64,000 nt of DNA, taken from Verrucomicrobiota bacterium (lineage in GTDB: Bacteria > Verrucomicrobiota > Verrucomicrobiia > Limisphaerales > SXTU01). The DNA lies in contig VHDH01000001.1 of NCBI GenBank assembly GCA_016871445.1, positions 875 through 64,874 of the forward strand, read 5' to 3'. Made by a program: the position numbers and the translations under genes. Below, piece after piece: positions 1 to 64,000 of this stretch. The notes below the pieces were generated by a model that was not told the origin of the DNA, did no database searches, and saw only the letters and a list, made by a program, of their open reading frames with translations. Positions within the stretch are counted from its first letter, which is position 1, and each line of letters starts with the position of its first letter.

Positions 1-1425
1 GGCGTTGCGCATACGAAAATGGGCGTCAGCGTGCGCAACGTGACCATCTTTGGCGTCATTGGTCTGTTGGCCAGCGTCTGGGCTGGCAGCAAGCTCGGCG
101 AATGGGGCCTGCAGCGCTATTTTGACCGGAGTGGCGAGTGGCAGGTTTGGGCGATCATGATCTATGGTTTCGCGGCCTCCGTGTTGCCGGTGTGGATGCT
201 CCTCGCGCCACGGGATTACTTAAGCACCTTCATGAAGATCGGCACGGTGGTCGTCTTAGCTTTCGCGGTTATTTGGGTGGCTCCGGAACTGCATATGCCA
301 AAGGTTACAAAGTTCATCGACGGCACTGGCCTCGTCTTCGCGGGCACCTTATTCCCGTTCGTTTTTATCACCATCGCTTGCGGGGCAATCTCCGGCTTTC
401 ATGCGCTCATTTCGTCAGGCACCACGCCAAAGCTGCTCGCAAACGAATCGAATATCCGAAGCGTTGCTTACGGCGCGATGGTCACCGAGATGCTCGTCGC
501 GCTGATGGCGTTGGTCGCCGCCTGCGCGTTGCAACCCGGCGAATATTTCGCCATCAACGCCGGCCTTAACAAGGTCATGCCCCCGGAGCAAGTCGTCGCA
601 ACTATCTCCACCGCAGGATTCCCTGTCACTGTCGAGGGCATGAACAAGCTGGCCGCCGACATAGGCGAAAAAAACATGTTTGGTCGTGCGGGTGGAGCGC
701 CGACTTTTGCCGTTGGTATGGCGCAGATGTTTGCCCGCGCATTCGGAGAGCGCTGGATGAGCTTTTGGTATCACTTTGCCATTATGTTTGAGGCGCTTTT
801 CATTCTGACGACCATTGATGCTGGCACGCGCGTCGGACGATTCATTCTCCAAGATTTCCTCGGCGGCATTTGGAAGCCACTCGGCAACACGCGCAGCCTG
901 CCCGCCAACGTTTTTGCCAGTGCGGTGCTCGTTGGCGCTTGGGGCTGGTTCCTATACCAGGGCGTCGTCGACCCGCTCGGGGGCATCAACACGCTCTGGC
1001 CCATTTTCGGCATCGCAAATCAATTACTAGCTGTGATCGCCTTCTGCCTCGGCACGACCATTCTCATCAAAATGGGCAAATCACGCTTCCTGGCTGTCAC
1101 CGCTGTGCCGCTAGCGTTTTTAATCACCGCCACCTTTAGCGCGGGCTGGATCAAGATTTTTGATGCGAACCCCAAAATGGGCTTCCTCGCTGCCGCCAAG
1201 GATTTTTCAGCAAAAATCGCTGCCGGGGGTACCGAGAAGCAGATTGCCGAATGGACCGCCCAAAAGTTTAACTTTATGGTCGATGTGTATGTGACCGGCT
1301 TCTTCCTTTGCGCCGTTGCCATCATCTTCATTGGTTGTCTCATGGAGTGGATCAAGCTCCTCAGCGGCGCGAAAAAAGCCGTCTTAGCCGAGGAACCGTA
1401 CGTGGCGCTGGCAGAGGGGATTTGA
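1..1425 (+). CDS. cstA: Carbon starvation protein A family peptide/pyruvate transporter (5' end outside the window)
   Basis: Frame is open from base 1. Polytopic membrane protein with CstA motifs LPVWMLLAPRDYLSTF, ITIACGAISGFHALISSGTTPK, FEALFILTTIDAGTRVGRF, LWPIFGIANQLLA. Confidence 0.95.
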   Translation, partial: GVAHTKMGVSVRNVTIFGVIGLLASVWAGSKLGEWGLQRYFDRSGEWQVWAIMIYGFAASVLPVWMLLAPRDYLSTFMKIGTVVVLAFAVIWVAPELHMPKVTKFIDGTGLVFAGTLFPFVFITIACGAISGFHALISSGTTPKLLANESNIRSVAYGAMVTEMLVALMALVAACALQPGEYFAINAGLNKVMPPEQVVATISTAGFPVTVEGMNKLAADIGEKNMFGRAGGAPTFAVGMAQMFARAFGERWMSFWYHFAIMFEALFILTTIDAGTRVGRFILQDFLGGIWKPLGNTRSLPANVFASAVLVGAWGWFLYQGVVDPLGGINTLWPIFGIANQLLAVIAFCLGTTILIKMGKSRFLAVTAVPLAFLITATFSAGWIKIFDANPKMGFLAAAKDFSAKIAAGGTEKQIAEWTAQKFNFMVDVYVTGFFLCAVAIIFIGCLMEWIKLLSGAKKAVLAEEPYVALAEGI

Positions 1426-1743
1426 AGTGGCGCTGGGAGGACGATTGACCGTTCGTCGGCTCGCCGTGGAACTCCGTCACCGACCTTCATGCTCGATGTT
1501 TAGCTCGGTGGCTTCGTGATGCACGGCTGCGGAGGCGGAGAAGCAATTCATCTGCGCTGCTTAAAACGATTCGTCGGGCCGATTTCCTGATGGAAAAAAC
1601 AATCGGCTCCAAGTAACGCCCGATTGGGGCATGTGGTTTGCAAGCGCGGATGCTCCTCACCAGGCCCCATCTCACAATCTAACAGAAAAGAAATTATTCT
1701 TTAGACTTTACGTTTTTTGCCGAAACGTCGGGGGCCGTTTCTT

Positions 1744-2616
1744 TCAGCCAAACAAATCGGAGAGGTCAGAGAGGGAGTCTGAAATGCCACCCCCATCGGA
1801 GTCAGCCGCAAAATCAGCCGTTCCATCAAAATCGGTGTCAACCACACACGTATCTAATCCACCATCCTGATTTGTGTCGGCGCCAACGAAATCAACTTTT
1901 CCATCAAAATTATTATCAGCCGCAACGAGGTCAATTGAACCGTCACCATCTGAGTCTGCCCCCGCAAGATCGATGCGCCCATCATGGTTTGTGTCTATTC
2001 CTACGACGTCGATTGTTCCGTTGTGATCGAGGTCTTGGCCAACAGCGTCAATCTGCCCATCTCCATTGGTGTCCAGTCCTACTACATCTGCCACACCGTC
2101 ATGATCGGTATCGATCGCCACACCATCAACAATACCGTCACCATCCATATCAAGGAGAACCGCGTCGTATGTCTCGCCGTCTTCAAAACTATAGTAGTAT
2201 TGACTGGGTTGGCCGGCGCGGGCTGTTTGCGTGAAATGCGTTGCTAGGAAACCAAGGATTGCTCCCCCTACAAAGCTGGCTAACGGCACCCACTTGTCTC
2301 CACCTCCGCGCGCCACTTGAGCCTGTGCGCTCAAGGATCGGTTGGAGCGCATCTGATCTAGTTGATCAGAGGAATAAGGCCCTAAGGTTTGGCCATTTTG
2401 GTAAACATAAAAATCAGGCGCTGTTGGATCGATGGTAGGGGTAACTGAGGCTTGCTGTTGTCGGAATTGGCTAAGCGGACGCCATTGGCTTTCTCCTTCA
2501 GGAACCACTAATGTCTCCGGATTGATAAGGCGCGTATTGACCATATCCACAAGCTGCTTGGCAGTCACAGGACCTAGAGCTTGGTTCTGCTCACCAACAT
2601 AATAATACCTTTTCAT
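1744..2616 (-). CDS. Protein with two GYF_2 (DUF4339)-like domains, a short hydrophobic segment and tandem 13-aa Dx[DN]xDG calcium-binding repeats
   Basis: Two copies of YY..xNxQxLGPxxxxQL...W.PL (GYF_2 pattern), then VGGAILGFLATHF, then repeats DMDGDGIVDGVAI / DTDHDGVADVVGL / DTNGDGQIDAVGQ etc. Confidence 0.8.
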   Translation of the reverse strand: MKRYYYVGEQNQALGPVTAKQLVDMVNTRLINPETLVVPEGESQWRPLSQFRQQQASVTPTIDPTAPDFYVYQNGQTLGPYSSDQLDQMRSNRSLSAQAQVARGGGDKWVPLASFVGGAILGFLATHFTQTARAGQPSQYYYSFEDGETYDAVLLDMDGDGIVDGVAIDTDHDGVADVVGLDTNGDGQIDAVGQDLDHNGTIDVVGIDTNHDGRIDLAGADSDGDGSIDLVAADNNFDGKVDFVGADTNQDGGLDTCVVDTDFDGTADFAADSDGGGISDSLSDLSDLFG

Positions 2617-2882
2617 AATCAGCCTCTCTATTGAACTGAGCCGTTAGAAAAATGCTTTTACGGAAGCTGCGCCATTAATTTTTTAAATTGAATCATGCCA
2701 AACATCCTGCTCGCATTTGTTATCGTCAACCGTTTTTTGGGGGCGGTCATGGAAAAGTGCCCCACGCCAGAACTAAACTCACTATCTTTCAGGCAGTAAA
2801 GTTTTTGGAGATTAAATTGCTTTTGGTAATGAATTGCCGCTCCAAAAAGCGGGAGACCACACCGCTTCAAAACGCCGTTCAA

Positions 2883-3839
2883 TCACTCGCGGATCGAAAT
2901 CCCAAGATTATTTCCGTTTGCCCGCTCGCTGGGTCTGAAGTTTGACTCGGTCAGCCCTTTAGCCGTGCTGCCATTACCAACAGGGCGATTTAGCAGTTGG
3001 CACTTGTCCTTGTCCTCGGCATTCGGATTCCACCAAGCGATAGTGGTGGATCCGCCACCGTCCATGTTGATGCCACGATGCGCACCGAAATGCTTCAGCC
3101 AAGCGCCCAATTCTTCGGTGGTCGCGCCGGCGCTGGCCGGTTGACGGCCATCAATTATGACCATGACCACGTATCGATGATCCTCAGATAAGCCTAGGCC
3201 GGTTCGCGGATGCAGATCCTTACCGCCAAGCAGAGGTTTTCCGTCGGCGAGGCACAAGGCAAATCCACTGACTGCTAGATCAATGTCTGAGGTGTCAGTT
3301 TGGTGATTCGTGACCCCAATACGAAACTGGCCCGATTTGGTGCGTAACAATGACGGACTGCCTGATCCTCGCGACACGATTATGCCTTGAGAAATTGCAA
3401 GGCCGCTCAGATCGGTGGGCGTTTCCTGATCGTATGGGGCGGGCCAAGGCGAGAACGCATCCGCATTGATCGCAACAATCATAGGAATGCCGTTGGCGCG
3501 CGCGGTGCGAAGAAAATTTCGCGACGTTTGCCGATTGGTTTCGGTTTTGCCCTCAACCCACTCGCTGCGACGACCTGTGGTATGGAATGTCAGCCCTTCG
3601 GTTTGTGTGTCGACTCGCAGCCCATAGAGCACCACTTTTCGCGGCGAATTAACTTCGACGCGAGCGAATTGGATCCCTGCACTTAAACGTTTCCCGCGTG
3701 ACCAATCGTAAAGCTCATTTTGGGCGCTGGCCCATGGATTAAGCGATAGCAGTAATACCCAAGCGATGGCCGTTGCGAAAGATGCGGTGTGAGTGCTGGA
3801 CTGCGGTATTCTCTTTTTCAAAGGTGTCGTAAGGCTCAC
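2883..3839 (-). CDS. Exported phosphodiester glycosidase (NAGPA/DUF2233 family)
   Basis: Signal-peptide-like N-terminus; family motifs VAINADAF, HPRTGLG, IDGRQ..S.G, INMDGGGST. Confidence 0.85.
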   Translation of the reverse strand: MSLTTPLKKRIPQSSTHTASFATAIAWVLLLSLNPWASAQNELYDWSRGKRLSAGIQFARVEVNSPRKVVLYGLRVDTQTEGLTFHTTGRRSEWVEGKTETNRQTSRNFLRTARANGIPMIVAINADAFSPWPAPYDQETPTDLSGLAISQGIIVSRGSGSPSLLRTKSGQFRIGVTNHQTDTSDIDLAVSGFALCLADGKPLLGGKDLHPRTGLGLSEDHRYVVMVIIDGRQPASAGATTEELGAWLKHFGAHRGINMDGGGSTTIAWWNPNAEDKDKCQLLNRPVGNGSTAKGLTESNFRPSERANGNNLGISIRE

Positions 3840-3997
3840 GAGCTAAATACGCTGCATTTAAACCGAGGGTTTTAAAGAACTTTTGCAACGCTTGCCGACG
3901 AGTCACATGAACCGACCGAAATTACCACAGATCCAAAAAACTACGGCCGCAACAGAGTGACATTCAGAAGTTACCCCCAGGCTATCAAGCGGTTTAG

Positions 3998-5875
3998 CTA
4001 GGCCTGAAGCAGCGGCGGGAGCGGGCAGTCTAGCGAATCACCTATGGCCCGGAGCAACTCTGCCTCGCGGTCATGGATGAACCCATCGTGTGCCACGGCA
4101 TGCGCGCAAGCCTCGATCACAACTTTCTTCACCCGCGGTGCAGCGGCAGCCAGGCGATCCAGCGCAGCATCCACCTGCGCAAGGTTGCACTCTGACAATG
4201 GCAGCAATCGCAGCCCTGCGGCAGCGGTGCCAAGCTGCATCGCCCCCGCTTGGAAAGCGGCTGCTTGAGCTGTCCTGTCTTTGGCTCCGAGATGAGCAAG
4301 GCAGGAAAGCAAGACGGCCCCGTCCTGCAGTAGCGCTGCCGCTGGGTAGTGTTGCGTTGCGCGGGCTGGAGCTGGCAGGAACTGCGGGTCGAGGTGGCGG
4401 CGCAGGTTTTTTTGGAGTGCAAACTCGAAAAGGTCCACAGAATTGTCCGCCTCGATCAAGGCGTCCACGTCGCGGCGGAATTGGGTGTATTGCGCCGGCG
4501 AAAGCCGGCGCAGCGCGGCCGTGGCTAGGCTTGCCAAAGGCAATCGGGAACCTGTTGGTAGCGCGGCTATTTTCGGCCCCAACCGGTTCAGCTCTCGCAA
4601 GCATGCCGGTTGGCCAGTTTGTTGGAGCCGCGCGAACTGTGCGGCACGGATGGCGGGCTCGGCATCCAGCAGCAGCCCATAAACAAGCGCAGACGCACCG
4701 AGTGGTTCGTGTGTCGCGGCCACCAAGGGCGCGGGCAAGGCGGCGAGCAGGCCAGCGGCATGGTTGATTTGCGCCGGGGCGAGGCTTCCAACTTGTCGGG
4801 TGACCTTCGCGGCGCGGGGTAAGGGTGGTGGGCCACCCCCGGTGAATCCTGAAGCGGCCGCCGGCACACGGGAGCGGCTTGGCTCATCGGCAAGGAGCTG
4901 CGCGAGCTCTGGATTGAAATGAGGATCGAGCAGTTTGATGCGTTCCTCCAGCGGCGGGTGTGTGGCAAAGAGGCTATTTAGTGCGCTGGCGAAAAACATA
5001 TGGGCCATGGCGGAGGCGCGCGGGTTGGCGATGTTCGAGCCGGTGGGATAGCCGGCAATTTTCTTAAGTGCGTTCGCGATTCCCTCGGGATTGCGCGTGA
5101 ACTGCACCGCCGAGGCATCCGCCAGGTGCTCGCGTTGCCGAGAGATGGCCGCTTGAATGGCGCGGGCGAAGAACTGCCCGACCCAACCAATCAGCAGCAG
5201 CCCGAGGCCAAAGAGAAACAACGCGGCGGTAATCTGTCCGCTGTCTTTGCTGCGTGAACGCCCGCTGCGGCCTGCGATCTCAAACAGGATGCGGCCGATG
5301 AGAGCTAATCCCATTATCCCATAAAGCCAGCCGGTGAGGTTGAGATTCCGCCGCATGTCGTTGTTAAGAATGTGGCTAAACTCGTGGGCCACGACGCCTT
5401 GCAACTCGTCGCGGTCTAATTGATCCAAGCACCCGCGCGAGACAGCCACGGCGAAGTCCCCCGTGTTGTGCCCGGCGGCGAAGGCATTAATGCCCAGCTC
5501 ATCCTCCAGCACAAACAACGCGGGCATGGGCACGCCGGAGGCAATGGCCATTTCCTCCACCACATTTAGGAAGCGGCGCTCGGCGGGGTCACGCGAGCCC
5601 GGTTCCACGGGCCGGCCGCCGCACATCTCCGCCACCGCCCGGCCGCCGGCTGAGAGGCTCGCTTTGCCCACGCCCACGCCAGCGAACACCACCAATAAGG
5701 TAATCCCACAGGAAACGGGAAAAGTGCTGAGGGTAAACCATTGCGCTCCCCCGCTCGTAAGCAAAGAGAACAGTGCATGGACTGCCAAAATGATCGCCGC
5801 AATGGCAAACCCGTAAAGGACCAGTAATCGGCCGGTGCTTCGACGCGCGGCTTCTTGGCGGGCGAAGAAGTCCAT
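3998..5875 (-). CDS. M48 family (HtpX-like) zinc metallopeptidase with long C-terminal extension
   Basis: INAFAAG, HEFSH zinc motif, SRQREHLADA, THPPLEERI; TM helices; directly downstream of lemA. Confidence 0.9.
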   Translation of the reverse strand: MDFFARQEAARRSTGRLLVLYGFAIAAIILAVHALFSLLTSGGAQWFTLSTFPVSCGITLLVVFAGVGVGKASLSAGGRAVAEMCGGRPVEPGSRDPAERRFLNVVEEMAIASGVPMPALFVLEDELGINAFAAGHNTGDFAVAVSRGCLDQLDRDELQGVVAHEFSHILNNDMRRNLNLTGWLYGIMGLALIGRILFEIAGRSGRSRSKDSGQITAALFLFGLGLLLIGWVGQFFARAIQAAISRQREHLADASAVQFTRNPEGIANALKKIAGYPTGSNIANPRASAMAHMFFASALNSLFATHPPLEERIKLLDPHFNPELAQLLADEPSRSRVPAAASGFTGGGPPPLPRAAKVTRQVGSLAPAQINHAAGLLAALPAPLVAATHEPLGASALVYGLLLDAEPAIRAAQFARLQQTGQPACLRELNRLGPKIAALPTGSRLPLASLATAALRRLSPAQYTQFRRDVDALIEADNSVDLFEFALQKNLRRHLDPQFLPAPARATQHYPAAALLQDGAVLLSCLAHLGAKDRTAQAAAFQAGAMQLGTAAAGLRLLPLSECNLAQVDAALDRLAAAAPRVKKVVIEACAHAVAHDGFIHDREAELLRAIGDSLDCPLPPLLQA

Positions 5876-5899
5876 GCTGCTTCCCGCGACGCGCGGTGG

Positions 5900-6499
5900 T
5901 TAGAACGACACCTTGACGTTCTGGCGCTCGGCGGCGTTCTCTACTTTCCACAGCTCGGCAGCTGTGAAGTTGAACGTGTTGGCGATCAGGTTCGAGGGAA
6001 ACACCTCACGCTTGATATTGTATTCCGTCGCCGCGTCGTTGAAAGCCTGCCTTGCAAAGGCAATGCGGTTCTCCGTAGACGTGAGCTCCTCCTGGAGCGC
6101 AATCATGTTCGTGTTGGCTTTAAGGTCGGGATACGCCTCGGCCACGGCAAGCAAGCGGCTGAGTCCCGCAGTAAGTTGTCCCTCGGCCTGGAGCAGTTGT
6201 CTCATCGAGTCGGCATCGGCGGGATTCGCCGCGGCACGCCCGGCGGCGGACACGGCGGAGTTGCGTGCGGCGATGACGGCCTCGAGTGTGCCGCTTTCGT
6301 GCTTCATGTAGCCCTTGCACGTCTCGACCAGATTCGGGATGAGGTCGTAGCGGCGCTTGAGCTGGACATCAATCTGGGCGAACGCGTTCTTGAAGCGGTT
6401 ACGCAGCGTGACTAGGCCGTTGTAAACGCCCACGACGAAGATGCCAAGCAGCAGCGCTCCACCCACGAGCACGGCGAGAATGATGATTGTAGGGGTCAA
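5900..6499 (-). CDS. lemA: LemA family protein
   Basis: N-terminal TM, YNGLVTLRN..AFAQIDVQLKRRYDLIPNLVE, EAYPDLKAN, ENRIAFARQAFND; TTG start. Confidence 0.95.
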   Translation of the reverse strand: MTPTIIILAVLVGGALLLGIFVVGVYNGLVTLRNRFKNAFAQIDVQLKRRYDLIPNLVETCKGYMKHESGTLEAVIAARNSAVSAAGRAAANPADADSMRQLLQAEGQLTAGLSRLLAVAEAYPDLKANTNMIALQEELTSTENRIAFARQAFNDAATEYNIKREVFPSNLIANTFNFTAAELWKVENAAERQNVKVSF

Positions 6500-6711
6500 A
6501 ATATTGCCTTTCGCACTTAATTGGTTTCTTGCCTATGAAATGGACGCTAATGACCGTATTAAATCGGAACAACTACAAAAACACGGTTGTTTTCCAGCTT
6601 GGCGGCGACTTGCAGAAAGCCACTGAGAGCTAATTTCCCCGAAGACTAAAGCCCCTGGTGTCCGGTTTGCGCTTTGCACAGCGGACCGCGCAGGGTTTAT
6701 TGGCTGAGTCT

Positions 6712-7857
6712 GTGCGGACCATTTATTTCGATCACAACGCTACCACGCCGCTCGACCCGCAAGTCCGCGCGGTGATGCTGCCGTTCCTGGACGAAGTTTG
6801 GGGCAACCCATCCAGTGTCCACCACATTGGTCGGCGCGCCCGGGCCTTGCTGGATGACGCGCGTGATGGTTGCGCTGCTGTGCTGGGCTGCAAAGGTAGC
6901 GAGATCGTTTTTACCAGTGGTGGCACGGAGAGCAACAACCTCGCCGTATTTGGCACCGCGCGCTTGCTGCGTGATAAGGGCCGGCACCTCATCACCTCGA
7001 GCGTGGAGCATCATGCGGTGTCCCATTGCTTTGATTATCTTGAACGCAAGGAAGGTTTTTCTGTTACGCGCCTGCCGGTGGACGCCACCGGCCGAGTGCG
7101 CGTAGACGATTTGCGTCGCGCGCTCCGGCCCGATACGACGCTCGTCAGTGTCATGGCTGCGAATAATGAAACCGGCACGGTGCAGCCCGTTGCTGAACTC
7201 GGCGCGCTCTGCCGGGAGCGGAGAATACTGTTCCACACTGACGCCGTGCAGTGGTTCGGCAAAGAGCCGTTCGCGAACATTCATCAGTTTAACGCTGACC
7301 TCGTTTCGATTTGCGCGCACAAGTTTCACGGTCCGAAGGGCGTGGGTGCGCTTTATCTCCGCTCGCCGTTGCACCCTGACCCGGTGCAGTTCGGTGGCGC
7401 GCACGAGCATGAGCGGCGCGCGGGCACAGAGAACCTGCCGGCTATCATCGGCTTCACTGAGGCGCTGAAGCGCTTCGTGCGCGTGCCAGTATTCCCCCGG
7501 AACATCCTTGCCCCACTAACCACGCGGTTGCTGGCGACGGTGGACGCTTGCGAAGGCGCACATTTTCGCGGTTCTCGCGAACATCGGTTAGCGAACACCG
7601 TTTCTTTTACGGTAGAGGGTGCCGACAGCATCGCACTTATGGCAGCGCTTGATATTGAAGGTGTGTGCGCGTCGAGCGGGTCAGCGTGCACGGCCGGTTC
7701 GCTGGAACCGTCGCATGTCATGCTGGCGTTAGGCGCATCGGTTGCTGAAGCCAACGCGCTTGTGCGTCTCTCGCTGGGGCGGGACAACACCGCCGCTGAA
7801 GTGGAAATCCTCTGCACACTGTTACCGCGCTTGTTGCGTCAGGTGCGTGGTAAATAA
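6712..7857 (+). CDS. iscS: Cysteine desulfurase (IscS/NifS group I)
   Basis: YFDHNATTP, GNPSS.H, FTSGGTESNN, HTDAVQ, PLP lysine AHKFHGPKG, SSGSAC catalytic Cys. GTG at 6712 preferred over 6658. Confidence 0.93.
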   Translation: MRTIYFDHNATTPLDPQVRAVMLPFLDEVWGNPSSVHHIGRRARALLDDARDGCAAVLGCKGSEIVFTSGGTESNNLAVFGTARLLRDKGRHLITSSVEHHAVSHCFDYLERKEGFSVTRLPVDATGRVRVDDLRRALRPDTTLVSVMAANNETGTVQPVAELGALCRERRILFHTDAVQWFGKEPFANIHQFNADLVSICAHKFHGPKGVGALYLRSPLHPDPVQFGGAHEHERRAGTENLPAIIGFTEALKRFVRVPVFPRNILAPLTTRLLATVDACEGAHFRGSREHRLANTVSFTVEGADSIALMAALDIEGVCASSGSACTAGSLEPSHVMLALGASVAEANALVRLSLGRDNTAAEVEILCTLLPRLLRQVRGK

Positions 7858-8026
7858 CGTCAGCGTCGCTCGTCTTAAGGGCGGATCCCAATCAATGTTG
7901 GGGTTTCTCATCATGAAGAAGTAATTATCCGTGCTGGCGGGACTCCAGCTTACGAGCGCAAATACAAGGTTTAATCCAGAGCGAACTTGTGTCATCCACA
8001 GTTTTTTTGCTTAGCTGCTCGCGCGC

Positions 8027-10366
8027 GTGACTCAATCAAAAGCCAAGCTGGTTCCCTACGTCATCGCGGCGGGGGTTGTTGCACTGGTGGGGTTCCTGCA
8101 ATCTCTACGGCATTGGTCCGAGCGCGGTCGTATCCTCGAGGAGCTCGAGTGGAAAACTTACGATTGGCGGGCCAGAGGCGCGCTTCAGCACAACCCACCC
8201 TGCGCCACCAACTTGGGCTTCGTCCGCATTGATGACCAAGACATAAGTAATATTGCCGAGGGCTTCGGCGGCGAATTAGATTACCAATACGGCCTTTATT
8301 GGCCGCGCGCGGTCTACGGTCGATTAGTAACGGAACTCAAGGCGCAGGGGGCGAAGTTGGTGGCGTTCGACGTGCTTTTCGCCGAGCCACGCGTGGATCA
8401 TCCGATGATCCAGCGGGCGACTAACGAGCCGCCGATCTCATCGGATGAATTTTTCGCCGACGCGGTGCGCGCGGCTGGTAACGTTGCGCTAGCCACTAGC
8501 GAGGGGTTGTCACCGCATTCCATGTTCCGCGACGCCCAGCCCGCCTTGGGTGACATTTCCACACTGAAAGACTCTGACGGCGTGCTCCGACGCGCCACGG
8601 CGTTTCACGTGCTGCGCTTTTGGAACCGCCACATTGACCGATACGCGCGGTTGTATGGGTTTGACCCCGCAAAGGCGATCAGTGAGGGCGTGGATTTGCC
8701 GCTCGAAGGCACCACAAATACGTTGCGCGTTAAGATTCCCATACGCGCGGATGGCAAGTTCGACGTGATGGCCTTGCAGGAGCAGTTTGAAGAGAAGAAA
8801 CCCTTGGGGGCGATGTGGACCTTGCCCTACCGGGATGTCCGGGTTTGGCACATGGGTATCCTGATGGCGGCGGCGCAACTAGGCCTCGACTTGGAGCAAG
8901 CCAAGGTGGATTTGACAGCTGGCCGGATTGCTTTGCCCGGCACTAACGGTGTTTCCCGCACGTTGCCGGTGGACGGCAGCGGACGATTCTATGTGGATTG
9001 GAGTATCACAGACACAAATGCCCAACTGACCACGGATAACATCAGCTTCCAGTTGAGAAGCGACAAATACCGGCGCGAAGGCGTTACAAACAAGCTTTCC
9101 TCTCTCTTTCGGGACCGAGTGCTAATTGTCGGCTCCACTGCCACCGGCAACGACCTGACCGACCGCGGCGGTACGCCCATCCAGAACGACACCTTTCTGG
9201 TCGGCAAGCACTGGAACGTGGCCAACTCCGTCATCATGGGCCGCTTCATCGCGCGCAGCCCGCTATGGTTGGAGCTGCTTATCGTGGCCATTCTCGGTTT
9301 TGCCGCCACCGGGTTAACCCTCTGGTTACAAGCGCCGCGGCCTACGCCTGCCGTTCTGCTGCTGGCGGCGGCCTACATCTGGCTTGCACACCACTTGTAT
9401 GTGGAGCATCGCCAATGGTTGCCCATTTTTTTGCCCGTGGTGGGCGCGCTCCTTCTCACGCATGTCGCGCTGGTGACGTATCAGAGCATTTTCGAGCAGC
9501 GCGAAAAGCGCCGCGTAAAAGGCGTCTTTGCCAAGCTCGTCTCGCCCAACGTGGTCAACCAGCTCCTCCAGCGCGAAGAGATCCATCTTGGCGGCAAGCG
9601 CGAGCGCATTACGGTCTTCTTTGCCGACGTGCGCGGCTTTACCACGCTTACTGATACCAACCAGGCCCGGGCCGACAAGTACGTTCACGCCCATCAGCTC
9701 ACTGGTGCGGCCGCCGAGGCACATTACGACCAGATCGCGGCCGAAACGCTGGAGACGGTGAACCTCTACCTCGCGGCCATCGCCGACCAGATCAAGAAAC
9801 ACAACGGAACGCTGGATAAATATATCGGCGACTGCGTGATGGCCTTCTGGGGCGCGCCTACACTTGACGAGCGGCACGCGATCAACTGCGTGCGCGCCGC
9901 AGTGGATGCACAGATCGCCATGCACCAGATCAACGCCCGCCGGAAAGTGAATAACGACCGCCTCGAGGTCGAGAACGCGCGACGCGCCACTACTGGCGAA
10001 GAGCCCCTGCCGCTCTTACCGCTGCTCGCGCTGGGTACCGGCATCAACACCGGCACCGCTATTGTCGGCATGATGGGTTCTGAAGCCCACATCATTAACT
10101 ACACCATTTTCGGCCGCGATGTGAACCTCGCCAGCCGCCTTGAGGGCGTTTCCGGCCACAGCCGCATCATCATTGGCGAGGCCACACTCCGCGATTTGGA
10201 GCGCCTAGAACCGGAGTTGGCCCGCGTGTGCGTCGAACTTGACCCGGTGAAAGTTAAGGGCATCGCCAGTGAGGTTCGTATCTGGGAGGTGCCCTGGAAA
10301 CAATTTCTCCCGCCCGAGGAACCCGCGCCTGCTGCCGCGGCTCCGACTCCCGCCGCCGCGCATTGA
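8027..10366 (+). CDS. CHASE2-domain membrane adenylate cyclase (class III)
   Basis: N-terminal TM, CHASE2 motifs (WPRAVYG, VAFDVLF, DSDGVLRR, VLIVGSTA), three TMs, then FADVRGFT, DKYIGDCVMAFWG, GINTG, YTIFGRDVNLASRLEG. Confidence 0.92.
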   Translation: MTQSKAKLVPYVIAAGVVALVGFLQSLRHWSERGRILEELEWKTYDWRARGALQHNPPCATNLGFVRIDDQDISNIAEGFGGELDYQYGLYWPRAVYGRLVTELKAQGAKLVAFDVLFAEPRVDHPMIQRATNEPPISSDEFFADAVRAAGNVALATSEGLSPHSMFRDAQPALGDISTLKDSDGVLRRATAFHVLRFWNRHIDRYARLYGFDPAKAISEGVDLPLEGTTNTLRVKIPIRADGKFDVMALQEQFEEKKPLGAMWTLPYRDVRVWHMGILMAAAQLGLDLEQAKVDLTAGRIALPGTNGVSRTLPVDGSGRFYVDWSITDTNAQLTTDNISFQLRSDKYRREGVTNKLSSLFRDRVLIVGSTATGNDLTDRGGTPIQNDTFLVGKHWNVANSVIMGRFIARSPLWLELLIVAILGFAATGLTLWLQAPRPTPAVLLLAAAYIWLAHHLYVEHRQWLPIFLPVVGALLLTHVALVTYQSIFEQREKRRVKGVFAKLVSPNVVNQLLQREEIHLGGKRERITVFFADVRGFTTLTDTNQARADKYVHAHQLTGAAAEAHYDQIAAETLETVNLYLAAIADQIKKHNGTLDKYIGDCVMAFWGAPTLDERHAINCVRAAVDAQIAMHQINARRKVNNDRLEVENARRATTGEEPLPLLPLLALGTGINTGTAIVGMMGSEAHIINYTIFGRDVNLASRLEGVSGHSRIIIGEATLRDLERLEPELARVCVELDPVKVKGIASEVRIWEVPWKQFLPPEEPAPAAAAPTPAAAH

Positions 10367-10448
10367 AGGCCGCACTTTGGAATTGAACGGCCCGTGTCGC
10401 TTGCTAGCCTGACGACGCATTTCCAAACCGCACGCAACCGTTCTTACC

Positions 10449-11498
10449 ATGAGCAACACCGCAAATCTTTATCCCAAGCTCCACAACGCCATGTGGCCAG
10501 GCCTCGTCGGCAAGGGCAGCCCGGGCGCCGAGCCATTCATTGATCTCGATACCATGCTCGACCTCACCGCTAAAGCCGAGGTCAACGGCCAGAAATTCGA
10601 CGGCGTGGATCTCTTCCTTTACGACCCGCACACGAACATTGATATCAGCGACGACGGCATCAAGGCGCTCGCCGATAAGATCGCCGGCAAGGGCTTCGTC
10701 GTCGGCTCCGTGGTCGCGCCCGTGTGGTTCGACGGCAATGCGATGGGCGACGAAGCCAAGCGTGCCGGTTGGGTCACGGCGGTCAAGAAGGCCTGCCGCA
10801 TCGGCCAGAAGTTGCGCCAACTCGGCATCCGGCCCTACGGCATCGTGCGCATCGACTCCGCTGCCGGCGTGGCGGACTGGGATAAGGATCCCGTCGGCAA
10901 TACCAAGCTTATCGCGCAGACCTTCCGTGAAGGCGCAGCGGTCGCCGCCGACCACGGTGAGCGGCTCGCGGCCGAAGGTGAAATTTGCTGGGGCGGCATG
11001 CACTCGTGGCGCAATATGGTTAATCTCCTCGAGGAAACCGACCGACCCGGCCTCGTCGGATTCCAAGCGGACATGGCACACACGCTCCTTTACACCTTGG
11101 GCTATAACGCCGAAAAACATGCCATTCTCCCCGCCGGCTACGACTGGAAGAACAAGAACACACTCCTCTCCGCGCTCAAGCAGCTCACCAAGGCGCTGCG
11201 GCCGTGGACGATTGATTTCCACGTCGCACAAAACGACGCGACGGTGAAAGGCTCCGGCGGCCACGACAAGACCGGCAAGCACTGCCAAGTGGATGATCCT
11301 AACGGCAAGCTCGACATCCCCGTGCACGCCGGTTACTGGCTGCGCGATGAGCAACGCAATTTGACCAAGGCCTGCATGCACATTTGTTGGGACGGCTGCA
11401 TGTTCCCCAACGAGGTTTTGATGAAGCAGGACACTTGGAACAAAATTCTTGGTGCGATGATCGCCGTGCGCGAGAGGCATGGCTGGAGCACGCTTTAA
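10449..11498 (+). CDS. Sugar phosphate isomerase/epimerase (xylose-isomerase-like TIM barrel)
   Basis: Metal-binding pattern [30 protein letters not shown]; strong codon bias. Confidence 0.8.
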
Positions 11499-11576
11499 GC
11501 CGGCTCACATTAAGTTTACCACTGGGTAAATCCACCGTTGCCTTGGCCCCGGGCTCTCCCCATCTTGACCGTGGTT

Positions 11577-11939
11577 ATGGACGTTCTCCATCTCGACTCC
11601 GTGCCCGCCTTCACCACTAAGGACGGTTCCGAAATCCGCGAGTTGCTGGCGTATCGCAACTCTGCCATCCGCAACCAGTCGCTGGCCGAGGCGCGGGTGC
11701 CGGTAGGCGGCTGCACGATGGAGCATTATCACGCGAGGACGGAGGAAATTTATTACATCACCCATGGTACGGGCCGAATGCGCATCGAGGCTGAGGAGCG
11801 CGACGTGCGCGCGGGCGACGCCGTGGCCATTCCGCCCGGCCAGAAACACAAGCTTTGGAACACCGGATCTGAGGTGCTGCGCTTACTATGCTGCTGCGCT
11901 CCGTGCTACGAACATCAGGATACTTTTATCACCGAATGA
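11577..11939 (+). CDS. Cupin domain protein (mannose-6-phosphate isomerase-like)
   Basis: Cupin motifs HYH...EEIYYITHGTG and GDAVAIPPGQKHKLWN; ATG at 11577. Confidence 0.9.
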   Translation: MDVLHLDSVPAFTTKDGSEIRELLAYRNSAIRNQSLAEARVPVGGCTMEHYHARTEEIYYITHGTGRMRIEAEERDVRAGDAVAIPPGQKHKLWNTGSEVLRLLCCCAPCYEHQDTFITE

Positions 11940-12187
11940 AACCCTCTCGCGTCCGCCTCTTCATCAAGCCTTATTGCCCGTGGTGCTCCAAAGCCGAGGA
12001 TTGGCTCGATGCGCGAGGCGTTGAATATGAAGTGCTCAACGTCATGGCTGACGATAAGGCTTACAACGAGATGGAACGCCTCTCCGGCCAGACCCTCGCC
12101 CCGACCATCGAGGTGGACGGCCAGGTGCTCGGAGACTTCGGACCGCCGGAAATCGAGAAATGGTGGAAGAAGAATGGTTGGGAGTGA
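11936..12187 (+). CDS. Glutaredoxin family protein
   Basis: CPWC active site, SGQTLAPTIEVDG; ATG at 11936 overlaps the cupin stop (ATGA). Confidence 0.9.
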   Translation: MKPSRVRLFIKPYCPWCSKAEDWLDARGVEYEVLNVMADDKAYNEMERLSGQTLAPTIEVDGQVLGDFGPPEIEKWWKKNGWE

Positions 12188-12194
12188 TTTTTAG

Positions 12195-13079
12195 ATGGAG
12201 ACCCTCGCTGCCCCACCTCCCACCCGTCCGCGCCTGCCGGAATGGCTCCGCCTCTCGTTGCCCACGAGCAGCGCGTTCACGAGGACTCGGGAGCTGCTCA
12301 ATGACCTCAAGCTGCACACGGTCTGCGAGAGCGCGAAGTGTCCGAACCATTGGGAATGCTGGAGCAAGGGCACGGCCACCTTCATGATCGCTGGTGACCG
12401 CTGCACCCGCGCGTGCGGCTTCTGCGCCGTCTCGACTGCCAAGCCGCTCGCGCTCGAGGCCGACGAGCCGCAGCGCGTGGCTGAGGCAACGCGGCGCATG
12501 GGCCTCAAACACGTCGTCATCACTGCCGTGGCGCGCGACGACCTCGCGGACGGCGGTGCGGAACATTTCCGGCAGACCATCGAGGCCACGCGCGCGGCAA
12601 ATCCCGGCCTCATCATCGAGGTGCTGGTGCCGGATTTTCTGGATCAAGACGAATGCATCGCGACCGTGCTCGCCGCGAATCCGGAGATTTACAACCACAA
12701 CCTCGAAACCGTGCGCCGCCTCACCCCCGCGGTGCGGCATCGGGCAACTTACGACCGCTCGCTCTCTGTGCTGGCGAAGGTGAAGGCGCGGCGTCCCGAT
12801 ATATTTACAAAGTCCGGCGTGATGCTCGGTCTGGGTGAGACGGAGGCGGAGGTGCTCGTAGCGATGGAAGACTTGCGCCGCGCGGGTTGCGATATTCTCA
12901 CGCTCGGCCAATACCTTCAGCCCACGCTGAAACATCTACCGGTCGTGGAGTTCATCCACCCGGACCAGTTTGCGGAGCTGGGCGCGCGCGCGGAGGCGAT
13001 GGGCTTTGTCCACGTCGCCAGCGGGCCCATGGTGCGGAGCAGCTACCACGCAGAGGAGTTCACACCGACTACGGGATAA
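12195..13079 (+). CDS. lipA: Lipoyl synthase
   Basis: CESAKCPNHWEC auxiliary cluster motif, radical SAM CTRACGFC, HNLETV, C-terminal RSSY. Confidence 0.97.
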   Translation: METLAAPPPTRPRLPEWLRLSLPTSSAFTRTRELLNDLKLHTVCESAKCPNHWECWSKGTATFMIAGDRCTRACGFCAVSTAKPLALEADEPQRVAEATRRMGLKHVVITAVARDDLADGGAEHFRQTIEATRAANPGLIIEVLVPDFLDQDECIATVLAANPEIYNHNLETVRRLTPAVRHRATYDRSLSVLAKVKARRPDIFTKSGVMLGLGETEAEVLVAMEDLRRAGCDILTLGQYLQPTLKHLPVVEFIHPDQFAELGARAEAMGFVHVASGPMVRSSYHAEEFTPTTG

Positions 13080-13098
13080 GCCCTTTTCTACGCTAGTG

Positions 13099-14538
13099 TC
13101 AGCCAAAGAGCCGCGTGAGCGGGCTGCCGCTCTCGACGATGGGAATCGGGCGGCCCTCGCGATTGTGCAGCATCAGCTCGGGATCAATGCCAAGGGACCA
13201 ATACAACGTCTTGGCGAGATCTTCGGGGCTGACCGGATGCTCGGTCACGTAGGCCGCGTGGGAATCGCTGGTGCCGTAAACTGCGCCACCGCGAATGCCA
13301 CCGCCGGCGAGCAAGCAGGGAAAGCAAGTGCTCCAATGATCACGACCCCAGCCCGCGTTGGCTTTGGGCGTGCGGCCCATCTCGCCAACGGCCACGACGA
13401 GGGTCTCAGCCAACAACCCGCGTGAATCCAGATCGGCGATCAAGGCTGAGGCGGCCTGATCAAAGGTGGGCAACAAGTGTTTCTGAACATCCTCGTTATT
13501 GCGGTGCGAGTCCCAACTGTAACCGTCCACACAGTCGTAATGCACCGTGACGAAACGCACGCCGCTCTCCACCAGCCGCCGGGCGAGCAAGCACGACTGG
13601 CCAAAGAGATGGCGACCGTAGGCGTCGCGCAGGCGGGCTGGCTCGCGGCGAATGTCAAGTGCGCCACGAGCCTGCTCGGAGGTGGCCAGCGCCAGCGCGC
13701 GCCGGCGGTGACGATCGAGATTGGTGGCCGCGCCGCCATCAATCCGTCGTTGCACCGTCTCAAACTGCTCGAGTAGCGAGGCGCGCTCGCGCAGCGTCCT
13801 GATCGGCACTTCCGGCGCCAGCCCTTCGAGGACAAAAGAGAGCTCCTCCTCCGTGCAATCGCGCCAGTAGGGGTTGTCATTTAGGTCGCGCTTGTCCACC
13901 CGCGTGGTAAGCGGGTTGAAGCCGCCACCCAGCCACCCGGCATATTCGCCCGGGCGGCGGTATTGCCCGTTCTCCTGCAGCCGACCAAGCGAGTTTGGCA
14001 CGGTCGCATAAGCCGGCAGGCTGCGGTCCAGACCGCCGGGCGCCTGCTGGGCCAGATACTCCACCACGCTCCCGATGGACGGCCAGTCCTGCGGCGTGGC
14101 CACGAACCCGCCGCCCACCGGCACCTGCCAACGCTTGCCAGTCTGCATGTAATGCCCGCCGCCGCTGTGGTCGTTGAAGGTGTGCGTCATCGAGCGAATG
14201 ACACAGTATTTGTCCGAAATGGCGGCTAGTCTTGGCAGCATCTCAGAAATGAGCAGCTCCGGCGTGCGCGAGCGGATGGGCCGGTAGGGCCCGCGGATGT
14301 TTGCTGGCGCGTCAGGCTTCAGATCAAAGGTCTCCAACTGGCTCGGCCCGCCAAACAGGAAGAGGAAGATCACCGACTTGGCCTTCGTCACGGGCTGCGA
14401 CCGCGGGGTCGCCTCCTGCGCGGCGAGCACCTTTGGAAGAGTCAATCCGAGCAGCCCCGCCCCGCCGATCTCCAGCAGGCGCCGGCGGCTGACCGCGCCG
14501 GAGCGAGTCGCCGCGAGCGGACGCCGAATGGTGAGCAT
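13099..14538 (-). CDS. DUF1501 domain protein (PVC-expanded family, Tat-like leader)
   Basis: SRRRLL leader; GGPSQLETFDLKP, LLARRLVESGVRFV, WDSH, GEMGRTPK, GRDHW. Confidence 0.9.
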   Translation of the reverse strand: MLTIRRPLAATRSGAVSRRRLLEIGGAGLLGLTLPKVLAAQEATPRSQPVTKAKSVIFLFLFGGPSQLETFDLKPDAPANIRGPYRPIRSRTPELLISEMLPRLAAISDKYCVIRSMTHTFNDHSGGGHYMQTGKRWQVPVGGGFVATPQDWPSIGSVVEYLAQQAPGGLDRSLPAYATVPNSLGRLQENGQYRRPGEYAGWLGGGFNPLTTRVDKRDLNDNPYWRDCTEEELSFVLEGLAPEVPIRTLRERASLLEQFETVQRRIDGGAATNLDRHRRRALALATSEQARGALDIRREPARLRDAYGRHLFGQSCLLARRLVESGVRFVTVHYDCVDGYSWDSHRNNEDVQKHLLPTFDQAASALIADLDSRGLLAETLVVAVGEMGRTPKANAGWGRDHWSTCFPCLLAGGGIRGGAVYGTSDSHAAYVTEHPVSPEDLAKTLYWSLGIDPELMLHNREGRPIPIVESGSPLTRLFG

Positions 14539-14584
14539 GGTTAGGAAATGCCACTATCAGTCTCTTACAGCAACTGCTTTCTCC

Positions 14585-14848
14585 ATGCGACTTACCGACC
14601 TCAGTGAGCCTAAAGGCGAGGCCCTCTCGAAGATCACCCCGGTCGCATTCACCGCCGCCGCGCTGGAGCAGCACGGGCGGCACATGCCCGTCTTCACGGA
14701 CAGCCTCCTCTGCGGCGAGGTCATCCGCCGGGCCAGCGAGAAGCTCGGGGACCGTGTGCTCTTCGCCCCGCTCCAGTGGCTCGGCAATTCCGAGCGCCAT
14801 ATGGATTTGGGATTAGCCGGTTTCCTCGCGTGGATGGGAAAATCTTAA
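14585..14848 (+). pseudogene. Truncated creatininase/creatinine amidohydrolase family N-terminal fragment
   Basis: ALEQHGRHMPVFTDSLL...VLFAPLQWLGNSERHMD matches the creatininase EQHG.H.P..TD and G.S.HH motifs; the frame stops after about 87 codons, and family members are about 250 aa. Confidence 0.75.
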
Positions 14849-14873
14849 AAGGCGTCTCGCGTCGAAAAAACCC

Positions 14874-14891
14874 TTGTGAAACATTTCACGT
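14874..14891. promoter_or_regulatory. Palindromic operator upstream of the atp operon (Rex box or CRP/FNR-type site)
   Basis: TTGTGAA-ACAT-TTCACGT versus the Rex consensus TTGTGAA-N4-TTCACAA; also TGTGA-N6-TCACG versus CRP TGTGA-N6-TCACA; about 70 bp before atpB. Confidence 0.5.
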
Positions 14892-14960
14892 CGCGGCAAT
14901 CTACGCCCCTTTCGTCCCTAGCGCAGGGAGTAATATCATCTTCGCGCGGGGACCAACGAA

Positions 14961-15878
14961 GTGAAATACGTTTTCAGAGCATTTTTAGCGGCGGTGCTTT
15001 TGGTCTTGCTGCCAGCTGAAGTTCAGGCGGCTAGCGGAGGTGAGCACCCCGGTTTGCCTCTATATGCGCCGGAGTTCCAAGTCGGCCCGCTACAATTCAC
15101 TAGCTCGATGATCATCACTTGGATTGTGGCGCTGGGACTGATTGCGTTCGCGCAGATGGCGACCCGGAACATTCAGATGGTGCCGAGCGGTCTGCAGAAC
15201 TTTGCGGAGTGGTTGGTCGAGGGGATGTATGACTTCTTCACGGAGATACTGGGTAAGGAACTGGTCAAAAAGACGTTCTGGTTCTTCTGCACGTTGTTCA
15301 TCTTCATCCTGTTTACGAACTGGTTTGGCCTAGTTCCCGGCGTGGGCACAGTGGGTTGGGGAACTCCTGACGCATCAGGGCACCTCCATCACATCTCCCA
15401 GCCGGTTCTTCGCGGCGGCAACGCGGACTTGAACATGACGCTGGCCATGTCGCTGACGTTCTTTCTCCTTTGGACGGTATGGTCGCTGCAAGCACTCGGG
15501 GCCGGTGGGTTTCTCAAGCACATCTTTAGCGGAGGCGACAATGGCAAAGGCTTCATGGCCTTGTTAATGATGGCGATTTTCTTCTTCGTTGGCGTGATTG
15601 AGGTCATCTCCATCGCATTTCGGCCTGTGTCTTTGAGCTTTCGTCTCTACGGCAACATTTTCGCCGGCGAGAACATCCTCGAGTCCATGATGGAGCTCAT
15701 TCCGTGGTTGGGCTGGCTTTTGCCGCTGCCGTTTTACTTTCTCGAACTGCTCGTCGGGCTGGTGCAGGCGCTCGTTTATGCGCTGCTAACCTCGGTTTTC
15801 ACCGCGCTGATGTGCGCGCACCATGACGAGGGTCATGGCGAAAGCCACAGCCACGGGGAGCACAAGCACGCACACTAA
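14961..15878 (+). CDS. atpB: F1Fo ATP synthase subunit a
   Basis: NWFGLVPG, NADLNMTLAMS, RPVSLSFRLYGNIFAGE (essential Arg), LELLVGLVQALVY. Confidence 0.96.
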   Translation: MKYVFRAFLAAVLLVLLPAEVQAASGGEHPGLPLYAPEFQVGPLQFTSSMIITWIVALGLIAFAQMATRNIQMVPSGLQNFAEWLVEGMYDFFTEILGKELVKKTFWFFCTLFIFILFTNWFGLVPGVGTVGWGTPDASGHLHHISQPVLRGGNADLNMTLAMSLTFFLLWTVWSLQALGAGGFLKHIFSGGDNGKGFMALLMMAIFFFVGVIEVISIAFRPVSLSFRLYGNIFAGENILESMMELIPWLGWLLPLPFYFLELLVGLVQALVYALLTSVFTALMCAHHDEGHGESHSHGEHKHAH

Positions 15879-15884
15879 ACAATT

Positions 15885-15923
15885 TCAGCCGCTGGACCGT
15901 GGGCAAACCGCGGAGGCGGCTGA
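15885..15923 (+). other. Stem-loop between atpB and atpE
   Basis: TCAGCCGC (15885-15892) pairs with GCGGCTGA (15916-15923); inner CCGTGG/CCGCGG stem. Confidence 0.55.
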
Positions 15924-15952
15924 TGTAACACAAAACACGAAAGGCAAAAACT

Positions 15953-16162
15953 ATGCTGCCCATGTTTGCTGAAATGGGAGGATTGGTTCACGTCGGCTTG
16001 GCCGGTCTCGGCTCGGCCATCGGCGTGGGTCTCATCGGCATGAAGGCCGCCGAAGCGACCGGACGCAATCCGGGTGCTGCCGGCGCCATCCGCAACCAGG
16101 CGATCATCTTCGCCGCGTTGGCGGAAGGCGTGGTCTTCTTCGCCATCTTCCTCGTGAAGTAA
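15953..16162 (+). CDS. atpE: F1Fo ATP synthase subunit c
   Basis: Two hydrophobic helices, GLAGLGSAIGVG glycine stripe, GRNP loop, ion-binding Glu in ALAEG. Confidence 0.95.
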   Translation: MLPMFAEMGGLVHVGLAGLGSAIGVGLIGMKAAEATGRNPGAAGAIRNQAIIFAALAEGVVFFAIFLVK

Positions 16163-16169
16163 TCTTGCG

Positions 16170-16195
16170 GGCGCGGAGCCGCGCGGCTCCGCGCC
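16170..16195. repeat. Perfect 26-bp GC-rich palindrome between atpE and atpF
   Basis: GGCGCGGAGCCGCGCGGCTCCGCGCC equals its own reverse complement; no U-tract follows. Confidence 0.8.
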
Positions 16196-16220
16196 TTGCA
16201 ACCTTTCGGAAGCAAATTTT

Positions 16221-16772
16221 ATGAACCTGTATCCTATTCTTGCCGCCGCTGCCGCCGAGTCTGGCGGTCCGGTAAAAGTCATCGCCGAGCAGTTCGGCGT
16301 GAAATGGCAGCTTCTCATCTCGCAGATCATCCTCTTCGTCATCGTCGCGCTCGCGCTCAAGAAGTTCGCCTACGGGCCGATCCTCGAGATGCTGGAGCAG
16401 CGCCGCACACGCATTGCCGAGAGCCTCGCCAACGCCGACAAGATCAAGGCCGAACTCGCCAACGCCCAGGCCAAGACGCAGGAGTTGATCGGTCAAGCCA
16501 GCCAGCAGGCGACCAAGATCATCGAGGAAGCCCGCGCTGCCGCCGCGAAAGTGGCCGAAGCCGAGCGCCAGAAAGCCATCGCTGACGCCGCAAGCATCAT
16601 CGTAAAGGCCAAGCAGTCCAACGATGCCGAACTGGCCCGCATGAAAGGCGAGCTACGGCAGGAGTTCGGCCGCCTCGTCGTGGCTGCCGCCAGCCGCGCC
16701 ACTGGCGACATTTTGAACGCCGATCAGAAGGGCCGCCTCGCAGACAACGCGGTGCGCCAGTTGGCCGCCTAA
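16221..16772 (+). CDS. atpF: F1Fo ATP synthase subunit b
   Basis: TM helix then KKFAYGPILEMLEQRRTRIAESL and a long Ala/Glu/Lys coiled coil; operon position. Confidence 0.95.
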   Translation: MNLYPILAAAAAESGGPVKVIAEQFGVKWQLLISQIILFVIVALALKKFAYGPILEMLEQRRTRIAESLANADKIKAELANAQAKTQELIGQASQQATKIIEEARAAAAKVAEAERQKAIADAASIIVKAKQSNDAELARMKGELRQEFGRLVVAAASRATGDILNADQKGRLADNAVRQLAA

Positions 16773-16789
16773 ACTGTTTTTACCCGCGC

Positions 16790-17182
16790 ATGAAAGTTGG
16801 CAAACAATCCCGTCGCGATGCCAAGGTGCTCTTCGCCGCCTGCTGCGTTGGCGGCTTGCTCGACGAGGCGAAAATTCGCCAGGCCGTCGCCGCCGTCATT
16901 GCGCAAAAGCCGCGCGGTTACGTCGGCACGCTCACGCATCTCCAGCGCCTCGTGAAGCTGGATCTCGACCGCCGCTCCGCGCGGGTGGAAAACGCCGTCG
17001 AGACCACGCCCGCCCAGCGCGAAGCCGTTCAGACCGCGCTCGCCGCGAAATACGGGCCCGGCATGAACGTGACTTTTGCCGTTAACCCCGCGCTGATTGG
17101 CGGCCTCAAGATCAAGGCGGGTAGCGACATTTATGATGGCAGCGTGGCGGGACGCCTCGCGGCTTTGAACGACACACTTTGA
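16790..17182 (+). CDS. atpH: F1Fo ATP synthase subunit delta (short form)
   Basis: C-terminal VNPALIGGLKIKAGSDIYDGSVAGRL delta/OSCP motif; position between atpF and atpA. Confidence 0.9.
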   Translation: MKVGKQSRRDAKVLFAACCVGGLLDEAKIRQAVAAVIAQKPRGYVGTLTHLQRLVKLDLDRRSARVENAVETTPAQREAVQTALAAKYGPGMNVTFAVNPALIGGLKIKAGSDIYDGSVAGRLAALNDTL

Positions 17183-17203
17183 TTTCTGACTGAACGAATT
17201 GCT

Positions 17204-18730
17204 ATGAGCTCCATCCTGCAAGACATCGAAGCCCAGATCGCGGGCATTAAAACCTCTGTTTCCCGCCAGAACGTCGGCGTCGTCCGCGAAGTCTCCGACG
17301 GCGTGGCCAAAATCGAGGGCCTCACCGACGTGATGCTCAACGAGATGATTGACTTCGGCAACGGCGTCATCGGCATTGCGCTCAACCTCGAAGAAACTGA
17401 AGTCGGCGCGATCGTCCTCGGCGACTACCTCAGCATTCGCGAAGGTTCTGAGGTTAAGACGACCGGCAAGTTACTTTCCGTGCCCGTTGGCAAGGGTCTG
17501 CTCGGCCGCGTGGTGGACACCCTCGGCCGACCCGTGGATGGTAAAGGCCCAATCACCGCGACCGCGCAATATCCAGTCGAGAAAATTGCGCCCGGCATCG
17601 TAAAGCGCAAATCCGTCAGCCAGCCGCTCCAGACCGGCATCATGGCAGTGGACGCGATGATCCCCGTCGGCCGCGGCCAGCGCGAGTTGATCATTGGCGA
17701 CCGCTCGACCGGCAAGACCACGATCGGCGTGGATGCAATGATTAATCAGGCCCGCATCAACAAGCAGAACGCCGGCCAAAAGGACTTCCGCCCGGTTTAC
17801 AACATCTACGTCGCCGTCGGCCAGAAGCAGTCCAACATCGCGCGCGTCATCTCCGAGTTGGAGAAAGCCGGCGCGATGGAATACACGATCGTCGTGGCCG
17901 CCGGTGCGGACGCGCCCGCTTCCGCGCAGTATCTCGCGCCCTTTGCTGGTGCTTCGATGGGCGAGTGGTTCATGGATAACGGCATGGACGCGCTTATCAT
18001 TTATGATGACCTGTCGAAGCAGGCTGTTGCGTATCGCCAGGTGTCGCTCGTGCTTAAGCGCCCATCCGGCCGCGAGGCGTATCCCGGTGACGTGTTTTAC
18101 CTGCACTCCCGCTTGCTCGAGCGCTCCGCGCGCGTGAACGAAAAAAACGGCAACGGCTCACTCACCGCGCTGCCGATTATCGAAACGCAAGCCGGCGACG
18201 TATCGGCTTACATCCCCACGAACGTGATCTCGATCACAGACGGCCAGATATACTTGGAAACGGATTTGTTCTACCAAGGCATCCGCCCCGCAATTTCCGT
18301 CGGTCTCTCCGTCTCCCGCGTCGGTTCTGCCGCCCAGATCAAGGCGATGAAGCAGGTCGCCGGCAAGATCAAGCTGGAGTTGGCGCAGTTCCGCGAACTC
18401 GCCGCCTTCGCTCAGTTCGGCTCCGACCTCGACGCCAAGACGCAGGCCACGCTGGAGCGCGGTAAGCGCATCGTCGAGCTGTTCAAACAGAACCAATACA
18501 ACCCAATCCCCGTCGAAGTGCAGGCCGCCGTGCTATGGTCCATGCAAAATAACTTCCTCGACGATGTGGCGGTGGACAAGGTGAAGGACTTCCAGAACAA
18601 GCTCACCGACTACCTCAGCACCCGCAAGAGCGCATTGCTCGACAAGATTCGTATTGAAAAAGCGATCAACGACGCGCTCGCCGCGGAGTTAAAGGCCGCC
18701 TTGACTGAGTTCAAGCAGAGTTACCGTTGA
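17204..18730 (+). CDS. atpA: F1Fo ATP synthase subunit alpha
   Basis: [51 protein letters not shown]. Confidence 0.99.
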
Positions 18731-18757
18731 GACCGATTTCCAAGACTGTAGGCTAAC

Positions 18758-21101
<2,344 letters not shown>

Positions 21102-21105
21102 CTGC

Positions 21106-21148
21106 TTACGCATTACGCACTACGTAATGAGTAATGCGTGATGCGTAA
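21106..21148. repeat. Heptamer-periodic inverted repeat in the atpD-atpC spacer
   Basis: TTACGCA TTACGCA CTAC ... GTAATGCGTGATGCGTAA; 18-bp arms with 2 mismatches. Confidence 0.7.
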
Positions 21149-21157
21149 CCAAAAGAC

Positions 21158-21568
21158 ATGGCCGCGACCCTCAAACTCGAAATCGTCACCCCGGAGGCGA
21201 AGATCTACTCCGAGGACGTGGACATGGTCACGCTCCCCGGCGTCGAAGGTGAGATGGGCATCTACCCGATGCACATCCCGCTGATGACGCAGATTGCCCA
21301 CGGCGAGATCGTGGCCCGCAAAGGCGGTGTGGATCATTACCTTGCCACGGGCGAGGGCTTCGTGCAGGTGACCGGTGATCGCGTGGCCATTCTGACCGAC
21401 ATGGCTATGAAGGCTGACGACATTGACGAAGCCAAGGCCGAGGAAGCCCGCAAGAAGGCCGAGGCCCGCCTCGCCGAGAAGCTCACTGACGAGGAAAACG
21501 CAACCGTTCAGGCTGCGCTGCTCCACTCGATGACGCAACTCAATGTCAAGCGACGCAATCGCCGGTAG
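21158..21568 (+). CDS. atpC: F1Fo ATP synthase subunit epsilon
   Basis: LEIVTPE, LPGVEGEMGIYPMHIPL, GFVQV, C-terminal helical hairpin. Confidence 0.97.
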   Translation: MAATLKLEIVTPEAKIYSEDVDMVTLPGVEGEMGIYPMHIPLMTQIAHGEIVARKGGVDHYLATGEGFVQVTGDRVAILTDMAMKADDIDEAKAEEARKKAEARLAEKLTDEENATVQAALLHSMTQLNVKRRNRR

Positions 21569-21588
21569 CAGCTGGTTGTCCATTTCCG

Positions 21589-21621
21589 AGCGGTGGACTT
21601 CGGTCCACCGCTATTTTTTTT
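21589..21621 (+). terminator. Intrinsic terminator of the atp operon
   Basis: AGCGGTGGAC-TTCG-GTCCACCGCT perfect 10-bp stem with cUUCGg loop, followed by A and T8. Confidence 0.9.
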
Positions 21622-24600
21622 CCGGCTCTGCTTTGTCTGGCGTAAGGAACTCGCGGATGGTCTGAAACGGTCGCAATGGCAGCAGGAGAAACTTGGGAAT
21701 GAAGCGCGGCTCGCTCCTCGGGTTGCTCAGCGAACCAGTCACGCGATACTCGAACACCTTCGTCACTGGCGATGTGAGCAGGCTTAGCAGCGGGCCGACT
21801 AGGAAGGCGTCCCGAAACATCTCGGCCTCGACGTTGGCATAAACCTTGCCGGTGAAGTCTACGGTGCCGTCGTAGTGCAGGCGGGCGGGAGGTGAGAGGA
21901 TTTCGAGATCCTTCGTGTAAATGACGCCGTTGGTCAGGATGAAGCTTCCCTTTGCTTCCTTTGCACGGCTGCTTCCGAGATCCTTGTTGATGGCATTCAA
22001 CACGGGGGAAAAGAGGCCGAAGATCGGGATATCCCACAGCAAACCGTCGGTGAGCCGCACCTCACCGGAGCCCTGCCAGCTTTGCCAGTTGGTAGTGTTG
22101 GCGCTAGTGACCGTCACCCGGCCGCCCAAGGCGCCCTCCAGCCGGTTGGTCTTGCCGTTCAGCTCCGCGACGAAGCCCGGCAGGTTGGCGTTGGTGAAGC
22201 CGAGGTTGAAACCGAAGTTCGCGCTGCGTAGCGGAGTAAGGTCGAAGTTAAGGTCTCCGAAAATCCTGCCGCCATGGAATCCGCCGATTAAATTGGTTAT
22301 GACAACGCGGTTGGTGACCCAATGAACGGTCGCGTTAACTTGTGGCAAGTGGAAGAACGACCAGCGGAACGGTCCGCTCACAATGTCGAAGTGTAGGTCG
22401 GTGCTCTCCGAATCCCCGAAGGGAATCGAGCCGTGGACACGCACGGTCGGGGCGTTGCTAAATTGGTAGGCTAAGATCGTATTGGCCGTCTGTGGGCCAA
22501 TAATGCGCGTGAAGGCGTAGGGGTCGAAGGTGCTGTGCGCGTTGTTGATCCAGAGCCGCTGAAGCTGCGCATCAATCCGTAGGTCCGGCGCAGTGATGAC
22601 GCCAGCCCCACGGCGGGCACGCACATCGGTAATGGTAAATAACTCATTGGTGAAGCTCACCGAGCCTCTAAAATCGTCCACTTGCTCGCCACGAAGAACG
22701 AAGTTGGTGGCCGCTACAGACGCACGGAAACCACTCTCCTCGCGCGCGCGCCATTGGCCCCAAATTTCACCCTCTACGAAGGGCGGGACCGAGAAGTTGA
22801 AATTGGTGAGGATGCGCTTGTCCTCCGGACGCTCCAATAAAGGTTCGATGGCACTTGGGAAGACGTTCGCCCGACCAGTCCAGTGATACTGGTGCGTGTG
22901 TGGGTTGACAGTGTAGGCAAGTCGGACTTCGCCTTCGGGCCTGCGCGCCCAGAGATTAGGCAGGCGTAGGACGCCGTTGGTGAGAGTGAGATCGGTGCTG
23001 GCTTCGAGATACGTCGCATTGCGATAAGCACCGCCCGGACTGTCCACGTGAGCGGCGAGCGTCACGGAATCGCCGACCGCTTTCCAGTCGGGCGCAAGGT
23101 TCGTCCATTCCGGCAGTATGAGGGCCACGCTGGCCCGGGCCTTGGGCACGGCATTAAACGTAAAGCGCGACAATTCGCGCTGCGTATTCGTATGCAACAA
23201 GTGCTGGATGCGATAAACGTCGAAGTCGAGCTGGCCGGTCGCGGCAGCGTGCCGGGTAGCCACGTCGAGGCGCGCGTGGGTGTCGAGTGTCCCGCCGTAA
23301 AGTTCGGCGTGGAGGTTGGTGACGTTTAAGTGCGGTGCTCGCCATTGCGCGTCAAAGTTCAACTTTCCAAGTTCGAGCGGCTTTAAGTCGGATTTCACCC
23401 CGTCCAATGCCACGGAGGTTTCCACCTGCCAGGGCGCGAGATTGGTCCAGAAGCCCCACGTGGCTGGAGCGTCGGGAACCGGTGTGCCAACTTGGGAAAC
23501 CTTCGCTGACGCACGAGCCTGTTTCGCCCCACCCCATTTCGTCTTAAGCAGGGCGACCTGCGTTTCGGCGTCGGCGGCTAGCAACTGCTTGCGGGTGGTT
23601 GCGAAGATAGCTTTGCCGGTCAACCTGCCCTCAGCCAGTTGCGCCCATTCGGATTTCAGCCCCGTCGTACTCAAGTTTAGGCTCGTCAGTAGCTCATCCG
23701 GGGTCAGAGGAAGCGGTGTGGTCTGGCCGGAAAGTCGAAACAGCGCGGCTTCTGCCCACTTCGATTTGCCGTCGCGCACCGTCACCTCCCACGCAGCATC
23801 CCAGTCGTTGGTGCGCGCGGACTGACGGTTCAGTCGGGCGGTGAGCAGGAGGTGTTCAGCGCTGGCACTGAATTGAGTGGAGCGCACGCGAGCGGTTTCG
23901 AGGCGAAATTCCGCGCTGGCCGCGCCGTTGGTTCCAGGTGGCTGGACAATGCGCACGGTGAAGTTGGCAGCGCGCCCACTGCCCCATGGGGTACGTAGGT
24001 CCGGCGCCTTCACCTTTAGGTCTGCCTGCAAGCCGCGCTCTAGCTGCGCGTCGGCGCGGAGCGCCAACTCGATTTCCGGCGGATCGGCATACTGCACGCG
24101 CGCCAGCTCGTGCAAGATGCGGTGCAGGATTTCTTCCGCACCCACCCTGAGTGTTGTGAGAGACGTGTCAGAGTCGGACGGCCGTCTCCGTTTCTTACCC
24201 AGCGCACTCGCATTGGTGACGACAGCACTGAACTTCATCTCTATACCTTGCACGGTAGCGGTGAGTTGCGGCAGTTCCCACACATCACCGGGCAGGAAAC
24301 GCACTGCCGTTGCCAGATTCGTGACTGTTAGCGTATGGGGTGGAAGATTAGTCGGGGCGAGCGTCCACTTCAGCGCGCCTTGACGCAGCGCGACGCCGCT
24401 GACGACAAACTCGAAGCGTTGCAACGCCTCGTGGTCGAGTTGCACCTCGGCCTCAGCTATGGCGAATTGCGGTCCTGCTGCATCTCCTGTAGTGGCGAGG
24501 GTGATGCCCTCCGCAACTAGACCGCGAAACCACTGCCAGCGCAGCCGGGTGAATTCGAGCTTGAGCCCTTGTGTCTCCAAGTCGGCCAGCACGGGCTGCT

Positions 24601-24754
24601 TGACGAAGTCGGGCACTCCAATCTGGTTGAACCAGAGAAATGCGCACAGCGCCGCCAGCACCAGCAGCAAGCACAGAATGCGCACGCAGCGGAAGGCGAT
24701 CCGGCAGATACGCCATAAGGTCCAGCGTTTGCGTTGAGTCGGGGATTCTTTCAT
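21611..24754 (-). CDS. AsmA-like (AsmA_2/YhdP/TamB superfamily) periplasm-spanning protein
   Basis: Single N-terminal TM, about 1,000 aa of amphipathic beta-strands, C-terminal AsmA_2-like block (GSGEVRLTDGLLWDIPIFG...YRVTGSLSNP). ATG at 24754 preferred. Confidence 0.8.
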   Translation of the reverse strand: MKESPTQRKRWTLWRICRIAFRCVRILCLLLVLAALCAFLWFNQIGVPDFVKQPVLADLETQGLKLEFTRLRWQWFRGLVAEGITLATTGDAAGPQFAIAEAEVQLDHEALQRFEFVVSGVALRQGALKWTLAPTNLPPHTLTVTNLATAVRFLPGDVWELPQLTATVQGIEMKFSAVVTNASALGKKRRRPSDSDTSLTTLRVGAEEILHRILHELARVQYADPPEIELALRADAQLERGLQADLKVKAPDLRTPWGSGRAANFTVRIVQPPGTNGAASAEFRLETARVRSTQFSASAEHLLLTARLNRQSARTNDWDAAWEVTVRDGKSKWAEAALFRLSGQTTPLPLTPDELLTSLNLSTTGLKSEWAQLAEGRLTGKAIFATTRKQLLAADAETQVALLKTKWGGAKQARASAKVSQVGTPVPDAPATWGFWTNLAPWQVETSVALDGVKSDLKPLELGKLNFDAQWRAPHLNVTNLHAELYGGTLDTHARLDVATRHAAATGQLDFDVYRIQHLLHTNTQRELSRFTFNAVPKARASVALILPEWTNLAPDWKAVGDSVTLAAHVDSPGGAYRNATYLEASTDLTLTNGVLRLPNLWARRPEGEVRLAYTVNPHTHQYHWTGRANVFPSAIEPLLERPEDKRILTNFNFSVPPFVEGEIWGQWRAREESGFRASVAATNFVLRGEQVDDFRGSVSFTNELFTITDVRARRGAGVITAPDLRIDAQLQRLWINNAHSTFDPYAFTRIIGPQTANTILAYQFSNAPTVRVHGSIPFGDSESTDLHFDIVSGPFRWSFFHLPQVNATVHWVTNRVVITNLIGGFHGGRIFGDLNFDLTPLRSANFGFNLGFTNANLPGFVAELNGKTNRLEGALGGRVTVTSANTTNWQSWQGSGEVRLTDGLLWDIPIFGLFSPVLNAINKDLGSSRAKEAKGSFILTNGVIYTKDLEILSPPARLHYDGTVDFTGKVYANVEAEMFRDAFLVGPLLSLLTSPVTKVFEYRVTGSLSNPRSEPRFIPKFLLLPLRPFQTIREFLTPDKAEPEKK

Positions 24755-24777
24755 CGCGCGGCGCGGCGCGGGCCGCC

Positions 24778-26607
24778 TCACATGGATGGGCTAAGGTAAG
24801 GGACGATATAGTCCATGAACAGCGGGCGTGGAAACTCAAAGATAAGGGGCTGGCGCGTGCGCGGGTCGGTGACGGCTGCCCATGGGTGGCGGCCTTGGGG
24901 GATAAAACCCAACATTACTACATTCGTCCGGGCCGGATTTCCACCCAGCTCGATGCTCACGCGGTGGCGTGTCTCGGAAATTCCGTAAAGTGGCAGGCGG
25001 TCTGCGCCGAGATGAACCCATCGCTCGGCGCGCAGCCGTCCCAATCGGAACAGGGTCTCCTCCAATGCGCTATTGCGCACGTCGTCCACGGGCTGACCGG
25101 CTTCGCTCCAGCGCCCGTCCCCGGCGCGCGCGAGTCGGCGTGTGCGGCCGTCAAACTCCACCGTCACAGCGGCAACTTGGTTGGTAGCGAAGCTCCATAC
25201 CGTGCGGTCTTGCATCTGCCATAACGCCCACGGCAGGCCTGGATCCACGTCGCCGCGGGCGACGACATAGACGGAGCCTTCATCGTGTCGACGTGCGTAA
25301 AGGCGGTCGGGCGGCAGGTTCGTCACGGCGCCAAAGTCCAGCCGCGCCACGAGCCGGTTGGTCGGTGCTTCCGCCGCGTTGGTCACCCTGGACAGCAGAG
25401 TGAGCGAGCGAGCAGGTGTGGCGAGGCCGTAGGCCGCGTAGTCAGTGACTATCTCCTTCTCCAGCTCGCGGGCCGCCAGCGTCTCAAGGTTCAGCAGGAA
25501 GCTCTGCATGAGTTGCGCATCGATCGGCGTCCTAAGGGAGTCATCAGCCACCCAAACTATGTTGGTCGCGCTGTTGGTTTGACGGCGGAGAGTGAACGGC
25601 TCACGGCCACGTACCTCGATGGCGTTGAAGGCGTCTGGGGCGAACGCATCGAGCAGCCGGTGCTCGGAGTAGTTCCAAATTGGCGCACGCATGTATGCGA
25701 GCGGTTCGGCAGCAACAAGCATGATATTGGTGGTTGCGAGGTTACGCGCATAGACCAGCTCCGGCTGGTTGGTCGGGCTCCGGCCGAACTGCACAATCAG
25801 CGTGTCGTTCGTACCGGAGCTAAAGACCAGTTCCGCCTCGGGCGTTTGCAAGCCAAAGGGATCGAGGTCTGCCTTGGGATCATCCGTCACGAAGCGCTGG
25901 ACGGGCCATTGCTGCAAGTCTACGAGCAGTTGTTCGATAAGCGGGGTGTTGCCACGTTTTTCGGGCGCGGGTTGCGCGATACGCCAGAGCTGGTTGGTCA
26001 CCTTTCGCTGGAACAGCACGTCGCGCGGCCCAGTGCGCACACGCAGCCGGTCAAATTTCACACCGGCCAGCGAAAACAACTGCCGGTCCCGCCAGTCGTC
26101 AGCCGTTTGGGGCAGGAACTTCAGCAGGTTTGCGTCAGTCACTGCGACGTGTGGTGCGCCGATGACCTGCACGTAGAGTTGGTCGTTGACCGGGGTGCGC
26201 GCGCCGATGCGCAATTCGACTGGCGCTTCGCCTTGGTGAAACCGCAGCGTGGCATGTGGTGGATCGAGGCCGAAATCGGCTGGTGATTTCACCTGCCCGG
26301 CCGGAACGACGAGCTGCGGTCGCAGTTGGGCGCACACATCCAGCAGCGTCTTGAGCAATAGGGAATTCGCTGGGTAAGCAACTGGGTGTGTGAGGTGCCA
26401 TCTCCCGGCATTGAATTCAGCGTTTACTGCAAGATTCGTGCGGGTCAACTCCACGCGCGTAACCGTGGCGGGCCGGAGGCGCGGCACGAGCGGTGCGGCG
26501 GTGGGCGAAGGTGGCGGCGCGGTCGACTGGCGCGTCTCGGTGACCACGATAAACGCGAGCAACGCGAGCGCTATGGCCACCAGCAGTTTATTCAAAGAGC
26601 AGTTCAT
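24778..26607 (-). CDS. DUF4340 domain protein (multiple repeats), GldAFG-associated
   Basis: N-terminal TM; repeated W.L..P...A and FGL..P motifs (DFGLDPP, PFGLQTP, AYGLATP); directly after the GldG-like gene. Confidence 0.8.
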   Translation of the reverse strand: MNCSLNKLLVAIALALLAFIVVTETRQSTAPPPSPTAAPLVPRLRPATVTRVELTRTNLAVNAEFNAGRWHLTHPVAYPANSLLLKTLLDVCAQLRPQLVVPAGQVKSPADFGLDPPHATLRFHQGEAPVELRIGARTPVNDQLYVQVIGAPHVAVTDANLLKFLPQTADDWRDRQLFSLAGVKFDRLRVRTGPRDVLFQRKVTNQLWRIAQPAPEKRGNTPLIEQLLVDLQQWPVQRFVTDDPKADLDPFGLQTPEAELVFSSGTNDTLIVQFGRSPTNQPELVYARNLATTNIMLVAAEPLAYMRAPIWNYSEHRLLDAFAPDAFNAIEVRGREPFTLRRQTNSATNIVWVADDSLRTPIDAQLMQSFLLNLETLAARELEKEIVTDYAAYGLATPARSLTLLSRVTNAAEAPTNRLVARLDFGAVTNLPPDRLYARRHDEGSVYVVARGDVDPGLPWALWQMQDRTVWSFATNQVAAVTVEFDGRTRRLARAGDGRWSEAGQPVDDVRNSALEETLFRLGRLRAERWVHLGADRLPLYGISETRHRVSIELGGNPARTNVVMLGFIPQGRHPWAAVTDPRTRQPLIFEFPRPLFMDYIVPYLSPSM

Positions 26608-26672
26608 GGGAACTGTGTTGTGGGGTGCGCCGGAGATGTAAGATTAGCAATGATGCAGCTCATGGTTTTTTC

Positions 26673-28154
26673 TCACATCTGTCGCCGGAACCACACAAGC
26701 AGCCCTAAGCCCAAGATTCCCCCAGGGATGCCAAGCATCAGGATGAACTGCACCGAGCGCATTTGCGCGTCGCTCATATTGAAAATGTATTCTCGCACTG
26801 GGCGCGCCGCTACGCCCACGAGCCGGGGCCGATCCACTAACCAGTTCACCGCATTAGCGGCGAAGTCGCGGTTGACCGCATTTTCCAACATGGTGTTACC
26901 GAGAAAAAATGACTCGCCCACGACCACCATGCGCGTGGAGCCGCCCTCGATGTTGCGCAAACCGCCCCGCTCGACGGCGACGGCGACTGGAATTACGCCC
27001 ACCCGATCCTCGCGCGGGTCGAACTGCAGACTGGCCCGCCGGCCAATTGCCTTACCGGCGGGCGAGGTGGCAACGAGCGGCTTGACCTGTGGGGCATCGG
27101 AGCCTTGGCCGGTGGGCGCTCGGGGCGTGACGGAGCGGGGTGTGGCTAGCACGAGGCCGCCCTGAGTTTTTCCAAACGGCCGAGTGATCTCGTGGTCGCC
27201 GTAATAACTCAGAATGACATAACTGCCGTCGCGCACGCCGTTAGCGTCGGTCACCACGTCGTCGCCCAGTTCGACGCCCCAAGCGCGCAGGAGGAGTTCG
27301 AGGCCAGCGTTGCTGTTCTGCGGGATTAGCACGAGCGCGCGGCCACCTCGGCTAAGGTAATTATTTAACTGGTTGACTTCATCAGCGTGCAATGGCGCGA
27401 ACGGTCCGGCGACGATAAGCAGGCTGCAATCGGCAGGCACCTCGTTGGTGCCGCCCAGCGTGAGCTCGAAGGGCGTCAGGCCATAGCCACGCTGGATCAA
27501 CTCGATGAATTTGCCGTAACCCGTGGGCGTGATGGCGGTGGTGGGGTCATGTTCCTTGTGACCACGCAGGTAGTAAGTGTGGAGTTTACGATTCTCCATT
27601 AGCGTGATGATGGCCGAAGTAAAGTAGGATTCTCCGGTGAAAGACTTACGCGTTACGTTGCGGCTTTTTCCGGCTAATAGCTCGTTGGTGTCATACTCCG
27701 ATAATTCGCCTTGTCGTACAATGCGGCTGCGTTCGCCCAACGTGAAGATGACAACGTCCTTAGTGTTGGGCGGGAGCTTGACGGCGAGCTTGGTGCGCTC
27801 TGCTTCTGCCGGCTCGGTGAGGTAGTTAACGGTCGAAATTTTGACGCGCGGGCTGGCGGCGGCGTATTGGCGGAGGGTTTGGAGGATGGGCGTGTAGAGC
27901 GTTTCGTCTGGGTCATAGAAGAGCGTAACGTGCAGGTCATTCGTGAGTGCGCCCACTACTTGAAGCGTGACCGGCGCGAGCGGCGGTACCCGGTCTTCCG
28001 AAAACGACATGCGCCGGAAATAGCGCGTGGCGATGAGGTTTACCATCAGCACGATGGCGACCATGGCCACAACGCCGACCAGCAAGCCTAGGCCCGCGCC
28101 GAACTTGCGCGCGGCAGAAAAACTGGGCGCCGGATTTTGGAGGCCGTCAGGCAT
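26673..28154 (-). CDS. GldG-like ABC-type uncharacterised transport auxiliary protein
   Basis: N- and C-terminal TMs; GESYFTSAI, YYLRGHKE, LIVAGP, YLSRGGRALVL, RMVVVGES, NRDFAANAVNWL. Confidence 0.88.
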   Translation of the reverse strand: MPDGLQNPAPSFSAARKFGAGLGLLVGVVAMVAIVLMVNLIATRYFRRMSFSEDRVPPLAPVTLQVVGALTNDLHVTLFYDPDETLYTPILQTLRQYAAASPRVKISTVNYLTEPAEAERTKLAVKLPPNTKDVVIFTLGERSRIVRQGELSEYDTNELLAGKSRNVTRKSFTGESYFTSAIITLMENRKLHTYYLRGHKEHDPTTAITPTGYGKFIELIQRGYGLTPFELTLGGTNEVPADCSLLIVAGPFAPLHADEVNQLNNYLSRGGRALVLIPQNSNAGLELLLRAWGVELGDDVVTDANGVRDGSYVILSYYGDHEITRPFGKTQGGLVLATPRSVTPRAPTGQGSDAPQVKPLVATSPAGKAIGRRASLQFDPREDRVGVIPVAVAVERGGLRNIEGGSTRMVVVGESFFLGNTMLENAVNRDFAANAVNWLVDRPRLVGVAARPVREYIFNMSDAQMRSVQFILMLGIPGGILGLGLLVWFRRQM

Positions 28155-28189
28155 GAGTTAAGCTTGCGACTTTAGGGGGGAATTTGCCT

Positions 28190-28945
28190 TCATTTCCACC
28201 TCCGGCTTTCCACTACCTTCAGCGTGAGGAACAGGAATAGTCCCGTTAAACTCAGGTAAAATACAACCGGCCGCGTGTCCACCACGCCGCGCGTGAAGTC
28301 TTTCATGTGATCAACCATCGAGACATGTTGGAGAATGGCGCTTTGCCAACCCGGTTTGGGCGGCAAGATATGGGTGAGGTAACCTAGCAGAAACAGCCCA
28401 AGGCCGAGCACGAAAGCGTTCATAGCGGCGATGATCTGATTGCGCGTTAGCGACGAGGCGAAGCAGCCCAGCGCTGTGTAGAGTGTGCCGAACAGAAAGA
28501 TGCCGACGCACGTTCCTCCCAGCGCGCCGGTATCCACCTGCGCGAGGTCTACGGAAAAGCGCTTGAGCAGGAACGGATACGCCAGTAGCGGCAGCCAAGC
28601 CGACATAAAGAAGAGCAACGCGCCCGTGAACTTCGCGAGCACCACTTGCGCGTCACCCACGGGCGTAGTCATAAGCGTCTCATAAGTGCCCGAAGATTTT
28701 TCCGTCGCAAAGGAGCGCATTGTGATGATGGGCGGGGCCAGTAACATCACGAGCCAAAACAGGCCATTGTTAAAGAACGCCTCTGTCACCGGCACGTCAA
28801 AGGGCTTGTTCACCAGCGCCTGCAGCACGATGATAAAACTTAACCCCAACAAGAACTGCATCGCCGCTACGATGACGTAGCCGATCAACGAGACGTAACA
28901 CATGCCCAGTTCCCGACGGACGAGGGTAAGGAAGGGTTGCATCAC
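28190..28945 (-). CDS. ABC-2 type permease (GldF-like)
   Basis: RREL...S.IGY, PIITMRSFATEKSSGTYETLMTTPV, SSLTRNQIIAA, six TMs. Confidence 0.9.
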   Translation of the reverse strand: MMQPFLTLVRRELGMCYVSLIGYVIVAAMQFLLGLSFIIVLQALVNKPFDVPVTEAFFNNGLFWLVMLLAPPIITMRSFATEKSSGTYETLMTTPVGDAQVVLAKFTGALLFFMSAWLPLLAYPFLLKRFSVDLAQVDTGALGGTCVGIFLFGTLYTALGCFASSLTRNQIIAAMNAFVLGLGLFLLGYLTHILPPKPGWQSAILQHVSMVDHMKDFTRGVVDTRPVVFYLSLTGLFLFLTLKVVESRRWK

Positions 28946-29062
28946 TAATGTGACCGATGGATGGAGTTTGCCAACCGGCGTCTGAGTCCAATGGATAAAA
29001 TCAGGGTCGCCGTCGTGTTTCCCATTCGCATTACGTAATTCGTATGCCCGATCATCTTAGGT

Positions 29063-30016
29063 TTATTCCTGCTCCCGCCGAGTGACATGCACGAAGATGT
29101 CCTCCAGCGAATGGCGTGTGCGAGTCAGTTCCCGCAAAGGCCAACTGCGCGCCTTAGCCAGCTCGAAGATTTGCGGCCGCAGGTCAATACCCGCGCGTGG
29201 CGTGAGCGCGCAGCGGTGAAAGCTACCTTCTGCCGCCACAATCTCGAAGTGTTCCACCTCCGCCATTTGCTCCCACGCTTCGCGCAGGTCCGGGACCGGC
29301 GCGGCTAACTCAGCAATGATTTGTTGGCCAGCGCTCATCTTGCGCTGCAGCTCGTCCAGCGTGCCGCTCTCGCGGATAGATCCTTGATGGATGATGATGA
29401 CCCGCGTGCAGGTCAGCTCCACCTCAGGCAACAGGTGCGACGAGACGAACACCGTGCGGTCCCGGCTTACGTCTTTGATGAGCTGACGCACCGCGCGCGT
29501 GAGGTGTGCGTCGAGGTTCTTGGTCGGCTCGTCCAGGATGATCAGCTCTGGCTCGTGCACGAGCGCATCCGCCAACCCCACGCGCTGCCGGTAACCGCCG
29601 GAGAGCGTTCCGATCACCTTGCTCGCAACGTCACCCAAGCCGCACTGCTCGGTGACGATATCCACACGCTCGCGGCTGCGCGCGACGCTTAGGCCCTTCA
29701 ACCGGGCGCGAAATTTAAGGTATTCGCGCACCCGCATGTCTAGGTGGAGCGGATTGCCCTCGGGCATGTAACCAATGCGCCGGCGCACTTCGTCCGCCTG
29801 CGTGAACACATCGAAACCCGCCACCCGCGCGGTGCCAGAGGTCGCCGGCATAAAGCACGAGAGCATACGCATCGTAGTTGTCTTGCCCGCGCCGTTCTGA
29901 CCGAGGAAGCCGACGATTTCGCCACGCTTCACGGAGAACGTCAGGTCTCGCACCGCCGCGCGGCTTCCGTAGCGCTTGGTGAGGTTCTCGACCTCGATCA
30001 TGGGCGCGGTGCTCAT
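29063..30016 (-). CDS. ABC transporter ATP-binding protein (GldA-like)
   Basis: Walker A GQNGAGKTT, signature LSGGYRQRVGLA, Walker B LIILDEPT, H-loop SSHLL. Confidence 0.95.
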   Translation of the reverse strand: MSTAPMIEVENLTKRYGSRAAVRDLTFSVKRGEIVGFLGQNGAGKTTTMRMLSCFMPATSGTARVAGFDVFTQADEVRRRIGYMPEGNPLHLDMRVREYLKFRARLKGLSVARSRERVDIVTEQCGLGDVASKVIGTLSGGYRQRVGLADALVHEPELIILDEPTKNLDAHLTRAVRQLIKDVSRDRTVFVSSHLLPEVELTCTRVIIIHQGSIRESGTLDELQRKMSAGQQIIAELAAPVPDLREAWEQMAEVEHFEIVAAEGSFHRCALTPRAGIDLRPQIFELAKARSWPLRELTRTRHSLEDIFVHVTRREQE

Positions 30017-31401
30017 TTCAGTTTCATCGCTACGCTGCCTTCGCGAAAGCCGCTAAAGCTCCCGCGCTTGGGCGGCGCGATGACGTTGAGCCGCGCGGAG
30101 TCACCCGGCTTCTTCGCGTGTAGCGCGCGGCCTAACTCCACGAGGTCGCGCATCGGCTGGTTGTCCACGCCGCGGATGACAAAATACTTTTCCATCTTTG
30201 CCTCAGCCGCAGGCGAGTCTTTGTCCACCTCGGCAACCACGAAGCCGCCGTAAAACGGAAAGCTCAGGTTCGCCGCCAACTCACGTGTCAGCTCTTGTAC
30301 ATGCAGGCCAATTTTTTGTCGCACGAGATCGGCGTTGAAGAAATCGCGCTCGGGTGTCAATCGCACGGCCAGAGTCTGCTGCACACTATTGCGACGAATC
30401 AGCAGTGAAACCGGCTTGTCCGTGCCAGCGGCATTCAACTCACGCATGAACTCGATGAAATTGCGCGGCGTCTTACCGGAAACTTGCAGGATGGTATCGC
30501 CCACGCGCAGGCCACCTTTTTCCGCTGGGCTGGCGGACTCAACGGCGATGACCTCGAGGAGAGTGGCGCCTGAGCGTACGCGTGCGCCGAACCACATCGC
30601 TTTGGTTCCCTCGGGCGTGAAATAGCGCGAGAGCGACTCATTCACGCGCTTGATAGGGATAGCGAAGCCGATGCCCTGTCCTTCGCGATAGACGGCAACA
30701 TTTAGGCCAATAAGTTCGCCGCGCAGATTGATGAGCGGTCCGCCAGAATTCCCGGGGTTGATGGCGGCATCGGTTTGGAGCCAGTCGGCCACGTCGAGCG
30801 GACTATCCTCGCGCGCAGGCCGGCGGGACTTTGAACTCAGGATGCCCTTGCTCACCGAGCCGCCGAGGCCGAAGGGATTGCCCAGTGTGATAACTGTCTC
30901 GCCCAGCAGCAAATCATCGTCCGCCGCGAAGCGCACCGGTGTGAACTTATCCCCCTCCTTTGCCTTGATGCGGAGCAAGGCCACGTCGGTCTTGGTGGTG
31001 CCGGTCACGCGTTCGGCCTCCAATTCGCGGCCGTCCATAAGCTTTACCCAAATGCGGCTGGCGCCCTTAACAACGTGCTCGTTGGTCAACACATAGCCGC
31101 TCTCATCCATGATGACACCGGAGCCGACGCTGGACGGAACCTCCTCAAGCTGTGGTCGCACGCGGTAACCAAAGAATTCTGCGCGCCAGCGAAAGAACGG
31201 ATCTGTGTTGTCCACGACGGTTGTGGTGGCGATATTCACGACGCTAGACATGGCGCGCTCAACCGCGCTAACGGTGGCATCGCGTCGCACATCAGCGTTT
31301 TGGGCGCGGACGTCGAGGAGCGTGGCCGCCACGATTGCGAGCACCAAGCCCGCCGTGCCGCCCAAGGGTTGAGACGATGGCCGAGTATTACACTTACCCA
31401 T
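30013..31401 (-). CDS. HtrA/DegP family serine protease with two PDZ domains
   Basis: GSGVI, LTNEHVV, DVALL, QTDAAINPGNSGGPL, two PDZ-like blocks (SPAEKGGL, SPAAEAKM). Start uncertain (31401 or 31467). Confidence 0.92.
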   Translation of the reverse strand: MGKCNTRPSSQPLGGTAGLVLAIVAATLLDVRAQNADVRRDATVSAVERAMSSVVNIATTTVVDNTDPFFRWRAEFFGYRVRPQLEEVPSSVGSGVIMDESGYVLTNEHVVKGASRIWVKLMDGRELEAERVTGTTKTDVALLRIKAKEGDKFTPVRFAADDDLLLGETVITLGNPFGLGGSVSKGILSSKSRRPAREDSPLDVADWLQTDAAINPGNSGGPLINLRGELIGLNVAVYREGQGIGFAIPIKRVNESLSRYFTPEGTKAMWFGARVRSGATLLEVIAVESASPAEKGGLRVGDTILQVSGKTPRNFIEFMRELNAAGTDKPVSLLIRRNSVQQTLAVRLTPERDFFNADLVRQKIGLHVQELTRELAANLSFPFYGGFVVAEVDKDSPAAEAKMEKYFVIRGVDNQPMRDLVELGRALHAKKPGDSARLNVIAPPKRGSFSGFREGSVAMKLK

Positions 31402-31658
31402 ACAGACAACGCAGCCCCGCGAGTTTAAGTGCACAGCGGTTCTAGCTCTGCGGGAAAACACCCTCACAGCAGCGGTTCGCGGCGGTAGCTACAGAGGAAT
31501 ATTTGCCGCACAAAGAAGCATAAAGCAACCGTAAGGTACCACCGACCCCATTCGTCCAAGACCGTTGGGTGTGCGAAATGATGCCGCTCCGCGAATGGTT
31601 TCTTGCTTAACTACTCGAATAGGATTTTTATAACTGAGTCACTCAGTCAGCCGTCACC

Positions 31659-33068
31659 ATGCTCACGTTTCACGGCCAAACTATCCGCCACTGCGATGGC
31701 GCTTCTCGTCGCAGTTTCTTGCGCGCGGGCGCGCTGGGTTTGGGCGGGTTGACGCTAGCAGACATGCTGCGTGGCGAAGCGCAGGCGGGTGTCCGATCTT
31801 CCCGCAAAGCGGTCATACTCCTGCATCTTGACGGCGGGCCGCCGCAGATGGATTTGATTGACCCCAAGCCCGAAGCGCCAAAGGAAATCCGGGGTGAGTT
31901 TAAGTCGCTGCCTTCCAAAATTCCCGGCTTGCATCTAACTGAACTGATGCCGCAGATCGCCGCCCACGCGGACCGTTTTATTTTTCTGCGCTCGCTCGTC
32001 GGCGCGGACGGGCAGCACGACGCGTTTCAATGTCAGTCCGGTTTCACGAGCAAGGAACTTGCTGCTATTGGCGGACACCCGGCACTTGGCTCGGCCATCA
32101 CAAAACTGCTTGGTCGGTCTCAGGATGCCGCACCGAGCTTCGTGGATCTCATGCAGGGTCGGCCGCTCGTGCGCAACAGCGCGCGTGCTGGCTACCTTGG
32201 GCCGGCGTGCGCACCGTTCCGACCGGAACTCTCGCACCTGTTCGAGCGGCAATTGGAGCCGGGCATGCAAACTGAGCTGGCGCGGCAGCGGGCGGGCCAC
32301 ACATTGCAACTCGAACTAACCGAGGGCCTCTCCGCCGACCGGCTGGAGCATCGCGTCGAGCTGCTCGCGCGATTCGACCGGTTGCGGCGCGACCTCGATG
32401 GCAGCGGTGCAATGAATGCACTCGACCAGTTCACCCAGCAAGCCGTGGGCATTCTCACGTCTGGCCGATTCGCTGCCGCTTTGGATCTCGCGAAGGAAGA
32501 TCCGCGTGTCATCGAACGCTACACCCCGCGCGTGTCGGGGCCAGCGGTGCGCGATTACACCACGGAAGGACCGAAGGCTTTGCAGAAGCTGCTGCTCGCC
32601 CGGCGGCTCGTCGAAGCCGGCGTTCGCTGTGTAAGCGTTTCCCTGAGCGACTTCGATACGCACTCAAACAATTTCGATCGGATGCGCTATTTGGGGCCGC
32701 TGCTGGACCACGGGTTGCACACACTTGTCGAGGATTTGCGCGAGCGCCGAATGCTCGATGATGTGCTGGTGTTGGCGTGGGGCGAATTCGGCCGCACGCC
32801 TAAAGTGAATGGCAGCGCGGGTCGCGATCACTGGCCGCGTGTGAGCATGGGCCTGATGGCGGGCGGCGGCTTGAAGACCGGCCAAGTCATCGGCAAGACG
32901 GACAAGTGGGCGTCCGAGGCTACCGCCCGCCCGGTTCATTATCAGGATGTCATCGCTACGCTGTATCATCATCTGGGCATCGATCCGCATCAGGTCACGC
33001 TAAACGATATTACCGGCCGTCCGCAGCATCTCGTCAGCACGGGGCGCGTCATCAGCGAGGTGGTCTAA
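31659..33068 (+). CDS. DUF1501 domain protein (second paralog)
   Basis: SRRSFL leader; GGPPQMDLIDPKP, LLARRLVEAGVR, FDTH, GEFGRTPK, GRDHW. Confidence 0.9.
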   Translation: MLTFHGQTIRHCDGASRRSFLRAGALGLGGLTLADMLRGEAQAGVRSSRKAVILLHLDGGPPQMDLIDPKPEAPKEIRGEFKSLPSKIPGLHLTELMPQIAAHADRFIFLRSLVGADGQHDAFQCQSGFTSKELAAIGGHPALGSAITKLLGRSQDAAPSFVDLMQGRPLVRNSARAGYLGPACAPFRPELSHLFERQLEPGMQTELARQRAGHTLQLELTEGLSADRLEHRVELLARFDRLRRDLDGSGAMNALDQFTQQAVGILTSGRFAAALDLAKEDPRVIERYTPRVSGPAVRDYTTEGPKALQKLLLARRLVEAGVRCVSVSLSDFDTHSNNFDRMRYLGPLLDHGLHTLVEDLRERRMLDDVLVLAWGEFGRTPKVNGSAGRDHWPRVSMGLMAGGGLKTGQVIGKTDKWASEATARPVHYQDVIATLYHHLGIDPHQVTLNDITGRPQHLVSTGRVISEVV

Positions 33069-33234
33069 CGCCGGGATTCAACTCAAAATCGGTTCAAGTT
33101 ACCCACGCACAGCCAAGTTCAGCCTCTCAGGGAATGTCCAAATAAACGGCTAACTAAACGCTGGCACGTCGTCAGCCAGGGGTGATTAACCGAGGGATCG
33201 TGGGCTTGGCTTTCGGTAGGGCATTCTGAAACGC

Positions 33235-33894
33235 ATGATCACGCTGTTTATTGCCACGCGTAACGCGCACAAGGTTGAGGAAATCGCCGCGATCCTCGGG
33301 CCGCAGTTTCGGTACCTGAAAATCAAGGGTGACGACGAACTGCCGGTCGTTGTGGAGGATGCACTGACCTTTGCAGGCAACGCCGCAAAGAAGGCCGAGA
33401 CCATCGCCCGCACTTTGTTGCTGCGCGGGGCGGCGCGAATGCCGGCAACGGAACCAGGAAAGTTTTTTGTGCTGGCCGATGATTCCGGCCTCGAGGTGGA
33501 CGCGCTCGGTGGCGCCCCGGGCGTCCATTCGGCGCGCTTTGCAGCGATCGATTGTGGAATGGTAGGTAATAGCGCAGATGCCGAAAACAACGCAAAGTTA
33601 CTGCGTCTCTTGGCTAATGTGCCGCAGGCGGCGCGCACCGCGCGTTTCCGTTGTGTGCTGGCCCTTGTAGAGGTGGATCGCGCCGTCCCGCTGCAATCAG
33701 TCCGCCTGTTTGAGGGCGCGTGCGAGGGGTGGATGGATTTCGCGCCGCGCGGCAAGGGCGGTTTTGGGTACGACCCGCTGTTTATTCCGCTCGGGCACGA
33801 GCAGTCTTTCGCCGAACTGGGCGAGGGATTAAAAAACAGACTGAGTCACCGAGCGCAAGCACTCGCCAAGCTGGGTGCGTGGTTGTTGGCTTAA
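33235..33894 (+). CDS. rdgB: Non-canonical purine NTP pyrophosphatase (RdgB/HAM1)
   Basis: ATRNAHKVEE, ADDSGLEVDALGGAPGVHSARF, GFGYDPLF, KNRLSHR. Confidence 0.95.
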   Translation: MITLFIATRNAHKVEEIAAILGPQFRYLKIKGDDELPVVVEDALTFAGNAAKKAETIARTLLLRGAARMPATEPGKFFVLADDSGLEVDALGGAPGVHSARFAAIDCGMVGNSADAENNAKLLRLLANVPQAARTARFRCVLALVEVDRAVPLQSVRLFEGACEGWMDFAPRGKGGFGYDPLFIPLGHEQSFAELGEGLKNRLSHRAQALAKLGAWLLA

Positions 33895-33949
33895 AGCTGC
33901 GTTCGGACTATTGGCCCGATTGTGCCTCTCGGCACTGAGGAATTCGGCT

Positions 33950-34897
33950 TCAGTTCAACCCGCCCAATTCCTGTGCGCCTTTACCGCCGTTGATGAGGTA
34001 GAGCACGGCCATGCGGACCGCAAGGCCGTTGGTGACCTGCTCCAAAATGACCGAGCGCCCGCAATCCGCGAGGTCACTGGCGATCTCGACGCCGCGATTG
34101 ATGGGACCGGGGTGCATGATGAGTGCGTCGGGCTTAGTTAGCGCGAAACGCGCATGGGTCAGGCCAAAGAGCGCGGTGTACTCGCCGATGCTGGGAAACA
34201 TCGTCTTGCGCTGCCTTTCGTGCTGGATGCGCAGGAGGTTAATTACGTCTGCATTGGCGACGGCCTCGTCCACCTTATGCGTTACGCGGCAGCCCATTTG
34301 CTCGAAGACCTTTGGGACGAGGGTGCTTGGGCCGCAGAGGGTGACGCGCGCGCCGAGTTTGAGCAACGCCCAGATGTTTGAGCGGGCCACGCGGCTGTAA
34401 AGAATGTCACCAAGGATGGTGACGTTGAGGCCGGCAATGGATCCCTTCCGCTCGCGAATTGTGAAGGTGTCGAGGAGCGCTTGCGTAGGGTGCTCGTGTG
34501 CGCCGTCACCGGCGTTGACGACGTGAGCGTTGAGCACGCGCGAGAGGAAGTGCGGCGCGCCGGTGGCGCTATGGCGGATGATGATGATGTCGGCGTTGAG
34601 CGCCTCGAGGTTCCGCGCGGTGTCTTTGAGCGTCTCGCCCTTTTTGAGCGAGCTGGCTTCCGCCCCGAAGTTGATCACGTCCGCGCTGAGGCGGATGGCA
34701 GCCAGCTCAAAGCTTATGCGTGTGCGCGTGCTGGGCTCGACGAAAAGGTTGACGACAGTTTTGCCGCGCAGGGCCGGGACTTTCTTGATGGCGCGCTCAC
34801 CGACGGCCTTGAATTGCCGGGCGGTGTCGAGCACAGCGGTGATCTCGTCGGCGGATAAAGATTCGATGTCGAGGAGGTGCTTGCGGTTCCAGGTCAT
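33950..34897 (-). CDS. pyrB: Aspartate carbamoyltransferase catalytic subunit
   Basis: [49 protein letters not shown]; ATG at 34897. Confidence 0.97.
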
Positions 34898-34957
34898 GCG
34901 CGACTGGGAATGGAGTAGCCCAGCTGGGCCAGCTTGGAAAGCCATTCCTCCCGCTGA

Positions 34958-35222
34958 TGGGAAGGGCGTGCGCGGCGAGCGGTTCGTGTATGCGCGTTAC
35001 TTCGACTAGTAGCCGGAGTTCGAACTCCTGCACAACCTGTGCACCGACCCCGAGGAGCTAAAAAACCTCGCCATAAATCCCGCCTATGCGGAAACCTTGC
35101 GGCAGATGCGCTCCCTCTGTAACACTGAGATAATTCGCAAAAGCAGCGCCCTATTGTCGTCAACCGAACGCAACATAAACATGCCCGCGCAGAGGGCGAA
35201 GAAAGAAGCAACAGCTAAATAG
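34958..35222 (+). pseudogene. Degraded 3' remnant of a sulfatase gene
   Basis: Reads (WE)[47 protein letters not shown]...KKEATAK*, which fits the sulfatase C-terminal pattern. Two in-frame TAG at 35007-35012 and an extra G near 34964. Confidence 0.7.
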
Positions 35223-35241
35223 CCAAAATGGTTCTACTTCC

Positions 35242-36765
35242 ATGAAATTGTTTGCGCTCCTTTGCTCCGCTTTGCTGGGTCTGACTTCTGCGTGGGCCGC
35301 CAACAAGCGTCCTAATGTCCTCTTTATCGCCATTGATGACCAGAATGACTGGATTGGCCATATGGGCGGGCATCCGCTGGCGAAGACGCCCCACCTCGAC
35401 CAGCTCGCCGCGCGCGGCACGACCTTCCTGAACGCTCATTGTCAGGCCCCGCTCTGCAACCCTTCGCGTACCAGCTTGCTGCTTGGCCTGCGCCCTACCA
35501 CCACGGGCATCTACGGTTTGGCCCCGTCCTTCCGCTCCTTGCCCGAGTGGAAAGACCGCGTCGCGCTACCGCAACACTTTGCCAACCACGGCTATCGCAC
35601 GGCGGCGACAGGTAAAATCTACCACGGGGGTACGGTGGCCGGCGGAGGCGGTGCCAAGGCCAAAGCCGGCGCAGCACCGGTTGAAAAGCCCAAGCCTGAA
35701 TTTCAAATCACCGCGCCTTTCGGTGGCGTCGGCGCCAAGCCCCCGCAGAAGCTCATACCGCCTACTCCCATGGGCAACCACCCACTCATGGATTGGGGTG
35801 TCTGGCCACCTGATAATGACGACACCAAGAAGGGCGATTACCAAGTCGCGAGCTGGACGGTCGAGCAAATCAAGAACGCGCCGAAAGACCAGCCGTTCTT
35901 CCTCGCCGCCGGTTTCTTCCTTCCCCATGTGCCGTGCTACGCGACGCAGAAGTGGTTTGATCTCTACCCCGACGATGACAGCGTCCTGCCAAAGGTGCTG
36001 CCTAGCGACCGAGACGATGCCCCGCGTTTCTCATGGTATCTGCACTGGAACCTCCCGGAGCCGCGCCTCAAATGGGTTAAGGACAACCAGCAGTGGCGCA
36101 ACCTCGTGCGCAGTTACCTCGCCTGCACGAGCTTCGTGGACGCGCAAATCGGACGGCTGCTTGCCGCGCTGAATGAGGCCGGTGTAGCGGACAACACCAT
36201 CGTCGTCGTCTGGGGCGACCATGGCTGGCACCTTGGCGAGAAGGGCATTACCGGCAAGAACACCTTGTGGGATCGGGGCACGAAAGTTCCGCTCATCTTT
36301 GCCGGCCCCGGCATTAAGTCCGGCCAGCGTTGCACGCAACCGGCTGAACTGCTGGATATTTATCCCACATTGAACGAACTCGCGGGTTTGCCTAAACGCG
36401 ACGATCTTGAGGGCCTTAGCTTGATACCCCAACTCAGAAATGCGGCCACCCACCGCGACCGCCCGGCGATCACAAGCCACAACCAGGGCAACCACGGCAT
36501 TCGCAGCGAGCGTTGGCGCTATATTCGTTACGCCGACGGCAGTGAAGAGCTTTACGACATGCAAGCCGACCCTAACGAGTGGACCAACCTTGCCGGCCAA
36601 CCGAGGCACGCCGCTGTCATAGCCACCCACCGGCAGTGGTTGCCGAAAATTGACCGGCCGCCCGCGCCCAACAGCGCCAGCCGCGTGTTGACCTACGACA
36701 AGGCTACTGACGAGGCTGTTTGGGAAGGCCAGCTTGTGAAGCGCACCGACCCCATTCCTCAATGA
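35242..36765 (+). CDS. Exported formylglycine-dependent sulfatase (iduronate/choline sulfatase-like, family S1)
   Basis: Signal peptide, PNVLFIAIDD, CNPSR motif, GKIYH, PHVP, GDHGWHLGEK, ELYDMQADPNEWTNLA. Confidence 0.93.
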   Translation: MKLFALLCSALLGLTSAWAANKRPNVLFIAIDDQNDWIGHMGGHPLAKTPHLDQLAARGTTFLNAHCQAPLCNPSRTSLLLGLRPTTTGIYGLAPSFRSLPEWKDRVALPQHFANHGYRTAATGKIYHGGTVAGGGGAKAKAGAAPVEKPKPEFQITAPFGGVGAKPPQKLIPPTPMGNHPLMDWGVWPPDNDDTKKGDYQVASWTVEQIKNAPKDQPFFLAAGFFLPHVPCYATQKWFDLYPDDDSVLPKVLPSDRDDAPRFSWYLHWNLPEPRLKWVKDNQQWRNLVRSYLACTSFVDAQIGRLLAALNEAGVADNTIVVVWGDHGWHLGEKGITGKNTLWDRGTKVPLIFAGPGIKSGQRCTQPAELLDIYPTLNELAGLPKRDDLEGLSLIPQLRNAATHRDRPAITSHNQGNHGIRSERWRYIRYADGSEELYDMQADPNEWTNLAGQPRHAAVIATHRQWLPKIDRPPAPNSASRVLTYDKATDEAVWEGQLVKRTDPIPQ

Positions 36766-36793
36766 CCACTTCCTTGTCGCCCTCCCCTCACCC

Positions 36794-38464
36794 ATGACTA
36801 TCGCAGACATTCTCACCCGCAAAGGTCTGCTCACCGCCGAGCAGTTGGCCGACGCGCAATCGCTCACTGATAGCGAAGGTTTGCGCCTCGACCGCGCCGT
36901 CGTGCAGAAGGGCTTACTCACGGAAAAGCAGTTGCTCGAAGTCTTTGCTGAGCAGTTACATCTTCCCCTAGTATCGCTGGAGGATCGCTCGTTTGATGCG
37001 GAACTGCTCCGCACCTTGCCCTCACGCGTAGTCTATCGCCAACGGCTGGTGCCGGTCGCGCGCGTGGATGGAGCTTTGCAAGTTGCTACGAGCGACCCCC
37101 TCGACCTCTACGCCTTCGATGACCTGCGCCTCACCACCGGGCTAAACATCGAGCCTGTGCTCGCCCCGCGCGAGGAGATCGAGAAGGTCATCAAGACCCA
37201 CTACGGCCTCGGCGGCGACACGTTGGATGAAATGGTCGGCGAAGACGACGCGCCCGCCGTCGCGCTCGAAGCCGGCCACGGCGAAGACCTGCTAGAAGCG
37301 GCGCAGGAAGCCAGCGTCATCAAGCTGGTCAACGAGATCATCCTCGAAGCTGTGAACGAGCGGGCGAGCGACATTCATGTTGAGCCATTTGAATACCAAA
37401 TAGCTATTCGTTACCGCATTGACGGTGTGTTGCAGGAGGCGCCTGTGCCGCCGCAGATGCACCGCTTCGCCGCCGCCATCATCAGCCGCATCAAGATTTT
37501 GGCGAACCTCAACATCGCCGAACGCCGCATCCCGCAGGACGGTCGCATCAAGTTCAACGTCGGCGGTCGACAGATTGACGTGCGCGTGAGCGTCATCCCG
37601 ATGCTCTTCGGCGAGGGCGTAGTCATGCGCTTGCTCGATAAGGCAAACGTGCTTTTCACCCTGCCGCAACTCGGCATGGATGACCGATCCTTCGGGCTGT
37701 TCAAGGGACTCATAGACCGGCCGCATGGCATTTTCCTCGTCACCGGCCCTACCGGCGCGGGCAAGACCACCACGCTTTACGCCGCGCTCAACGCCATCGT
37801 CGGCCCCGGCCTCAAGGTGCTAACGGTCGAAGACCCGGTGGAATACAACCTCACCGGCGTGAACCAAATTCCGGTCAACACGGCAGTGGGCATGACCTTC
37901 GAGAAGGGCCTGCGCGCCATCCTGCGTCACGACCCGGACGTAGTGATGATCGGTGAAATCCGTGATCTGGAAACCGCCCGCGCCGCGATCCAGGCCGCGC
38001 TCACCGGCCACCTCGTGCTCTCCACGTTGCACACCAATGACGCCGCATCCGCGCCAATGCGGCTCATTGACATGGGCGTGGAGCCGTTCCTCATCAGCAG
38101 CACGATGATTGGCTCGATGGCCCAGCGTCTCGTGCGCCGCATCTGCTCCAAATGTAAGACAGAATATGAACCCGATCACGCGCACCTGCCTAACGACTTC
38201 GTCCTCGCGCCCGGGGAAAAACTCTGGCGCGGTGCGGGCTGCCCGAACTGCCGCAACACCGGCTATCGTGGCCGAAGCGGCCTCTACGAACTCATGGTGA
38301 TGAGCGACGCCATCTCTGAGAAGATCATCGAACGCGCGCCCGCATATCAGGTCTTGGCCGCCGCCCAGCAAGGTGGCCTGCGCCTCCTCCGCGAGGATGG
38401 CTGGGACAAAGTTCGTCACGGCATCACCACACCGGATGAAGTACTGCTATGCACCGCGGGGTGA
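36794..38464 (+). CDS. gspE: Type II secretion/type IV pilus assembly ATPase (GspE/PilB)
   Basis: ASDIHVEP, ERRIPQDGRI, Walker A GPTGAGKTTT, TVEDPVEY, LRHDPDVVMIGEIRD, TGHLVLSTLHTND, tetracysteine CSKC..CPNC. Confidence 0.95.
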   Translation: MTIADILTRKGLLTAEQLADAQSLTDSEGLRLDRAVVQKGLLTEKQLLEVFAEQLHLPLVSLEDRSFDAELLRTLPSRVVYRQRLVPVARVDGALQVATSDPLDLYAFDDLRLTTGLNIEPVLAPREEIEKVIKTHYGLGGDTLDEMVGEDDAPAVALEAGHGEDLLEAAQEASVIKLVNEIILEAVNERASDIHVEPFEYQIAIRYRIDGVLQEAPVPPQMHRFAAAIISRIKILANLNIAERRIPQDGRIKFNVGGRQIDVRVSVIPMLFGEGVVMRLLDKANVLFTLPQLGMDDRSFGLFKGLIDRPHGIFLVTGPTGAGKTTTLYAALNAIVGPGLKVLTVEDPVEYNLTGVNQIPVNTAVGMTFEKGLRAILRHDPDVVMIGEIRDLETARAAIQAALTGHLVLSTLHTNDAASAPMRLIDMGVEPFLISSTMIGSMAQRLVRRICSKCKTEYEPDHAHLPNDFVLAPGEKLWRGAGCPNCRNTGYRGRSGLYELMVMSDAISEKIIERAPAYQVLAAAQQGGLRLLREDGWDKVRHGITTPDEVLLCTAG

Positions 38465-38524
38465 GGGAAAACGTAACGATACGAGTAAATCTGTGAAAAT
38501 TCGCATTATTACTCTCCGAGTAAA

Positions 38525-39727
38525 ATGACCCAGTTCACCTACACCGCCATGACCGAGGCCGGGCAGCGTGTCTCCGGTTCGCTCGAAGCCGAGAGCGAGG
38601 CGTCGGCGTTGCGGTTGCTGGAGGACCAGCGGCTGTTTCCCGTCACCGTGGCTGGCGCGTCAGGCACGGATGACGGCAAGCCCGCCCGCCGCAAGGTCCG
38701 CTCCCGTGACCTCGGCGTGCTCTATGGTCAACTCGCCGACTTGCTTGGGTCTGGCGTGCCGCTCTTGCGTGCGCTGGATTCTCTCATCCGCTCGACGCCG
38801 GCACCCGCATTGCGTGAATTGCTCAAGGAAATCCGCGCCGCTGTCGCCGAGGGCAAGACGCTCACCGAAGCGCTGCGGCCGTATCCGGAAATTTTCCCCA
38901 CGCTACATATCGCGATGATCCAGGCGGGCGAACGCGCGGCGTTCCTTGAAGCCGTGTTGCGGAATCTCTCGGGCTTCCTCGAACGCTTCGAGGAATTGCG
39001 GAGCAAGGTGATGGGCGCGCTCATTTACCCGGCGCTGCTCACTACGCTCGGCACGCTCGTGATGGTGGGCGCGCTGGTGTTTTTCGTTCCGCGCTTCGAG
39101 CCGTTGCTGGCCGCTGCGAAGAAGCCGCTGCCCACCGAGATTCTGTTTGGCGCGAGCAAGCTGGTGCGAGGCTATTGGTGGTTGCTGCTCATTGGCGGCG
39201 CGGGCGCGGGCTTCTTCCTCTGGCTTAACCTTCAGACGGAGGCCGCACGGCGGAAGTTGGAGGCGTGGCAACTCAAAATCCCCGTGGTTGGCGAAGCGCT
39301 CCGGTTGTTGGCGATTACGCGCTTCTGCCGCATCCTTGGTACGATGCTTGCCAACGGCGTACCGTTACTTTCCGCGCTGAAGATCGCCCAAAACGCCACC
39401 GGCTCGACCATCCTCGCCGAGCGCATCGCCGAATGCACCGAGTCCGTGCGCGACGGCAAGCGTCTGTCTGAACCGCTGGCGAAGGGCGGCTTCTTCCCCG
39501 ACCAAATCCTGGCGATGATCGCTGTCGCCGAGGAATCCAACAAACTAGATCACGTCCTGGTACAAATCGCCGAAACCGTGGAGCGCCGCACCAACCGCTC
39601 GGTGGACCAAGCGGTGCGGCTCATCGAGCCGTTGATCCTCTGTTTTGTCGCGGCCGCGATTGGCTTCCTCGCACTTGGTTTGCTGCTGCCCATCTTCACG
39701 ATGGCCAGCGCGCTGGGCTCTAAGTGA
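38525..39727 (+). CDS. gspF: Type II secretion inner-membrane platform protein (GspF/PilC)
   Basis: QLADLLGSGVPLLRAL, MIQAGE, ALIYP, GTMLANGVPLLSAL, EPLIL; three TMs. Confidence 0.95.
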   Translation: MTQFTYTAMTEAGQRVSGSLEAESEASALRLLEDQRLFPVTVAGASGTDDGKPARRKVRSRDLGVLYGQLADLLGSGVPLLRALDSLIRSTPAPALRELLKEIRAAVAEGKTLTEALRPYPEIFPTLHIAMIQAGERAAFLEAVLRNLSGFLERFEELRSKVMGALIYPALLTTLGTLVMVGALVFFVPRFEPLLAAAKKPLPTEILFGASKLVRGYWWLLLIGGAGAGFFLWLNLQTEAARRKLEAWQLKIPVVGEALRLLAITRFCRILGTMLANGVPLLSALKIAQNATGSTILAERIAECTESVRDGKRLSEPLAKGGFFPDQILAMIAVAEESNKLDHVLVQIAETVERRTNRSVDQAVRLIEPLILCFVAAAIGFLALGLLLPIFTMASALGSK

Positions 39728-39906
39728 GGCCCAGGTTGGCGACGGGCAGTCGCTCGTACCGGATGGGTTCGGCAGGTTCAGATCGGGCTCGCGTTCTCCA
39801 TCCGAAAACAACGGTAAGTAGCCAGGTGAACGGATGAAAAATTCTTTCTAAATGTCAAATTTCTCCTGAATCATACCCTCAAGCTCCCGTCTTAATAAGG
39901 TTACAC

Positions 39907-40428
39907 ATGAAGTTGAACCTGCTTTTAAAACAGAATCGGTTCCCGCCTCGCACGGCGGGTTTCACGCTCATCGAGGTATTGCTGGTCATCGTCGTCATCC
40001 TGATGCTTGCTGGTGCGATGGTGGTCTTTGTCCTCCCCCAGCAAAAGGGCGCAGAGAAAAACACCACCAAGCTTCTTCTCGCGCAGGTCGCCAACGCGCT
40101 CGACACATACCGCCTTAACCTTGGTCATTACCCCACCGAGCAGGAAGGCGGCCTAGATGCGCTCTCGAAAAAACCCACCTTTGAAAACGAGCGCATGGGC
40201 GAGAAGTGGCAGGGGCCATATCTTAAACCCGGCACGACGTTGGATGACCCGTGGGGCTTTAAAATCCGCTATGAGAGAGTTGCTGCTAGCGGGGACAACG
40301 CAGAGGCCGGCAACACCACGGCCCTGCCATACAAGCTCTTCTCCGTAGGTCCCGACGGCCAGCCCGACACAGACGATGATATTAAACACGGGGCCGAGCC
40401 TGCCGGAGCGGAAAACACCGGCCGCTAA
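39907..40428 (+). CDS. gspG: Major pseudopilin GspG
   Basis: Prepilin site G|FTLIEVLLV; T2SSG motifs ALDTYRL..GHYPT...GLDAL, WQGPYL, DPWG, S.GPDG...TDDDI. Confidence 0.92.
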   Translation: MKLNLLLKQNRFPPRTAGFTLIEVLLVIVVILMLAGAMVVFVLPQQKGAEKNTTKLLLAQVANALDTYRLNLGHYPTEQEGGLDALSKKPTFENERMGEKWQGPYLKPGTTLDDPWGFKIRYERVAASGDNAEAGNTTALPYKLFSVGPDGQPDTDDDIKHGAEPAGAENTGR

Positions 40429-40431
40429 ATC

Positions 40432-41133
40432 ATGCGCTTACCGCACCAATCACCCCACTCCGGTTACACGCTGACCGAGCTGTTGCTCTCGGTTGTGCTC
40501 GTGCTCGGACTGTTGGGAGCGGTGGTCTTCAACTTCTCCTCCGGCTCCCGCACTGCTCAACTGGACGAGGGCGCGACGCAAGTCGAGGCGATGTTCCGCT
40601 TTGCCCGCGCGCATGCGGCTAGCACCGGCAAGCAGGTTCGCGTTTTTTTTCCAGAGGCTGAGTCCGGCGATAACGCCGAGTTGCTCGCTGCGGAGACACC
40701 CGGCGCGACCGTTCGCGTGACCTGCGAGCTCGATCCCATTGGCGCGCCCGGTGTTTTTACCGACGTGCCGGCGGCGGCCAATTTTGTCGCGAGCATCAGC
40801 GACCTTGTCAGCATCCAGCAGGTGCAGTCCGGGGTAGCAGCCTCGGAAAACTCCGCTCAAGTTGCGCCTCCCTCCGGCGAACCGACAGGCGAACCCGCCC
40901 CCGTGGAGGCCGCGCGGAGCGCTTTTGCGACCGTAACCTTTTATCCCGACGGCACGGGGGATACAGTCGAAGTGCTGCTCACCTCCCGCAGCGAAACCGA
41001 TGCTCGGCGTTTCAGCATCCGCGTCACCGGACTCACCGGTTCCATCCGTCGCCAAATCATTGCCGATCCTGCCGCTACCGAAACCGCGCCTTCCGCTTCG
41101 GCCACGGAGGCCGCTGCGGAGGTCGCCCGATGA
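40432..41133 (+). CDS. gspH: Minor pseudopilin, GspH/FimT-like
   Basis: G|YTLTELL prepilin motif, FARAHA, VTFYPDGT, GLTGSI. Confidence 0.8.
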   Translation: MRLPHQSPHSGYTLTELLLSVVLVLGLLGAVVFNFSSGSRTAQLDEGATQVEAMFRFARAHAASTGKQVRVFFPEAESGDNAELLAAETPGATVRVTCELDPIGAPGVFTDVPAAANFVASISDLVSIQQVQSGVAASENSAQVAPPSGEPTGEPAPVEAARSAFATVTFYPDGTGDTVEVLLTSRSETDARRFSIRVTGLTGSIRRQIIADPAATETAPSASATEAAAEVAR

Positions 41134-41546
41134 AGTTTTCGTCTGGTTCCGCCGCTCGCGTTCGCGGCACCGCCCTTCTTGAGGTCATTCTTGCGCTTGC
41201 GCTCTTTGTTGTGGCCGCAGCCATCGTCACGAGCGGCATGAATGCTTCCACGGAGAATCTCAGCCGCCAGCGTCGCCATACCCACGCCGCCAATCTGGCT
41301 GCCACGGTGCTTGCGGAAATCCAGCTAGGTATTCGGCGCACGAGCGAAGTTGGCGAACAACCCTTCGCCGCGCCATTCGACCAGTGGACCAGCGAACTCA
41401 TCGTCACCCCAACCGAGACTGAGTCGGGCGAGGCCAGCGGTCTCCTGCGCGTGGAAGTCGTCATCCGACACCAGGATTCCGCGCTTGTTCGCCGCCTTGC
41501 CCAAATCATCCGCGTGCCGCCCGCCTCGACTCGCGCCGCTTTTTAA
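41130..41546 (+). CDS. gspI: Minor pseudopilin, GspI-like
   Basis: RG|TALLEVILALALF prepilin motif, short globular domain, LRVEVVI; overlaps the gspH stop. Confidence 0.75.
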   Translation: MKFSSGSAARVRGTALLEVILALALFVVAAAIVTSGMNASTENLSRQRRHTHAANLAATVLAEIQLGIRRTSEVGEQPFAAPFDQWTSELIVTPTETESGEASGLLRVEVVIRHQDSALVRRLAQIIRVPPASTRAAF

Positions 41547-41548
41547 AC

Positions 41549-42343
41549 ATGCGCCTCCCCCGTCATCCTTGCAGCGACCGATGTCAGGTGGTTCTGGCCT
41601 CCCAGGCCGCATTTACTCTTTTGGAAGTCGTCTTCGCCATCGGCATCGCCACCGGTATTCTCGTCGCGGCGCTTGCCTTCCATCATCAAGCCACTGCTTT
41701 GCGCGCGAACCTCCTCGACGAAGCAGAACGCCTCGCCGCCGTTCGCCAGATCATGGACCGTCTCGCTGCCGACCTCCGCGTCGCACCGGGTTACAACCAT
41801 GTCGGCTTCATCGGTGACTCAAATTCTCTGCGCTTTGTAACCACCCGCTTGCCGCTCACGCCCGTTGGCTTCGACTCCGACCTGCGCCGCGTGACCTACC
41901 GCGCCACCTTCTCCGGCGACGCCACCAACCTCACTGTTAGCGGCCTCTCACGCCTCGATGAACCGGCCGTGGAACTCATCGCCTCCCCGCTTACGTCAAC
42001 TGCCGCCACAGGGACGACGACTGAACCGGTCGGTGATGCAGCGGAGGAACTCGCCGCCAGCGTCACGAACGCGACCTTGTCCGTCGCTGGCGCTGCCGAG
42101 CCGCTCACCGAATCGATTCGCTTCCTGAATTTTCGTTTCTGGGACGGCTCTGCGTGGCGTGACACATGGAGCGGCGTGGCTCCGCCGCCCGGGGTGGAAA
42201 TCAGTCTTGGCTTCGAGTCGCTCCCCGCCGACATGACCCCCGACATGTACCCGGGTGAGGTCTTCCGCCGTGTTATCTTCCTTCCCGCTGGCCAGCCAAA
42301 ATCAGCGGAGGAGAATCTTGTAGTCCGCTTGAACCAACAGTGA
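41549..42343 (+). CDS. gspJ: Minor pseudopilin, GspJ-like
   Basis: A|FTLLEVVFA, MDRLAADL, LNFRFWDGSAWRDTW, PPGVEISL. Confidence 0.8.
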   Translation: MRLPRHPCSDRCQVVLASQAAFTLLEVVFAIGIATGILVAALAFHHQATALRANLLDEAERLAAVRQIMDRLAADLRVAPGYNHVGFIGDSNSLRFVTTRLPLTPVGFDSDLRRVTYRATFSGDATNLTVSGLSRLDEPAVELIASPLTSTAATGTTTEPVGDAAEELAASVTNATLSVAGAAEPLTESIRFLNFRFWDGSAWRDTWSGVAPPPGVEISLGFESLPADMTPDMYPGEVFRRVIFLPAGQPKSAEENLVVRLNQQ

Positions 42344-43953
42344 ACTTGTGCTTTCAACGCGAGCAAACTCGCCTGCCTTATCTCGCTTTCCAAGCGCGAG
42401 AAAAGTGGCGCGTGGGGACTCATTCCTCCGCTTTCGCCCTCGTCGCTGTGCTCGTCATGGTGATGTTGCTCTCGATGCTTGTCATTAGCTTGCTGTTCAG
42501 GTTTCAGGCAGAAGACTCCGCTGCAAGCGCGAGCGTTAACGGCGAGCAAGCATGGGCGGCGGCGATGAGCGGCGTCGAGGAGGCGCTGCGCGTTGCCAGC
42601 ACCGCCGCCCCCGGTGCCAACGACTGGCAGGACAATCCGGGCGCTTTCCGCGAGCGGCTTGTCTTCGACGACGGCGGCGAGCGTTGGTTCTTCTCTGTCT
42701 TTACGCCGAGCGCGACGCCCGGCGAAGTCCGCTACGGTCTCGCCGACGAGGCTTCCAAGCTCAACGTCAACGTCGCCGCTGGTGCCAGCCTCGAGAAGCT
42801 CCCGCGCGTTTCGCCCGCCATGGCTGCCGCGCTCGTTGACTTTCTCGACCCCGATGACATACCGGAGCCAGAGGGCGCAGAGCAGGAGTATTACAGCGCC
42901 TTGGCTCGGCCTTATACTATTCGCAATGGCCCGCTGGCATCGCTTGACGAGTTACTGCTCGTGCGCGGTTTTACGGCGGAAATTCTCCATGGCGCGGCGG
43001 CGGCGTCCGCTAACTTGACCAACGAAGAACCCTCCACGGCCAGTGCTAATACCCGCGTCACGCGCGGCCTCAGCCAGTTCCTCACGGTGGCGTCTTACGA
43101 ATTTAACACCGACGCCGACGGTTGGGACCTCACGAACTTGAACGACCCTGCGTCACCATTGCCCAGCACTGACCGCTTGCCCGCTGCCGTCACGAATTTC
43201 ATCAGCGCGCTCCGAACAAACGGCGTGACGCTCAGCCATCCCGCCGAATTGCTTGAAGCCACGTTGCTCATCAAGACCGCGAAGGGCGCCATGACTGAGA
43301 TCTCCTCTGGCGTGGGCAAGGCTGAGTTGGCTGCTGTACTCGAACTCTTCACCGCCTCCGATTACTACTACACCGATGGCCTCATTAATGTGAACACCGC
43401 CAGTGCCACCGTGCTTGCGACGTTGCCTGGCGTGGATGAGGCGCTCGCCGAGACCATCGTATCCGCGCGCGGAGCGCTTGGCGCAGGCCGTCGGACAACC
43501 ACGGCGTGGCTATATCAGGAGGGCGTGCTCGATGCCGCAAAGTTCAAAGCCCTCGCGCCACTGCTCACCTCGCGCAGCGAGCAATTCACGTTCTGCGTCA
43601 TTGGCTATGGCCTGCCTTCGGGCCGCTTCCGCGTGCTGGAGGTGGGCATTGACGTGGCCGGTGGTGACCGCCGCGTGACTTACCTCCGCGATGTGACACG
43701 GCGCGGCTTGCCGTTCCCGATTGCCGGCGAAGCCGAGGGGCAAGTGACGAAGCTCGAAAGCCCAAGTGCGAAAGTGAAACGCAGCTCCCAACTCCCAGCT
43801 CCAAATTTTCAATATACTCCAAGCTCCAAGCTGCCAATACCAAGGCGCGCCTCCAATTTCCCGCATGCGAATCTAGATTCAGAGCAGGCAACGTCTCTGG
43901 TGCTAGGACCTTGGATCTGGGGGCTTTTTTCCTCGGAGGTTTGCCATGGCTGA
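42340..43953 (+). CDS. gspK: Minor pseudopilin, GspK-like
   Basis: A|FALVAVLVMV (no Glu5, typical of GspK), DEASKLNVN, EQEYY, NGPLASLDELLLVRG, INVNTAS..VLATLPGV. Confidence 0.85.
   Translation: MNLCFQREQTRLPYLAFQAREKWRVGTHSSAFALVAVLVMVMLLSMLVISLLFRFQAEDSAASASVNGEQAWAAAMSGVEEALRVASTAAPGANDWQDNPGAFRERLVFDDGGERWFFSVFTPSATPGEVRYGLADEASKLNVNVAAGASLEKLPRVSPAMAAALVDFLDPDDIPEPEGAEQEYYSALARPYTIRNGPLASLDELLLVRGFTAEILHGAAAASANLTNEEPSTASANTRVTRGLSQFLTVASYEFNTDADGWDLTNLNDPASPLPSTDRLPAAVTNFISALRTNGVTLSHPAELLEATLLIKTAKGAMTEISSGVGKAELAAVLELFTASDYYYTDGLINVNTASATVLATLPGVDEALAETIVSARGALGAGRRTTTAWLYQEGVLDAAKFKALAPLLTSRSEQFTFCVIGYGLPSGRFRVLEVGIDVAGGDRRVTYLRDVTRRGLPFPIAGEAEGQVTKLESPSAKVKRSSQLPAPNFQYTPSSKLPIPRRASNFPHANLDSEQATSLVLGPWIWGLFSSEVCHG
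43785..43923. repeat. Heptamer-periodic (CTCCAAG-like) imperfect inverted repeat inside the gspK 3' end
   Basis: CTCCCAA CTCCCAG CTCCAAA ... ACTCCAA GCTCCAA GCTGCCAA TACCAAG, then complementary-type CTGGTGC TAGGACC TTGGATC TGGGGG. Confidence 0.55.
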
Positions 43954-45571
43954 CCGCGACGCTCTCCCTGCGTTCCCGTTCAAGAGGCCTACTGCCGGGC
44001 GCGCGAAACTCCCGTCGCAGGCAACCTCGCTAGACTTTGACAGCCGCTCGCTCCGTGTCGTCTCGCCTGGACTCAGCCGCATCGCGGTCGCCCCGCTAAA
44101 CTTGCCCGCTGATGCTGACCGCACTGATGCCGCCGTGCTTGGGGCCGCGTTGGCGACTGCGTTGGAGCAACTCAAACTCAAACCCGGCCCCGTAGTAATG
44201 GGCTTGCCGCGCGCTCAGGTGGTGCTCAAGACGCTCCTGCTGCCCGTCGTCGCGGACGTGAACGAACTCGCGTCCATCGTTCATCTGCAAGTCGGACGCG
44301 ACCTCCCGTTTCGGCTCGCGGACGCGGTGATTGATTTCCAAATCCTCCGCCAAATCGCGCCGCCTGCACCTAAACCCGACGTGAATGCCAAGCCCGGCGC
44401 AGAAGCACCCGCTGCGCCGCCGCCCAAGGTCGAAGTGCTCGTGGCTGTGGCGAAGCGCGAGGCCGTCGCGTTCTACCAACGCGTCGCGGAAGCGGCAGGC
44501 GTGAAACTCGTCGCGCTCGGCCTCTTGCCAAACGCCGGCGCGCGGTGCGTTGAGGCGTGTCGCGTCGTGGAACGGGGGCAACCCTTCGCGCTCGTGTCGC
44601 TGCGCGTGGATGAAGTCAGCATTGAGATCGCGTGTGACAGCGCAGTGCCGTTCAGCCGCGGTGCGGCATTGAAGCCAATGGACGCGAACGCGCCGGAGAC
44701 ATTCGTCAACGCCGCGACGATTGAAGCCGTCCGCAGCTTGCACAGTCACGGCGGCCAGGGCGCGGCAGGGTCACCCGCGAGGGTTTTCGTCAGCGGCGCG
44801 ACGGGCCAAGAAGCTGCGCTTGCCACTGCACTCGCCGCTCGCATGAGTGTGCCGGTGGCCGCGCTGGACACGGCGGCGCTCGACTTGCCGACGGAGGCGC
44901 GGGTGGACGCGGGCGGTTCCGCCGCCGCCATCGGCTTGGTGCTCGGCTACGCGGACACAAACGGGTTGCCGTTTGATTTTCTTAACCCGAAGCGTCCTGC
45001 CGTCCCGCGCGATATGCGGCGCGTGAAGATTCTTGCCGGCTTGGCCGTGACGGCGGCGTTGTTCATCGTCGTGGCGGGCATTCGGCATTGGCTCATCGGG
45101 AAACGCCAGACCGTGCTCGATGCCGTAACCGCCGAGGCTGTGCTTGCGGAGAAAAACCGACCTGCGTACCGGAAGGTAATTTCGCAGGCGGCCGTGGTGA
45201 ACGAGTGGGTCGGTGGCGAGCGCGACTGGCTGCTGCATTATGCGCACCTTAGCGCTGTGCTCCCGCGCAGCGAGGAGATGTTTCTCACATCCTTCGCGGT
45301 AAGTGGGCCGGGTGCATTAAGGCTGGGTGTGCGCGCGAAAAGTGGAGCGATTCTGGCGAAGATGGAAAAGCAGCTCCGCGCCGCCGGCTATGAGGTCAAG
45401 CCGCTTGCCATCACGCCGGGTGCGGACAAAAATGGCTATGAATTCCAGTCCACCGTCGAACTAGGTGTACCGGCGAAGCTCAAAATTGACACCACGCAAC
45501 TGCTGCCACCGGAGCGCCCGGCGGATGACGCTTCCCTCGACCCACCAGGACGCAGGAGAGGAGGCGGATGA
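43946..45571 (+). CDS. GspL-like (PilM-PilN type) assembly platform protein
   Basis: Cytoplasmic actin-like PilM features (LDFDSRSLR, VVMGLPRAQV, DLPF...AVIDF, VFVSG, AAIGLVL, FDFLNP), one TM, periplasmic PilN-like domain (LSAVLP, LRLGVRA). Confidence 0.75.
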   Translation: MADRDALPAFPFKRPTAGRAKLPSQATSLDFDSRSLRVVSPGLSRIAVAPLNLPADADRTDAAVLGAALATALEQLKLKPGPVVMGLPRAQVVLKTLLLPVVADVNELASIVHLQVGRDLPFRLADAVIDFQILRQIAPPAPKPDVNAKPGAEAPAAPPPKVEVLVAVAKREAVAFYQRVAEAAGVKLVALGLLPNAGARCVEACRVVERGQPFALVSLRVDEVSIEIACDSAVPFSRGAALKPMDANAPETFVNAATIEAVRSLHSHGGQGAAGSPARVFVSGATGQEAALATALAARMSVPVAALDTAALDLPTEARVDAGGSAAAIGLVLGYADTNGLPFDFLNPKRPAVPRDMRRVKILAGLAVTAALFIVVAGIRHWLIGKRQTVLDAVTAEAVLAEKNRPAYRKVISQAAVVNEWVGGERDWLLHYAHLSAVLPRSEEMFLTSFAVSGPGALRLGVRAKSGAILAKMEKQLRAAGYEVKPLAITPGADKNGYEFQSTVELGVPAKLKIDTTQLLPPERPADDASLDPPGRRRGGG

Positions 45572-46611
45572 ACACCCGCGAGAAAAAACTTGCCGCGATG
45601 GTTCTCGGCACTGCGGCGCTCTTCAGCGGTTTGCTGGGCATTCGCACGTTTATTTCGCGCCCGCTTGTAGACCTCGATAAACGGATCGTCGCCGCTCGCG
45701 AGCGACTCGGAAAAATCCAGACCGAACGGCGGAATTTCTTCACTGCCGAGGACCGCTTGAAGTCGCTGACCAAGCTTGCTTATGCCGACACGACCGACGA
45801 GGCCAGCGCGCGTTCGGGCGAGGTGCTGACGAAACAGATTGTTCAAGCGGGCTTGGACGAAGGCGACTTCACCCGGCTGCCGCTTGGCCCGCGCAAACTT
45901 CGGGGCGCGAGCGAGATCGGCTGGAGCGTACAGGGCGATGGGCCGTTGGCGAGGGTCGTGAACTTGCTCTTCATCCTTGAACAATCGCCGCATTTGCTAC
46001 GGATCGAAGGGTTGGTGCTCTCGCAGGCGGAGAAGCCTGGCGACGTGCGCGTGCGCTTCCGCTTCCTGACGCTCGTGCTGGATCCCGCGCCCGAGGTCAA
46101 GCGTGAGGTGCTCACGGCGAAGGTGGACTTAAAGTCTGAAGCCCGCCACGTCTTCGACGGCATCGTCACGCGGGACTTACTGCGGCCTTACATTAAACGT
46201 CCGCCGCCACCGCCGGTCGTCGCGAAGACAGGTAGCAATTCCTCTGCTTCCGCGGTGCCCGCCACGCCGCCGGGACCACCTGGCCCGGAGACTTTCCGCG
46301 TCGTCTCGCTCTCCGAATGGCAGGGCCAGCCCGAAATCCACGTGCGCGACCTCACCGCGCAGAAAACAGTTCGTTATAAGTCGGGTGATACGTTGGCGGG
46401 AGGAACCATTGTGCTGGTGGATTATCGTGCACTGCCATTGCCCGGCGGGAATGGGTTGCTTTCCGACAGCCGGGTCATCGTGCGCGTGAAGGACGAGTTC
46501 TTCGCTATTGAGCGCGGCCAGACATTGGGAGATTTACGGAAGCTGGAACTTGCACAGCTCCCGCCAGAATTGGCAAAATCTGTTGGTAACCTGCCGCGCA
46601 CGACACCATGA
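45568..46611 (+). CDS. Putative GspM/PilO-like protein fused to a C-terminal GspC-HR/PilP-like beta domain
   Basis: MNTREKKL + TM + coiled coil + ferredoxin-like segment (VQGDGPLARVVNLLFILEQSPHLLRIEGL), Pro-rich linker, then EIHVRD...RYKSGDTLAGGTIVLVD...VIVRV. Confidence 0.6.
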   Translation: MNTREKKLAAMVLGTAALFSGLLGIRTFISRPLVDLDKRIVAARERLGKIQTERRNFFTAEDRLKSLTKLAYADTTDEASARSGEVLTKQIVQAGLDEGDFTRLPLGPRKLRGASEIGWSVQGDGPLARVVNLLFILEQSPHLLRIEGLVLSQAEKPGDVRVRFRFLTLVLDPAPEVKREVLTAKVDLKSEARHVFDGIVTRDLLRPYIKRPPPPPVVAKTGSNSSASAVPATPPGPPGPETFRVVSLSEWQGQPEIHVRDLTAQKTVRYKSGDTLAGGTIVLVDYRALPLPGGNGLLSDSRVIVRVKDEFFAIERGQTLGDLRKLELAQLPPELAKSVGNLPRTTP

Positions 46612-46624
46612 ACATTTTCCCCTT

Positions 46625-49600
46625 ATGAACCGAACGCACCCTCCGCTCCTCGCCCTTGCGCTCCTCGTCGGCACGTTCACCCTCGCGGCGCAGGACGCGC
46701 CGAAGGCCCCGGCTGTTGCCGTGCCCGCCACGAACGCCCCCACGAAGGCCGTCACCATCGCGCCCAGCACCGCCGCGCCCGCGTCCAACGCGCGCAACAT
46801 TCGCTTTCAGTTCGATGGCATTCCTTACGGCGATGTCATCGAACGGTTTGCGCAAATGGCGGGCAAGCCACTTCTCGCTGGCAACAAACCCGAGGGCACG
46901 CTGACCTACAATGACCCCAACGCCTACACTTATGGCGAGGCGCTCGACACGCTCAACGTCGTCCTCGCGATGAAGGGCGTCATGCTCGTCGAGAACGCGA
47001 ACTACCTCCAACTCGTGCCTTTTAAGGAGCTGCCGTCCACGCCGCTGAAGCTCCTGCGCGGCGCCGCACCCGTCGGAGACGTGCGGCCCGGCGAGGTCGT
47101 TACCGCCGTGCTCGACGCTAAGAACGTAGACTCGAAGGAAATCACGGATTCGCTCACCTCGATGCTATCGAGCGCCGGTTCCATGGCCGTGCTGCCGCGC
47201 GGGCGCGGCATCATCATCACCGACCGGCTGGCGAATATTCAGCGCATCAAAACTCTGCTCGCCACCATCGACATCGAGGCACCAGCCGAGCGAATGATGA
47301 AAACCTTCGCGCTGCAAAATAGCTCTGGGGCGATAGTTGCCGACCTGCTCAACCGCACTTTCGGTGTCGCCACCGCACCCAGGCGCCAAGAGTTCAACCC
47401 AAATACCAAGGCGATGCAAATCCTGCCGCCGGACCCGAACGAATACATCACTGCGGTCTACGACGACGCCTCGCGCACGATGGTGCTATTCGGCCCGCGC
47501 GAGCGCATCGCGCTGGCGGAGGAGTTGATTGCGAAGTTCGAGCAACGCGAAGGCCCCTCCGGCGATGTGCGCATTTACCAGCTGCAGTCCACCAAGGCCG
47601 ACGAAATCGCCATGATTATCCGACAGGCGATTCCCGGCGTTGCCGAGCCAAAAGAAACTGGCTCTGCGGCCGCCACCAAGGCGCGCGTCATCGCCGACTC
47701 ACAGCAAAACCGCCTCATCGTCGCGTCGCCCGTGGCAGGACAGTTGGAGCAGATTGATCTGCTCATCAGCCGCGTGGACAAAGGCACGACCGGTAACGTG
47801 AATACCAACAACGCGCCGCTCCGGGTTCAGTCAGTGATGCTCACCAAAGTCTTCCGTCCCCGTGCGACCGAGCCAAAGGACTTCGCCCAAATTGTTACAC
47901 AGGCGCTCACGCGGCGCGACCCCGGCGGGCGCGCCGGCATCACCGCCAGTGTCATTCACGATCCCGGCAGCAAGACGGTAGTAATCTCCGGTACGCTTGG
48001 CGACCTCCAGACCGCGACGGAGATTCTCACACAGTTGGAGACTGGCACTTCCCAACCGCAGGCGCTCCAGACGCGTTTCATCGAAGTCGGCACGGCGGCG
48101 GACGCGAAGCGCCTGTTGCCGCTCGTGGAAGAGCTTTACCGCAACCAAATGAGCGGCGCGGGCGCGCTCGACTCCGGCGCGCACGCCAAGCTGATGAGCG
48201 ACGATAACGGGAGGCTCATCGTGACGGCGAGCGAGGCACACCTGATTCGGGTGGAGGAGCTTGTAAAGCAACTGCGTGGAAAAAACGGCGTGGTGATGAA
48301 CCGCCAGCTTTCGATCATTGCACTTAAAAACACCAAGTTGGATGCGATCCTCGCTGGTTTTGAGAAGCTACTCTCTGACCGCATGGCCGACCGACGCTTC
48401 GAGGGCCAGCCAAAGCCCTCGGTCGTGCCAGATAACGCGAACAACCGGGTGCTCGTCACGGCAACCCCTGAGCAGTTGAAGGAGATTGAGCAACTCGTGC
48501 AAGTGGTGGATGTCGCGCCTGCAACGCAACGCCGCGAGATGGTTGTCCTCCCCGTGCGCGCCAAGACCCCGGCGGAAATCATCACCCTCGCCACGCAACT
48601 CCTCGCACAGATGGGTGGCGCTGGCGCGGACCCCCAGATGGAGCCCAAGCTCATCCCCGACGCGAGCGGTAAACAAATCATTTTGCTCGCTGCCCAGAAA
48701 GATTTGCAGCGTGTGCGCGAGTTGGTCACTCAGCTCGACACGGCCACCATCCAGAACCTCGCCCGCCAGTTCCGTTCGGTGGAACTCAATGCGCGCTCGG
48801 CAGCGGAGCTAACCCCGCTAGTCACGCAGCTTTATCAGGAGCAACTTAAGGGGCAGAACGAGCCGCCCGGCGGCGCGGCCACTGTGCTCGCTGACGCCAA
48901 GAACAACCGCATCATGGTCAGCGGCGCGGACGCGGAAATCACCCGTGTCGAGGCCATCATCCGCCAGCTCGACCCCGCCGGCCGGAAGCCCGCCCGTGAC
49001 GAAACGCGCGTCTTTCGCTTGCGTGCCGCGCTGGCCGCCGAAATTTCCGGCCTCGTCGAAAAGAGCCTTAATGCGCAGGCACAGACGGTAAAAGTGCTCG
49101 TGGACGCGCGCAGCAATAGCCTCATCCTCAGTGGGGAGCCGGATGCGGTCGAGGCCGCATCGAAAGTCATCCAACAGCTCGACACGCCCGGCGACGTGCA
49201 GCCGCGCGAGATGCGTGTGATGGAGTTGAAGCAGGGCGACGCTGCCGCCATCGCCGCGCTCGCCACGCCGCTGGTCACCGAACTGCTCAAGAGCCAACGC
49301 GGGCCGGAGTATTCGCCCACGGTCAAAATCATCGCCGACGCTGCCTCGAACCGACTCATCATCAGCGGGCCGCGCAACGAGCTGCTCGCGGTTAATACCA
49401 TCGTTGAACAACTCGACCAAGCGCCCGAAGGCGCGGGCGGCGCGCGCGTGTTCAAGCTCAATAACGCCACCGCGCTCAAGGTTGTTGGGGTCGTCTCCAA
49501 CGCGATGGTGAAGTTTGACGCGCGCAACCAGCCCATCCGCCGGATCACCGTAAGTGCAGACCCGGATTCAAACAGTATTGTCGTCGCGGGTACACGGCAG

Positions 49601-52600
49601 GACCTGAAGGACGCCGAGAACATCATCCAGCGCCTTGATAATGAGGGCATTGACCCGTCGAGTCTGGAAAAACCCAAGGGCATGAAGCTTGTCGAAGTGC
49701 GCGGCGATGCTGACGCGCTCGCTGCGTTGGCCACGCGCATCTTCACAGCGCAAGCCGGGCGCAGCGCGTTGACGAATCTCGTGAGCATCACACCGAACGG
49801 CAAACGTCTTATCGTGCTAGCGCCTGAGGCGATGCTGCCGCAAATCGAGGCACTGGTGAACTCGCTTGATGCAAAGCCTGATGAGTTGCAACGCGAGCTG
49901 CATCCTATCGTGCTTAAGAACGCCTCCGCCACGGAACTGCTGCCCAAGGTCACGGCAATTTACTCCGAGCAGTCCGCCGGCAAGACACAGAAGCCCGCGA
50001 CGATTTACGCCGACGCCAGCGGCACGCGGCTCAATGTCTTCGGCACGAAGCAGCAGGCCGAGGCGATTCAGCAGATTGCCGACACGCTCGCCGGGAGCGC
50101 GCCCGCGACGCGCGAGACGAAGCTGATTGACCTCGGCAAACTCACCGAAGCCAAGCGTGTGATGGCGCTCGCACTCCAGCTCTACAAAGACCAGTTCGCC
50201 GCCAACCCTCAGCTCGGCCCTGCCGACGCGCAGATGGTCAGCGACGGCGTCTCTGGCCGCGTCATCGTCAGCGCGCGCGCGGACCAGATGAAAGCCATCG
50301 AGGACATCTTCAAGCGGCTCGAACTCACGCCCGCCGCCTCGGCCGCGCGCGAGACGCGCATGATTGAAGTTGGCTCCGCGAACGACGTGGCGCGGCTGCT
50401 GCCCATTGTGCAAAAGCTTTATGCCGAACAGTGGAAAGACCGACCCGAGACCGACCCGGCGGACGCGCAAATCGTCGCCGACCCGCAGGGCGGGCGCGTC
50501 ATTGTCACAGGCCGGCCGGAGCACGTGAAGGAGATTGAAGGCATCTTGCAGAAGCTCGGCACGGCTAAGGCCAAGCCGCAGGCGCGCGAGACGCGACTCT
50601 TCGATCTTACCACCGCCAGCGCGACAGAATTGGTCACGACCTTGAAGGTGCTTTACACCGAGGACGCCAAGGCGCGCTTTGGCGCACAGACGCCGGATAC
50701 GCTAATCATGGCCGACACGAGCGCGAACCGGTTAATTGCGGTGGGTGACACGGTGGAGCTCGAAGCTGTCGCCGGGCTGGTGAAGAAACTCGATTCCAGC
50801 GCCGCGCAAAGTTCAACGGCGCGGGTATTCAAGATTAAGTCCGCCGATCCGGCGAAGGTTGCCGAGGTGCTCACCACCGCACTGGTGCGCTTTGACGCGC
50901 TGGGCCGCGCGCAGAAGCGCGTGAGCGTCTCAGTGGACGCGAAGACCCGCACTCTCATCGTGACCGGCGATGCCAAGGAACTCGCCGCTGTTCCCACGAT
51001 CATTGAACAACTCGATCAGTCACTCGGAGAACAGCCGGAGCGGAAAATACAAACTGTGCAGCTTAACTCCACGACCCCGAACACGCTGCTTTCGCAGGCA
51101 CGCAAACTTTACGACGACCAAATTAAGACGCAGCCGGAACTCACCGTGTCCGAGTTGCTCGTGATGGATGATGCCAGTGGCAGCCAGCTCATCCTCGCCG
51201 GCAGCGACGCGCAGTTGAAGTTGTTCACCCGCATCTTAGATGACCTGCAAAAGCTTCAAGTCACGCCCGGTGAGCGGGTGACTAAGTCGTTCGACCTTGG
51301 CCCAGCCGATGAGGTCACGCGGCTTGTGCCACTGGTGCGCTCGTTCTACGAGGAGAAGTGGCGCACGCGGCCGCTCTCGGACCCGGCGGACGCGACGTTC
51401 CTGCCTGACACGCGCAACGGCCGCGTCATTGTCACGGGTCGCACGAACCACCTTGTGGAGATTGAGGCGTTGCTCGGACAGTTGCGCGATGGGGCGGCGA
51501 TGGAGCCGCGCACCACGCGTTTTTTTGACCTGACCAGCAGCGATGCCGGCATGCTGGTCGCCACGTTGCGCCCGCTGTATCTCGAACAAGCTAAACTGCG
51601 GCCCGGTGCACCGGCGCAGAATACGCTGATCCTCGCGGAGACAAATTCCAACCGCCTCATCGTGACCGGTACGGCTAATGAGCTGAGCGTGGTCGAGCAA
51701 CTCGTCCGCGAGTTGGACAAGGCCAGCCCGCAGAGCGCCATTGCGCGTATCTTCAACCTTAAGACGGCCGACCTCGCGCAAGTCTCGGAAATCCTCACCA
51801 ACGCCTTTGTGACGGCAGACCGCATCGGTCGCTCGACCAAACGCATCAGCGTGGTGGTGGACGCCAAGAATCGCAGCTTGATTGTCACAGGCGAGGTACG
51901 TGATTTGCAGGCGGTGGGGAAATTGATTGAGCAAATCGATGCTTCGCCCGCGAGCACAAACCAGGTGCGCTCGATGCGAGTCTTCGCGTTGAAAGGCCGG
52001 CGGGCGACGGAGACCGCGCCGAAGATTCGGCAAGTGTTTGAGGAGCGCGCGCGCAGCTTGCCGGAGGTCGGCACAGCGGGCGCGGTCATCGTCGAAGACA
52101 TCCCCGGCAACCAGTTGATTTTCGTCGGCACTGAGGCGCAGCTCGCGCTCATGCAGGAAACCGCCGACGTAATGGATAAAGCTGGTACAACGCTCGGCCG
52201 CGAAGTGCGGGTGTTTCCGTTGGAGCGTAATTCTGCTGACGCCGTGGTGGTGATGCTCAACCGCCTGTTCCCGCGTCAGACCGGCACCACGGATCGCGAG
52301 GACCGCATGCTCATCAGCGCCGGCGGCGACGACAACACGCTCATCGTGGACGCGACCCGAACGGATTTAGACAAGGTTGAGCAGCTGCTGCGCGTGATGG
52401 ACGCTTCACCCGCCGGCGACAAGACGACTTTCCACGCCGTACGTCTCACGAAGGGCAAAGCCGAGGAAGTTGCGACCGCTGTGACCGAGTCGTTCACCGC
52501 GAAGCTGGGCCGGGGAAAACTACCGCGCACGACGGTGACGCCCGTCAATGGTGCAAACACGCTGCTCATCAACGGCCCGAACGGTGAGGTCGAGAACGTG

Positions 52601-55600
52601 CTAAAAATCATCCAGTCGCTCGATGTGGAGATGAAGGGAGACGAGGTCGAGATTCGCATTTACAAGTTGGAGAACGGTACGGCGAAGGAAGTTTCTCTCA
52701 TCATTGAGCAGTTGCTTCAAGGGATGGGCCGCGCCCGCGCCCGCGCCGCGGCGAATGTGACCGTGGACCCGCGCGCTAACTCGCTCATCATTTCTGGCAC
52801 GCCCGCTCACTTCCGCGTGGTGGAAAAGGTGCTGCCGACGCTCGACAAAGCCCCTGAGCGCGCTGACCGCGATGTGCAGTTCGTGTGGCTGAAGAAGGCG
52901 AAAGCGTTCGACGTGAGCGCGAAATTGGAGGCGCTGTTTAGCGAGCGGCCCAAGGGAGAGCAACCGCTCATCGAGCCGGACGTGATGAACAATTCCCTCA
53001 CCGTCATCGCCAAGCGTGCCGACCTCGCGCAAATTCAAGACCTCATCACGCGCCTCGACGAGCAGAGCAAAGACAACAGCATCCAAGTCCGCCTCCGCCC
53101 GCTGGACCGCGTCGTGGCCGAGCAGATGGCGAAGATGTTGCAAAGCATCTATCCGCAGATGTCGCGTGGCACCGTGCGAGTGGTGGAGAAATTGGATCCA
53201 CTTAAGCCCGCCGCGACCAACGCGCCCGCTACCAAAGCCCCGGCCAATGCGCCTGCTGCCCAGCCGCAAGCTGCCGTCGCGGACACGAACGCAGTCCCCG
53301 AGGTCGTCATCGCGGTGGATAAAAACGCAAACTCGCTTTTGCTCTCCGGTCCAGCATCGGAATTGGACAACGTCGAGCGCATCATTAGCGACCTCTCGCT
53401 GAACTTTTACAGCAACGAGGCCGAGTTCCGCCTGTTCCCGCTCAAGGACGCTGACCCCATCGTCGTCGCGCGCACGTTGAATGAGTTGCTCCGCATGCCG
53501 CCGGTGGCCGTCACGCCGCAACGGCCCGGCGAACCGGTCCGAACGGTGGAGCAACCGCCACGCATCACCGTCGTGGCCGAGCAGCGCACCCGCAGCGTGG
53601 TGGTGCGCGCGCGGCCTACGGACTTTGCGTTGATGGAGTCGCTAATCAAGCAACTCGACAGCGCGGGCCAGACAGCCCAGCTCGATTTTCGCAGCGTGCC
53701 ACTCACCAATGCGCCGCCGGAGAAAGTCCTGCCGCTCGTGCAGCAGCTGGTCACCCAGCTCAACCTCATCCGCCCCGGCGAGCCGCTCACGGTGGTGATT
53801 GACCCCCGTTCGCGCGGGCTGCTGGTCGTCGCGCGCGAGGCCGTCATCCTTCAAGTGGAGAAGATGATTCAATCGCTCGACAAACCTGCGCCTTATATCG
53901 AGGCCGAGGTGATGGTGTTCCAATTACGGAAGGCGAATGCAACCTCCCTCGCGCTTGTGTTGCAAAACATGATTCGCCCCGGTCCGCAGGGGACGCAGTC
54001 GCCTGAAGCCCGCGAGTTGCAAGAGCAAATTCGCCGCCTGCGCGTGCTGGGCGAAGATGGGGAGGCCGTCTCGCTTGACCTCACCAAGCCCATCAAAATC
54101 AGTGCCGACGGCACGGGCGGCGGCAACCGCCTGCTACTCACCTCCACGCCGGACAACCTCAAGGCACTCGCTGCCGTCGTCGAGTTGATGGACACGCCGC
54201 AAATCACCGAGGGCGTGAACGTCCGCATCATCAAACTCCAGCATGCCGACGCAGCGACCGTCTCGACCACGTTGCAGAGCATCTTCACCCAGGGCCGCAC
54301 GCTTGCCACCGGCCCCGGCGGGCCGGGCGCGCAGCCCGAGGGCCTAACCGGCAAGGCACTCGTCAACCCCGTCGGCATCGGTGTGGACGCGCGCTCGAAC
54401 ACGCTCATCCTCAGCGGTCAGAACGAATCCATCGAGCTGGCCTCGAAACTGGTGGAAGACCTCGACAAGGCAGTGGACCATCCCGTCACGGAAGTCCGCC
54501 TGTTCCGGCTGAAACACGCGTCTGCCGCGCGGTTACTGCCGATGCTGCAAAGTGTCTTCGCTGAAGGCGCGCCGGTGCCTGGCACGGAGGGTTTGAAGAC
54601 GCAGGTTACTCGGCTTCGCACGTTGCGCGAGGCAAACACGCCGCGCGTCACTGATGCCGCGAAATCCCGCGCCGCGCTCGCCATGCAGGCGGATGATTTC
54701 TCGAACATCCTCATCGTTGCCGCTCGCAGCGACATGCTGCCGCTCATCGCCGATGTCGTAGAGCAACTCGATATTCCCTCCGCCTCCGGCTTGGAAACTG
54801 TCCGCATCTTCCCACTCGCGCATGCGGACCCAGCGGCGGTGCAAAAGGTGCTGGCTGACCTCTATGCTGGTCAGCGCGCCGGCACCGTTCGTAACGAAGA
54901 TAAACCCGTCATCACACTCGATGACCGCACCGGCTCGCTCATCGTTGCGGGCAACGCAAAAAGCTTCGCCATAATCGAGGGCCTGCTTCAATCGCTCGAC
55001 CGCCAGTTGCCCTTCGACCTGCGCGACATTCGCATCCTGCCGCTGGAGAACGCGGACGCAAATGTCGTCGCTGGCACATTGCAGAAGCTCATGGATGCGC
55101 GGCTCACGCAGCGCGCGCAGTTGAACAAGTCCCAGGCCGACGCGCTTAAGGTCATTATCCTCGCCGATCAGCGTAGCAACGCCCTGCTTGTGGGCGGCGG
55201 TCGCGACGCCTTCGATATGGTGCAGATGCTCGCGAAGCAGCTCGACACACCCGGAGCGGCGTTAAGTGGACGCATCCGCTTGGTAGCCGTTCAATTCGCG
55301 GACGCGCGCCTGTTGGCTGCGACGCTGACGACGCTCTTCGAACAGCGTTACTCCACCGCCCGCGCGACCGACGTGCAGCGGAACAAGCCGGTGATTCTCC
55401 CTGACCCGCGCAGCAACAGCTTACTCATCACCGCCAGCCAGGAGGACAACCGTGCGATTGATGAGCTGCTGCAACGCCTCGACACGCGGTTAGACAACCC
55501 GGCACTCCAACTCACCGTGCTGCCACTCAAGCACAACGACGCTGCGCGCGTGGCTGCAATGATTGAGAGTATCTTCGCCGCGCGCCGCACCGCGCAGACC

Positions 55601-58444
55601 CTCCCCGGTCAGCCGCCCTTACCCAACACGCAAATCAAGCTGGAGCCGGACCCGCTGAACAACTCGCTCGTCGTTTCCGCCAGCAAGGAGAACGTGGAGT
55701 TGATTCAGGACTTGCTGAAGAAACTGGACGCCGAGCCGGCCATCGCGGGCGGCGTGCTAGAGGTGTTCCCGTTGCAGTTCGCGGACGCCACGCGCGTCGG
55801 GGCATTACTGACTTCACTCGTGCAGCAGGGGCTTTACCGGCCCGGCCAGTTACCCGGCGCGCCGCGCGCGACCTCCATGGACAAGCTCGCCGTGACTGTG
55901 GACCCGCGCAGCAATTCACTCTTTGTTAGCGCCAGCCCAGAAACCATGACTGTGGTGCGCGAGGTCATTAAACGCATGGACGTGCAGGAGCAGAACCTGA
56001 CCGGCGACGTGAAACTCTTTCAACTTAAGAACGCCCGGGCCAGCACGCTCGCCGCGACACTCACGCAGTTTTTCACCGCCAAGCAGGCCGCTGACACCGC
56101 ACTCATCGCCAACGCTAATCAGCGCCGCCTGCCCGCCACCGTTATTGCTGACGACCGCGTGAACACACTGCTCGTGACCGGCGGGAAGGAAGCGTTCGAC
56201 TTCGTTGAGCGCCTGCTCCCGCAACTCGATGGCGAGGGGACCTTCAACAAGCTGAATTTCCGCGTGTTCCCGTTGAAGAAGGCCACGGCGCAGAAACTAC
56301 AAGCGACGTTGCAGCCTATCTTCGCGAATCGCCCGCCCCGTGTGCGAGGCGAGCCGAACGACCCCATCACCATCATCGCCGATGCGTGGGTAAATGCGTT
56401 GCTCGTGGGCGCAAACGTTGAGGACCTGAGCGCGATCGAGTCACTCATCAACCAACTTGACACCGATCCGATGCCAAACGGACTCGCCATCCATGTCTTC
56501 CCGCTGGCCAAGGCGGACGTGCGGAAGGTGGCGCTGACCGTGCAAGGCTTGTTCCGCGATGGCCCGCCCGGCCAACCCGGCCAACAGACGCAGGTGCAAG
56601 TCACGGCGGACGAGCGCATCAACGCGCTGGTCGTGTCCTGTGGCGAGGTGGACGCCCGGCGCATAGCCGAATTGGTAAAGCGCCTCGACACCGAGCAAGT
56701 CGCGCGCGTGGCCGAGATCCGTGTCTTCCCGCTAAAGCACGCTCGCGCCGAGACGCTTTCAACCATCCTCAACACTGCGTTGAACACCAAGCCCACGCCG
56801 CTTTCCGACCAACAAAACCCTAACGCGCAGTCAGTGCTTCAATTCATCACGCGTTCGAACGAGGGCCGCGAGCTGATCACGGCAGCGTTGAAGGAAGCCG
56901 TCTTGATCACGCCTGACCCACGCATGAATTCGCTCATCGTGAGCGGTCCAGTGGATTACATGGGCCTGCTGGAACAGATCATCAGCCGGCTCGACGCAAG
57001 CTCGCCGCAGGAGGCGAAGATTAAAGTCTTCGCCCTAAAGAACTCCTCTGCCCGCGCCATGGCGGACATTCTCACGCAAATGTTCCGCATGACGGCAACG
57101 GCGACGACGGCCAGCCAGCGCACAATCCAATACACCCTTGTTCGCCCTGGCGGCACAAATGACGCCGCCAGCGCAACGCTCGGCTCAGCGGAACAGACTT
57201 CGCTCACAGTCACCGTGGATCCACGCACGAACAGCTTGCTCGTGGGCGGCACGGATCATTACGTCAAGATGGTTGAGCAGATCATTGAGTCGCTCGATAC
57301 CTCCACGGCGAATGACCGGCGCACAGAAGTAATTCGTTTGAAAAACACGCAGTCCTCCGACGTGGCAGGCGCGGTCCGTAACTTCCTCGACCAAGAACGC
57401 CAACGCGTGACGCAAGTGCTCGGCGCGGATGCCGTCGGAGCCGCACAGCAGATGCTTGAGCGGGAAGTTGCCGTGGTGGGCGAGACGAACAGCAACACGC
57501 TCCTCCTCTCCGCCAGCCCGCGTTACTTCACTCAGGTACAAGACTTGATCAAGGAGCTCGATAAGTCCCAGCCGCAGGTGATGATCCAGGTTGTGCTAGC
57601 AGAAGTGGCACTGAACGAGGGGCGGGATATTGGCTTGGAGTGGAATGTGTCCGGTGGACCGACCTATTCGGCCGGCCTTGGATTGGGTTTAGCGAACGCG
57701 GTGAGGAACGGTTTCACGGCTGCGCTTACAGGCGGTGATACTACCTTTATTCTTAAGGCGTTAAAGGATCAATCCAAGTTAGAAGTCCTGAGCCGGCCGC
57801 AGATCGTCACGGCGGACAACAAGCCTGCGAGTATCAACGTGGGCCAGCGCGTGCCGCTCATCACCGACAGCCGTGTGACTGTGCAGGGCGACACTATCAA
57901 CTCCTTCCGCTACGAAGACATCGGCGTTAACCTGACCGTCACGCCCAAGATCAGCCTCGACGGCTTTGTGAAGCTCGAGTTGGGCACGACTAATTCTTCG
58001 CTCGCCAGTTCCGACGTTAAGATCAATGCGTCCGCTACCGTACCTGTCATCAACCAACGCCGCGCCAACACCACCGTGAGCGTGCAGAATGGCCAGACCA
58101 TCATCATCGGCGGCCTTATCGGCACACAGGAAGACCGCCGCGTGCGCCGTGTGCCGGTGCTCGGCGACATCCCCTACCTTGGCGCAGCGTTCCGCAGCAC
58201 CAAGATCACGAAAGAGCGGAAAGAGCTGTTGATCTTCCTCACGCCGCAGATTCTCGCGAACAACAATCAGGATCCGGTGCCGCTGACTGATCCGGCCAAT
58301 GCGCTGCGCGAACAGATAGACCGTTCCCGCATCAGCCCAGAACTCAAGCGCAACGAGTTCAACCAGCCAGTGCTGGAGCCAATTTTTCCGGCCCCACCGG
58401 CCCCGCCGACTACCCCCAGCGGACGTAAGCCCACCGGTTCATAA
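46625..58444 (+). CDS. gspD: Giant secretin (GspD family), about 3,939 aa: signal peptide, N0, 43 N1/N3-type repeats, secretin core
   Basis: Signal peptide MNRTHPPLLALALLVGTFTLAA; N0 (IRFQFDGIPYGDVIERFAQMAG); repeats of R.F.L..A.A...L..L...D.RSN.LIV.G......I..LD; core QVMIQVVLAEV...LSRPQIVTADN...GQTIIIGGLI...VPVLGDIPYLGAAFR...ELLIFLTPQI. Confidence 0.92.
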   Translation: MNRTHPPLLALALLVGTFTLAAQDAPKAPAVAVPATNAPTKAVTIAPSTAAPASNARNIRFQFDGIPYGDVIERFAQMAGKPLLAGNKPEGTLTYNDPNAYTYGEALDTLNVVLAMKGVMLVENANYLQLVPFKELPSTPLKLLRGAAPVGDVRPGEVVTAVLDAKNVDSKEITDSLTSMLSSAGSMAVLPRGRGIIITDRLANIQRIKTLLATIDIEAPAERMMKTFALQNSSGAIVADLLNRTFGVATAPRRQEFNPNTKAMQILPPDPNEYITAVYDDASRTMVLFGPRERIALAEELIAKFEQREGPSGDVRIYQLQSTKADEIAMIIRQAIPGVAEPKETGSAAATKARVIADSQQNRLIVASPVAGQLEQIDLLISRVDKGTTGNVNTNNAPLRVQSVMLTKVFRPRATEPKDFAQIVTQALTRRDPGGRAGITASVIHDPGSKTVVISGTLGDLQTATEILTQLETGTSQPQALQTRFIEVGTAADAKRLLPLVEELYRNQMSGAGALDSGAHAKLMSDDNGRLIVTASEAHLIRVEELVKQLRGKNGVVMNRQLSIIALKNTKLDAILAGFEKLLSDRMADRRFEGQPKPSVVPDNANNRVLVTATPEQLKEIEQLVQVVDVAPATQRREMVVLPVRAKTPAEIITLATQLLAQMGGAGADPQMEPKLIPDASGKQIILLAAQKDLQRVRELVTQLDTATIQNLARQFRSVELNARSAAELTPLVTQLYQEQLKGQNEPPGGAATVLADAKNNRIMVSGADAEITRVEAIIRQLDPAGRKPARDETRVFRLRAALAAEISGLVEKSLNAQAQTVKVLVDARSNSLILSGEPDAVEAASKVIQQLDTPGDVQPREMRVMELKQGDAAAIAALATPLVTELLKSQRGPEYSPTVKIIADAASNRLIISGPRNELLAVNTIVEQLDQAPEGAGGARVFKLNNATALKVVGVVSNAMVKFDARNQPIRRITVSADPDSNSIVVAGTRQDLKDAENIIQRLDNEGIDPSSLEKPKGMKLVEVRGDADALAALATRIFTAQAGRSALTNLVSITPNGKRLIVLAPEAMLPQIEALVNSLDAKPDELQRELHPIVLKNASATELLPKVTAIYSEQSAGKTQKPATIYADASGTRLNVFGTKQQAEAIQQIADTLAGSAPATRETKLIDLGKLTEAKRVMALALQLYKDQFAANPQLGPADAQMVSDGVSGRVIVSARADQMKAIEDIFKRLELTPAASAARETRMIEVGSANDVARLLPIVQKLYAEQWKDRPETDPADAQIVADPQGGRVIVTGRPEHVKEIEGILQKLGTAKAKPQARETRLFDLTTASATELVTTLKVLYTEDAKARFGAQTPDTLIMADTSANRLIAVGDTVELEAVAGLVKKLDSSAAQSSTARVFKIKSADPAKVAEVLTTALVRFDALGRAQKRVSVSVDAKTRTLIVTGDAKELAAVPTIIEQLDQSLGEQPERKIQTVQLNSTTPNTLLSQARKLYDDQIKTQPELTVSELLVMDDASGSQLILAGSDAQLKLFTRILDDLQKLQVTPGERVTKSFDLGPADEVTRLVPLVRSFYEEKWRTRPLSDPADATFLPDTRNGRVIVTGRTNHLVEIEALLGQLRDGAAMEPRTTRFFDLTSSDAGMLVATLRPLYLEQAKLRPGAPAQNTLILAETNSNRLIVTGTANELSVVEQLVRELDKASPQSAIARIFNLKTADLAQVSEILTNAFVTADRIGRSTKRISVVVDAKNRSLIVTGEVRDLQAVGKLIEQIDASPASTNQVRSMRVFALKGRRATETAPKIRQVFEERARSLPEVGTAGAVIVEDIPGNQLIFVGTEAQLALMQETADVMDKAGTTLGREVRVFPLERNSADAVVVMLNRLFPRQTGTTDREDRMLISAGGDDNTLIVDATRTDLDKVEQLLRVMDASPAGDKTTFHAVRLTKGKAEEVATAVTESFTAKLGRGKLPRTTVTPVNGANTLLINGPNGEVENVLKIIQSLDVEMKGDEVEIRIYKLENGTAKEVSLIIEQLLQGMGRARARAAANVTVDPRANSLIISGTPAHFRVVEKVLPTLDKAPERADRDVQFVWLKKAKAFDVSAKLEALFSERPKGEQPLIEPDVMNNSLTVIAKRADLAQIQDLITRLDEQSKDNSIQVRLRPLDRVVAEQMAKMLQSIYPQMSRGTVRVVEKLDPLKPAATNAPATKAPANAPAAQPQAAVADTNAVPEVVIAVDKNANSLLLSGPASELDNVERIISDLSLNFYSNEAEFRLFPLKDADPIVVARTLNELLRMPPVAVTPQRPGEPVRTVEQPPRITVVAEQRTRSVVVRARPTDFALMESLIKQLDSAGQTAQLDFRSVPLTNAPPEKVLPLVQQLVTQLNLIRPGEPLTVVIDPRSRGLLVVAREAVILQVEKMIQSLDKPAPYIEAEVMVFQLRKANATSLALVLQNMIRPGPQGTQSPEARELQEQIRRLRVLGEDGEAVSLDLTKPIKISADGTGGGNRLLLTSTPDNLKALAAVVELMDTPQITEGVNVRIIKLQHADAATVSTTLQSIFTQGRTLATGPGGPGAQPEGLTGKALVNPVGIGVDARSNTLILSGQNESIELASKLVEDLDKAVDHPVTEVRLFRLKHASAARLLPMLQSVFAEGAPVPGTEGLKTQVTRLRTLREANTPRVTDAAKSRAALAMQADDFSNILIVAARSDMLPLIADVVEQLDIPSASGLETVRIFPLAHADPAAVQKVLADLYAGQRAGTVRNEDKPVITLDDRTGSLIVAGNAKSFAIIEGLLQSLDRQLPFDLRDIRILPLENADANVVAGTLQKLMDARLTQRAQLNKSQADALKVIILADQRSNALLVGGGRDAFDMVQMLAKQLDTPGAALSGRIRLVAVQFADARLLAATLTTLFEQRYSTARATDVQRNKPVILPDPRSNSLLITASQEDNRAIDELLQRLDTRLDNPALQLTVLPLKHNDAARVAAMIESIFAARRTAQTLPGQPPLPNTQIKLEPDPLNNSLVVSASKENVELIQDLLKKLDAEPAIAGGVLEVFPLQFADATRVGALLTSLVQQGLYRPGQLPGAPRATSMDKLAVTVDPRSNSLFVSASPETMTVVREVIKRMDVQEQNLTGDVKLFQLKNARASTLAATLTQFFTAKQAADTALIANANQRRLPATVIADDRVNTLLVTGGKEAFDFVERLLPQLDGEGTFNKLNFRVFPLKKATAQKLQATLQPIFANRPPRVRGEPNDPITIIADAWVNALLVGANVEDLSAIESLINQLDTDPMPNGLAIHVFPLAKADVRKVALTVQGLFRDGPPGQPGQQTQVQVTADERINALVVSCGEVDARRIAELVKRLDTEQVARVAEIRVFPLKHARAETLSTILNTALNTKPTPLSDQQNPNAQSVLQFITRSNEGRELITAALKEAVLITPDPRMNSLIVSGPVDYMGLLEQIISRLDASSPQEAKIKVFALKNSSARAMADILTQMFRMTATATTASQRTIQYTLVRPGGTNDAASATLGSAEQTSLTVTVDPRTNSLLVGGTDHYVKMVEQIIESLDTSTANDRRTEVIRLKNTQSSDVAGAVRNFLDQERQRVTQVLGADAVGAAQQMLEREVAVVGETNSNTLLLSASPRYFTQVQDLIKELDKSQPQVMIQVVLAEVALNEGRDIGLEWNVSGGPTYSAGLGLGLANAVRNGFTAALTGGDTTFILKALKDQSKLEVLSRPQIVTADNKPASINVGQRVPLITDSRVTVQGDTINSFRYEDIGVNLTVTPKISLDGFVKLELGTTNSSLASSDVKINASATVPVINQRRANTTVSVQNGQTIIIGGLIGTQEDRRVRRVPVLGDIPYLGAAFRSTKITKERKELLIFLTPQILANNNQDPVPLTDPANALREQIDRSRISPELKRNEFNQPVLEPIFPAPPAPPTTPSGRKPTGS

Positions 58445-58455
58445 GTTTTCCACCT

Positions 58456-58998
58456 ATGATGGCCCGCTTCTTGCCGCGGCGGCTGCTGCCCGCCGCTCCG
58501 CTTCCGCTTTGTTCGGGCGTTTGGTTGCTGGTGCTGATCTTGGCGCTCGCTGGCGGACCAGGCTGCGGTTCATTACGGCTGGGCGGCGATGATCAAGAAG
58601 TGCAGGAATTGCATCTGCTGGTGGCGCCGGGCGCGTTGCCATCCCTGGCTTCGCCCCGCCCCACCGGCCTTGTGGTGCGGGTGTTCGCCAGCAGCCGCGT
58701 ACGGGCGAAGGGCCTGCCCATCCGCGCAGGCACCCTCGAAATCATGGCCTATGACGGGACTATCCCGGACGCCGCATCACCCGCCCGCCCACCCGCACAG
58801 CTGTGGGTCTTTCCGGCGGCGAAGCTCGCGGCCCTCGCCGCTACCAGTTCACTTGGCACCGGCTATGAGTTGGAACTTCCATGGCAGGGGCCGCGTCCGA
58901 CGGCCGGCCGGCTGGTGATCATGGCCCGCTTGGTGCCGCCCCGCACCGGCCCCGCGATTTTCACCGCGCCAAGCGTGATCCCCAACGGGCTGAAGTAA
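58456..58998 (+). CDS. Putative lipoprotein of unknown function (candidate pilotin)
   Basis: Basic N-terminus, hydrophobic stretch VWLLVLILALAGGPG|C with an atypical lipobox; 11 bp after the secretin stop; beta-rich mature part. Confidence 0.6.
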   Translation: MMARFLPRRLLPAAPLPLCSGVWLLVLILALAGGPGCGSLRLGGDDQEVQELHLLVAPGALPSLASPRPTGLVVRVFASSRVRAKGLPIRAGTLEIMAYDGTIPDAASPARPPAQLWVFPAAKLAALAATSSLGTGYELELPWQGPRPTAGRLVIMARLVPPRTGPAIFTAPSVIPNGLK

Positions 58999-59103
58999 CC
59001 GCGAACTGGCCTAGATCAGCGTGATGCAGATAGGAGCTTAGTCGGCCTTTTTTGGCGAGGTCCTCCTTTACGGCGATCATTGAGTCTTCACGAGAGCCCG
59101 ACT

Positions 59104-59463
59104 TTAACGTGCAGCGCAAGCTTTTAGGGTTTCCAACGGAACGAACTCAAGCGCGTGCAGGTGCGTAGCTTCGAGGACAACAGGCGGAGCTTTCCCGGCG
59201 TTGAACGCTTCAACCCAACGCGTGACGCAGAGGCACCAGCGATCTCCGGGTTTCAATCCGGGGAAATCGTATTCTGGCACGGGCGTGGAGAGGTCATTAC
59301 CGCGTGCGCGAGTGAAGGCGAGAAACTCTACCGTCATCACTGCACAAACGGTGTGCAACCCCCGATCCTCCGGACCAGTTCGGCAGTAACCGTCGCGATA
59401 GAAGCCAGTGCACGGGACAGTGCCGCAACACTGCAGAGGTTGACTGAGGACATTGCTGGGCAT
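59104..59463 (-). CDS. DUF2237 family protein
   Basis: NVL..PL..C...P.TGFYRDGYC, HTVCA, GNDLSTP, FPGLKPGDRWCLC, APPVVLEATH; ATG at 59463. Confidence 0.92.
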   Translation of the reverse strand: MPSNVLSQPLQCCGTVPCTGFYRDGYCRTGPEDRGLHTVCAVMTVEFLAFTRARGNDLSTPVPEYDFPGLKPGDRWCLCVTRWVEAFNAGKAPPVVLEATHLHALEFVPLETLKACAAR

Positions 59464-59849
59464 ACTTGAGGTAGTAATTTTTTGCAACCGGCGGCGTTCA
59501 AATGAATCCATTTACGTCTGACTGCAAGCTGGAGTTACATTGATGCTGAGGAAATGCCAGGCGGTTGGAACAGAGGTTGGTATTTTCCCAAGCAAGTTTG
59601 AACCGCGCGGTGGTGTAAATTTATTTACATTGGCAAGTTGCTCCTGACCGGCTGACCTCGATGCACTAGGGCATCTTTTTTGATCCACAGCGGCTGTGTT
59701 AAATGTGCGTGGCAAAAGTACGCCCGTGCGGGACATTTTAGCTTCGTGGCACTTCAATTCAAGATCCGAACCGGGTGAGCATAAGTGTGGAAATGAAATT
59801 TCAGGAGATTTACGACGGGTTGATATGAGTGTTAGGGTAACTCATTCGC

Positions 59850-60440
59850 GTGAACGAAATTACTGCCCGCATCGAATCTGTGCTCGGCGAATCCGCGCGC
59901 CACTTAACTACCGCCGCGCTGGAAGCTGGTCTGCACGCGCTGCCGACGGCACCAAAAGATACCGGGCGGCTCATGGGTATTGTGCGCCGACCGACCAAAG
60001 ACGCGCGGGAACTCCTTTCTTATGCGCGGCTCTCGCCAGAGGCTGGCTTGCCGGGCGACAACTGGAGCCAAAAGCCCGCGCCTGACCCCACCGCGCAGCT
60101 CACGGTTATGCAGACTGGGGTGGCGGAGTTGATTGCCAACGGCCAATCGCTCGCGCTTTTCGGCGACAACCTATTCGTGGACCTTGACCTCTCGGTGGCC
60201 AACCTGCCCGTTGGCTCGCGTTTACGCGTGGGCGCGGCAGTGGTGGAAGTGACACCGATGCCGCATGACGGCTGCCGCAAGTTCAAGGCGCGCTTCGGGA
60301 ACGACGCCTTGCACTTCGTGAACGCCAAGCCCACGCGCTCATTAAACCTGCGTGGCATTTATTGGCGCGTGATCGAGGCGGGTGACATTGAAGTCGGCTC
60401 GCTTGTCCAGGTTCTCTCGCGGCCCGCACCGGCTCAATGA
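59850..60440 (+). CDS. MOSC domain protein
   Basis: GLPGDNW, FGDNLFVD, GSRLRVGAAVVEVT..PHDGCRKF, RGIYWRVIEAGDIEVG. Confidence 0.88.
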   Translation: MNEITARIESVLGESARHLTTAALEAGLHALPTAPKDTGRLMGIVRRPTKDARELLSYARLSPEAGLPGDNWSQKPAPDPTAQLTVMQTGVAELIANGQSLALFGDNLFVDLDLSVANLPVGSRLRVGAAVVEVTPMPHDGCRKFKARFGNDALHFVNAKPTRSLNLRGIYWRVIEAGDIEVGSLVQVLSRPAPAQ

Positions 60441-60519
60441 GCACCCCGGCTGCCTCGCACTGGCAACGCTGGGTTTGCCTGCTCGCCGCCCATGTGCCAT
60501 AACCGCCGTGCACACACTT

Positions 60520-61302
60520 ATGAAATTGCTCACACCCCGTCTCTTCCACGTCCTGCTCGCCGCCTCTGTCACCCTGTCCGTTGCCGCCGCCGATGCGAAC
60601 CTTGGTGTCGGGGCCAAGCCCGTCACCGGCGCGGAGGTCATCCTTGACGGTTCACGCGAGATGCTCGACGCGAAGTGGACCTACTGGCAGGGACCACGCT
60701 TCGCCTCCTCGATGCCCATCAAATGGAAGATCGTTGAAGACCCTGTGGACAAGGGAAAAACCGTGGTGCAGACCGATGATCCCGTGGCCGCCGGCGGCAA
60801 ATACGGCACCGCCGACATTGTGACCAAGAAGCCCTACCGCGACTTTCGCCTGCACATCGAGTTCTGCGTCATGAACCCGCGCGGCAACAGCGGCGTGTAT
60901 CTCCAGAATCGTTACGAAATCCAAATCATGGAAGGCGACAAAACCAAGCACGGCATGGGCGCGGTCATCAACGAGACCGAGTCGCCGTATCACGCGTTCG
61001 CTGGCCTCGGGAAATGGAACAGCTACGACATCGTCTTCCGCGCCGCGCGCTTCAAGGACGGCCAACGCGTCGAAAAAGCAATGGTGACGATGTATTTCAA
61101 CGGCCAGAAAGTTCACAAAAACGTTGAGATCAATCAGGTCTGGGGCGGGGCGAACTCCGGCGTGGACGGCGGCAACGACAAGGGCAAGGGCATCACCGAC
61201 TCGCCGCAGGGCCTCAAGCTCCAGTGCGAGGGCCACGACGTGCGTTACCGCAACACGTGGATCAAGGAGCTCGATCTCAAGGAAGCGAGCACGGATTTCT
61301 GA
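60520..61302 (+). CDS. Exported DUF1080 (3-keto-disaccharide hydrolase-like) protein
   Basis: Signal peptide from ATG 60520; DFRLHIEF, GNSGVYLQNRYEIQI, WNSYDIVF, LQCEGHDVRYRNTWIKEL. Confidence 0.9.
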   Translation: MKLLTPRLFHVLLAASVTLSVAAADANLGVGAKPVTGAEVILDGSREMLDAKWTYWQGPRFASSMPIKWKIVEDPVDKGKTVVQTDDPVAAGGKYGTADIVTKKPYRDFRLHIEFCVMNPRGNSGVYLQNRYEIQIMEGDKTKHGMGAVINETESPYHAFAGLGKWNSYDIVFRAARFKDGQRVEKAMVTMYFNGQKVHKNVEINQVWGGANSGVDGGNDKGKGITDSPQGLKLQCEGHDVRYRNTWIKELDLKEASTDF

Positions 61303-61304
61303 TC

Positions 61305-62333
61305 TTGAGCGCGCTGCAGCATCAATCGCCCAACCGGGAAACGATCGAGCGGCTTGCTTGGGTTGGCCTAGTCATTGTTCTCCTCACCGGTTGCACGAAC
61401 CCCCGCCCGGGCGCGTTGCTCAAACGTACGGGCGATGAGATCATCGCCGCTGGGCAACTTTTTCACACCGGCACGCGCGTCGTCACTTGGATGGATTCGC
61501 GCGGCTATGATGCCTACCGTTGCGAGCGCCGCTTCGCGCCGTTCGACCAGTCTTCGTGGGAAACCTCGAAGGTTGCCGTGGCAGCGTTAAAAACGCCGAA
61601 CCGCTACGGCCTGCGCAAGGACGGCCTCACGGAAGCCCAAGTCGAGCAGGTGCGCGGTGGCGGATGGAACCTCGCGCTGCTGCGCGACCAGGTAGATCAA
61701 TTCGTCCTGCACTTTGACGCCTCGGGCACGAGCCGCAACTGCTTCAAGGTGCTGCATGACCACCGCTGCCTGAGCGTCCACTTCATGCTCGACCTCGATG
61801 GCACGATCTACCAAACGCTCGACCTCAAGGAACGCGCGTGGCACGCGACCACCTCGAATACCCGCAGCATTGGCATCGAGATCGCGAACATCGGCGCGTT
61901 CGCCCCCGGCCAGCAGCGCATGTTCGAAGAGTGGTACCAGCGTGACGACACCGGTTGGCCGCGCGTGGTCATTCCCTCGCGCTTCGGCGAGAGCGGCATC
62001 CTCACGCCGAACTTCATTGCCCGCCCGGCGCGAAGGGAACCCGTGCTTGGCCCGGTGCAGGGCCGGCAACTTCAGCAATACGACTTCACTCCCGAGCAAT
62101 ACGCCGCGCTGGCGAAGCTCACCGCCGCCCTCTGCAAAGTCTTCCCCAAAATCCGCTGCGACTACCCGAAGGACGCAACGGGTAAGCTCATCACGCGCAA
62201 GCTGCCCGACGACCAGCTCGGCGCTTACCAAGGCATCCTCGGCCACTATCACATCCAGACTAACAAAGTGGACCCGGGGCCGGCATTCCAGTGGGAAGAA
62301 CTCATTGGCCGGGCGAGAAAGCTGATGAAATGA
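61305..62333 (+). CDS. N-acetylmuramoyl-L-alanine amidase (Amidase_2/AmpD-like), probable lipoprotein
   Basis: Lipobox LLTG|C; FVLHFD, SVHFMLD.DG.IYQ, RAWHA, SIGIEIAN, GHYHIQTNKVDPGPAF. Start uncertain (TTG 61305). Confidence 0.88.
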   Translation: MSALQHQSPNRETIERLAWVGLVIVLLTGCTNPRPGALLKRTGDEIIAAGQLFHTGTRVVTWMDSRGYDAYRCERRFAPFDQSSWETSKVAVAALKTPNRYGLRKDGLTEAQVEQVRGGGWNLALLRDQVDQFVLHFDASGTSRNCFKVLHDHRCLSVHFMLDLDGTIYQTLDLKERAWHATTSNTRSIGIEIANIGAFAPGQQRMFEEWYQRDDTGWPRVVIPSRFGESGILTPNFIARPARREPVLGPVQGRQLQQYDFTPEQYAALAKLTAALCKVFPKIRCDYPKDATGKLITRKLPDDQLGAYQGILGHYHIQTNKVDPGPAFQWEELIGRARKLMK

Positions 62334-62340
62334 AGCACGC

Positions 62341-62412
62341 TCCGTGTGGCGTGCTGCGTGTTGCGTAGCGCGCACGGACACGCGGCCTTTTCACGCAACC
62401 AGCACCACGCCC
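62341..62412. repeat. Heptamer-periodic imperfect inverted repeat between the amidase gene and folA
   Basis: GGCGTGC TGCGTGT TGCGTAG ... CACGCAA CCAGCAC CACGCCC. Confidence 0.55.
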
Positions 62413-62413
62413 C

Positions 62414-62884
62414 ATGCTCCCTCTCCACGCCATTGCCGCCATGTCGCTTAACCGCGTCATCGGGGACGGTCCGCGCATCCCGTGGCACTTGCCGGAGGAC
62501 TTTAAGTGGTTCAAGGCCACGACGCTCGGGCACGTGTTGGTGATGGGACGTAAGACCTTTGAGTCCATCGGGCGGCCGCTGCCGGGGCGGGAGACCATCG
62601 TGTTAAGCCGCGCAGGCTGGAGCCATCCCGGTGTGCGTGTGGCGGCGGGCTTCGACGCCCTGCCCGCGCTCGTGGGCGACCGGCAGGCCTTCCTCTGCGG
62701 TGGCGCGCAGCTTTATGCGCAGGGATTGCCGCGGTGCTCAGACCTATTCCTGACGCTCGTGAAACGCGAGGTTGCAGGTGATGCATTCTTCCCGTCCTTC
62801 GAAGAGCGCTTCGAACTCATCGCCGAGCTGCGTGACACACCAGAATTCAAAATCCTGCACTACCGGAATCGTGGCGAGCAGTGA
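62414..62884 (+). CDS. folA: Dihydrofolate reductase
   Basis: IAAMSLNRVIG, IPWHLPEDFKWFK, MGRKTFESIGRPLPGR, GGAQLY, GDAFFP. Confidence 0.95.
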   Translation: MLPLHAIAAMSLNRVIGDGPRIPWHLPEDFKWFKATTLGHVLVMGRKTFESIGRPLPGRETIVLSRAGWSHPGVRVAAGFDALPALVGDRQAFLCGGAQLYAQGLPRCSDLFLTLVKREVAGDAFFPSFEERFELIAELRDTPEFKILHYRNRGEQ

Positions 62885-62940
62885 AGTGAGCACCCTTACA
62901 CCTCTTGACCGTTGGGAGATTCGGACGCCGACCGGCGAGA

Positions 62941-64000
62941 CTATGAGGCCGCGAATTGTTTCACGGCTTCAACACAACGCAGGCAGAGCGTCGGATGCTC
63001 CTTACTCGTGCCGACTTCGATTTCTGTGTGCCAGCAGCGTTCACATTTGGTTCCGTTTGCTTTCGCGACGGTGAAGGTGGTGGTAGTGGCTTGAGTGAAT
63101 TGAAGTTGTGAGACGTTAAGTAATTCGCGCAGGTCGGCGGCGCGCGCAGACCAGTCGGTTGCGGAGCCCAGGTGCAGGCGGGCTTCGAGGGATTTGCCGA
63201 TGAGCTTGGCTTGGCGGGCTTTTTCCAGCTCGGGTAGGGCCTGCGTGCGGAGTTGGAAGAGTTCAGTCCAGCCGGCGGTTTCTTCCGTTGCAATGGCGAA
63301 AGTCTTCGGCTCCCACTCGCTCAGATGCACGCTGGGCGTAGGCTTGCCGGGGATAAATTCCCAGGCTTCGTCGGCGGTGAAAGCGAGCAAGGGCGCGAGC
63401 ATCTGGCTGAGGCGCGTGATCATGCGGTGCAGCGCGGTCTGGCTGGAACGGCGGCGCGGGGAGTTGGCCGCGTCAGTATACATCCGGTCCTTAATGACAT
63501 CGTGGTAGATGGCGGACAGCTCCACCGCTGCGAACTGGCTCACGCGCTGGTAGACGACGTGGAACTCGTAGGCGTCGTAGGCTGCCACGACCGCCGCCTC
63601 CAGCTTTGCGAACTCGCCGAGCACCCAACGATCAAGGCCGGTGAGTTGAGCGTCGGGCACGGTGTGGCGCGCGGGGTCAAAGTCGTAGAGGTTCGAGAGC
63701 TGGTAACGGAGGGTGTTGCGGAGCATCCGGTAGGTCTCGCCGACTTTCTTGAGGCGTTCCTCGCTTACGACGATGTCGTTGCGGTAGTCTTGGCTGGCGA
63801 CCCACAGGCGCAGCACGTCCGCACCGTATTCGTTGATATAACGGTCGGCGGTTTGGGGCTTGGTGTAGCCGCCTTGGCCCTGCTTGCTCTTGGAAATTTT
63901 CTCGCGGTCTTCATCCACCATGAAGCCGTGGGTGAGCACGGTCCTGAAGGGCGCGGCGCCGTTGCCGGCGAGCGAGAGGAGCAGGGACGATTGGAACCAG
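62941..64000 (-). CDS. ileS: Isoleucyl-tRNA synthetase, C-terminal part (5' end outside the window)
   Basis: Frame open to the window edge (WFQSSLL...VLTHGF); KISKS (KMSKS equivalent), GADVLRLWV, C-terminal zinc finger CERCW..LCLRC (IleRS type 1). Confidence 0.96.
   Translation of the reverse strand, partial: WFQSSLLLSLAGNGAAPFRTVLTHGFMVDEDREKISKSKQGQGGYTKPQTADRYINEYGADVLRLWVASQDYRNDIVVSEERLKKVGETYRMLRNTLRYQLSNLYDFDPARHTVPDAQLTGLDRWVLGEFAKLEAAVVAAYDAYEFHVVYQRVSQFAAVELSAIYHDVIKDRMYTDAANSPRRRSSQTALHRMITRLSQMLAPLLAFTADEAWEFIPGKPTPSVHLSEWEPKTFAIATEETAGWTELFQLRTQALPELEKARQAKLIGKSLEARLHLGSATDWSARAADLRELLNVSQLQFTQATTTTFTVAKANGTKCERCWHTEIEVGTSKEHPTLCLRCVEAVKQFAAS

Follow-up and report, generated by a model that had tools for sequence, protein, structure and literature searches.

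What kind of machine would be built around a secretin about six times the usual length? Ordinary secretins carry 3 to 6 ring-building domains, while the gene described here encodes an N0 domain followed by about 43 N-domains. The question is raised by positions 36794-58998 of the window (the whole stretch of 64,000 nucleotides that was analysed), where 11 intact open reading frames, all on the plus strand, lie at the positions that an earlier note on this DNA had given them (Table 1). The host is a freshwater/lake Limisphaerales/Pedosphaerales bacterium (Verrucomicrobiota), represented by a metagenome bin of 236 contigs. With a probability of roughly 0.55, we read the operon as a working T2SS-type machine of the type IV filament superfamily with a long conduit; its giant secretin may build the longest periplasmic protein tube known. 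We found no published description of such a system in the literature.

Table 1. Genes of the operon and domains of the giant secretin, in window positions.
Feature	Position	Strand	Characteristics
GspE-type assembly ATPase with N-terminal MshEN	36794..38464	+	556 aa; Pfam T2SSE 442.6 bits, MshEN 69.9 bits
GspF-type inner-membrane platform protein	38525..39727	+	400 aa; Pfam T2SSF 185.5 bits in 2 stretches
Major pseudopilin GspG	39907..40428	+	173 aa; Pfam T2SSG 70.6 bits, N_methyl 27.7 bits
GspH-like minor pseudopilin	40432..41133	+	233 aa; Pfam GspH 22.1 bits (cut-off 21)
GspI-like minor pseudopilin	41130..41546	+	138 aa; between H and J; no Pfam match
GspJ-like minor pseudopilin	41549..42343	+	264 aa; Pfam T2SSJ 18.6 bits (below cut-off 28)
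GspK-like minor pseudopilin with helix-hairpin-helix insert	42340..43953	+	537 aa; Pfam T2SSK_1st 53.9, T2SSK 28.5, HHH_3 51.8 bits
GspL-like platform protein	43946..45571	+	541 aa; PilM-like cytoplasmic head, one membrane span, periplasmic tail
GspM/PilO-like protein with C-terminal beta domain (GspC-HR/PilP-like by predicted docking)	45568..46611	+	347 aa; marker gene of the system
Giant secretin	46625..58444	+	3,939 aa, 11.8 kb; signal peptide, N0, ~43 N-domains, T2SS-type pore domain
Secretin N0 domain	46787..47029	+	residues ~55-135; predicted docking site for the C-terminal domain of the GspM fusion
42 Secretin_N-type ring-building domains	47309..57565	+	residues 229-3647; period ~77-80 aa
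Secretin pore domain	57758..58255	+	residues 3712-3877; Pfam Secretin 165.9 bits
Conserved lipoprotein, Ig/FN3-like beta sandwich; candidate pilotin/accessory	58456..58998	+	180 aa; no Pfam match

Gene content of the operon

The earlier note had parsed the region as gspE to gspK, a GspL-like gene, an M/C-like fusion, a secretin and a lipoprotein, and the Pfam and NCBIfam scans bore this out gene by gene, weakly for I and J. T2SS models were the best Pfam/NCBIfam matches for E, F, G, H, I, K, M and D. The NCBIfam equivalog cut-offs were exceeded by GspD and by GspG (typeII_sec_gspG, 96.8 bits, cut-off 88.85), which also carries the prepilin motif G-F-T-L-I-E, while E, F, I, J, K, L and M all remained below theirs. 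The ATPase reached 615.3 bits with its top model type_II_gspE (cut-off 630.25) and 572.5 bits with the PilB model; against PDB sequences, it matched Myxococcus PilB over its full length (490.5 bits) and EpsE in the catalytic part (431.1 bits). The top models of the platform protein (GspF, 327.8 bits, cut-off 424) and of the GspK-like protein (T2SS_GspK, 99.3 bits, cut-off 130) agree with their Pfam assignments. For the remaining pseudopilins, XpsH and gspH match the GspH-like protein weakly, the GspI-like assignment is a weak one (gspI, 31.7 bits, cut-off 44.35), and the GspJ-like protein, with gspJ at 17.4 bits and a prepilin-like A-F-T-L-L-E motif, is tentatively named mainly from its gene position. 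In the GspL-like protein the head matches Pfam PilM_2 (31.5 bits, residues 50-191) and NCBIfam pilM (37.3 bits), with a hydrophobic span near residue 360.

A separate gspC, a prepilin peptidase and PilT had been reported as missing here, in agreement with our searches: the gspC family PF11356 has no match anywhere in the genome (95.6% complete), the sole prepilin peptidase match lies on another contig (C183), and PilT-type ATPases are encoded on contigs C35 and C96. None of the 11 operon products matched GspN models in the Pfam and NCBIfam scans, and the operon contains no polysaccharide synthesis or export genes.

Architecture and conservation of the giant secretin

The longest open reading frame of the secretin opens at TTG 46508, but the likely start is ATG 46625, since a signal peptide follows it and the preceding gene stops 13 nt before it (46611). 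The Pfam N0 model did not match the protein, and a probable N1 (residues ~150-220) directly precedes the array. An iterated custom profile gave 45 matches that merge to the 42 domains of Table 1, and Pfam Secretin_N covers 37 stretches (1138.8 bits); no AMIN domain was matched by Pfam. Against PDB sequences, the best 10 of 22 matches of the pore domain are all T2SS GspD (150.9 to 109.8 bits), with PilQ at 96.8 bits at most.

Could such a frame be a mis-assembled repeat, or a pseudogene without a functional product? The bin is fragmented, and among the related loci there are cases of a broken frame (L057), an N gap (L029) and truncated gene calls. However, the 3,939-codon frame is uninterrupted, and the 42 domain copies share a mean identity of only 28.7% (maximum 55.6%), so that the underlying DNA is not repetitive. 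Contigs from all four independent lake metagenome runs tile positions 45500-59100, and reads cover this interval in 30 of 30 bins at even depth and with no insertions or deletions. The dN/dS values of 0.088 and 0.107 (~1,300 codons) reflect purifying selection and are likewise at odds with decay. The secretin was matched in 19/19 genomes of the same genus, 12 of them with an uninterrupted frame of 3,877-4,007 aa and the other 7, in fragmented assemblies, with shorter or cut frames; of 43 related loci, 39 have a frame of 3,200 aa or more. We therefore consider an artefact or a decayed gene hardly credible.

Database searches returned 540 related proteins of 2,166-6,894 aa. The number of N-domain hits climbs with protein length up to 62 (r = 0.99). 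Lineages vary by whole-domain steps, from 26 to 62 hits, and relatives of ~3,900-4,050 aa, which share only ~60% identity, mostly have 42 hits (rows sampled from 120 listed). All carriers seen are metagenome-assembled genomes. To look for close orthologs of normal length, we used the pore-proximal 640 residues as query: among relatives shorter than 2,166 aa, the best 120 are fragments of giants, and N0 is present in none of them. Together with the same-genus genomes and the distribution of the marker gene described below, these relatives uphold the earlier proposal of a distinct, conserved subfamily.

A GspM-like fusion predicted to dock on the secretin N0

The 347-aa protein encoded just before the secretin has no Pfam match, and GspM_XpsM (24.1 bits, residues 8-162) stays below its NCBIfam cut-off of 60. 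Its AF2 model (mean pLDDT 70.6) was compared with known folds by VIA over residues 1-172, where residues 68-172 form a PilO/GspM fold (PilO 2rjz_B, Z 10.7, rmsd 2.0 Å over 93 residues; EpsM, Z 7.5); Foldseek returned Myxococcus PilO at E 1.7e-4. For the C-terminal domain (residues 236-340) with the secretin N0-N1, the predicted complexes scored ipSAE 0.67, 0.67 and 0.71, with the best control at 0.00. The three runs had at least 96% of contacts in common and partner pLDDT of at least 86, placing the N0 interface at secretin residues 56-67, 70-78 and 96-103. Of 80 solved complexes, 58 attain the 0.67 mark, as do 2 of 110 mismatched pairs; this calibration is only rough, as the docking used custom alignments. 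The predicted arrangement resembles the solved GspC-HR:N0 and PilP:N0 complexes, and the score may reflect memory of them. The modelling thus predicts that the C-terminal domain docks on N0 in the manner of GspC-HR or PilP and, with the fold of residues 68-172, lends substance to the M/C-like fusion of the earlier note.

The fusion has 657 homologues, all without a name. As a marker it occurred in 86 of the 301 genomes sampled from the host's order and in none of 400 from elsewhere in the phylum. Among 21 genomes of other families, the fusion was detected in all three that carry a giant secretin (G020, G026, G039), and at least 16 of the other 18 are negative for it; in family f155 all five genomes have both genes, on different contigs in four of them. 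The label PVC-type, previously attached to this system, is fair for the secretin, whose taxon-named relatives are labelled Phycisphaerae or Planctomycetes, but the fusion was found in a single order among the Verrucomicrobiota genomes sampled.

Relation to known systems

The operon shares with canonical proteobacterial T2SS (Gsp/Pul/Eps/Xcp) a co-linear core of E, F, G, H, I, J, K, L-like, M-like and D, a locus without a retraction ATPase, and GspG and GspD proteins above the equivalog cut-offs, although most of its components fall below them. In contrast, solved GspD chains have 387-657 aa, GspC is a separate protein whose place is here predicted to be taken by the C-terminal domain on GspM, the L protein bears a PilM-type head, no GspN model is matched, and the terminal lipoprotein is Ig/FN3-like and matched no solved pilotin. 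With the type IVa PilM-PilN-PilO-PilP-PilQ complex, the operon has in common the PilM-like cytoplasmic domain, the PilO-like fold and a predicted counterpart of the N0-binding beta domain of PilP. Here, however, M and N are fused (GspL-like), as are O and P, and the system has GspG/H/I/J/K-type pilins, no AMIN match and no PilT in the locus.

Lengthening by additional rings has a precedent in Thermus PilQ, where six stacked N rings give a complex 350 Å long that spans a wide periplasm (PMC5745081). That protein has 757 aa and belongs to a type IVa pilus with retraction ATPases, whereas the giant, in a T2SS-type operon, is known from its sequence alone and the stacking of its domains is an extrapolation. 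The giant secretins labelled Phycisphaerae or Planctomycetes likewise combine many Secretin_N domains with one pore domain, and are longer (5,440-6,165 aa, 53-62 N-domain hits, 49-51% identity to the last 640 residues).

Proposed machine and alternatives

Mechanistically, GspE, GspF and the GspL- and GspM-like proteins would form an inner-membrane platform that polymerises a GspG pseudopilus with a GspH-I-J-K tip, and the secretin, with its expanded periplasmic part, would be the outer-membrane channel. The link from platform to secretin made elsewhere by GspC would be taken over by the beta domain of the fusion, one strand of which is predicted to pair with the first N0 strand; with such pairing, the extreme N-terminus of the secretin would lie at the inner membrane and its C-terminal pore in the outer one. 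The ~43 domains, stacked as oligomeric rings, could build a single uninterrupted tube, roughly 130-170 nm long, through which a correspondingly long pseudopilus would drive the cargo. The stacking of the rings, their subunit number, the rise per ring and the length of the tube are here extrapolated from secretins that have 3-6 rings. The most likely cargo would be folded exoproteins, for instance sulfatases and glycosidases, of which these bacteria have many. A pseudopilus of such length, if true, would make this a pilus-like machine instead of a piston.

For the extra length, the earlier note had proposed an adaptation to a much longer trans-envelope path or to a different job; the genome does not bear out the former. 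It also encodes secretins of 785 and 955 aa, a second T2SS-like locus with a 627 + 397 aa secretin pair, and an AsmA/YhdP-like bridge protein that, at 1,056 aa, is of ordinary length. The envelope thus cannot measure 130-170 nm throughout, and its width on its own does not account for the giant secretin. We infer that the machine operates where the inner membrane is distant from the outer one. Strain Ellin514 (Verrucomicrobia subdivision 3) is presumably related to the host's order. A ribosome-free outer compartment, the paryphoplasm, has been described in it (PMC2647929).

The protein might instead be a spacer first and a channel second: a fixed-length strut or press-stud setting the distance between the two membranes in a PVC-type enlarged periplasm, with secretion secondary or occasional. 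The count of 42 domains kept by most sampled relatives of similar length despite their divergence, the whole-domain differences between lineages and the anchoring of both ends, with the pore set in the outer membrane and N0 predicted to sit on an inner-membrane protein, would all suit a strut. We nevertheless find this role rather doubtful, as a passive strut has no need of the linked and intact ATPase and full pseudopilus set (G, H, I, J, K), the 86 marker-positive genomes do not suggest a general envelope component, and Planctopirus structures keep the membranes close, not far apart.

Unlikely, too, is an extrusion nozzle, with the tube sheathing an extracellular type IV-like fibre or guiding slime or polysaccharide in place of releasing folded periplasmic enzymes. 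[quoted passage not shown] The PilB-like score of the ATPase and the PilM- and PilO-like platform proteins fit such a device, but the major subunit passes the GspG cut-off, a GspK-type tip protein is present, the pore domain is nearer to GspD than to PilQ, and the operon holds neither a retraction ATPase nor a polysaccharide gene. We know of no report of macromolecule uptake for the host's order. Planctomycetes take up dextran into an enlarged periplasm, with fibres that bind it and an outer-membrane route that is unknown (PMC5394234). A tube and pseudopilus that bring macromolecules (polysaccharide, protein or DNA) into the periplasm, a role suggested for those fibres, would agree with this behaviour and with the helix-hairpin-helix module of GspK; yet this insert is normal for GspK and recurs in the second, ordinary T2SS-like locus, the operon lacks a retraction ATPase, and no ComEA/ComEC or sugar-binding genes are linked, which makes uptake quite improbable. 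The T2SS-type machine with a long conduit is thus the reading we prefer.

Synteny and the downstream lipoprotein

The order G-H-I-J-K-L-M is retained in 53 of 55 loci, and the secretin follows the fusion gene in 54 of 56. The sulfatase upstream of the operon, on the other side, was matched in just one of 80 related loci (L029). The lipoprotein has 349 homologues, with G36-C37 nearly invariant in 60 sequences. Its AF2 model (mean pLDDT 83.3) gave no specific fold match, the best Foldseek hit having E 4.1e-3 and the best VIA score (Z 9.1) falling within a flat list of Ig/FN3 domains. The gene lies 3' of the secretin in all seven loci from other families, and its product probably aids the targeting or stabilisation of the secretin.

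Operon composition and relation to type II secretion

The earlier note had read a complete, re-engineered type II secretion (T2SS)-like system between positions 36794 and 58998, and this observation is confirmed: eleven intact, co-oriented open reading frames lie there, separated by short gaps or overlapping. The parse of its first nine genes as gspE-F-G-H-I-J-K followed by an L-like and an M-like gene is also right, as judged by Pfam and NCBIfam, with I and J placed by position and motif (see table). T2SS models of NCBIfam rank first for every recognised component. GspE belongs to the T2SS at family level, below equivalog level; the GspF platform protein is likewise present at family level (Pfam match, with GspF as the best NCBIfam model), and GspG is a major pseudopilin with a prepilin leader, as in T2SS. 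GspI falls below its cut-off and was assigned from its position and prepilin motif, and GspJ, with a weak match of about 17–18 bits, also below cut-off, from its position and a prepilin-like motif. The system is divergent, as GspG and the secretin alone pass the NCBIfam equivalog thresholds.

Features of the operon and of further type IV filament loci in the host genome (C## are contigs of this genome, G000; L121 is the locus extracted from C21)
Feature	Position	Pfam match or content	NCBIfam match
gspE	36794-38464	T2SSE 442.6 bits; MshEN	GspE 615.3 bits (cut-off 630.25); PilB 572.5
gspF	38525-39727	T2SSF 185.5 bits	GspF 327.8 bits (cut-off 424)
gspG	39907-40428	T2SSG; prepilin N_methyl motif	GspG, TIGR01710, 96.8 bits (cut-off 88.85, passes)
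gspH	40432-41133	GspH 22.1 bits (cut-off 21, barely above)	
gspI			GspI 31.7 bits (cut-off 44.35)
gspK	42340-43953	T2SSK_1st 53.9 bits; T2SSK 28.5 bits; HHH_3	GspK 99.3 bits (cut-off 130)
GspL-like gene, 541 aa	43946-45571	PilM_2 31.5 bits at N-terminus (PilM-like head)	
GspM-like gene, 347 aa	45568-46611		GspM_XpsM 24.1 bits (cut-off 60)
Giant secretin	46625-58444		
Duplicated secretin block, domains 14-16	50600-51940		
Duplicated secretin block, domains 18-20	51800-53300		
Lipoprotein, 180 aa	58456-58998		
Second T2SS-like cluster	L121:887-13895 = G000:C21:3887-16895	E, F, G, K, PilM-like L, 184-aa M-like gene	
390-aa EF-hand protein	in the C21 T2SS-like cluster		
Cluster with 785-aa secretin	C42		
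955-aa secretin	C152		
PilB/PilT cluster	C35		

In the Pfam scan no operon product matched the T2SSL model, the GspL-like protein being recognised in its PilM-like head only. The GspC model (T2SSC, PF11356) had no match anywhere in the host genome (95.6% complete), and the operon holds no separate gene for it; a family search for T2SSM (PF04612) returned sub-threshold matches only, elsewhere in the host genome. A prepilin peptidase (GspO/PilD) is available from one Peptidase_A24 gene, which lies away from the operon on contig C183.

Compared with a canonical T2SS, the system lacks a separate GspC, for which the C-terminal domain of the M-like protein is a predicted functional substitute, and its secretin has 3,939 aa and about 43 N-domains instead of some 600–800 aa with N0–N3, while an N0 and a pore domain of GspD type are retained. 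A type IVa pilus system was considered and rejected. Such a pilus has separate PilM, N, O and P, whereas here the L-like and M-like proteins are each fusions; the giant secretin gives no AMIN match in Pfam, the major subunit is of GspG type and not PilA type, and the pore domain is nearer to GspD than to PilQ. PilT-type genes are found only on contigs C35 and C96.

Architecture of the giant secretin

The longest frame of the secretin starts at a TTG at 46508, but the ATG at 46625, 13 nt past the preceding stop (46611), opens a typical signal peptide and gives a protein of 3,939 aa. Pfam recognises Secretin_N in 37 stretches (1138.8 bits) and the Secretin domain once, at residues 3712–3877. A self-iterated profile produced 45 hits between residues 229 and 3647, three of which are the first strand of insertion-bearing domains, leaving 42 domains after merging; successive domains mostly start 70–90 residues apart. 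An N0 and a probable N1 precede the array, since residues 23–243 align with the N-terminus of an ordinary secretin on contig C21, which carries the Pfam domain type_II_gspD_N0. For the pore-proximal ~640 residues the ten best PDB matches are T2SS GspD chains (150.9–109.8 bits), with PilQ at 96.8 bits or less, and the NCBIfam GspD model aligns residues 3428–3881 to positions 126–594 of its 600. The protein thereby presents what defines a giant multi-N-domain secretin family, that is, tens of Secretin_N domains between an N0 and a single pore domain in more than 2,000 aa. This family is unnamed, and databases label its members 'secretin N-terminal domain-containing protein' or GspD.

The 42 copies, with a mean pairwise identity of 28.7% (maximum 55.6%), are old and individual. 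One four-domain block is duplicated, with domains 14, 15 and 16 being 52–56% identical to 18, 19 and 20, and is a trace of array growth.

An array of this size could in principle be produced by faulty assembly or by a tandem repeat. With copies only 28.7% identical on average, there is no DNA repeat to mis-assemble. Contigs from four lake metagenome runs tile 45500–59100 at even depth with all 30 of 30 bins covered, and differ from it by base substitutions, with no insertion or deletion; a few low-depth joints with sides of about 20 letters were taken as noise. Over about 1,300 codons, dN/dS is 0.088 and 0.107 against two same-genus orthologues (loci L017 and L023), the only pairs used after four reverse-oriented comparisons had been discounted. 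Low copy identity, even coverage free of indels and a dN/dS near 0.1 together rule out the artefact, to which we leave a negligible probability.

A GspM-like fusion predicted to dock on N0

The 347-aa product of the M-like gene has no Pfam match and 657 unnamed homologues. Its AF2 model (mean pLDDT 70.6) presents, in order, a long N-terminal helix including a membrane span, a ferredoxin-like domain, a proline-rich linker and a beta domain at 244–326. Residues 68–172 superpose on Pseudomonas PilO (VIA, Z 10.7, rmsd 2.0 Å over 93 residues), followed by EpsM (Z 7.5), the XcpY periplasmic domain (Z 7.0) and PulM (Z 6.6), and the top Foldseek hit is Myxococcus PilO (E 1.7e-4); a profile of the protein against PDB sequences found nothing below E = 1.

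Pairing of a strand onto N0 is the known geometry of GspC-HR and PilP. When the C-terminal domain (236–340) was folded with secretin residues 50–222, ipSAE reached 0.67, 0.67 and 0.71, with 0.00 for the best of three controls; among solved complexes 58 of 80 attain this mark, and among mismatched pairs 2 of 110, a calibration that is approximate because it used our own alignments. The runs have at least 96% of contacts in common and partner pLDDT of at least 86, and strand 246–254 is predicted to pair with N0 strand 58–67. Because this geometry is already known for GspC-HR and PilP, the pass may mirror likeness to solved complexes. The complex prediction suggests a GspC-HR/PilP-like C-terminal domain, and the PilO/GspM fold together with the predicted N0 docking supports what had been called an M/C-like fusion, more precisely a GspM–GspC(HR) fusion.

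Synteny and co-occurrence

In named genome records, a pattern scan based on the fusion protein recovered 95 relatives, from which 80 loci were kept. Where a locus extends 3 kb or more downstream of the marker gene, a secretin frame comes next in 54 of 56 cases, and where it extends 9.9 kb or more, this frame reaches 3,200 aa or more in 39 of 43; the four exceptions are a stretch of N, a broken frame and two loci with the secretin elsewhere. The G-H-I-J-K-L-M order is kept in 53 of 55 loci, and E and F lie within 10 kb upstream in 21 of 31. Where the genes are unlinked, in family f155, a giant secretin of 3,412–4,127 aa is still present in 5/5 genomes. Within this family, genus g287 (genomes G691, G556, G598 and G665) keeps the giant secretin (3,412–4,127 aa) and the E-to-M cluster on separate contigs, and in a sister genus (G633) the two adjoin.

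Within the order, 86 of the 301 sampled genomes carry the marker, with 61 carriers among the 200 of high quality and 41 positive genera out of 143; it occurs in none of 400 other genomes sampled from the phylum. Among 21 genomes of other families, all three with a giant secretin are marker-positive and at least 16 of the other 18 are marker-negative.

The lipoprotein follows the secretin in seven of seven other-family loci. It has 349 homologues with a nearly invariant G-C lipobox, and its confident model (mean pLDDT 83.3) is an Ig/FN3-like sandwich. Foldseek gave no match at E <= 0.001 and VIA a flat list of Ig/FN3 domains (best Z 9.1), so that neither search yielded a specific fold relative or a nameable pilotin family; pilotin or collar would be our guess.

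Distribution of the giant secretin

The source names of the closest relatives are Limisphaerales, Pedosphaera or Verrucomicrobia metagenome-assembled genomes. The first 1,000 residues have a counterpart in each of the 19 same-genus genomes, at 85–91% identity; in twelve of these the frame is uninterrupted and 3,877–4,007 aa long, and in the others, whose assemblies are fragmented, it is shorter or cut. Frames in further families of the order measure 3,213 to 4,260 aa. The last 640 residues have 540 matches of 2,166–6,894 aa in the protein collection, among them proteins of 5,440–6,165 aa labelled Phycisphaerae or Planctomycetes, at 49–51% identity. Among the 120 relatives listed of these 540, the number of domain hits (23–62) follows length with r = 0.99, is mostly 42 in relatives of about 3,900–4,050 aa, even at ~60% identity, and is highest (62) at 6,038 aa.

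Close orthologues with normal-length secretins would have spoken against the distinct subfamily proposed earlier. An N0 is absent from all of the best 120 hits below 2,166 aa, and the hits located on long contigs start inside a domain, which marks them as fragments and not as normal-length cousins. Normal-length close relatives are ruled out among these 120 hits, and a distinct subfamily of T2SS-type machines is supported.

Twenty lake-water or freshwater metagenome runs are near-identical over 45000–54999; 19 date from 2018 and may be one campaign. None of the runs listed for this interval derives from RNA. No cultured carrier was identifiable, all 80 loci kept of the 95 being from metagenome-assembled genomes, and one carrier genome, G580, is a single contig. 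Some of these records (L029, L033–L036, L038, L044, L086 and others) are labelled Klebsiella, Akkermansia muciniphila, Bifidobacterium, Proteobacteria or Methylomirabilota, labels that are evidently wrong.

Envelope width and estimated tube length

The same genome carries further type IV filament loci on contigs C21, C42, C152 and C35. The C21 secretin is of ordinary size and split in different frames into a 627-aa ORF (N0 and three Secretin_N) and a 397-aa ORF (half a Secretin_N and the pore domain); a frameshift or a sequencing error may explain the split, or the secretin may truly consist of two parts. The window also encodes an AsmA/YhdP-like bridge protein, whose length of 1,056 aa is likewise ordinary. 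It belongs to a minus-strand envelope cluster (21611–30016) with a DUF4340 protein, a GldG-like ABC auxiliary protein and an ABC ATPase, adjoined by an HtrA-type protease.

Textbook secretins have a periplasmic neck of one to six rings. According to a study of Thermus PilQ, this protein is among the largest characterised secretins, with six rings and a pore domain over 350 Å, and secretins usually have 12–19 subunits (PMC5745081). At 3–4 nm each, 43 rings would form a tube of about 130–170 nm, and with 12–19 subunits the complex would weigh roughly 5–8 MDa. Given the ordinary-length secretins and AsmA/YhdP-like protein of the same genome, the envelope cannot be uniformly 130–170 nm wide, so a straight tube must act at a site where the two membranes lie far apart.

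Such a site is conceivable by analogy with other members of the PVC group, whose cell plan has been debated for decades. A Verrucomicrobia subdivision 3 strain with an outer compartment is presumably a relative of the host. This compartment is ribosome-free according to its description (PMC2647929), and that of planctomycetes has been given a new interpretation, as an enlarged periplasm into which the inner membrane invaginates (PMC5394234).

Possible functions

The reading that we rank first, at a probability of roughly 55%, is a T2SS-type long secretion conduit docked at both membranes. A bolder reading is tentative and, taken whole, rather doubtful: a fixed-length tube of more than 100 nm and several megadaltons, built of 40–60 stacked oligomeric rings, which would export, or even import, macromolecules at deep inner-membrane sites. 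Mechanistically, with both ends anchored, such a tube would act both as a molecular ruler for an enlarged PVC periplasm and as a sheath around a pseudopilus of unusual length. The same array could instead serve as a strut of fixed length, which we consider unlikely; a nozzle for a fibre or polymer (compare PMC12475490) seems less likely still, and an uptake device, ranked fourth, quite improbable.

If the ruler and sheath tube were true, it would be the longest periplasmic channel known and a concrete candidate for the trans-periplasmic connectors and the fibre-bearing outer-membrane complexes that have been seen in PVC bacteria and whose identity has yet to be established. The picture of one to six rings does not accommodate a conserved family under selection that has about 43 of them, and as many as about 60 in relatives; this family raises the questions of how the neck fits in the envelope, whether the pseudopilus runs its full length, where cargo enters, and whether domain number measures the width of the PVC periplasm. 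The fusion protein offers a single-copy marker of the system and a specific testable contact between its C-terminal domain and N0. As carriers are abundant in lake water, the system may matter for polymer turnover there.

We found no published description of multi-N-domain giant secretins in searchable full text, which covers main articles and a minority of subscription journals. The main text of Boedeker 2017 has no mention of 'secretin' or 'type II secretion', and that of a 2025 Planctomycetota review none of 'secretin', 'type II secretion' or 'T2SS'. New here are the verrucomicrobial version, the marker fusion and the contact that it is predicted to make with N0, the counts of synteny and co-occurrence, the finding that the number of domains is constant, and the contrast with ordinary secretins of the same genome.

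Flanking and regulatory features

Rfam gave no match in the window at gathering thresholds, and the terminator scan at the operon end stayed at chance level (2 found, 1.7 expected). A sulfatase gene (35242–36765) lies directly upstream of gspE and has at least 13 further paralogues in the genome; as this neighbour was recovered in one of the 80 related loci (L029), the sulfatase is probably not a dedicated cargo.

A gap of 179 nt (39728–39906) separates gspF from gspG. Together with the presence of E and F nearby in only part of the related loci, it suggests that the genes for the ATPase and the platform protein may be transcribed separately from the block that runs from the pseudopilins to the secretin. 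The first ~54 residues of GspE (36794–36955) score 36.1 bits with the NCBIfam model of the MshE-related cyclic di-GMP-binding motif (cut-off 38), and the machine may be switched by c-di-GMP.

Follow-up and report, generated by a model that had tools for sequence, protein, structure and literature searches.

A GspD-like secretin with 43 tandem N-domains encoded in a type II secretion operon of a freshwater verrucomicrobium

Few outer-membrane machines of bacteria have been studied as thoroughly as secretins, and the known secretin pores comprise three to six ring-building modules. The stretch of DNA analysed here (the window: 64,000 nucleotides, positions 875 to 64,874 of contig VHDH01000001.1, assembly GCA_016871445.1, from a Verrucomicrobiota bacterium of the order Limisphaerales) encodes a secretin with 43 such N-domains in addition to N0. 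The observation is confirmed, and it raises the question to which secretion system the protein belongs, whether so long an array is authentic and maintained, and how it might be arranged within the cell envelope. All coordinates given below are window positions on the plus strand.

Domain layout and genomic context

The giant secretin gene (46625..58444) is a single stop-free frame in the ORF translation and encodes 3939 aa, with a mature product of 422.8 kDa. Read from its earliest start codon, a TTG, the frame spans 46508..58444 (3978 aa); the ATG at 46625 is favoured as the start because five of ten fetched orthologues share the same signal-peptide N-terminus beginning with MNR. The signal peptide (46625..46690, aa 1-22) was delimited by eye, and the orthologues L018, L021, L022, L024 and L025 begin alike. 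It is followed by a probable N0 domain (46796..47029, aa ~58-135) and by N1, which is repeat R01 (47090..47281, aa 156-219), both placed by alignment to the corresponding domains of E. coli GspD (5wq7). Subsequently, 42 further Secretin_N domains, R02 to R43, are arranged head to tail (47291..57571, aa 223-3649) and lead into the secretin core (57572..58255, aa 3650-3877). A C-terminal tail of 62 aa, which together with the stop codon occupies 58256..58444, matches no family and could only speculatively be read as a pilotin-binding S-domain.

The number of N-domains follows from two complementary scans. Pfam Secretin_N matches the protein in 37 stretches (E=0, 1138.8 bits), while an HMM trained on the repeats of this protein yields 43 matches. 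Two of these are the halves of R27 (53084..53401, aa 2154-2259), which lies about 55% along the chain and is divided by a Pro/Ala-rich low-complexity insert of ~30 aa, leaving 42 repeats within aa 223-3649, each with an i-Evalue of 1e-13 to 1e-25. N1 is weak with this model and exceeds the Pfam Secretin_N cut-off in a separate scan of the N-terminus (E 4e-7, 30.6 bits versus 28.2); hence, the 42 HMM repeats and N1 give a total of 43. Pfam Secretin (PF00263) is found at aa 3712-3877 (E 8.1e-49, 165.9 bits versus a gathering score of 27.5) and reaches 172.3 bits (E 8.8e-51) with the C-terminus scanned separately. The Pfam N0 model (PF21305) scores below its cut-off of 27 (21 bits, E 2.9e-4); aa 69-385 align to 5wq7 including its N0 (E 1.8e-8), and the N-terminus is collinear with N0-N1-N2-N3 of this GspD, with equally short inter-domain linkers. 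Repeat lengths range from 64 to 106 aa, and 40 of the 42 junctions between R01 and R43 measure 3-6 aa. An earlier note, made from the letters alone, had described a single frame with signal peptide, N0 and 43 repeats, and had proposed Pfam Secretin_N and Secretin scans to verify the count; the 37 Secretin_N stretches and the one Secretin match, together with the HMM and N1, bear this out. Its core start near nt 57575 agrees with the one found at nt 57572 (aa 3650), and its repeat size of 65-115 aa compares with the 64-106 aa measured.

With respect to class, NCBIfam GspD (TIGR02517) scores 1141.1 bits against a curated cut-off of 351.35, a total inflated by the repeats, and its best stretch (aa 3428-3881) spans model positions 126-594 of 600. 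The PilQ model (TIGR02515) scores 430 bits, below GspD, and NCBIfam SctC also matches. At the level of fold, an AlphaFold2 model of R14-R16 comprises three beta-alpha-beta-beta-alpha domains (pLDDT 82.7), whose best Foldseek matches are the N-domains of the type II secretion (T2SS) secretins ExeD (6i1x), GspD (5wq7) and EpsD (6i1y), followed by weaker ones to 7ah9, 5tcr and 6dv3.

The genes upstream complete the picture of a type II secretion operon. They encode a GspE-type secretion ATPase of 556 aa (36794..38464; Pfam T2SSE E 1.1e-132, MshEN), a GspF-type inner-membrane platform protein of 400 aa (38525..39727; T2SSF E 4.1e-55 in two stretches), a GspG-type major pseudopilin of 173 aa (39907..40428; T2SSG E 1.4e-19, N_methyl) and a GspH-like minor pseudopilin of 233 aa (40432..41133; GspH E 2.3e-4, 22.1 bits versus a cut-off of 21). 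A 138-aa ORF in the GspI position (41130..41546) has no Pfam match, and a tblastn homologue is scored as present in 31 related loci. Next come a GspJ-like minor pseudopilin of 264 aa (41549..42343; T2SSJ E 0.0025, under the cut-off, homologue in 31 loci) and a GspK-type minor pseudopilin (42340..43953; T2SSK_1st E 3.5e-14, T2SSK, HHH_3), which at 537 aa is long for its family. A protein of 541 aa (43946..45571; PilM_2 E 1.1e-7, 46 loci) joins a PilM-like cytoplasmic domain to a transmembrane segment and a periplasmic part, and this PilM/N-like protein probably takes the role of GspL. Directly ahead of the secretin gene, a bitopic protein of 347 aa (45568..46611; no Pfam match, homologue in 48 loci) is modelled (pLDDT 75.4) with a long N-terminal helix, a PilO/GspM-like alpha/beta domain, a Pro-rich linker and a C-terminal beta domain. 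Foldseek relates it to PilO (3jc8_Oa, E 9.9e-4), 2rjz and PulM (8a9x), and weakly to PilP (3jc8_Pa, E 0.05); the C-terminal beta domain is a candidate N0-docking module. Between 21 and 48 related loci, depending on the gene, contain homologues of these upstream genes. The next downstream ORF (58456..58998, 180 aa) features a hydrophobic N-terminus followed by a Cys and has no Pfam match; tblastn matches it in 50 related loci, it lies just past the secretin gene in ten fetched orthologue loci and also downstream in a closed genome, and its ESM Atlas relatives form unnamed clusters labelled Verrucomicrobiota or Planctomycetota. A sulfatase is encoded in the neighbourhood. GspC has no Pfam match in the operon, and Rfam has none within the window.

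A PilQ identity, that is, a type IV pilus secretin, was rejected: the Pfam scan detects no AMIN domain in the protein, the PilQ score is the lower one, and the operon holds a single ATPase besides pseudopilins of the GspK and GspH types. The giant protein is the sole secretin encoded together with GspE, F, G, H, J and K, and its sequence and gene neighbourhood identify it as the GspD-class outer-membrane secretin that belongs to a complete type II secretion operon in a freshwater bacterium, whose close relatives carry the labels Limisphaerales or Verrucomicrobia.

Authenticity, distribution and maintenance of the array

That the gene is an assembly artefact, or dead or processed, could be argued from the source genome being a 236-contig bin, from breaks in some relatives and from the lack of an RNA run among the matches listed, the last of which has no bearing on expression. 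This reading is nevertheless highly improbable, and its artefact and pseudogene versions are largely refuted. Tandem Repeats Finder detects no DNA-level tandem repeats in the gene, contigs from four sequencing runs tile it without a listed indel (30 of 30 bins covered), and an intact orthologue of 3212 aa is present, in an unchanged gene order, in a closed genome of one contig. Moreover, more than 100 full-length relatives were assembled independently. The sequence is present in 20 listed DNA runs, which are lake or freshwater metagenomes. Joints listed in the run contigs have sides of at most 21 nt and a depth far under that of the main contigs, and are treated as cross-matches stemming from repeats or from foreign organisms.

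The repeats themselves are highly diverged, as the earlier note had observed, with a mean identity of 22% and a maximum of 56%. By contrast, identity to an orthologue found in a different family of the order is 61% repeat by repeat, and the two arrays are collinear without any repeat-unit indel. Since position-by-position identity across families (61%) so exceeds that between repeats (22%), the array looks like a defined architecture rather than a string of interchangeable beads. In eight within-genus pairs, dN/dS amounts to 0.09-0.15 over the array and 0.11-0.21 over the secretin core, a similar purifying selection in both. The proposal of an old, maintained expansion that is no assembly artefact thus withstands scrutiny.

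The giant secretin is not unique; it belongs to a conserved, oversized family, known here from genomes and metagenome bins. An orthologue is present in 81 of 301 genomes of the source's order and in none of a phylum-wide sample of 400 further genomes, while metagenomic clusters of giant secretins run into the hundreds and reach 6165 aa. All of these are machine-annotated, in line with the earlier suggestion that long secretins may already be annotated in PVC genomes. Among 113 complete relatives, 42 strongly detected repeats occur in 49, 41 in 14 and 43 in 12. Across lineages the number extends from ~14 to 64, including lineages with about 33, 43, 54 and 64 repeats; repeat number tracks the tree and is stable within clades. 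In a representative search, 115 of 140 newly fetched proteins measure at least 3000 aa, and an apparently complete N-terminus is likewise found in 115 of the 140, with 14-53 strongly detected repeats, a number that the HMM underestimates in distant proteins; because this search is ranked by summed score and favours proteins with many N-domains, it reveals many giant clusters, not the length distribution of secretins.

Short relatives were inspected individually. Of 17 gene calls below 2166 aa, located on contigs that are about 16-1230 kb long, 16 begin within a repeat and lack a signal peptide, and were rejected as genuine short forms; the other, of 1785 aa with 14 repeats, may be genuine. In addition, the orthologous fragment at locus L065 contains stop codons, and these broken relatives could be sequencing errors or pseudogenes.

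Possible arrangement of the array in the envelope

The current view of the paryphoplasm is that it represents an enlarged periplasm, and Ellin514 is a verrucomicrobium that we take to be a member of the source's order. According to the excerpted text of PMC2647929, Ellin514, which belongs to subdivision 3, shows a paryphoplasm. The best explanation overall, to which we assign a probability of roughly one half, is a T2SS secretin of the GspD class whose stacked rings would form a conduit across a wide gap, with repeat number as ruler. In place of the customary N1-N3, its periplasmic part contains an array grown to 43 tandem N-domains, with the probable N0 retained at the far N-terminus and an ordinary core at the C-terminus; 12-15 protomers would assemble like known secretins, and the N-domains would pile ring on ring. 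With a ring height of 3-4 nm, extrapolated from the overall dimensions given in the excerpted PMC5745081, 44 rings would yield a continuous periplasmic conduit of ~130-175 nm and 5-6 MDa. The distal N0 ring would then dock on an inner-membrane platform of the PilM/N-like and PilO/GspM-like proteins encoded just upstream, the pseudopilus and folded exoproteins would be carried over an unusually wide inter-membrane gap, for instance a PVC paryphoplasm, and repeat number would set the length, as a ruler specific to each lineage. Counted in favour of this plausible idea are the stacking precedent of Thermus PilQ, the paryphoplasm of the subdivision-3 verrucomicrobium, the collinear repeats with their 3-6-aa junctions, the tree-following repeat number and the conserved N0 at the tip. 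On the other hand, by our reasoning, it would be mechanistically awkward for a pseudopilus to act as a piston across about 150 nm.

Structure prediction leaves room for a looser organisation. The monomer model of R14-R16 has a pTM of 0.38 and linker pLDDT below 50, so that the inter-domain geometry is undefined. A four-copy complex prediction of the same fragment, that is, with fewer copies than 12-15, scores 0.25 against a mark of 0.42 and favours neither a stacked nor a loose array. It was based on an orthologue alignment; a mixed alignment of orthologues and sliding three-repeat paralogue windows (718 columns) was out of register and was dropped. As a less likely alternative, rings might form only near the core, while the other ~35-40 domains of each protomer would be semi-flexible strings, a partly ordered curtain or tether without a continuous tube, which might bind peptidoglycan, capture substrate or reach an inner-membrane platform at variable distance. 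The undefined orientation of the domains fits this possibility, as does the Pro/Ala-rich insert of R27 near mid-chain, a possible hinge; a similar run lies at relative position 0.55-0.56 among the first 40 relatives, and some internal PA-rich run occurs in 46 of 114 full-length relatives. However, interchangeable beads should homogenise or vary fast, whereas the array keeps 61% positional against 22% internal identity and a clade-stable count, and its uniform 3-6-aa linkers, devoid of long flexible spacers, resemble those of stacked GspD N1-N3.

A bearing on the width of the gap itself comes from three further secretin systems of ordinary size in the same genome, namely a 785-aa secretin (N0 and two N-domains) next to a GspE-like ATPase, a TPR-secretin of 955 aa and a split pair of N0 plus three N-domains and a core. 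Because these coexist with the giant form, short secretins can cross the envelope and a gap of >100 nm is not general. This cuts against the simplest enlarged-periplasm reading and, in turn, is compatible with a curtain in a periplasm of variable width. The window holds no pointer to a prostheca or other appendage.

The internal pattern of the array bears on whether a chain of ring-forming domains need be linear. R14-R17 resemble R18-R21 in a four-unit super-repeat, the pairs R15/R19, R16/R20 and R17/R21 being 48-56% identical, and lag 4 gives the highest mean repeat-to-repeat identity. Together with the tight pairs of Thermus PilQ rings (PMC5745081, excerpted text), this would suit an arrangement in which all domains form rings and the chain is folded back, or the rings are paired or concentric, producing a thick-walled vestibule or a cage with a length far below 130 nm. 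Linkers of 3-6 aa give little room for chain reversal, which makes such packing unlikely. Furthermore, we know of no secretin in which concentric N-domain layers are seen.

The array might also serve chiefly as a structural pillar, a spacer or ruler of the enlarged periplasm that locally keeps a set spacing between the outer membrane and either the inner membrane or the cell wall, secretion being secondary or lost. A lineage-specific, conserved repeat number and a retained N0, which ranks among the best-conserved segments (identity 0.70 to L017 and 0.55 to L016), agree with this, as does the reported paryphoplasm (PMC2647929, excerpted text). Nonetheless, we regard it as improbable: the gene resides within a full T2SS operon with ATPase and pseudopilins, whose homologues occur in up to 50 related loci and whose gene order the closed genome keeps, and the core is constrained comparably to the array, which points to an active channel. 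A combination of both functions is doubtful, though less so, namely a rigid trans-paryphoplasm tunnel and pillar in one, in which a 44-ring tube of 5-6 MDa and >100 nm would fix the local membrane distance and let the T2SS export folded enzymes from its inner-membrane platform directly out of the cell, insulated from a widened, enzyme-filled periplasm, ~14-64 repeats being the envelope-width ruler in Limisphaerales and some Planctomycetota.

Significance and comparison with known systems

If stacked, the giant secretin would constitute the longest periplasmic channel known, as part of a family that is conserved, under selection and equipped with 30-60 or more ring modules, and would bear on trans-envelope machines in PVC bacteria, whose periplasm is sometimes greatly enlarged; lineage-specific repeat counts would offer a natural experiment on repeat number versus envelope width. 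If unstacked, it would still be an unexplained, costly 423-kDa design that purifying selection maintains in numerous bacteria of fresh water and soil. The literature searched (main texts, with subscription journals mostly outside) contains no description of secretins with tens of N-domains and, as the earlier note had supposed, no structural or functional account at such scale.

In the excerpted text of a review on PVC giant genes (PMC12673574), the terms 'type II secretion' and 'secretion system' do not occur. The giant secretin gene resembles those by its great length and its place in a genome of the PVC superphylum, and differs in having a clear family and operon context. With the type III secretion (T3SS) secretins InvG/SctC and proteins of the ring-building motif it shares the N-domain fold, reflected in weaker Foldseek matches and the NCBIfam SctC match; however, T3SS genes are absent nearby and the best matches are of the GspD type.

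The closest likeness in layout is to GspD itself (E. coli K12 5wq7, Vibrio 5wq8, Aeromonas ExeD 6i1x): signal peptide, N0 (probable in the giant form), short-linked beta-alpha-beta-beta-alpha N-domains and C-terminal core recur in both, as does the encoding with GspE, F, G, H, J and K. In contrast, the giant form has 43 N1-type domains instead of three and about 3939 aa instead of about 650, and its operon is devoid of a Pfam-detectable GspC and provides PilM/N- and PilO-like inner-membrane partners.

Thermus thermophilus PilQ, finally, forms a 350 A complex with six stacked rings, N0-N5, that spans a wide periplasm (PMC5745081, excerpted text); its extra beta-alpha-beta-beta-alpha ring domains lengthen the periplasmic channel, as those of the giant secretin would. 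PilQ, however, is part of a system for type IV pili and DNA uptake, and its stacking is solved, whereas we infer stacking for the T2SS-type giant secretin; against the 757 aa and six rings of PilQ, the latter would, in a stacked state, possess 44 rings, or about seven times the number.

Frame, domain architecture and authenticity

Starting from an ATG at 46625, which follows the stop of the upstream gene after 14 nt, the giant secretin is encoded by a stop-free frame of 3939 residues (46625-58444, + strand); counted from the first start codon, its longest ORF spans 46508..58444. The N-terminus comprises MNR followed by a hydrophobic stretch, and the same start is found in five of ten fetched orthologues. 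The Pfam scan put forward in the earlier note revealed 37 separate Secretin_N stretches across the whole protein (E=0) and a single Secretin domain (aa 3712-3877), and the GspD equivalog of NCBIfam reaches 1141 bits (cut-off 351). An HMM trained on the protein's own repeats detects 42 head-to-tail units (aa 223-3649, each E 1e-13 to 1e-25), counting as one the unit R27, whose match is split by a low-complexity insert. The preceding unit (R01, aa 156-219) is weak in this HMM; a scan of the N-terminus by itself brings it above the Pfam Secretin_N threshold, and in the alignment it pairs with N1 of E. coli GspD. Moreover, aa 69-385 are collinear with N0-N1-N2-N3 of the E. coli GspD chain 5wq7 (E 1.8e-8). 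Judged by these profile matches and the collinear alignment, the protein appears to consist of a signal peptide, N0, 43 N1-type domains (R01-R43 in chain order), a core from aa 3650 (nt 57572) and a 62-aa tail, in agreement with the domain count, of which 42 units derive from the HMM and one from Pfam, and the coordinates of frame and core proposed previously. Core, N-domains and operon place it in the secretin superfamily and, more specifically, with GspD. The Pfam N0 profile stays below its cut-off (21 bits against 27), and Pfam yields no GspC-type partner. The mature chain amounts to 422.8 kDa, and a 12-15-mer, with the oligomer number taken as in other secretins, computes to 5.1-6.3 MDa.

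The repeats share a mean identity of 22% (maximum 56%), and Tandem Repeats Finder detects no DNA-level tandem repeat in the gene, which leaves an assembler nothing to collapse or inflate. Contigs from four separately assembled runs, one of which is possibly the window's own source, cover 30 of 30 gene bins and differ solely by substitutions, no indel being listed. In addition, all ten orthologues fetched from other genomes are intact, and a closed single-contig genome of 2.74 Mb from the same order, Limisphaerales, harbors an intact 3212-aa orthologue in an unchanged gene order; this protein has a signal peptide, shares the N0 motif and contains 32 strongly detected repeats. These observations bear out the earlier judgement that the array is not an assembly artefact. 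Interrupted relatives occur as well, including the proteins P0131, P0135, P0142 and P0165: an orthologous fragment (L065:10001-10863) is crossed by seven stop codons, and among the inspected gene calls below 2166 aa on contigs of at least 16 kb, 16 of 17 begin within a repeat. Such cases could reflect sequencing errors, miscalled starts or pseudogenes.

Operon and genomic context

Among the large genes of a type II secretion system (T2SS) operon on the + strand, that of the giant secretin comes last. It is preceded by genes for the GspE ATPase (36794-38464), GspF (38525-39727), GspG (39907-40428), a GspH-like protein (40432-41133), an unassigned 138-aa ORF in the GspI position (41130-41546), a GspJ-like protein (41549-42343), GspK (42340-43953), a PilM-like protein of 541 aa (43946-45571) and a 347-aa protein without Pfam match (45568-46611), and followed by a conserved 180-aa ORF, likewise without Pfam match (58456-58998). 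According to tblastn, the upstream genes have homologues in 21-48 related loci and the 180-aa ORF in 50. The predicted structure of the 347-aa protein displays a long N-terminal helix, an alpha/beta domain resembling PilO/GspM (Foldseek: PilO 3jc8_Oa and 2rjz, PulM 8a9x) and, beyond a disordered Pro-rich linker, a small beta domain at the C-terminus; this beta domain's resemblance to PilP is weak (E 0.05), making it only a candidate N0-docking module. The 180-aa ORF starts with a hydrophobic N-terminus followed by a Cys and is again encoded downstream of the secretin gene in the closed genome. In the ESM Atlas it falls closest to unnamed clusters whose labels read Verrucomicrobiota or Planctomycetota, the two giant-secretin phyla; it could encode a pilotin-like partner.

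Immediately upstream of the operon resides a sulfatase gene (35242-36765). In G020, the genome of a 40%-identity relative, a sulfatase of 45% identity again adjoins the giant secretin (L016:44-1399), and GspE and GspF are now located downstream of the latter. The neighbouring sulfatase is a possible cargo of the system. Positions 1-4000 of the window exhibit a G+C content of 0.51-0.55 versus about 0.59-0.64 elsewhere, and no Rfam family was found across the whole window.

The window's own genome, a 3.49-Mb bin of 236 contigs, encodes three further secretin systems of ordinary size; DNA runs containing the window sequence are lake or freshwater metagenomes. The first is a 785-aa secretin with N0 and two N-domains adjoining a GspE-like ATPase, the second a 955-aa TPR-secretin. 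The third is split on contig C21 into a 627-aa gene product with N0 and three Secretin_N but devoid of a core (L082:5784-7667) and, 35 nt further on, a 397-aa product comprising a partial N-domain and the Secretin core (L082:7703-8896); an EF-hand ORF separates the pair from a PilM/PilN-like gene upstream. Since many genomes of the order contain frames of about 380-470 aa with such a core, the split may represent a conserved two-gene design.

Age, distribution and repeat number

Of the 19 other genomes in the genus, 18 contain a giant-type match, 11 of these with frames of 3877-4007 aa; the only shorter frame checked individually, in G006, is short because of a contig end. Orthologues of the genus are collinear at 79-89% identity without any repeat-unit indel. 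An orthologue from another family (61% identity) differs solely by a 19-aa gap in the low-complexity insert, and a third (40% identity) carries about three additional repeats and lacks about two. Because a repeat shares 61% identity with its positional counterpart in the other family versus 22% with other repeats of the same protein, the array is older than the compared families and its units are not interchangeable. The array dN/dS is 0.09-0.15 in eight within-genus pairs (Nei-Gojobori, dS 0.7-1.0) and does not exceed that of core plus tail in seven of them. Positional conservation and low dN/dS thus corroborate the old, maintained expansion noticed initially.

A four-unit super-repeat, in which R14-R17 resemble R18-R21 (50111-52950; aa 1163-1775), contains the highest pairs in the protein (R15/R19, R16/R20 and R17/R21, 48-56% identical), and lag 4 shows the highest mean identity among repeats; it records a block duplication inside the old array. 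R27 (53084-53401) carries a Pro/Ala-rich low-complexity insert of ~30 aa at about 55% of the chain, which may be a hinge or landmark. Many of the first 40 relatives carry a similar run at the same relative position (0.55-0.56), and 46 of 114 full-length relatives possess an internal one under a strict filter that the window's own copy just misses.

A query with the C-terminal 346 aa detects an orthologue (E 1e-85 or better) in 81 of 301 genomes sampled from the order, 60 of them with frames of at least 3000 and up to 5155 aa; matches then drop to E 1e-57 or weaker and to another kind of secretin, about 400 aa long. In a phylum survey of 401 genomes, of which the window's own and two more belong to the order and all remaining ones do not, no match besides the window's own genome emerged at E 1e-60. 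A protein database clustered at 90% identity holds 423 matching clusters of 2166-6894 aa with source names including Limisphaerales, Verrucomicrobia and Pedosphaera. The family is large and machine-annotated as 'secretin N-terminal domain-containing protein' or 'GspD', as had been suspected for PVC genomes. Its longest members (5111-6165 aa, 51-64 detected repeats; P0045, P0049, P0079 and others) are labelled Planctomycetota or Phycisphaerae, yet they are 48-54% identical to the final 540 aa of the giant secretin. Together with the missing matches in the other 400 phylum genomes, this may point either to transfer from one of the two PVC phyla to the other or to common ancestry followed by loss. 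Several bins carrying the gene bear implausible title labels (Klebsiella, Akkermansia muciniphila, Bifidobacterium, Proteobacteria, Kapaibacterium, Methylomirabilota; loci L031, L033, L034, L036, L039, L048, L054, L059 and others), rendering taxon names on members unreliable.

Among 120 listed members, 113 are complete, with 42 strongly detected repeats in 49, 41 in 14, 43 in 12, 46 in 11 and 48-64 in 19, and the counts group by clade in a C-terminal tree. Repeat number varies from lineage to lineage and is stable within each. Among 140 further representatives at 50% identity, 115 reach at least 3000 aa and complete-looking ones show 14-53 detected repeats, in a ranking that favours many-domain proteins and with an HMM that undercounts in distant ones.

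Possible assembly and comparison with known secretins

If the protomers assemble as in other secretins and their N-domains stack, 44 rings at 3-4 nm each, a height whose only source figure is the overall length of the six-ring Thermus PilQ complex (350 A including the secretin domain, in the available text of PMC5745081), would extend over 130-175 nm. N0 would dock on the inner-membrane platform encoded upstream of the secretin gene, and the system would span a very large distance between the membranes; that the repeat number is stable and characteristic of each lineage suits a length ruler. The compartment termed paryphoplasm is now interpreted as an enlarged periplasm, and strain Ellin514 presumably belongs to the order of the window organism. 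In the available text of PMC2647929, a paryphoplasm is documented in Ellin514, of verrucomicrobial subdivision 3.

The full stacked tunnel is given a probability of about one half, owing to the counter-evidence of ordinary secretins, an awkward piston and broken relatives. The ordinary-size secretins imply that a gap of >100 nm is not the general state of the envelope and would be local at best. A pseudopilus piston over about 150 nm would be awkward. Of the rival readings, a partly ordered curtain or tether in place of a tunnel seems unlikely, and a non-linear packing of the N-domains or a mainly structural pillar seems quite improbable. AlphaFold2 (58 aligned sequences) predicts R14-R16 as three confident beta-alpha-beta-beta-alpha domains (mean pLDDT 82.7) with linkers of pLDDT <50 and a pTM of 0.38, so that the folds are clear and their relative orientation is not. 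Inter-repeat junctions measure 3-6 aa in 40 of 42 cases.

Full-text literature searches retrieved no description of secretins with tens of N-domains, and a 2025 review on Planctomycetota (PMC12673574) treats giant genes only in general and never mentions secretion systems in its available text. The best Foldseek matches of R14-R16 are the N-domains of T2SS secretins (ExeD 6i1x, GspD 5wq7, EpsD 6i1y and XcpQ N0-N2; probability 1.00). In the solved GspD structure, N1, N2 and N3 stack as rings, and in the alignment the linkers between these domains of E. coli GspD (5wq7) equal those of the giant secretin in length. The protein is a GspD-class T2SS secretin whose 43 ring-type domains are maintained and specific to their positions, and its distal end carries a conserved probable N0. 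Giant secretins are real and widespread, and set apart by their scale from every characterised secretin.
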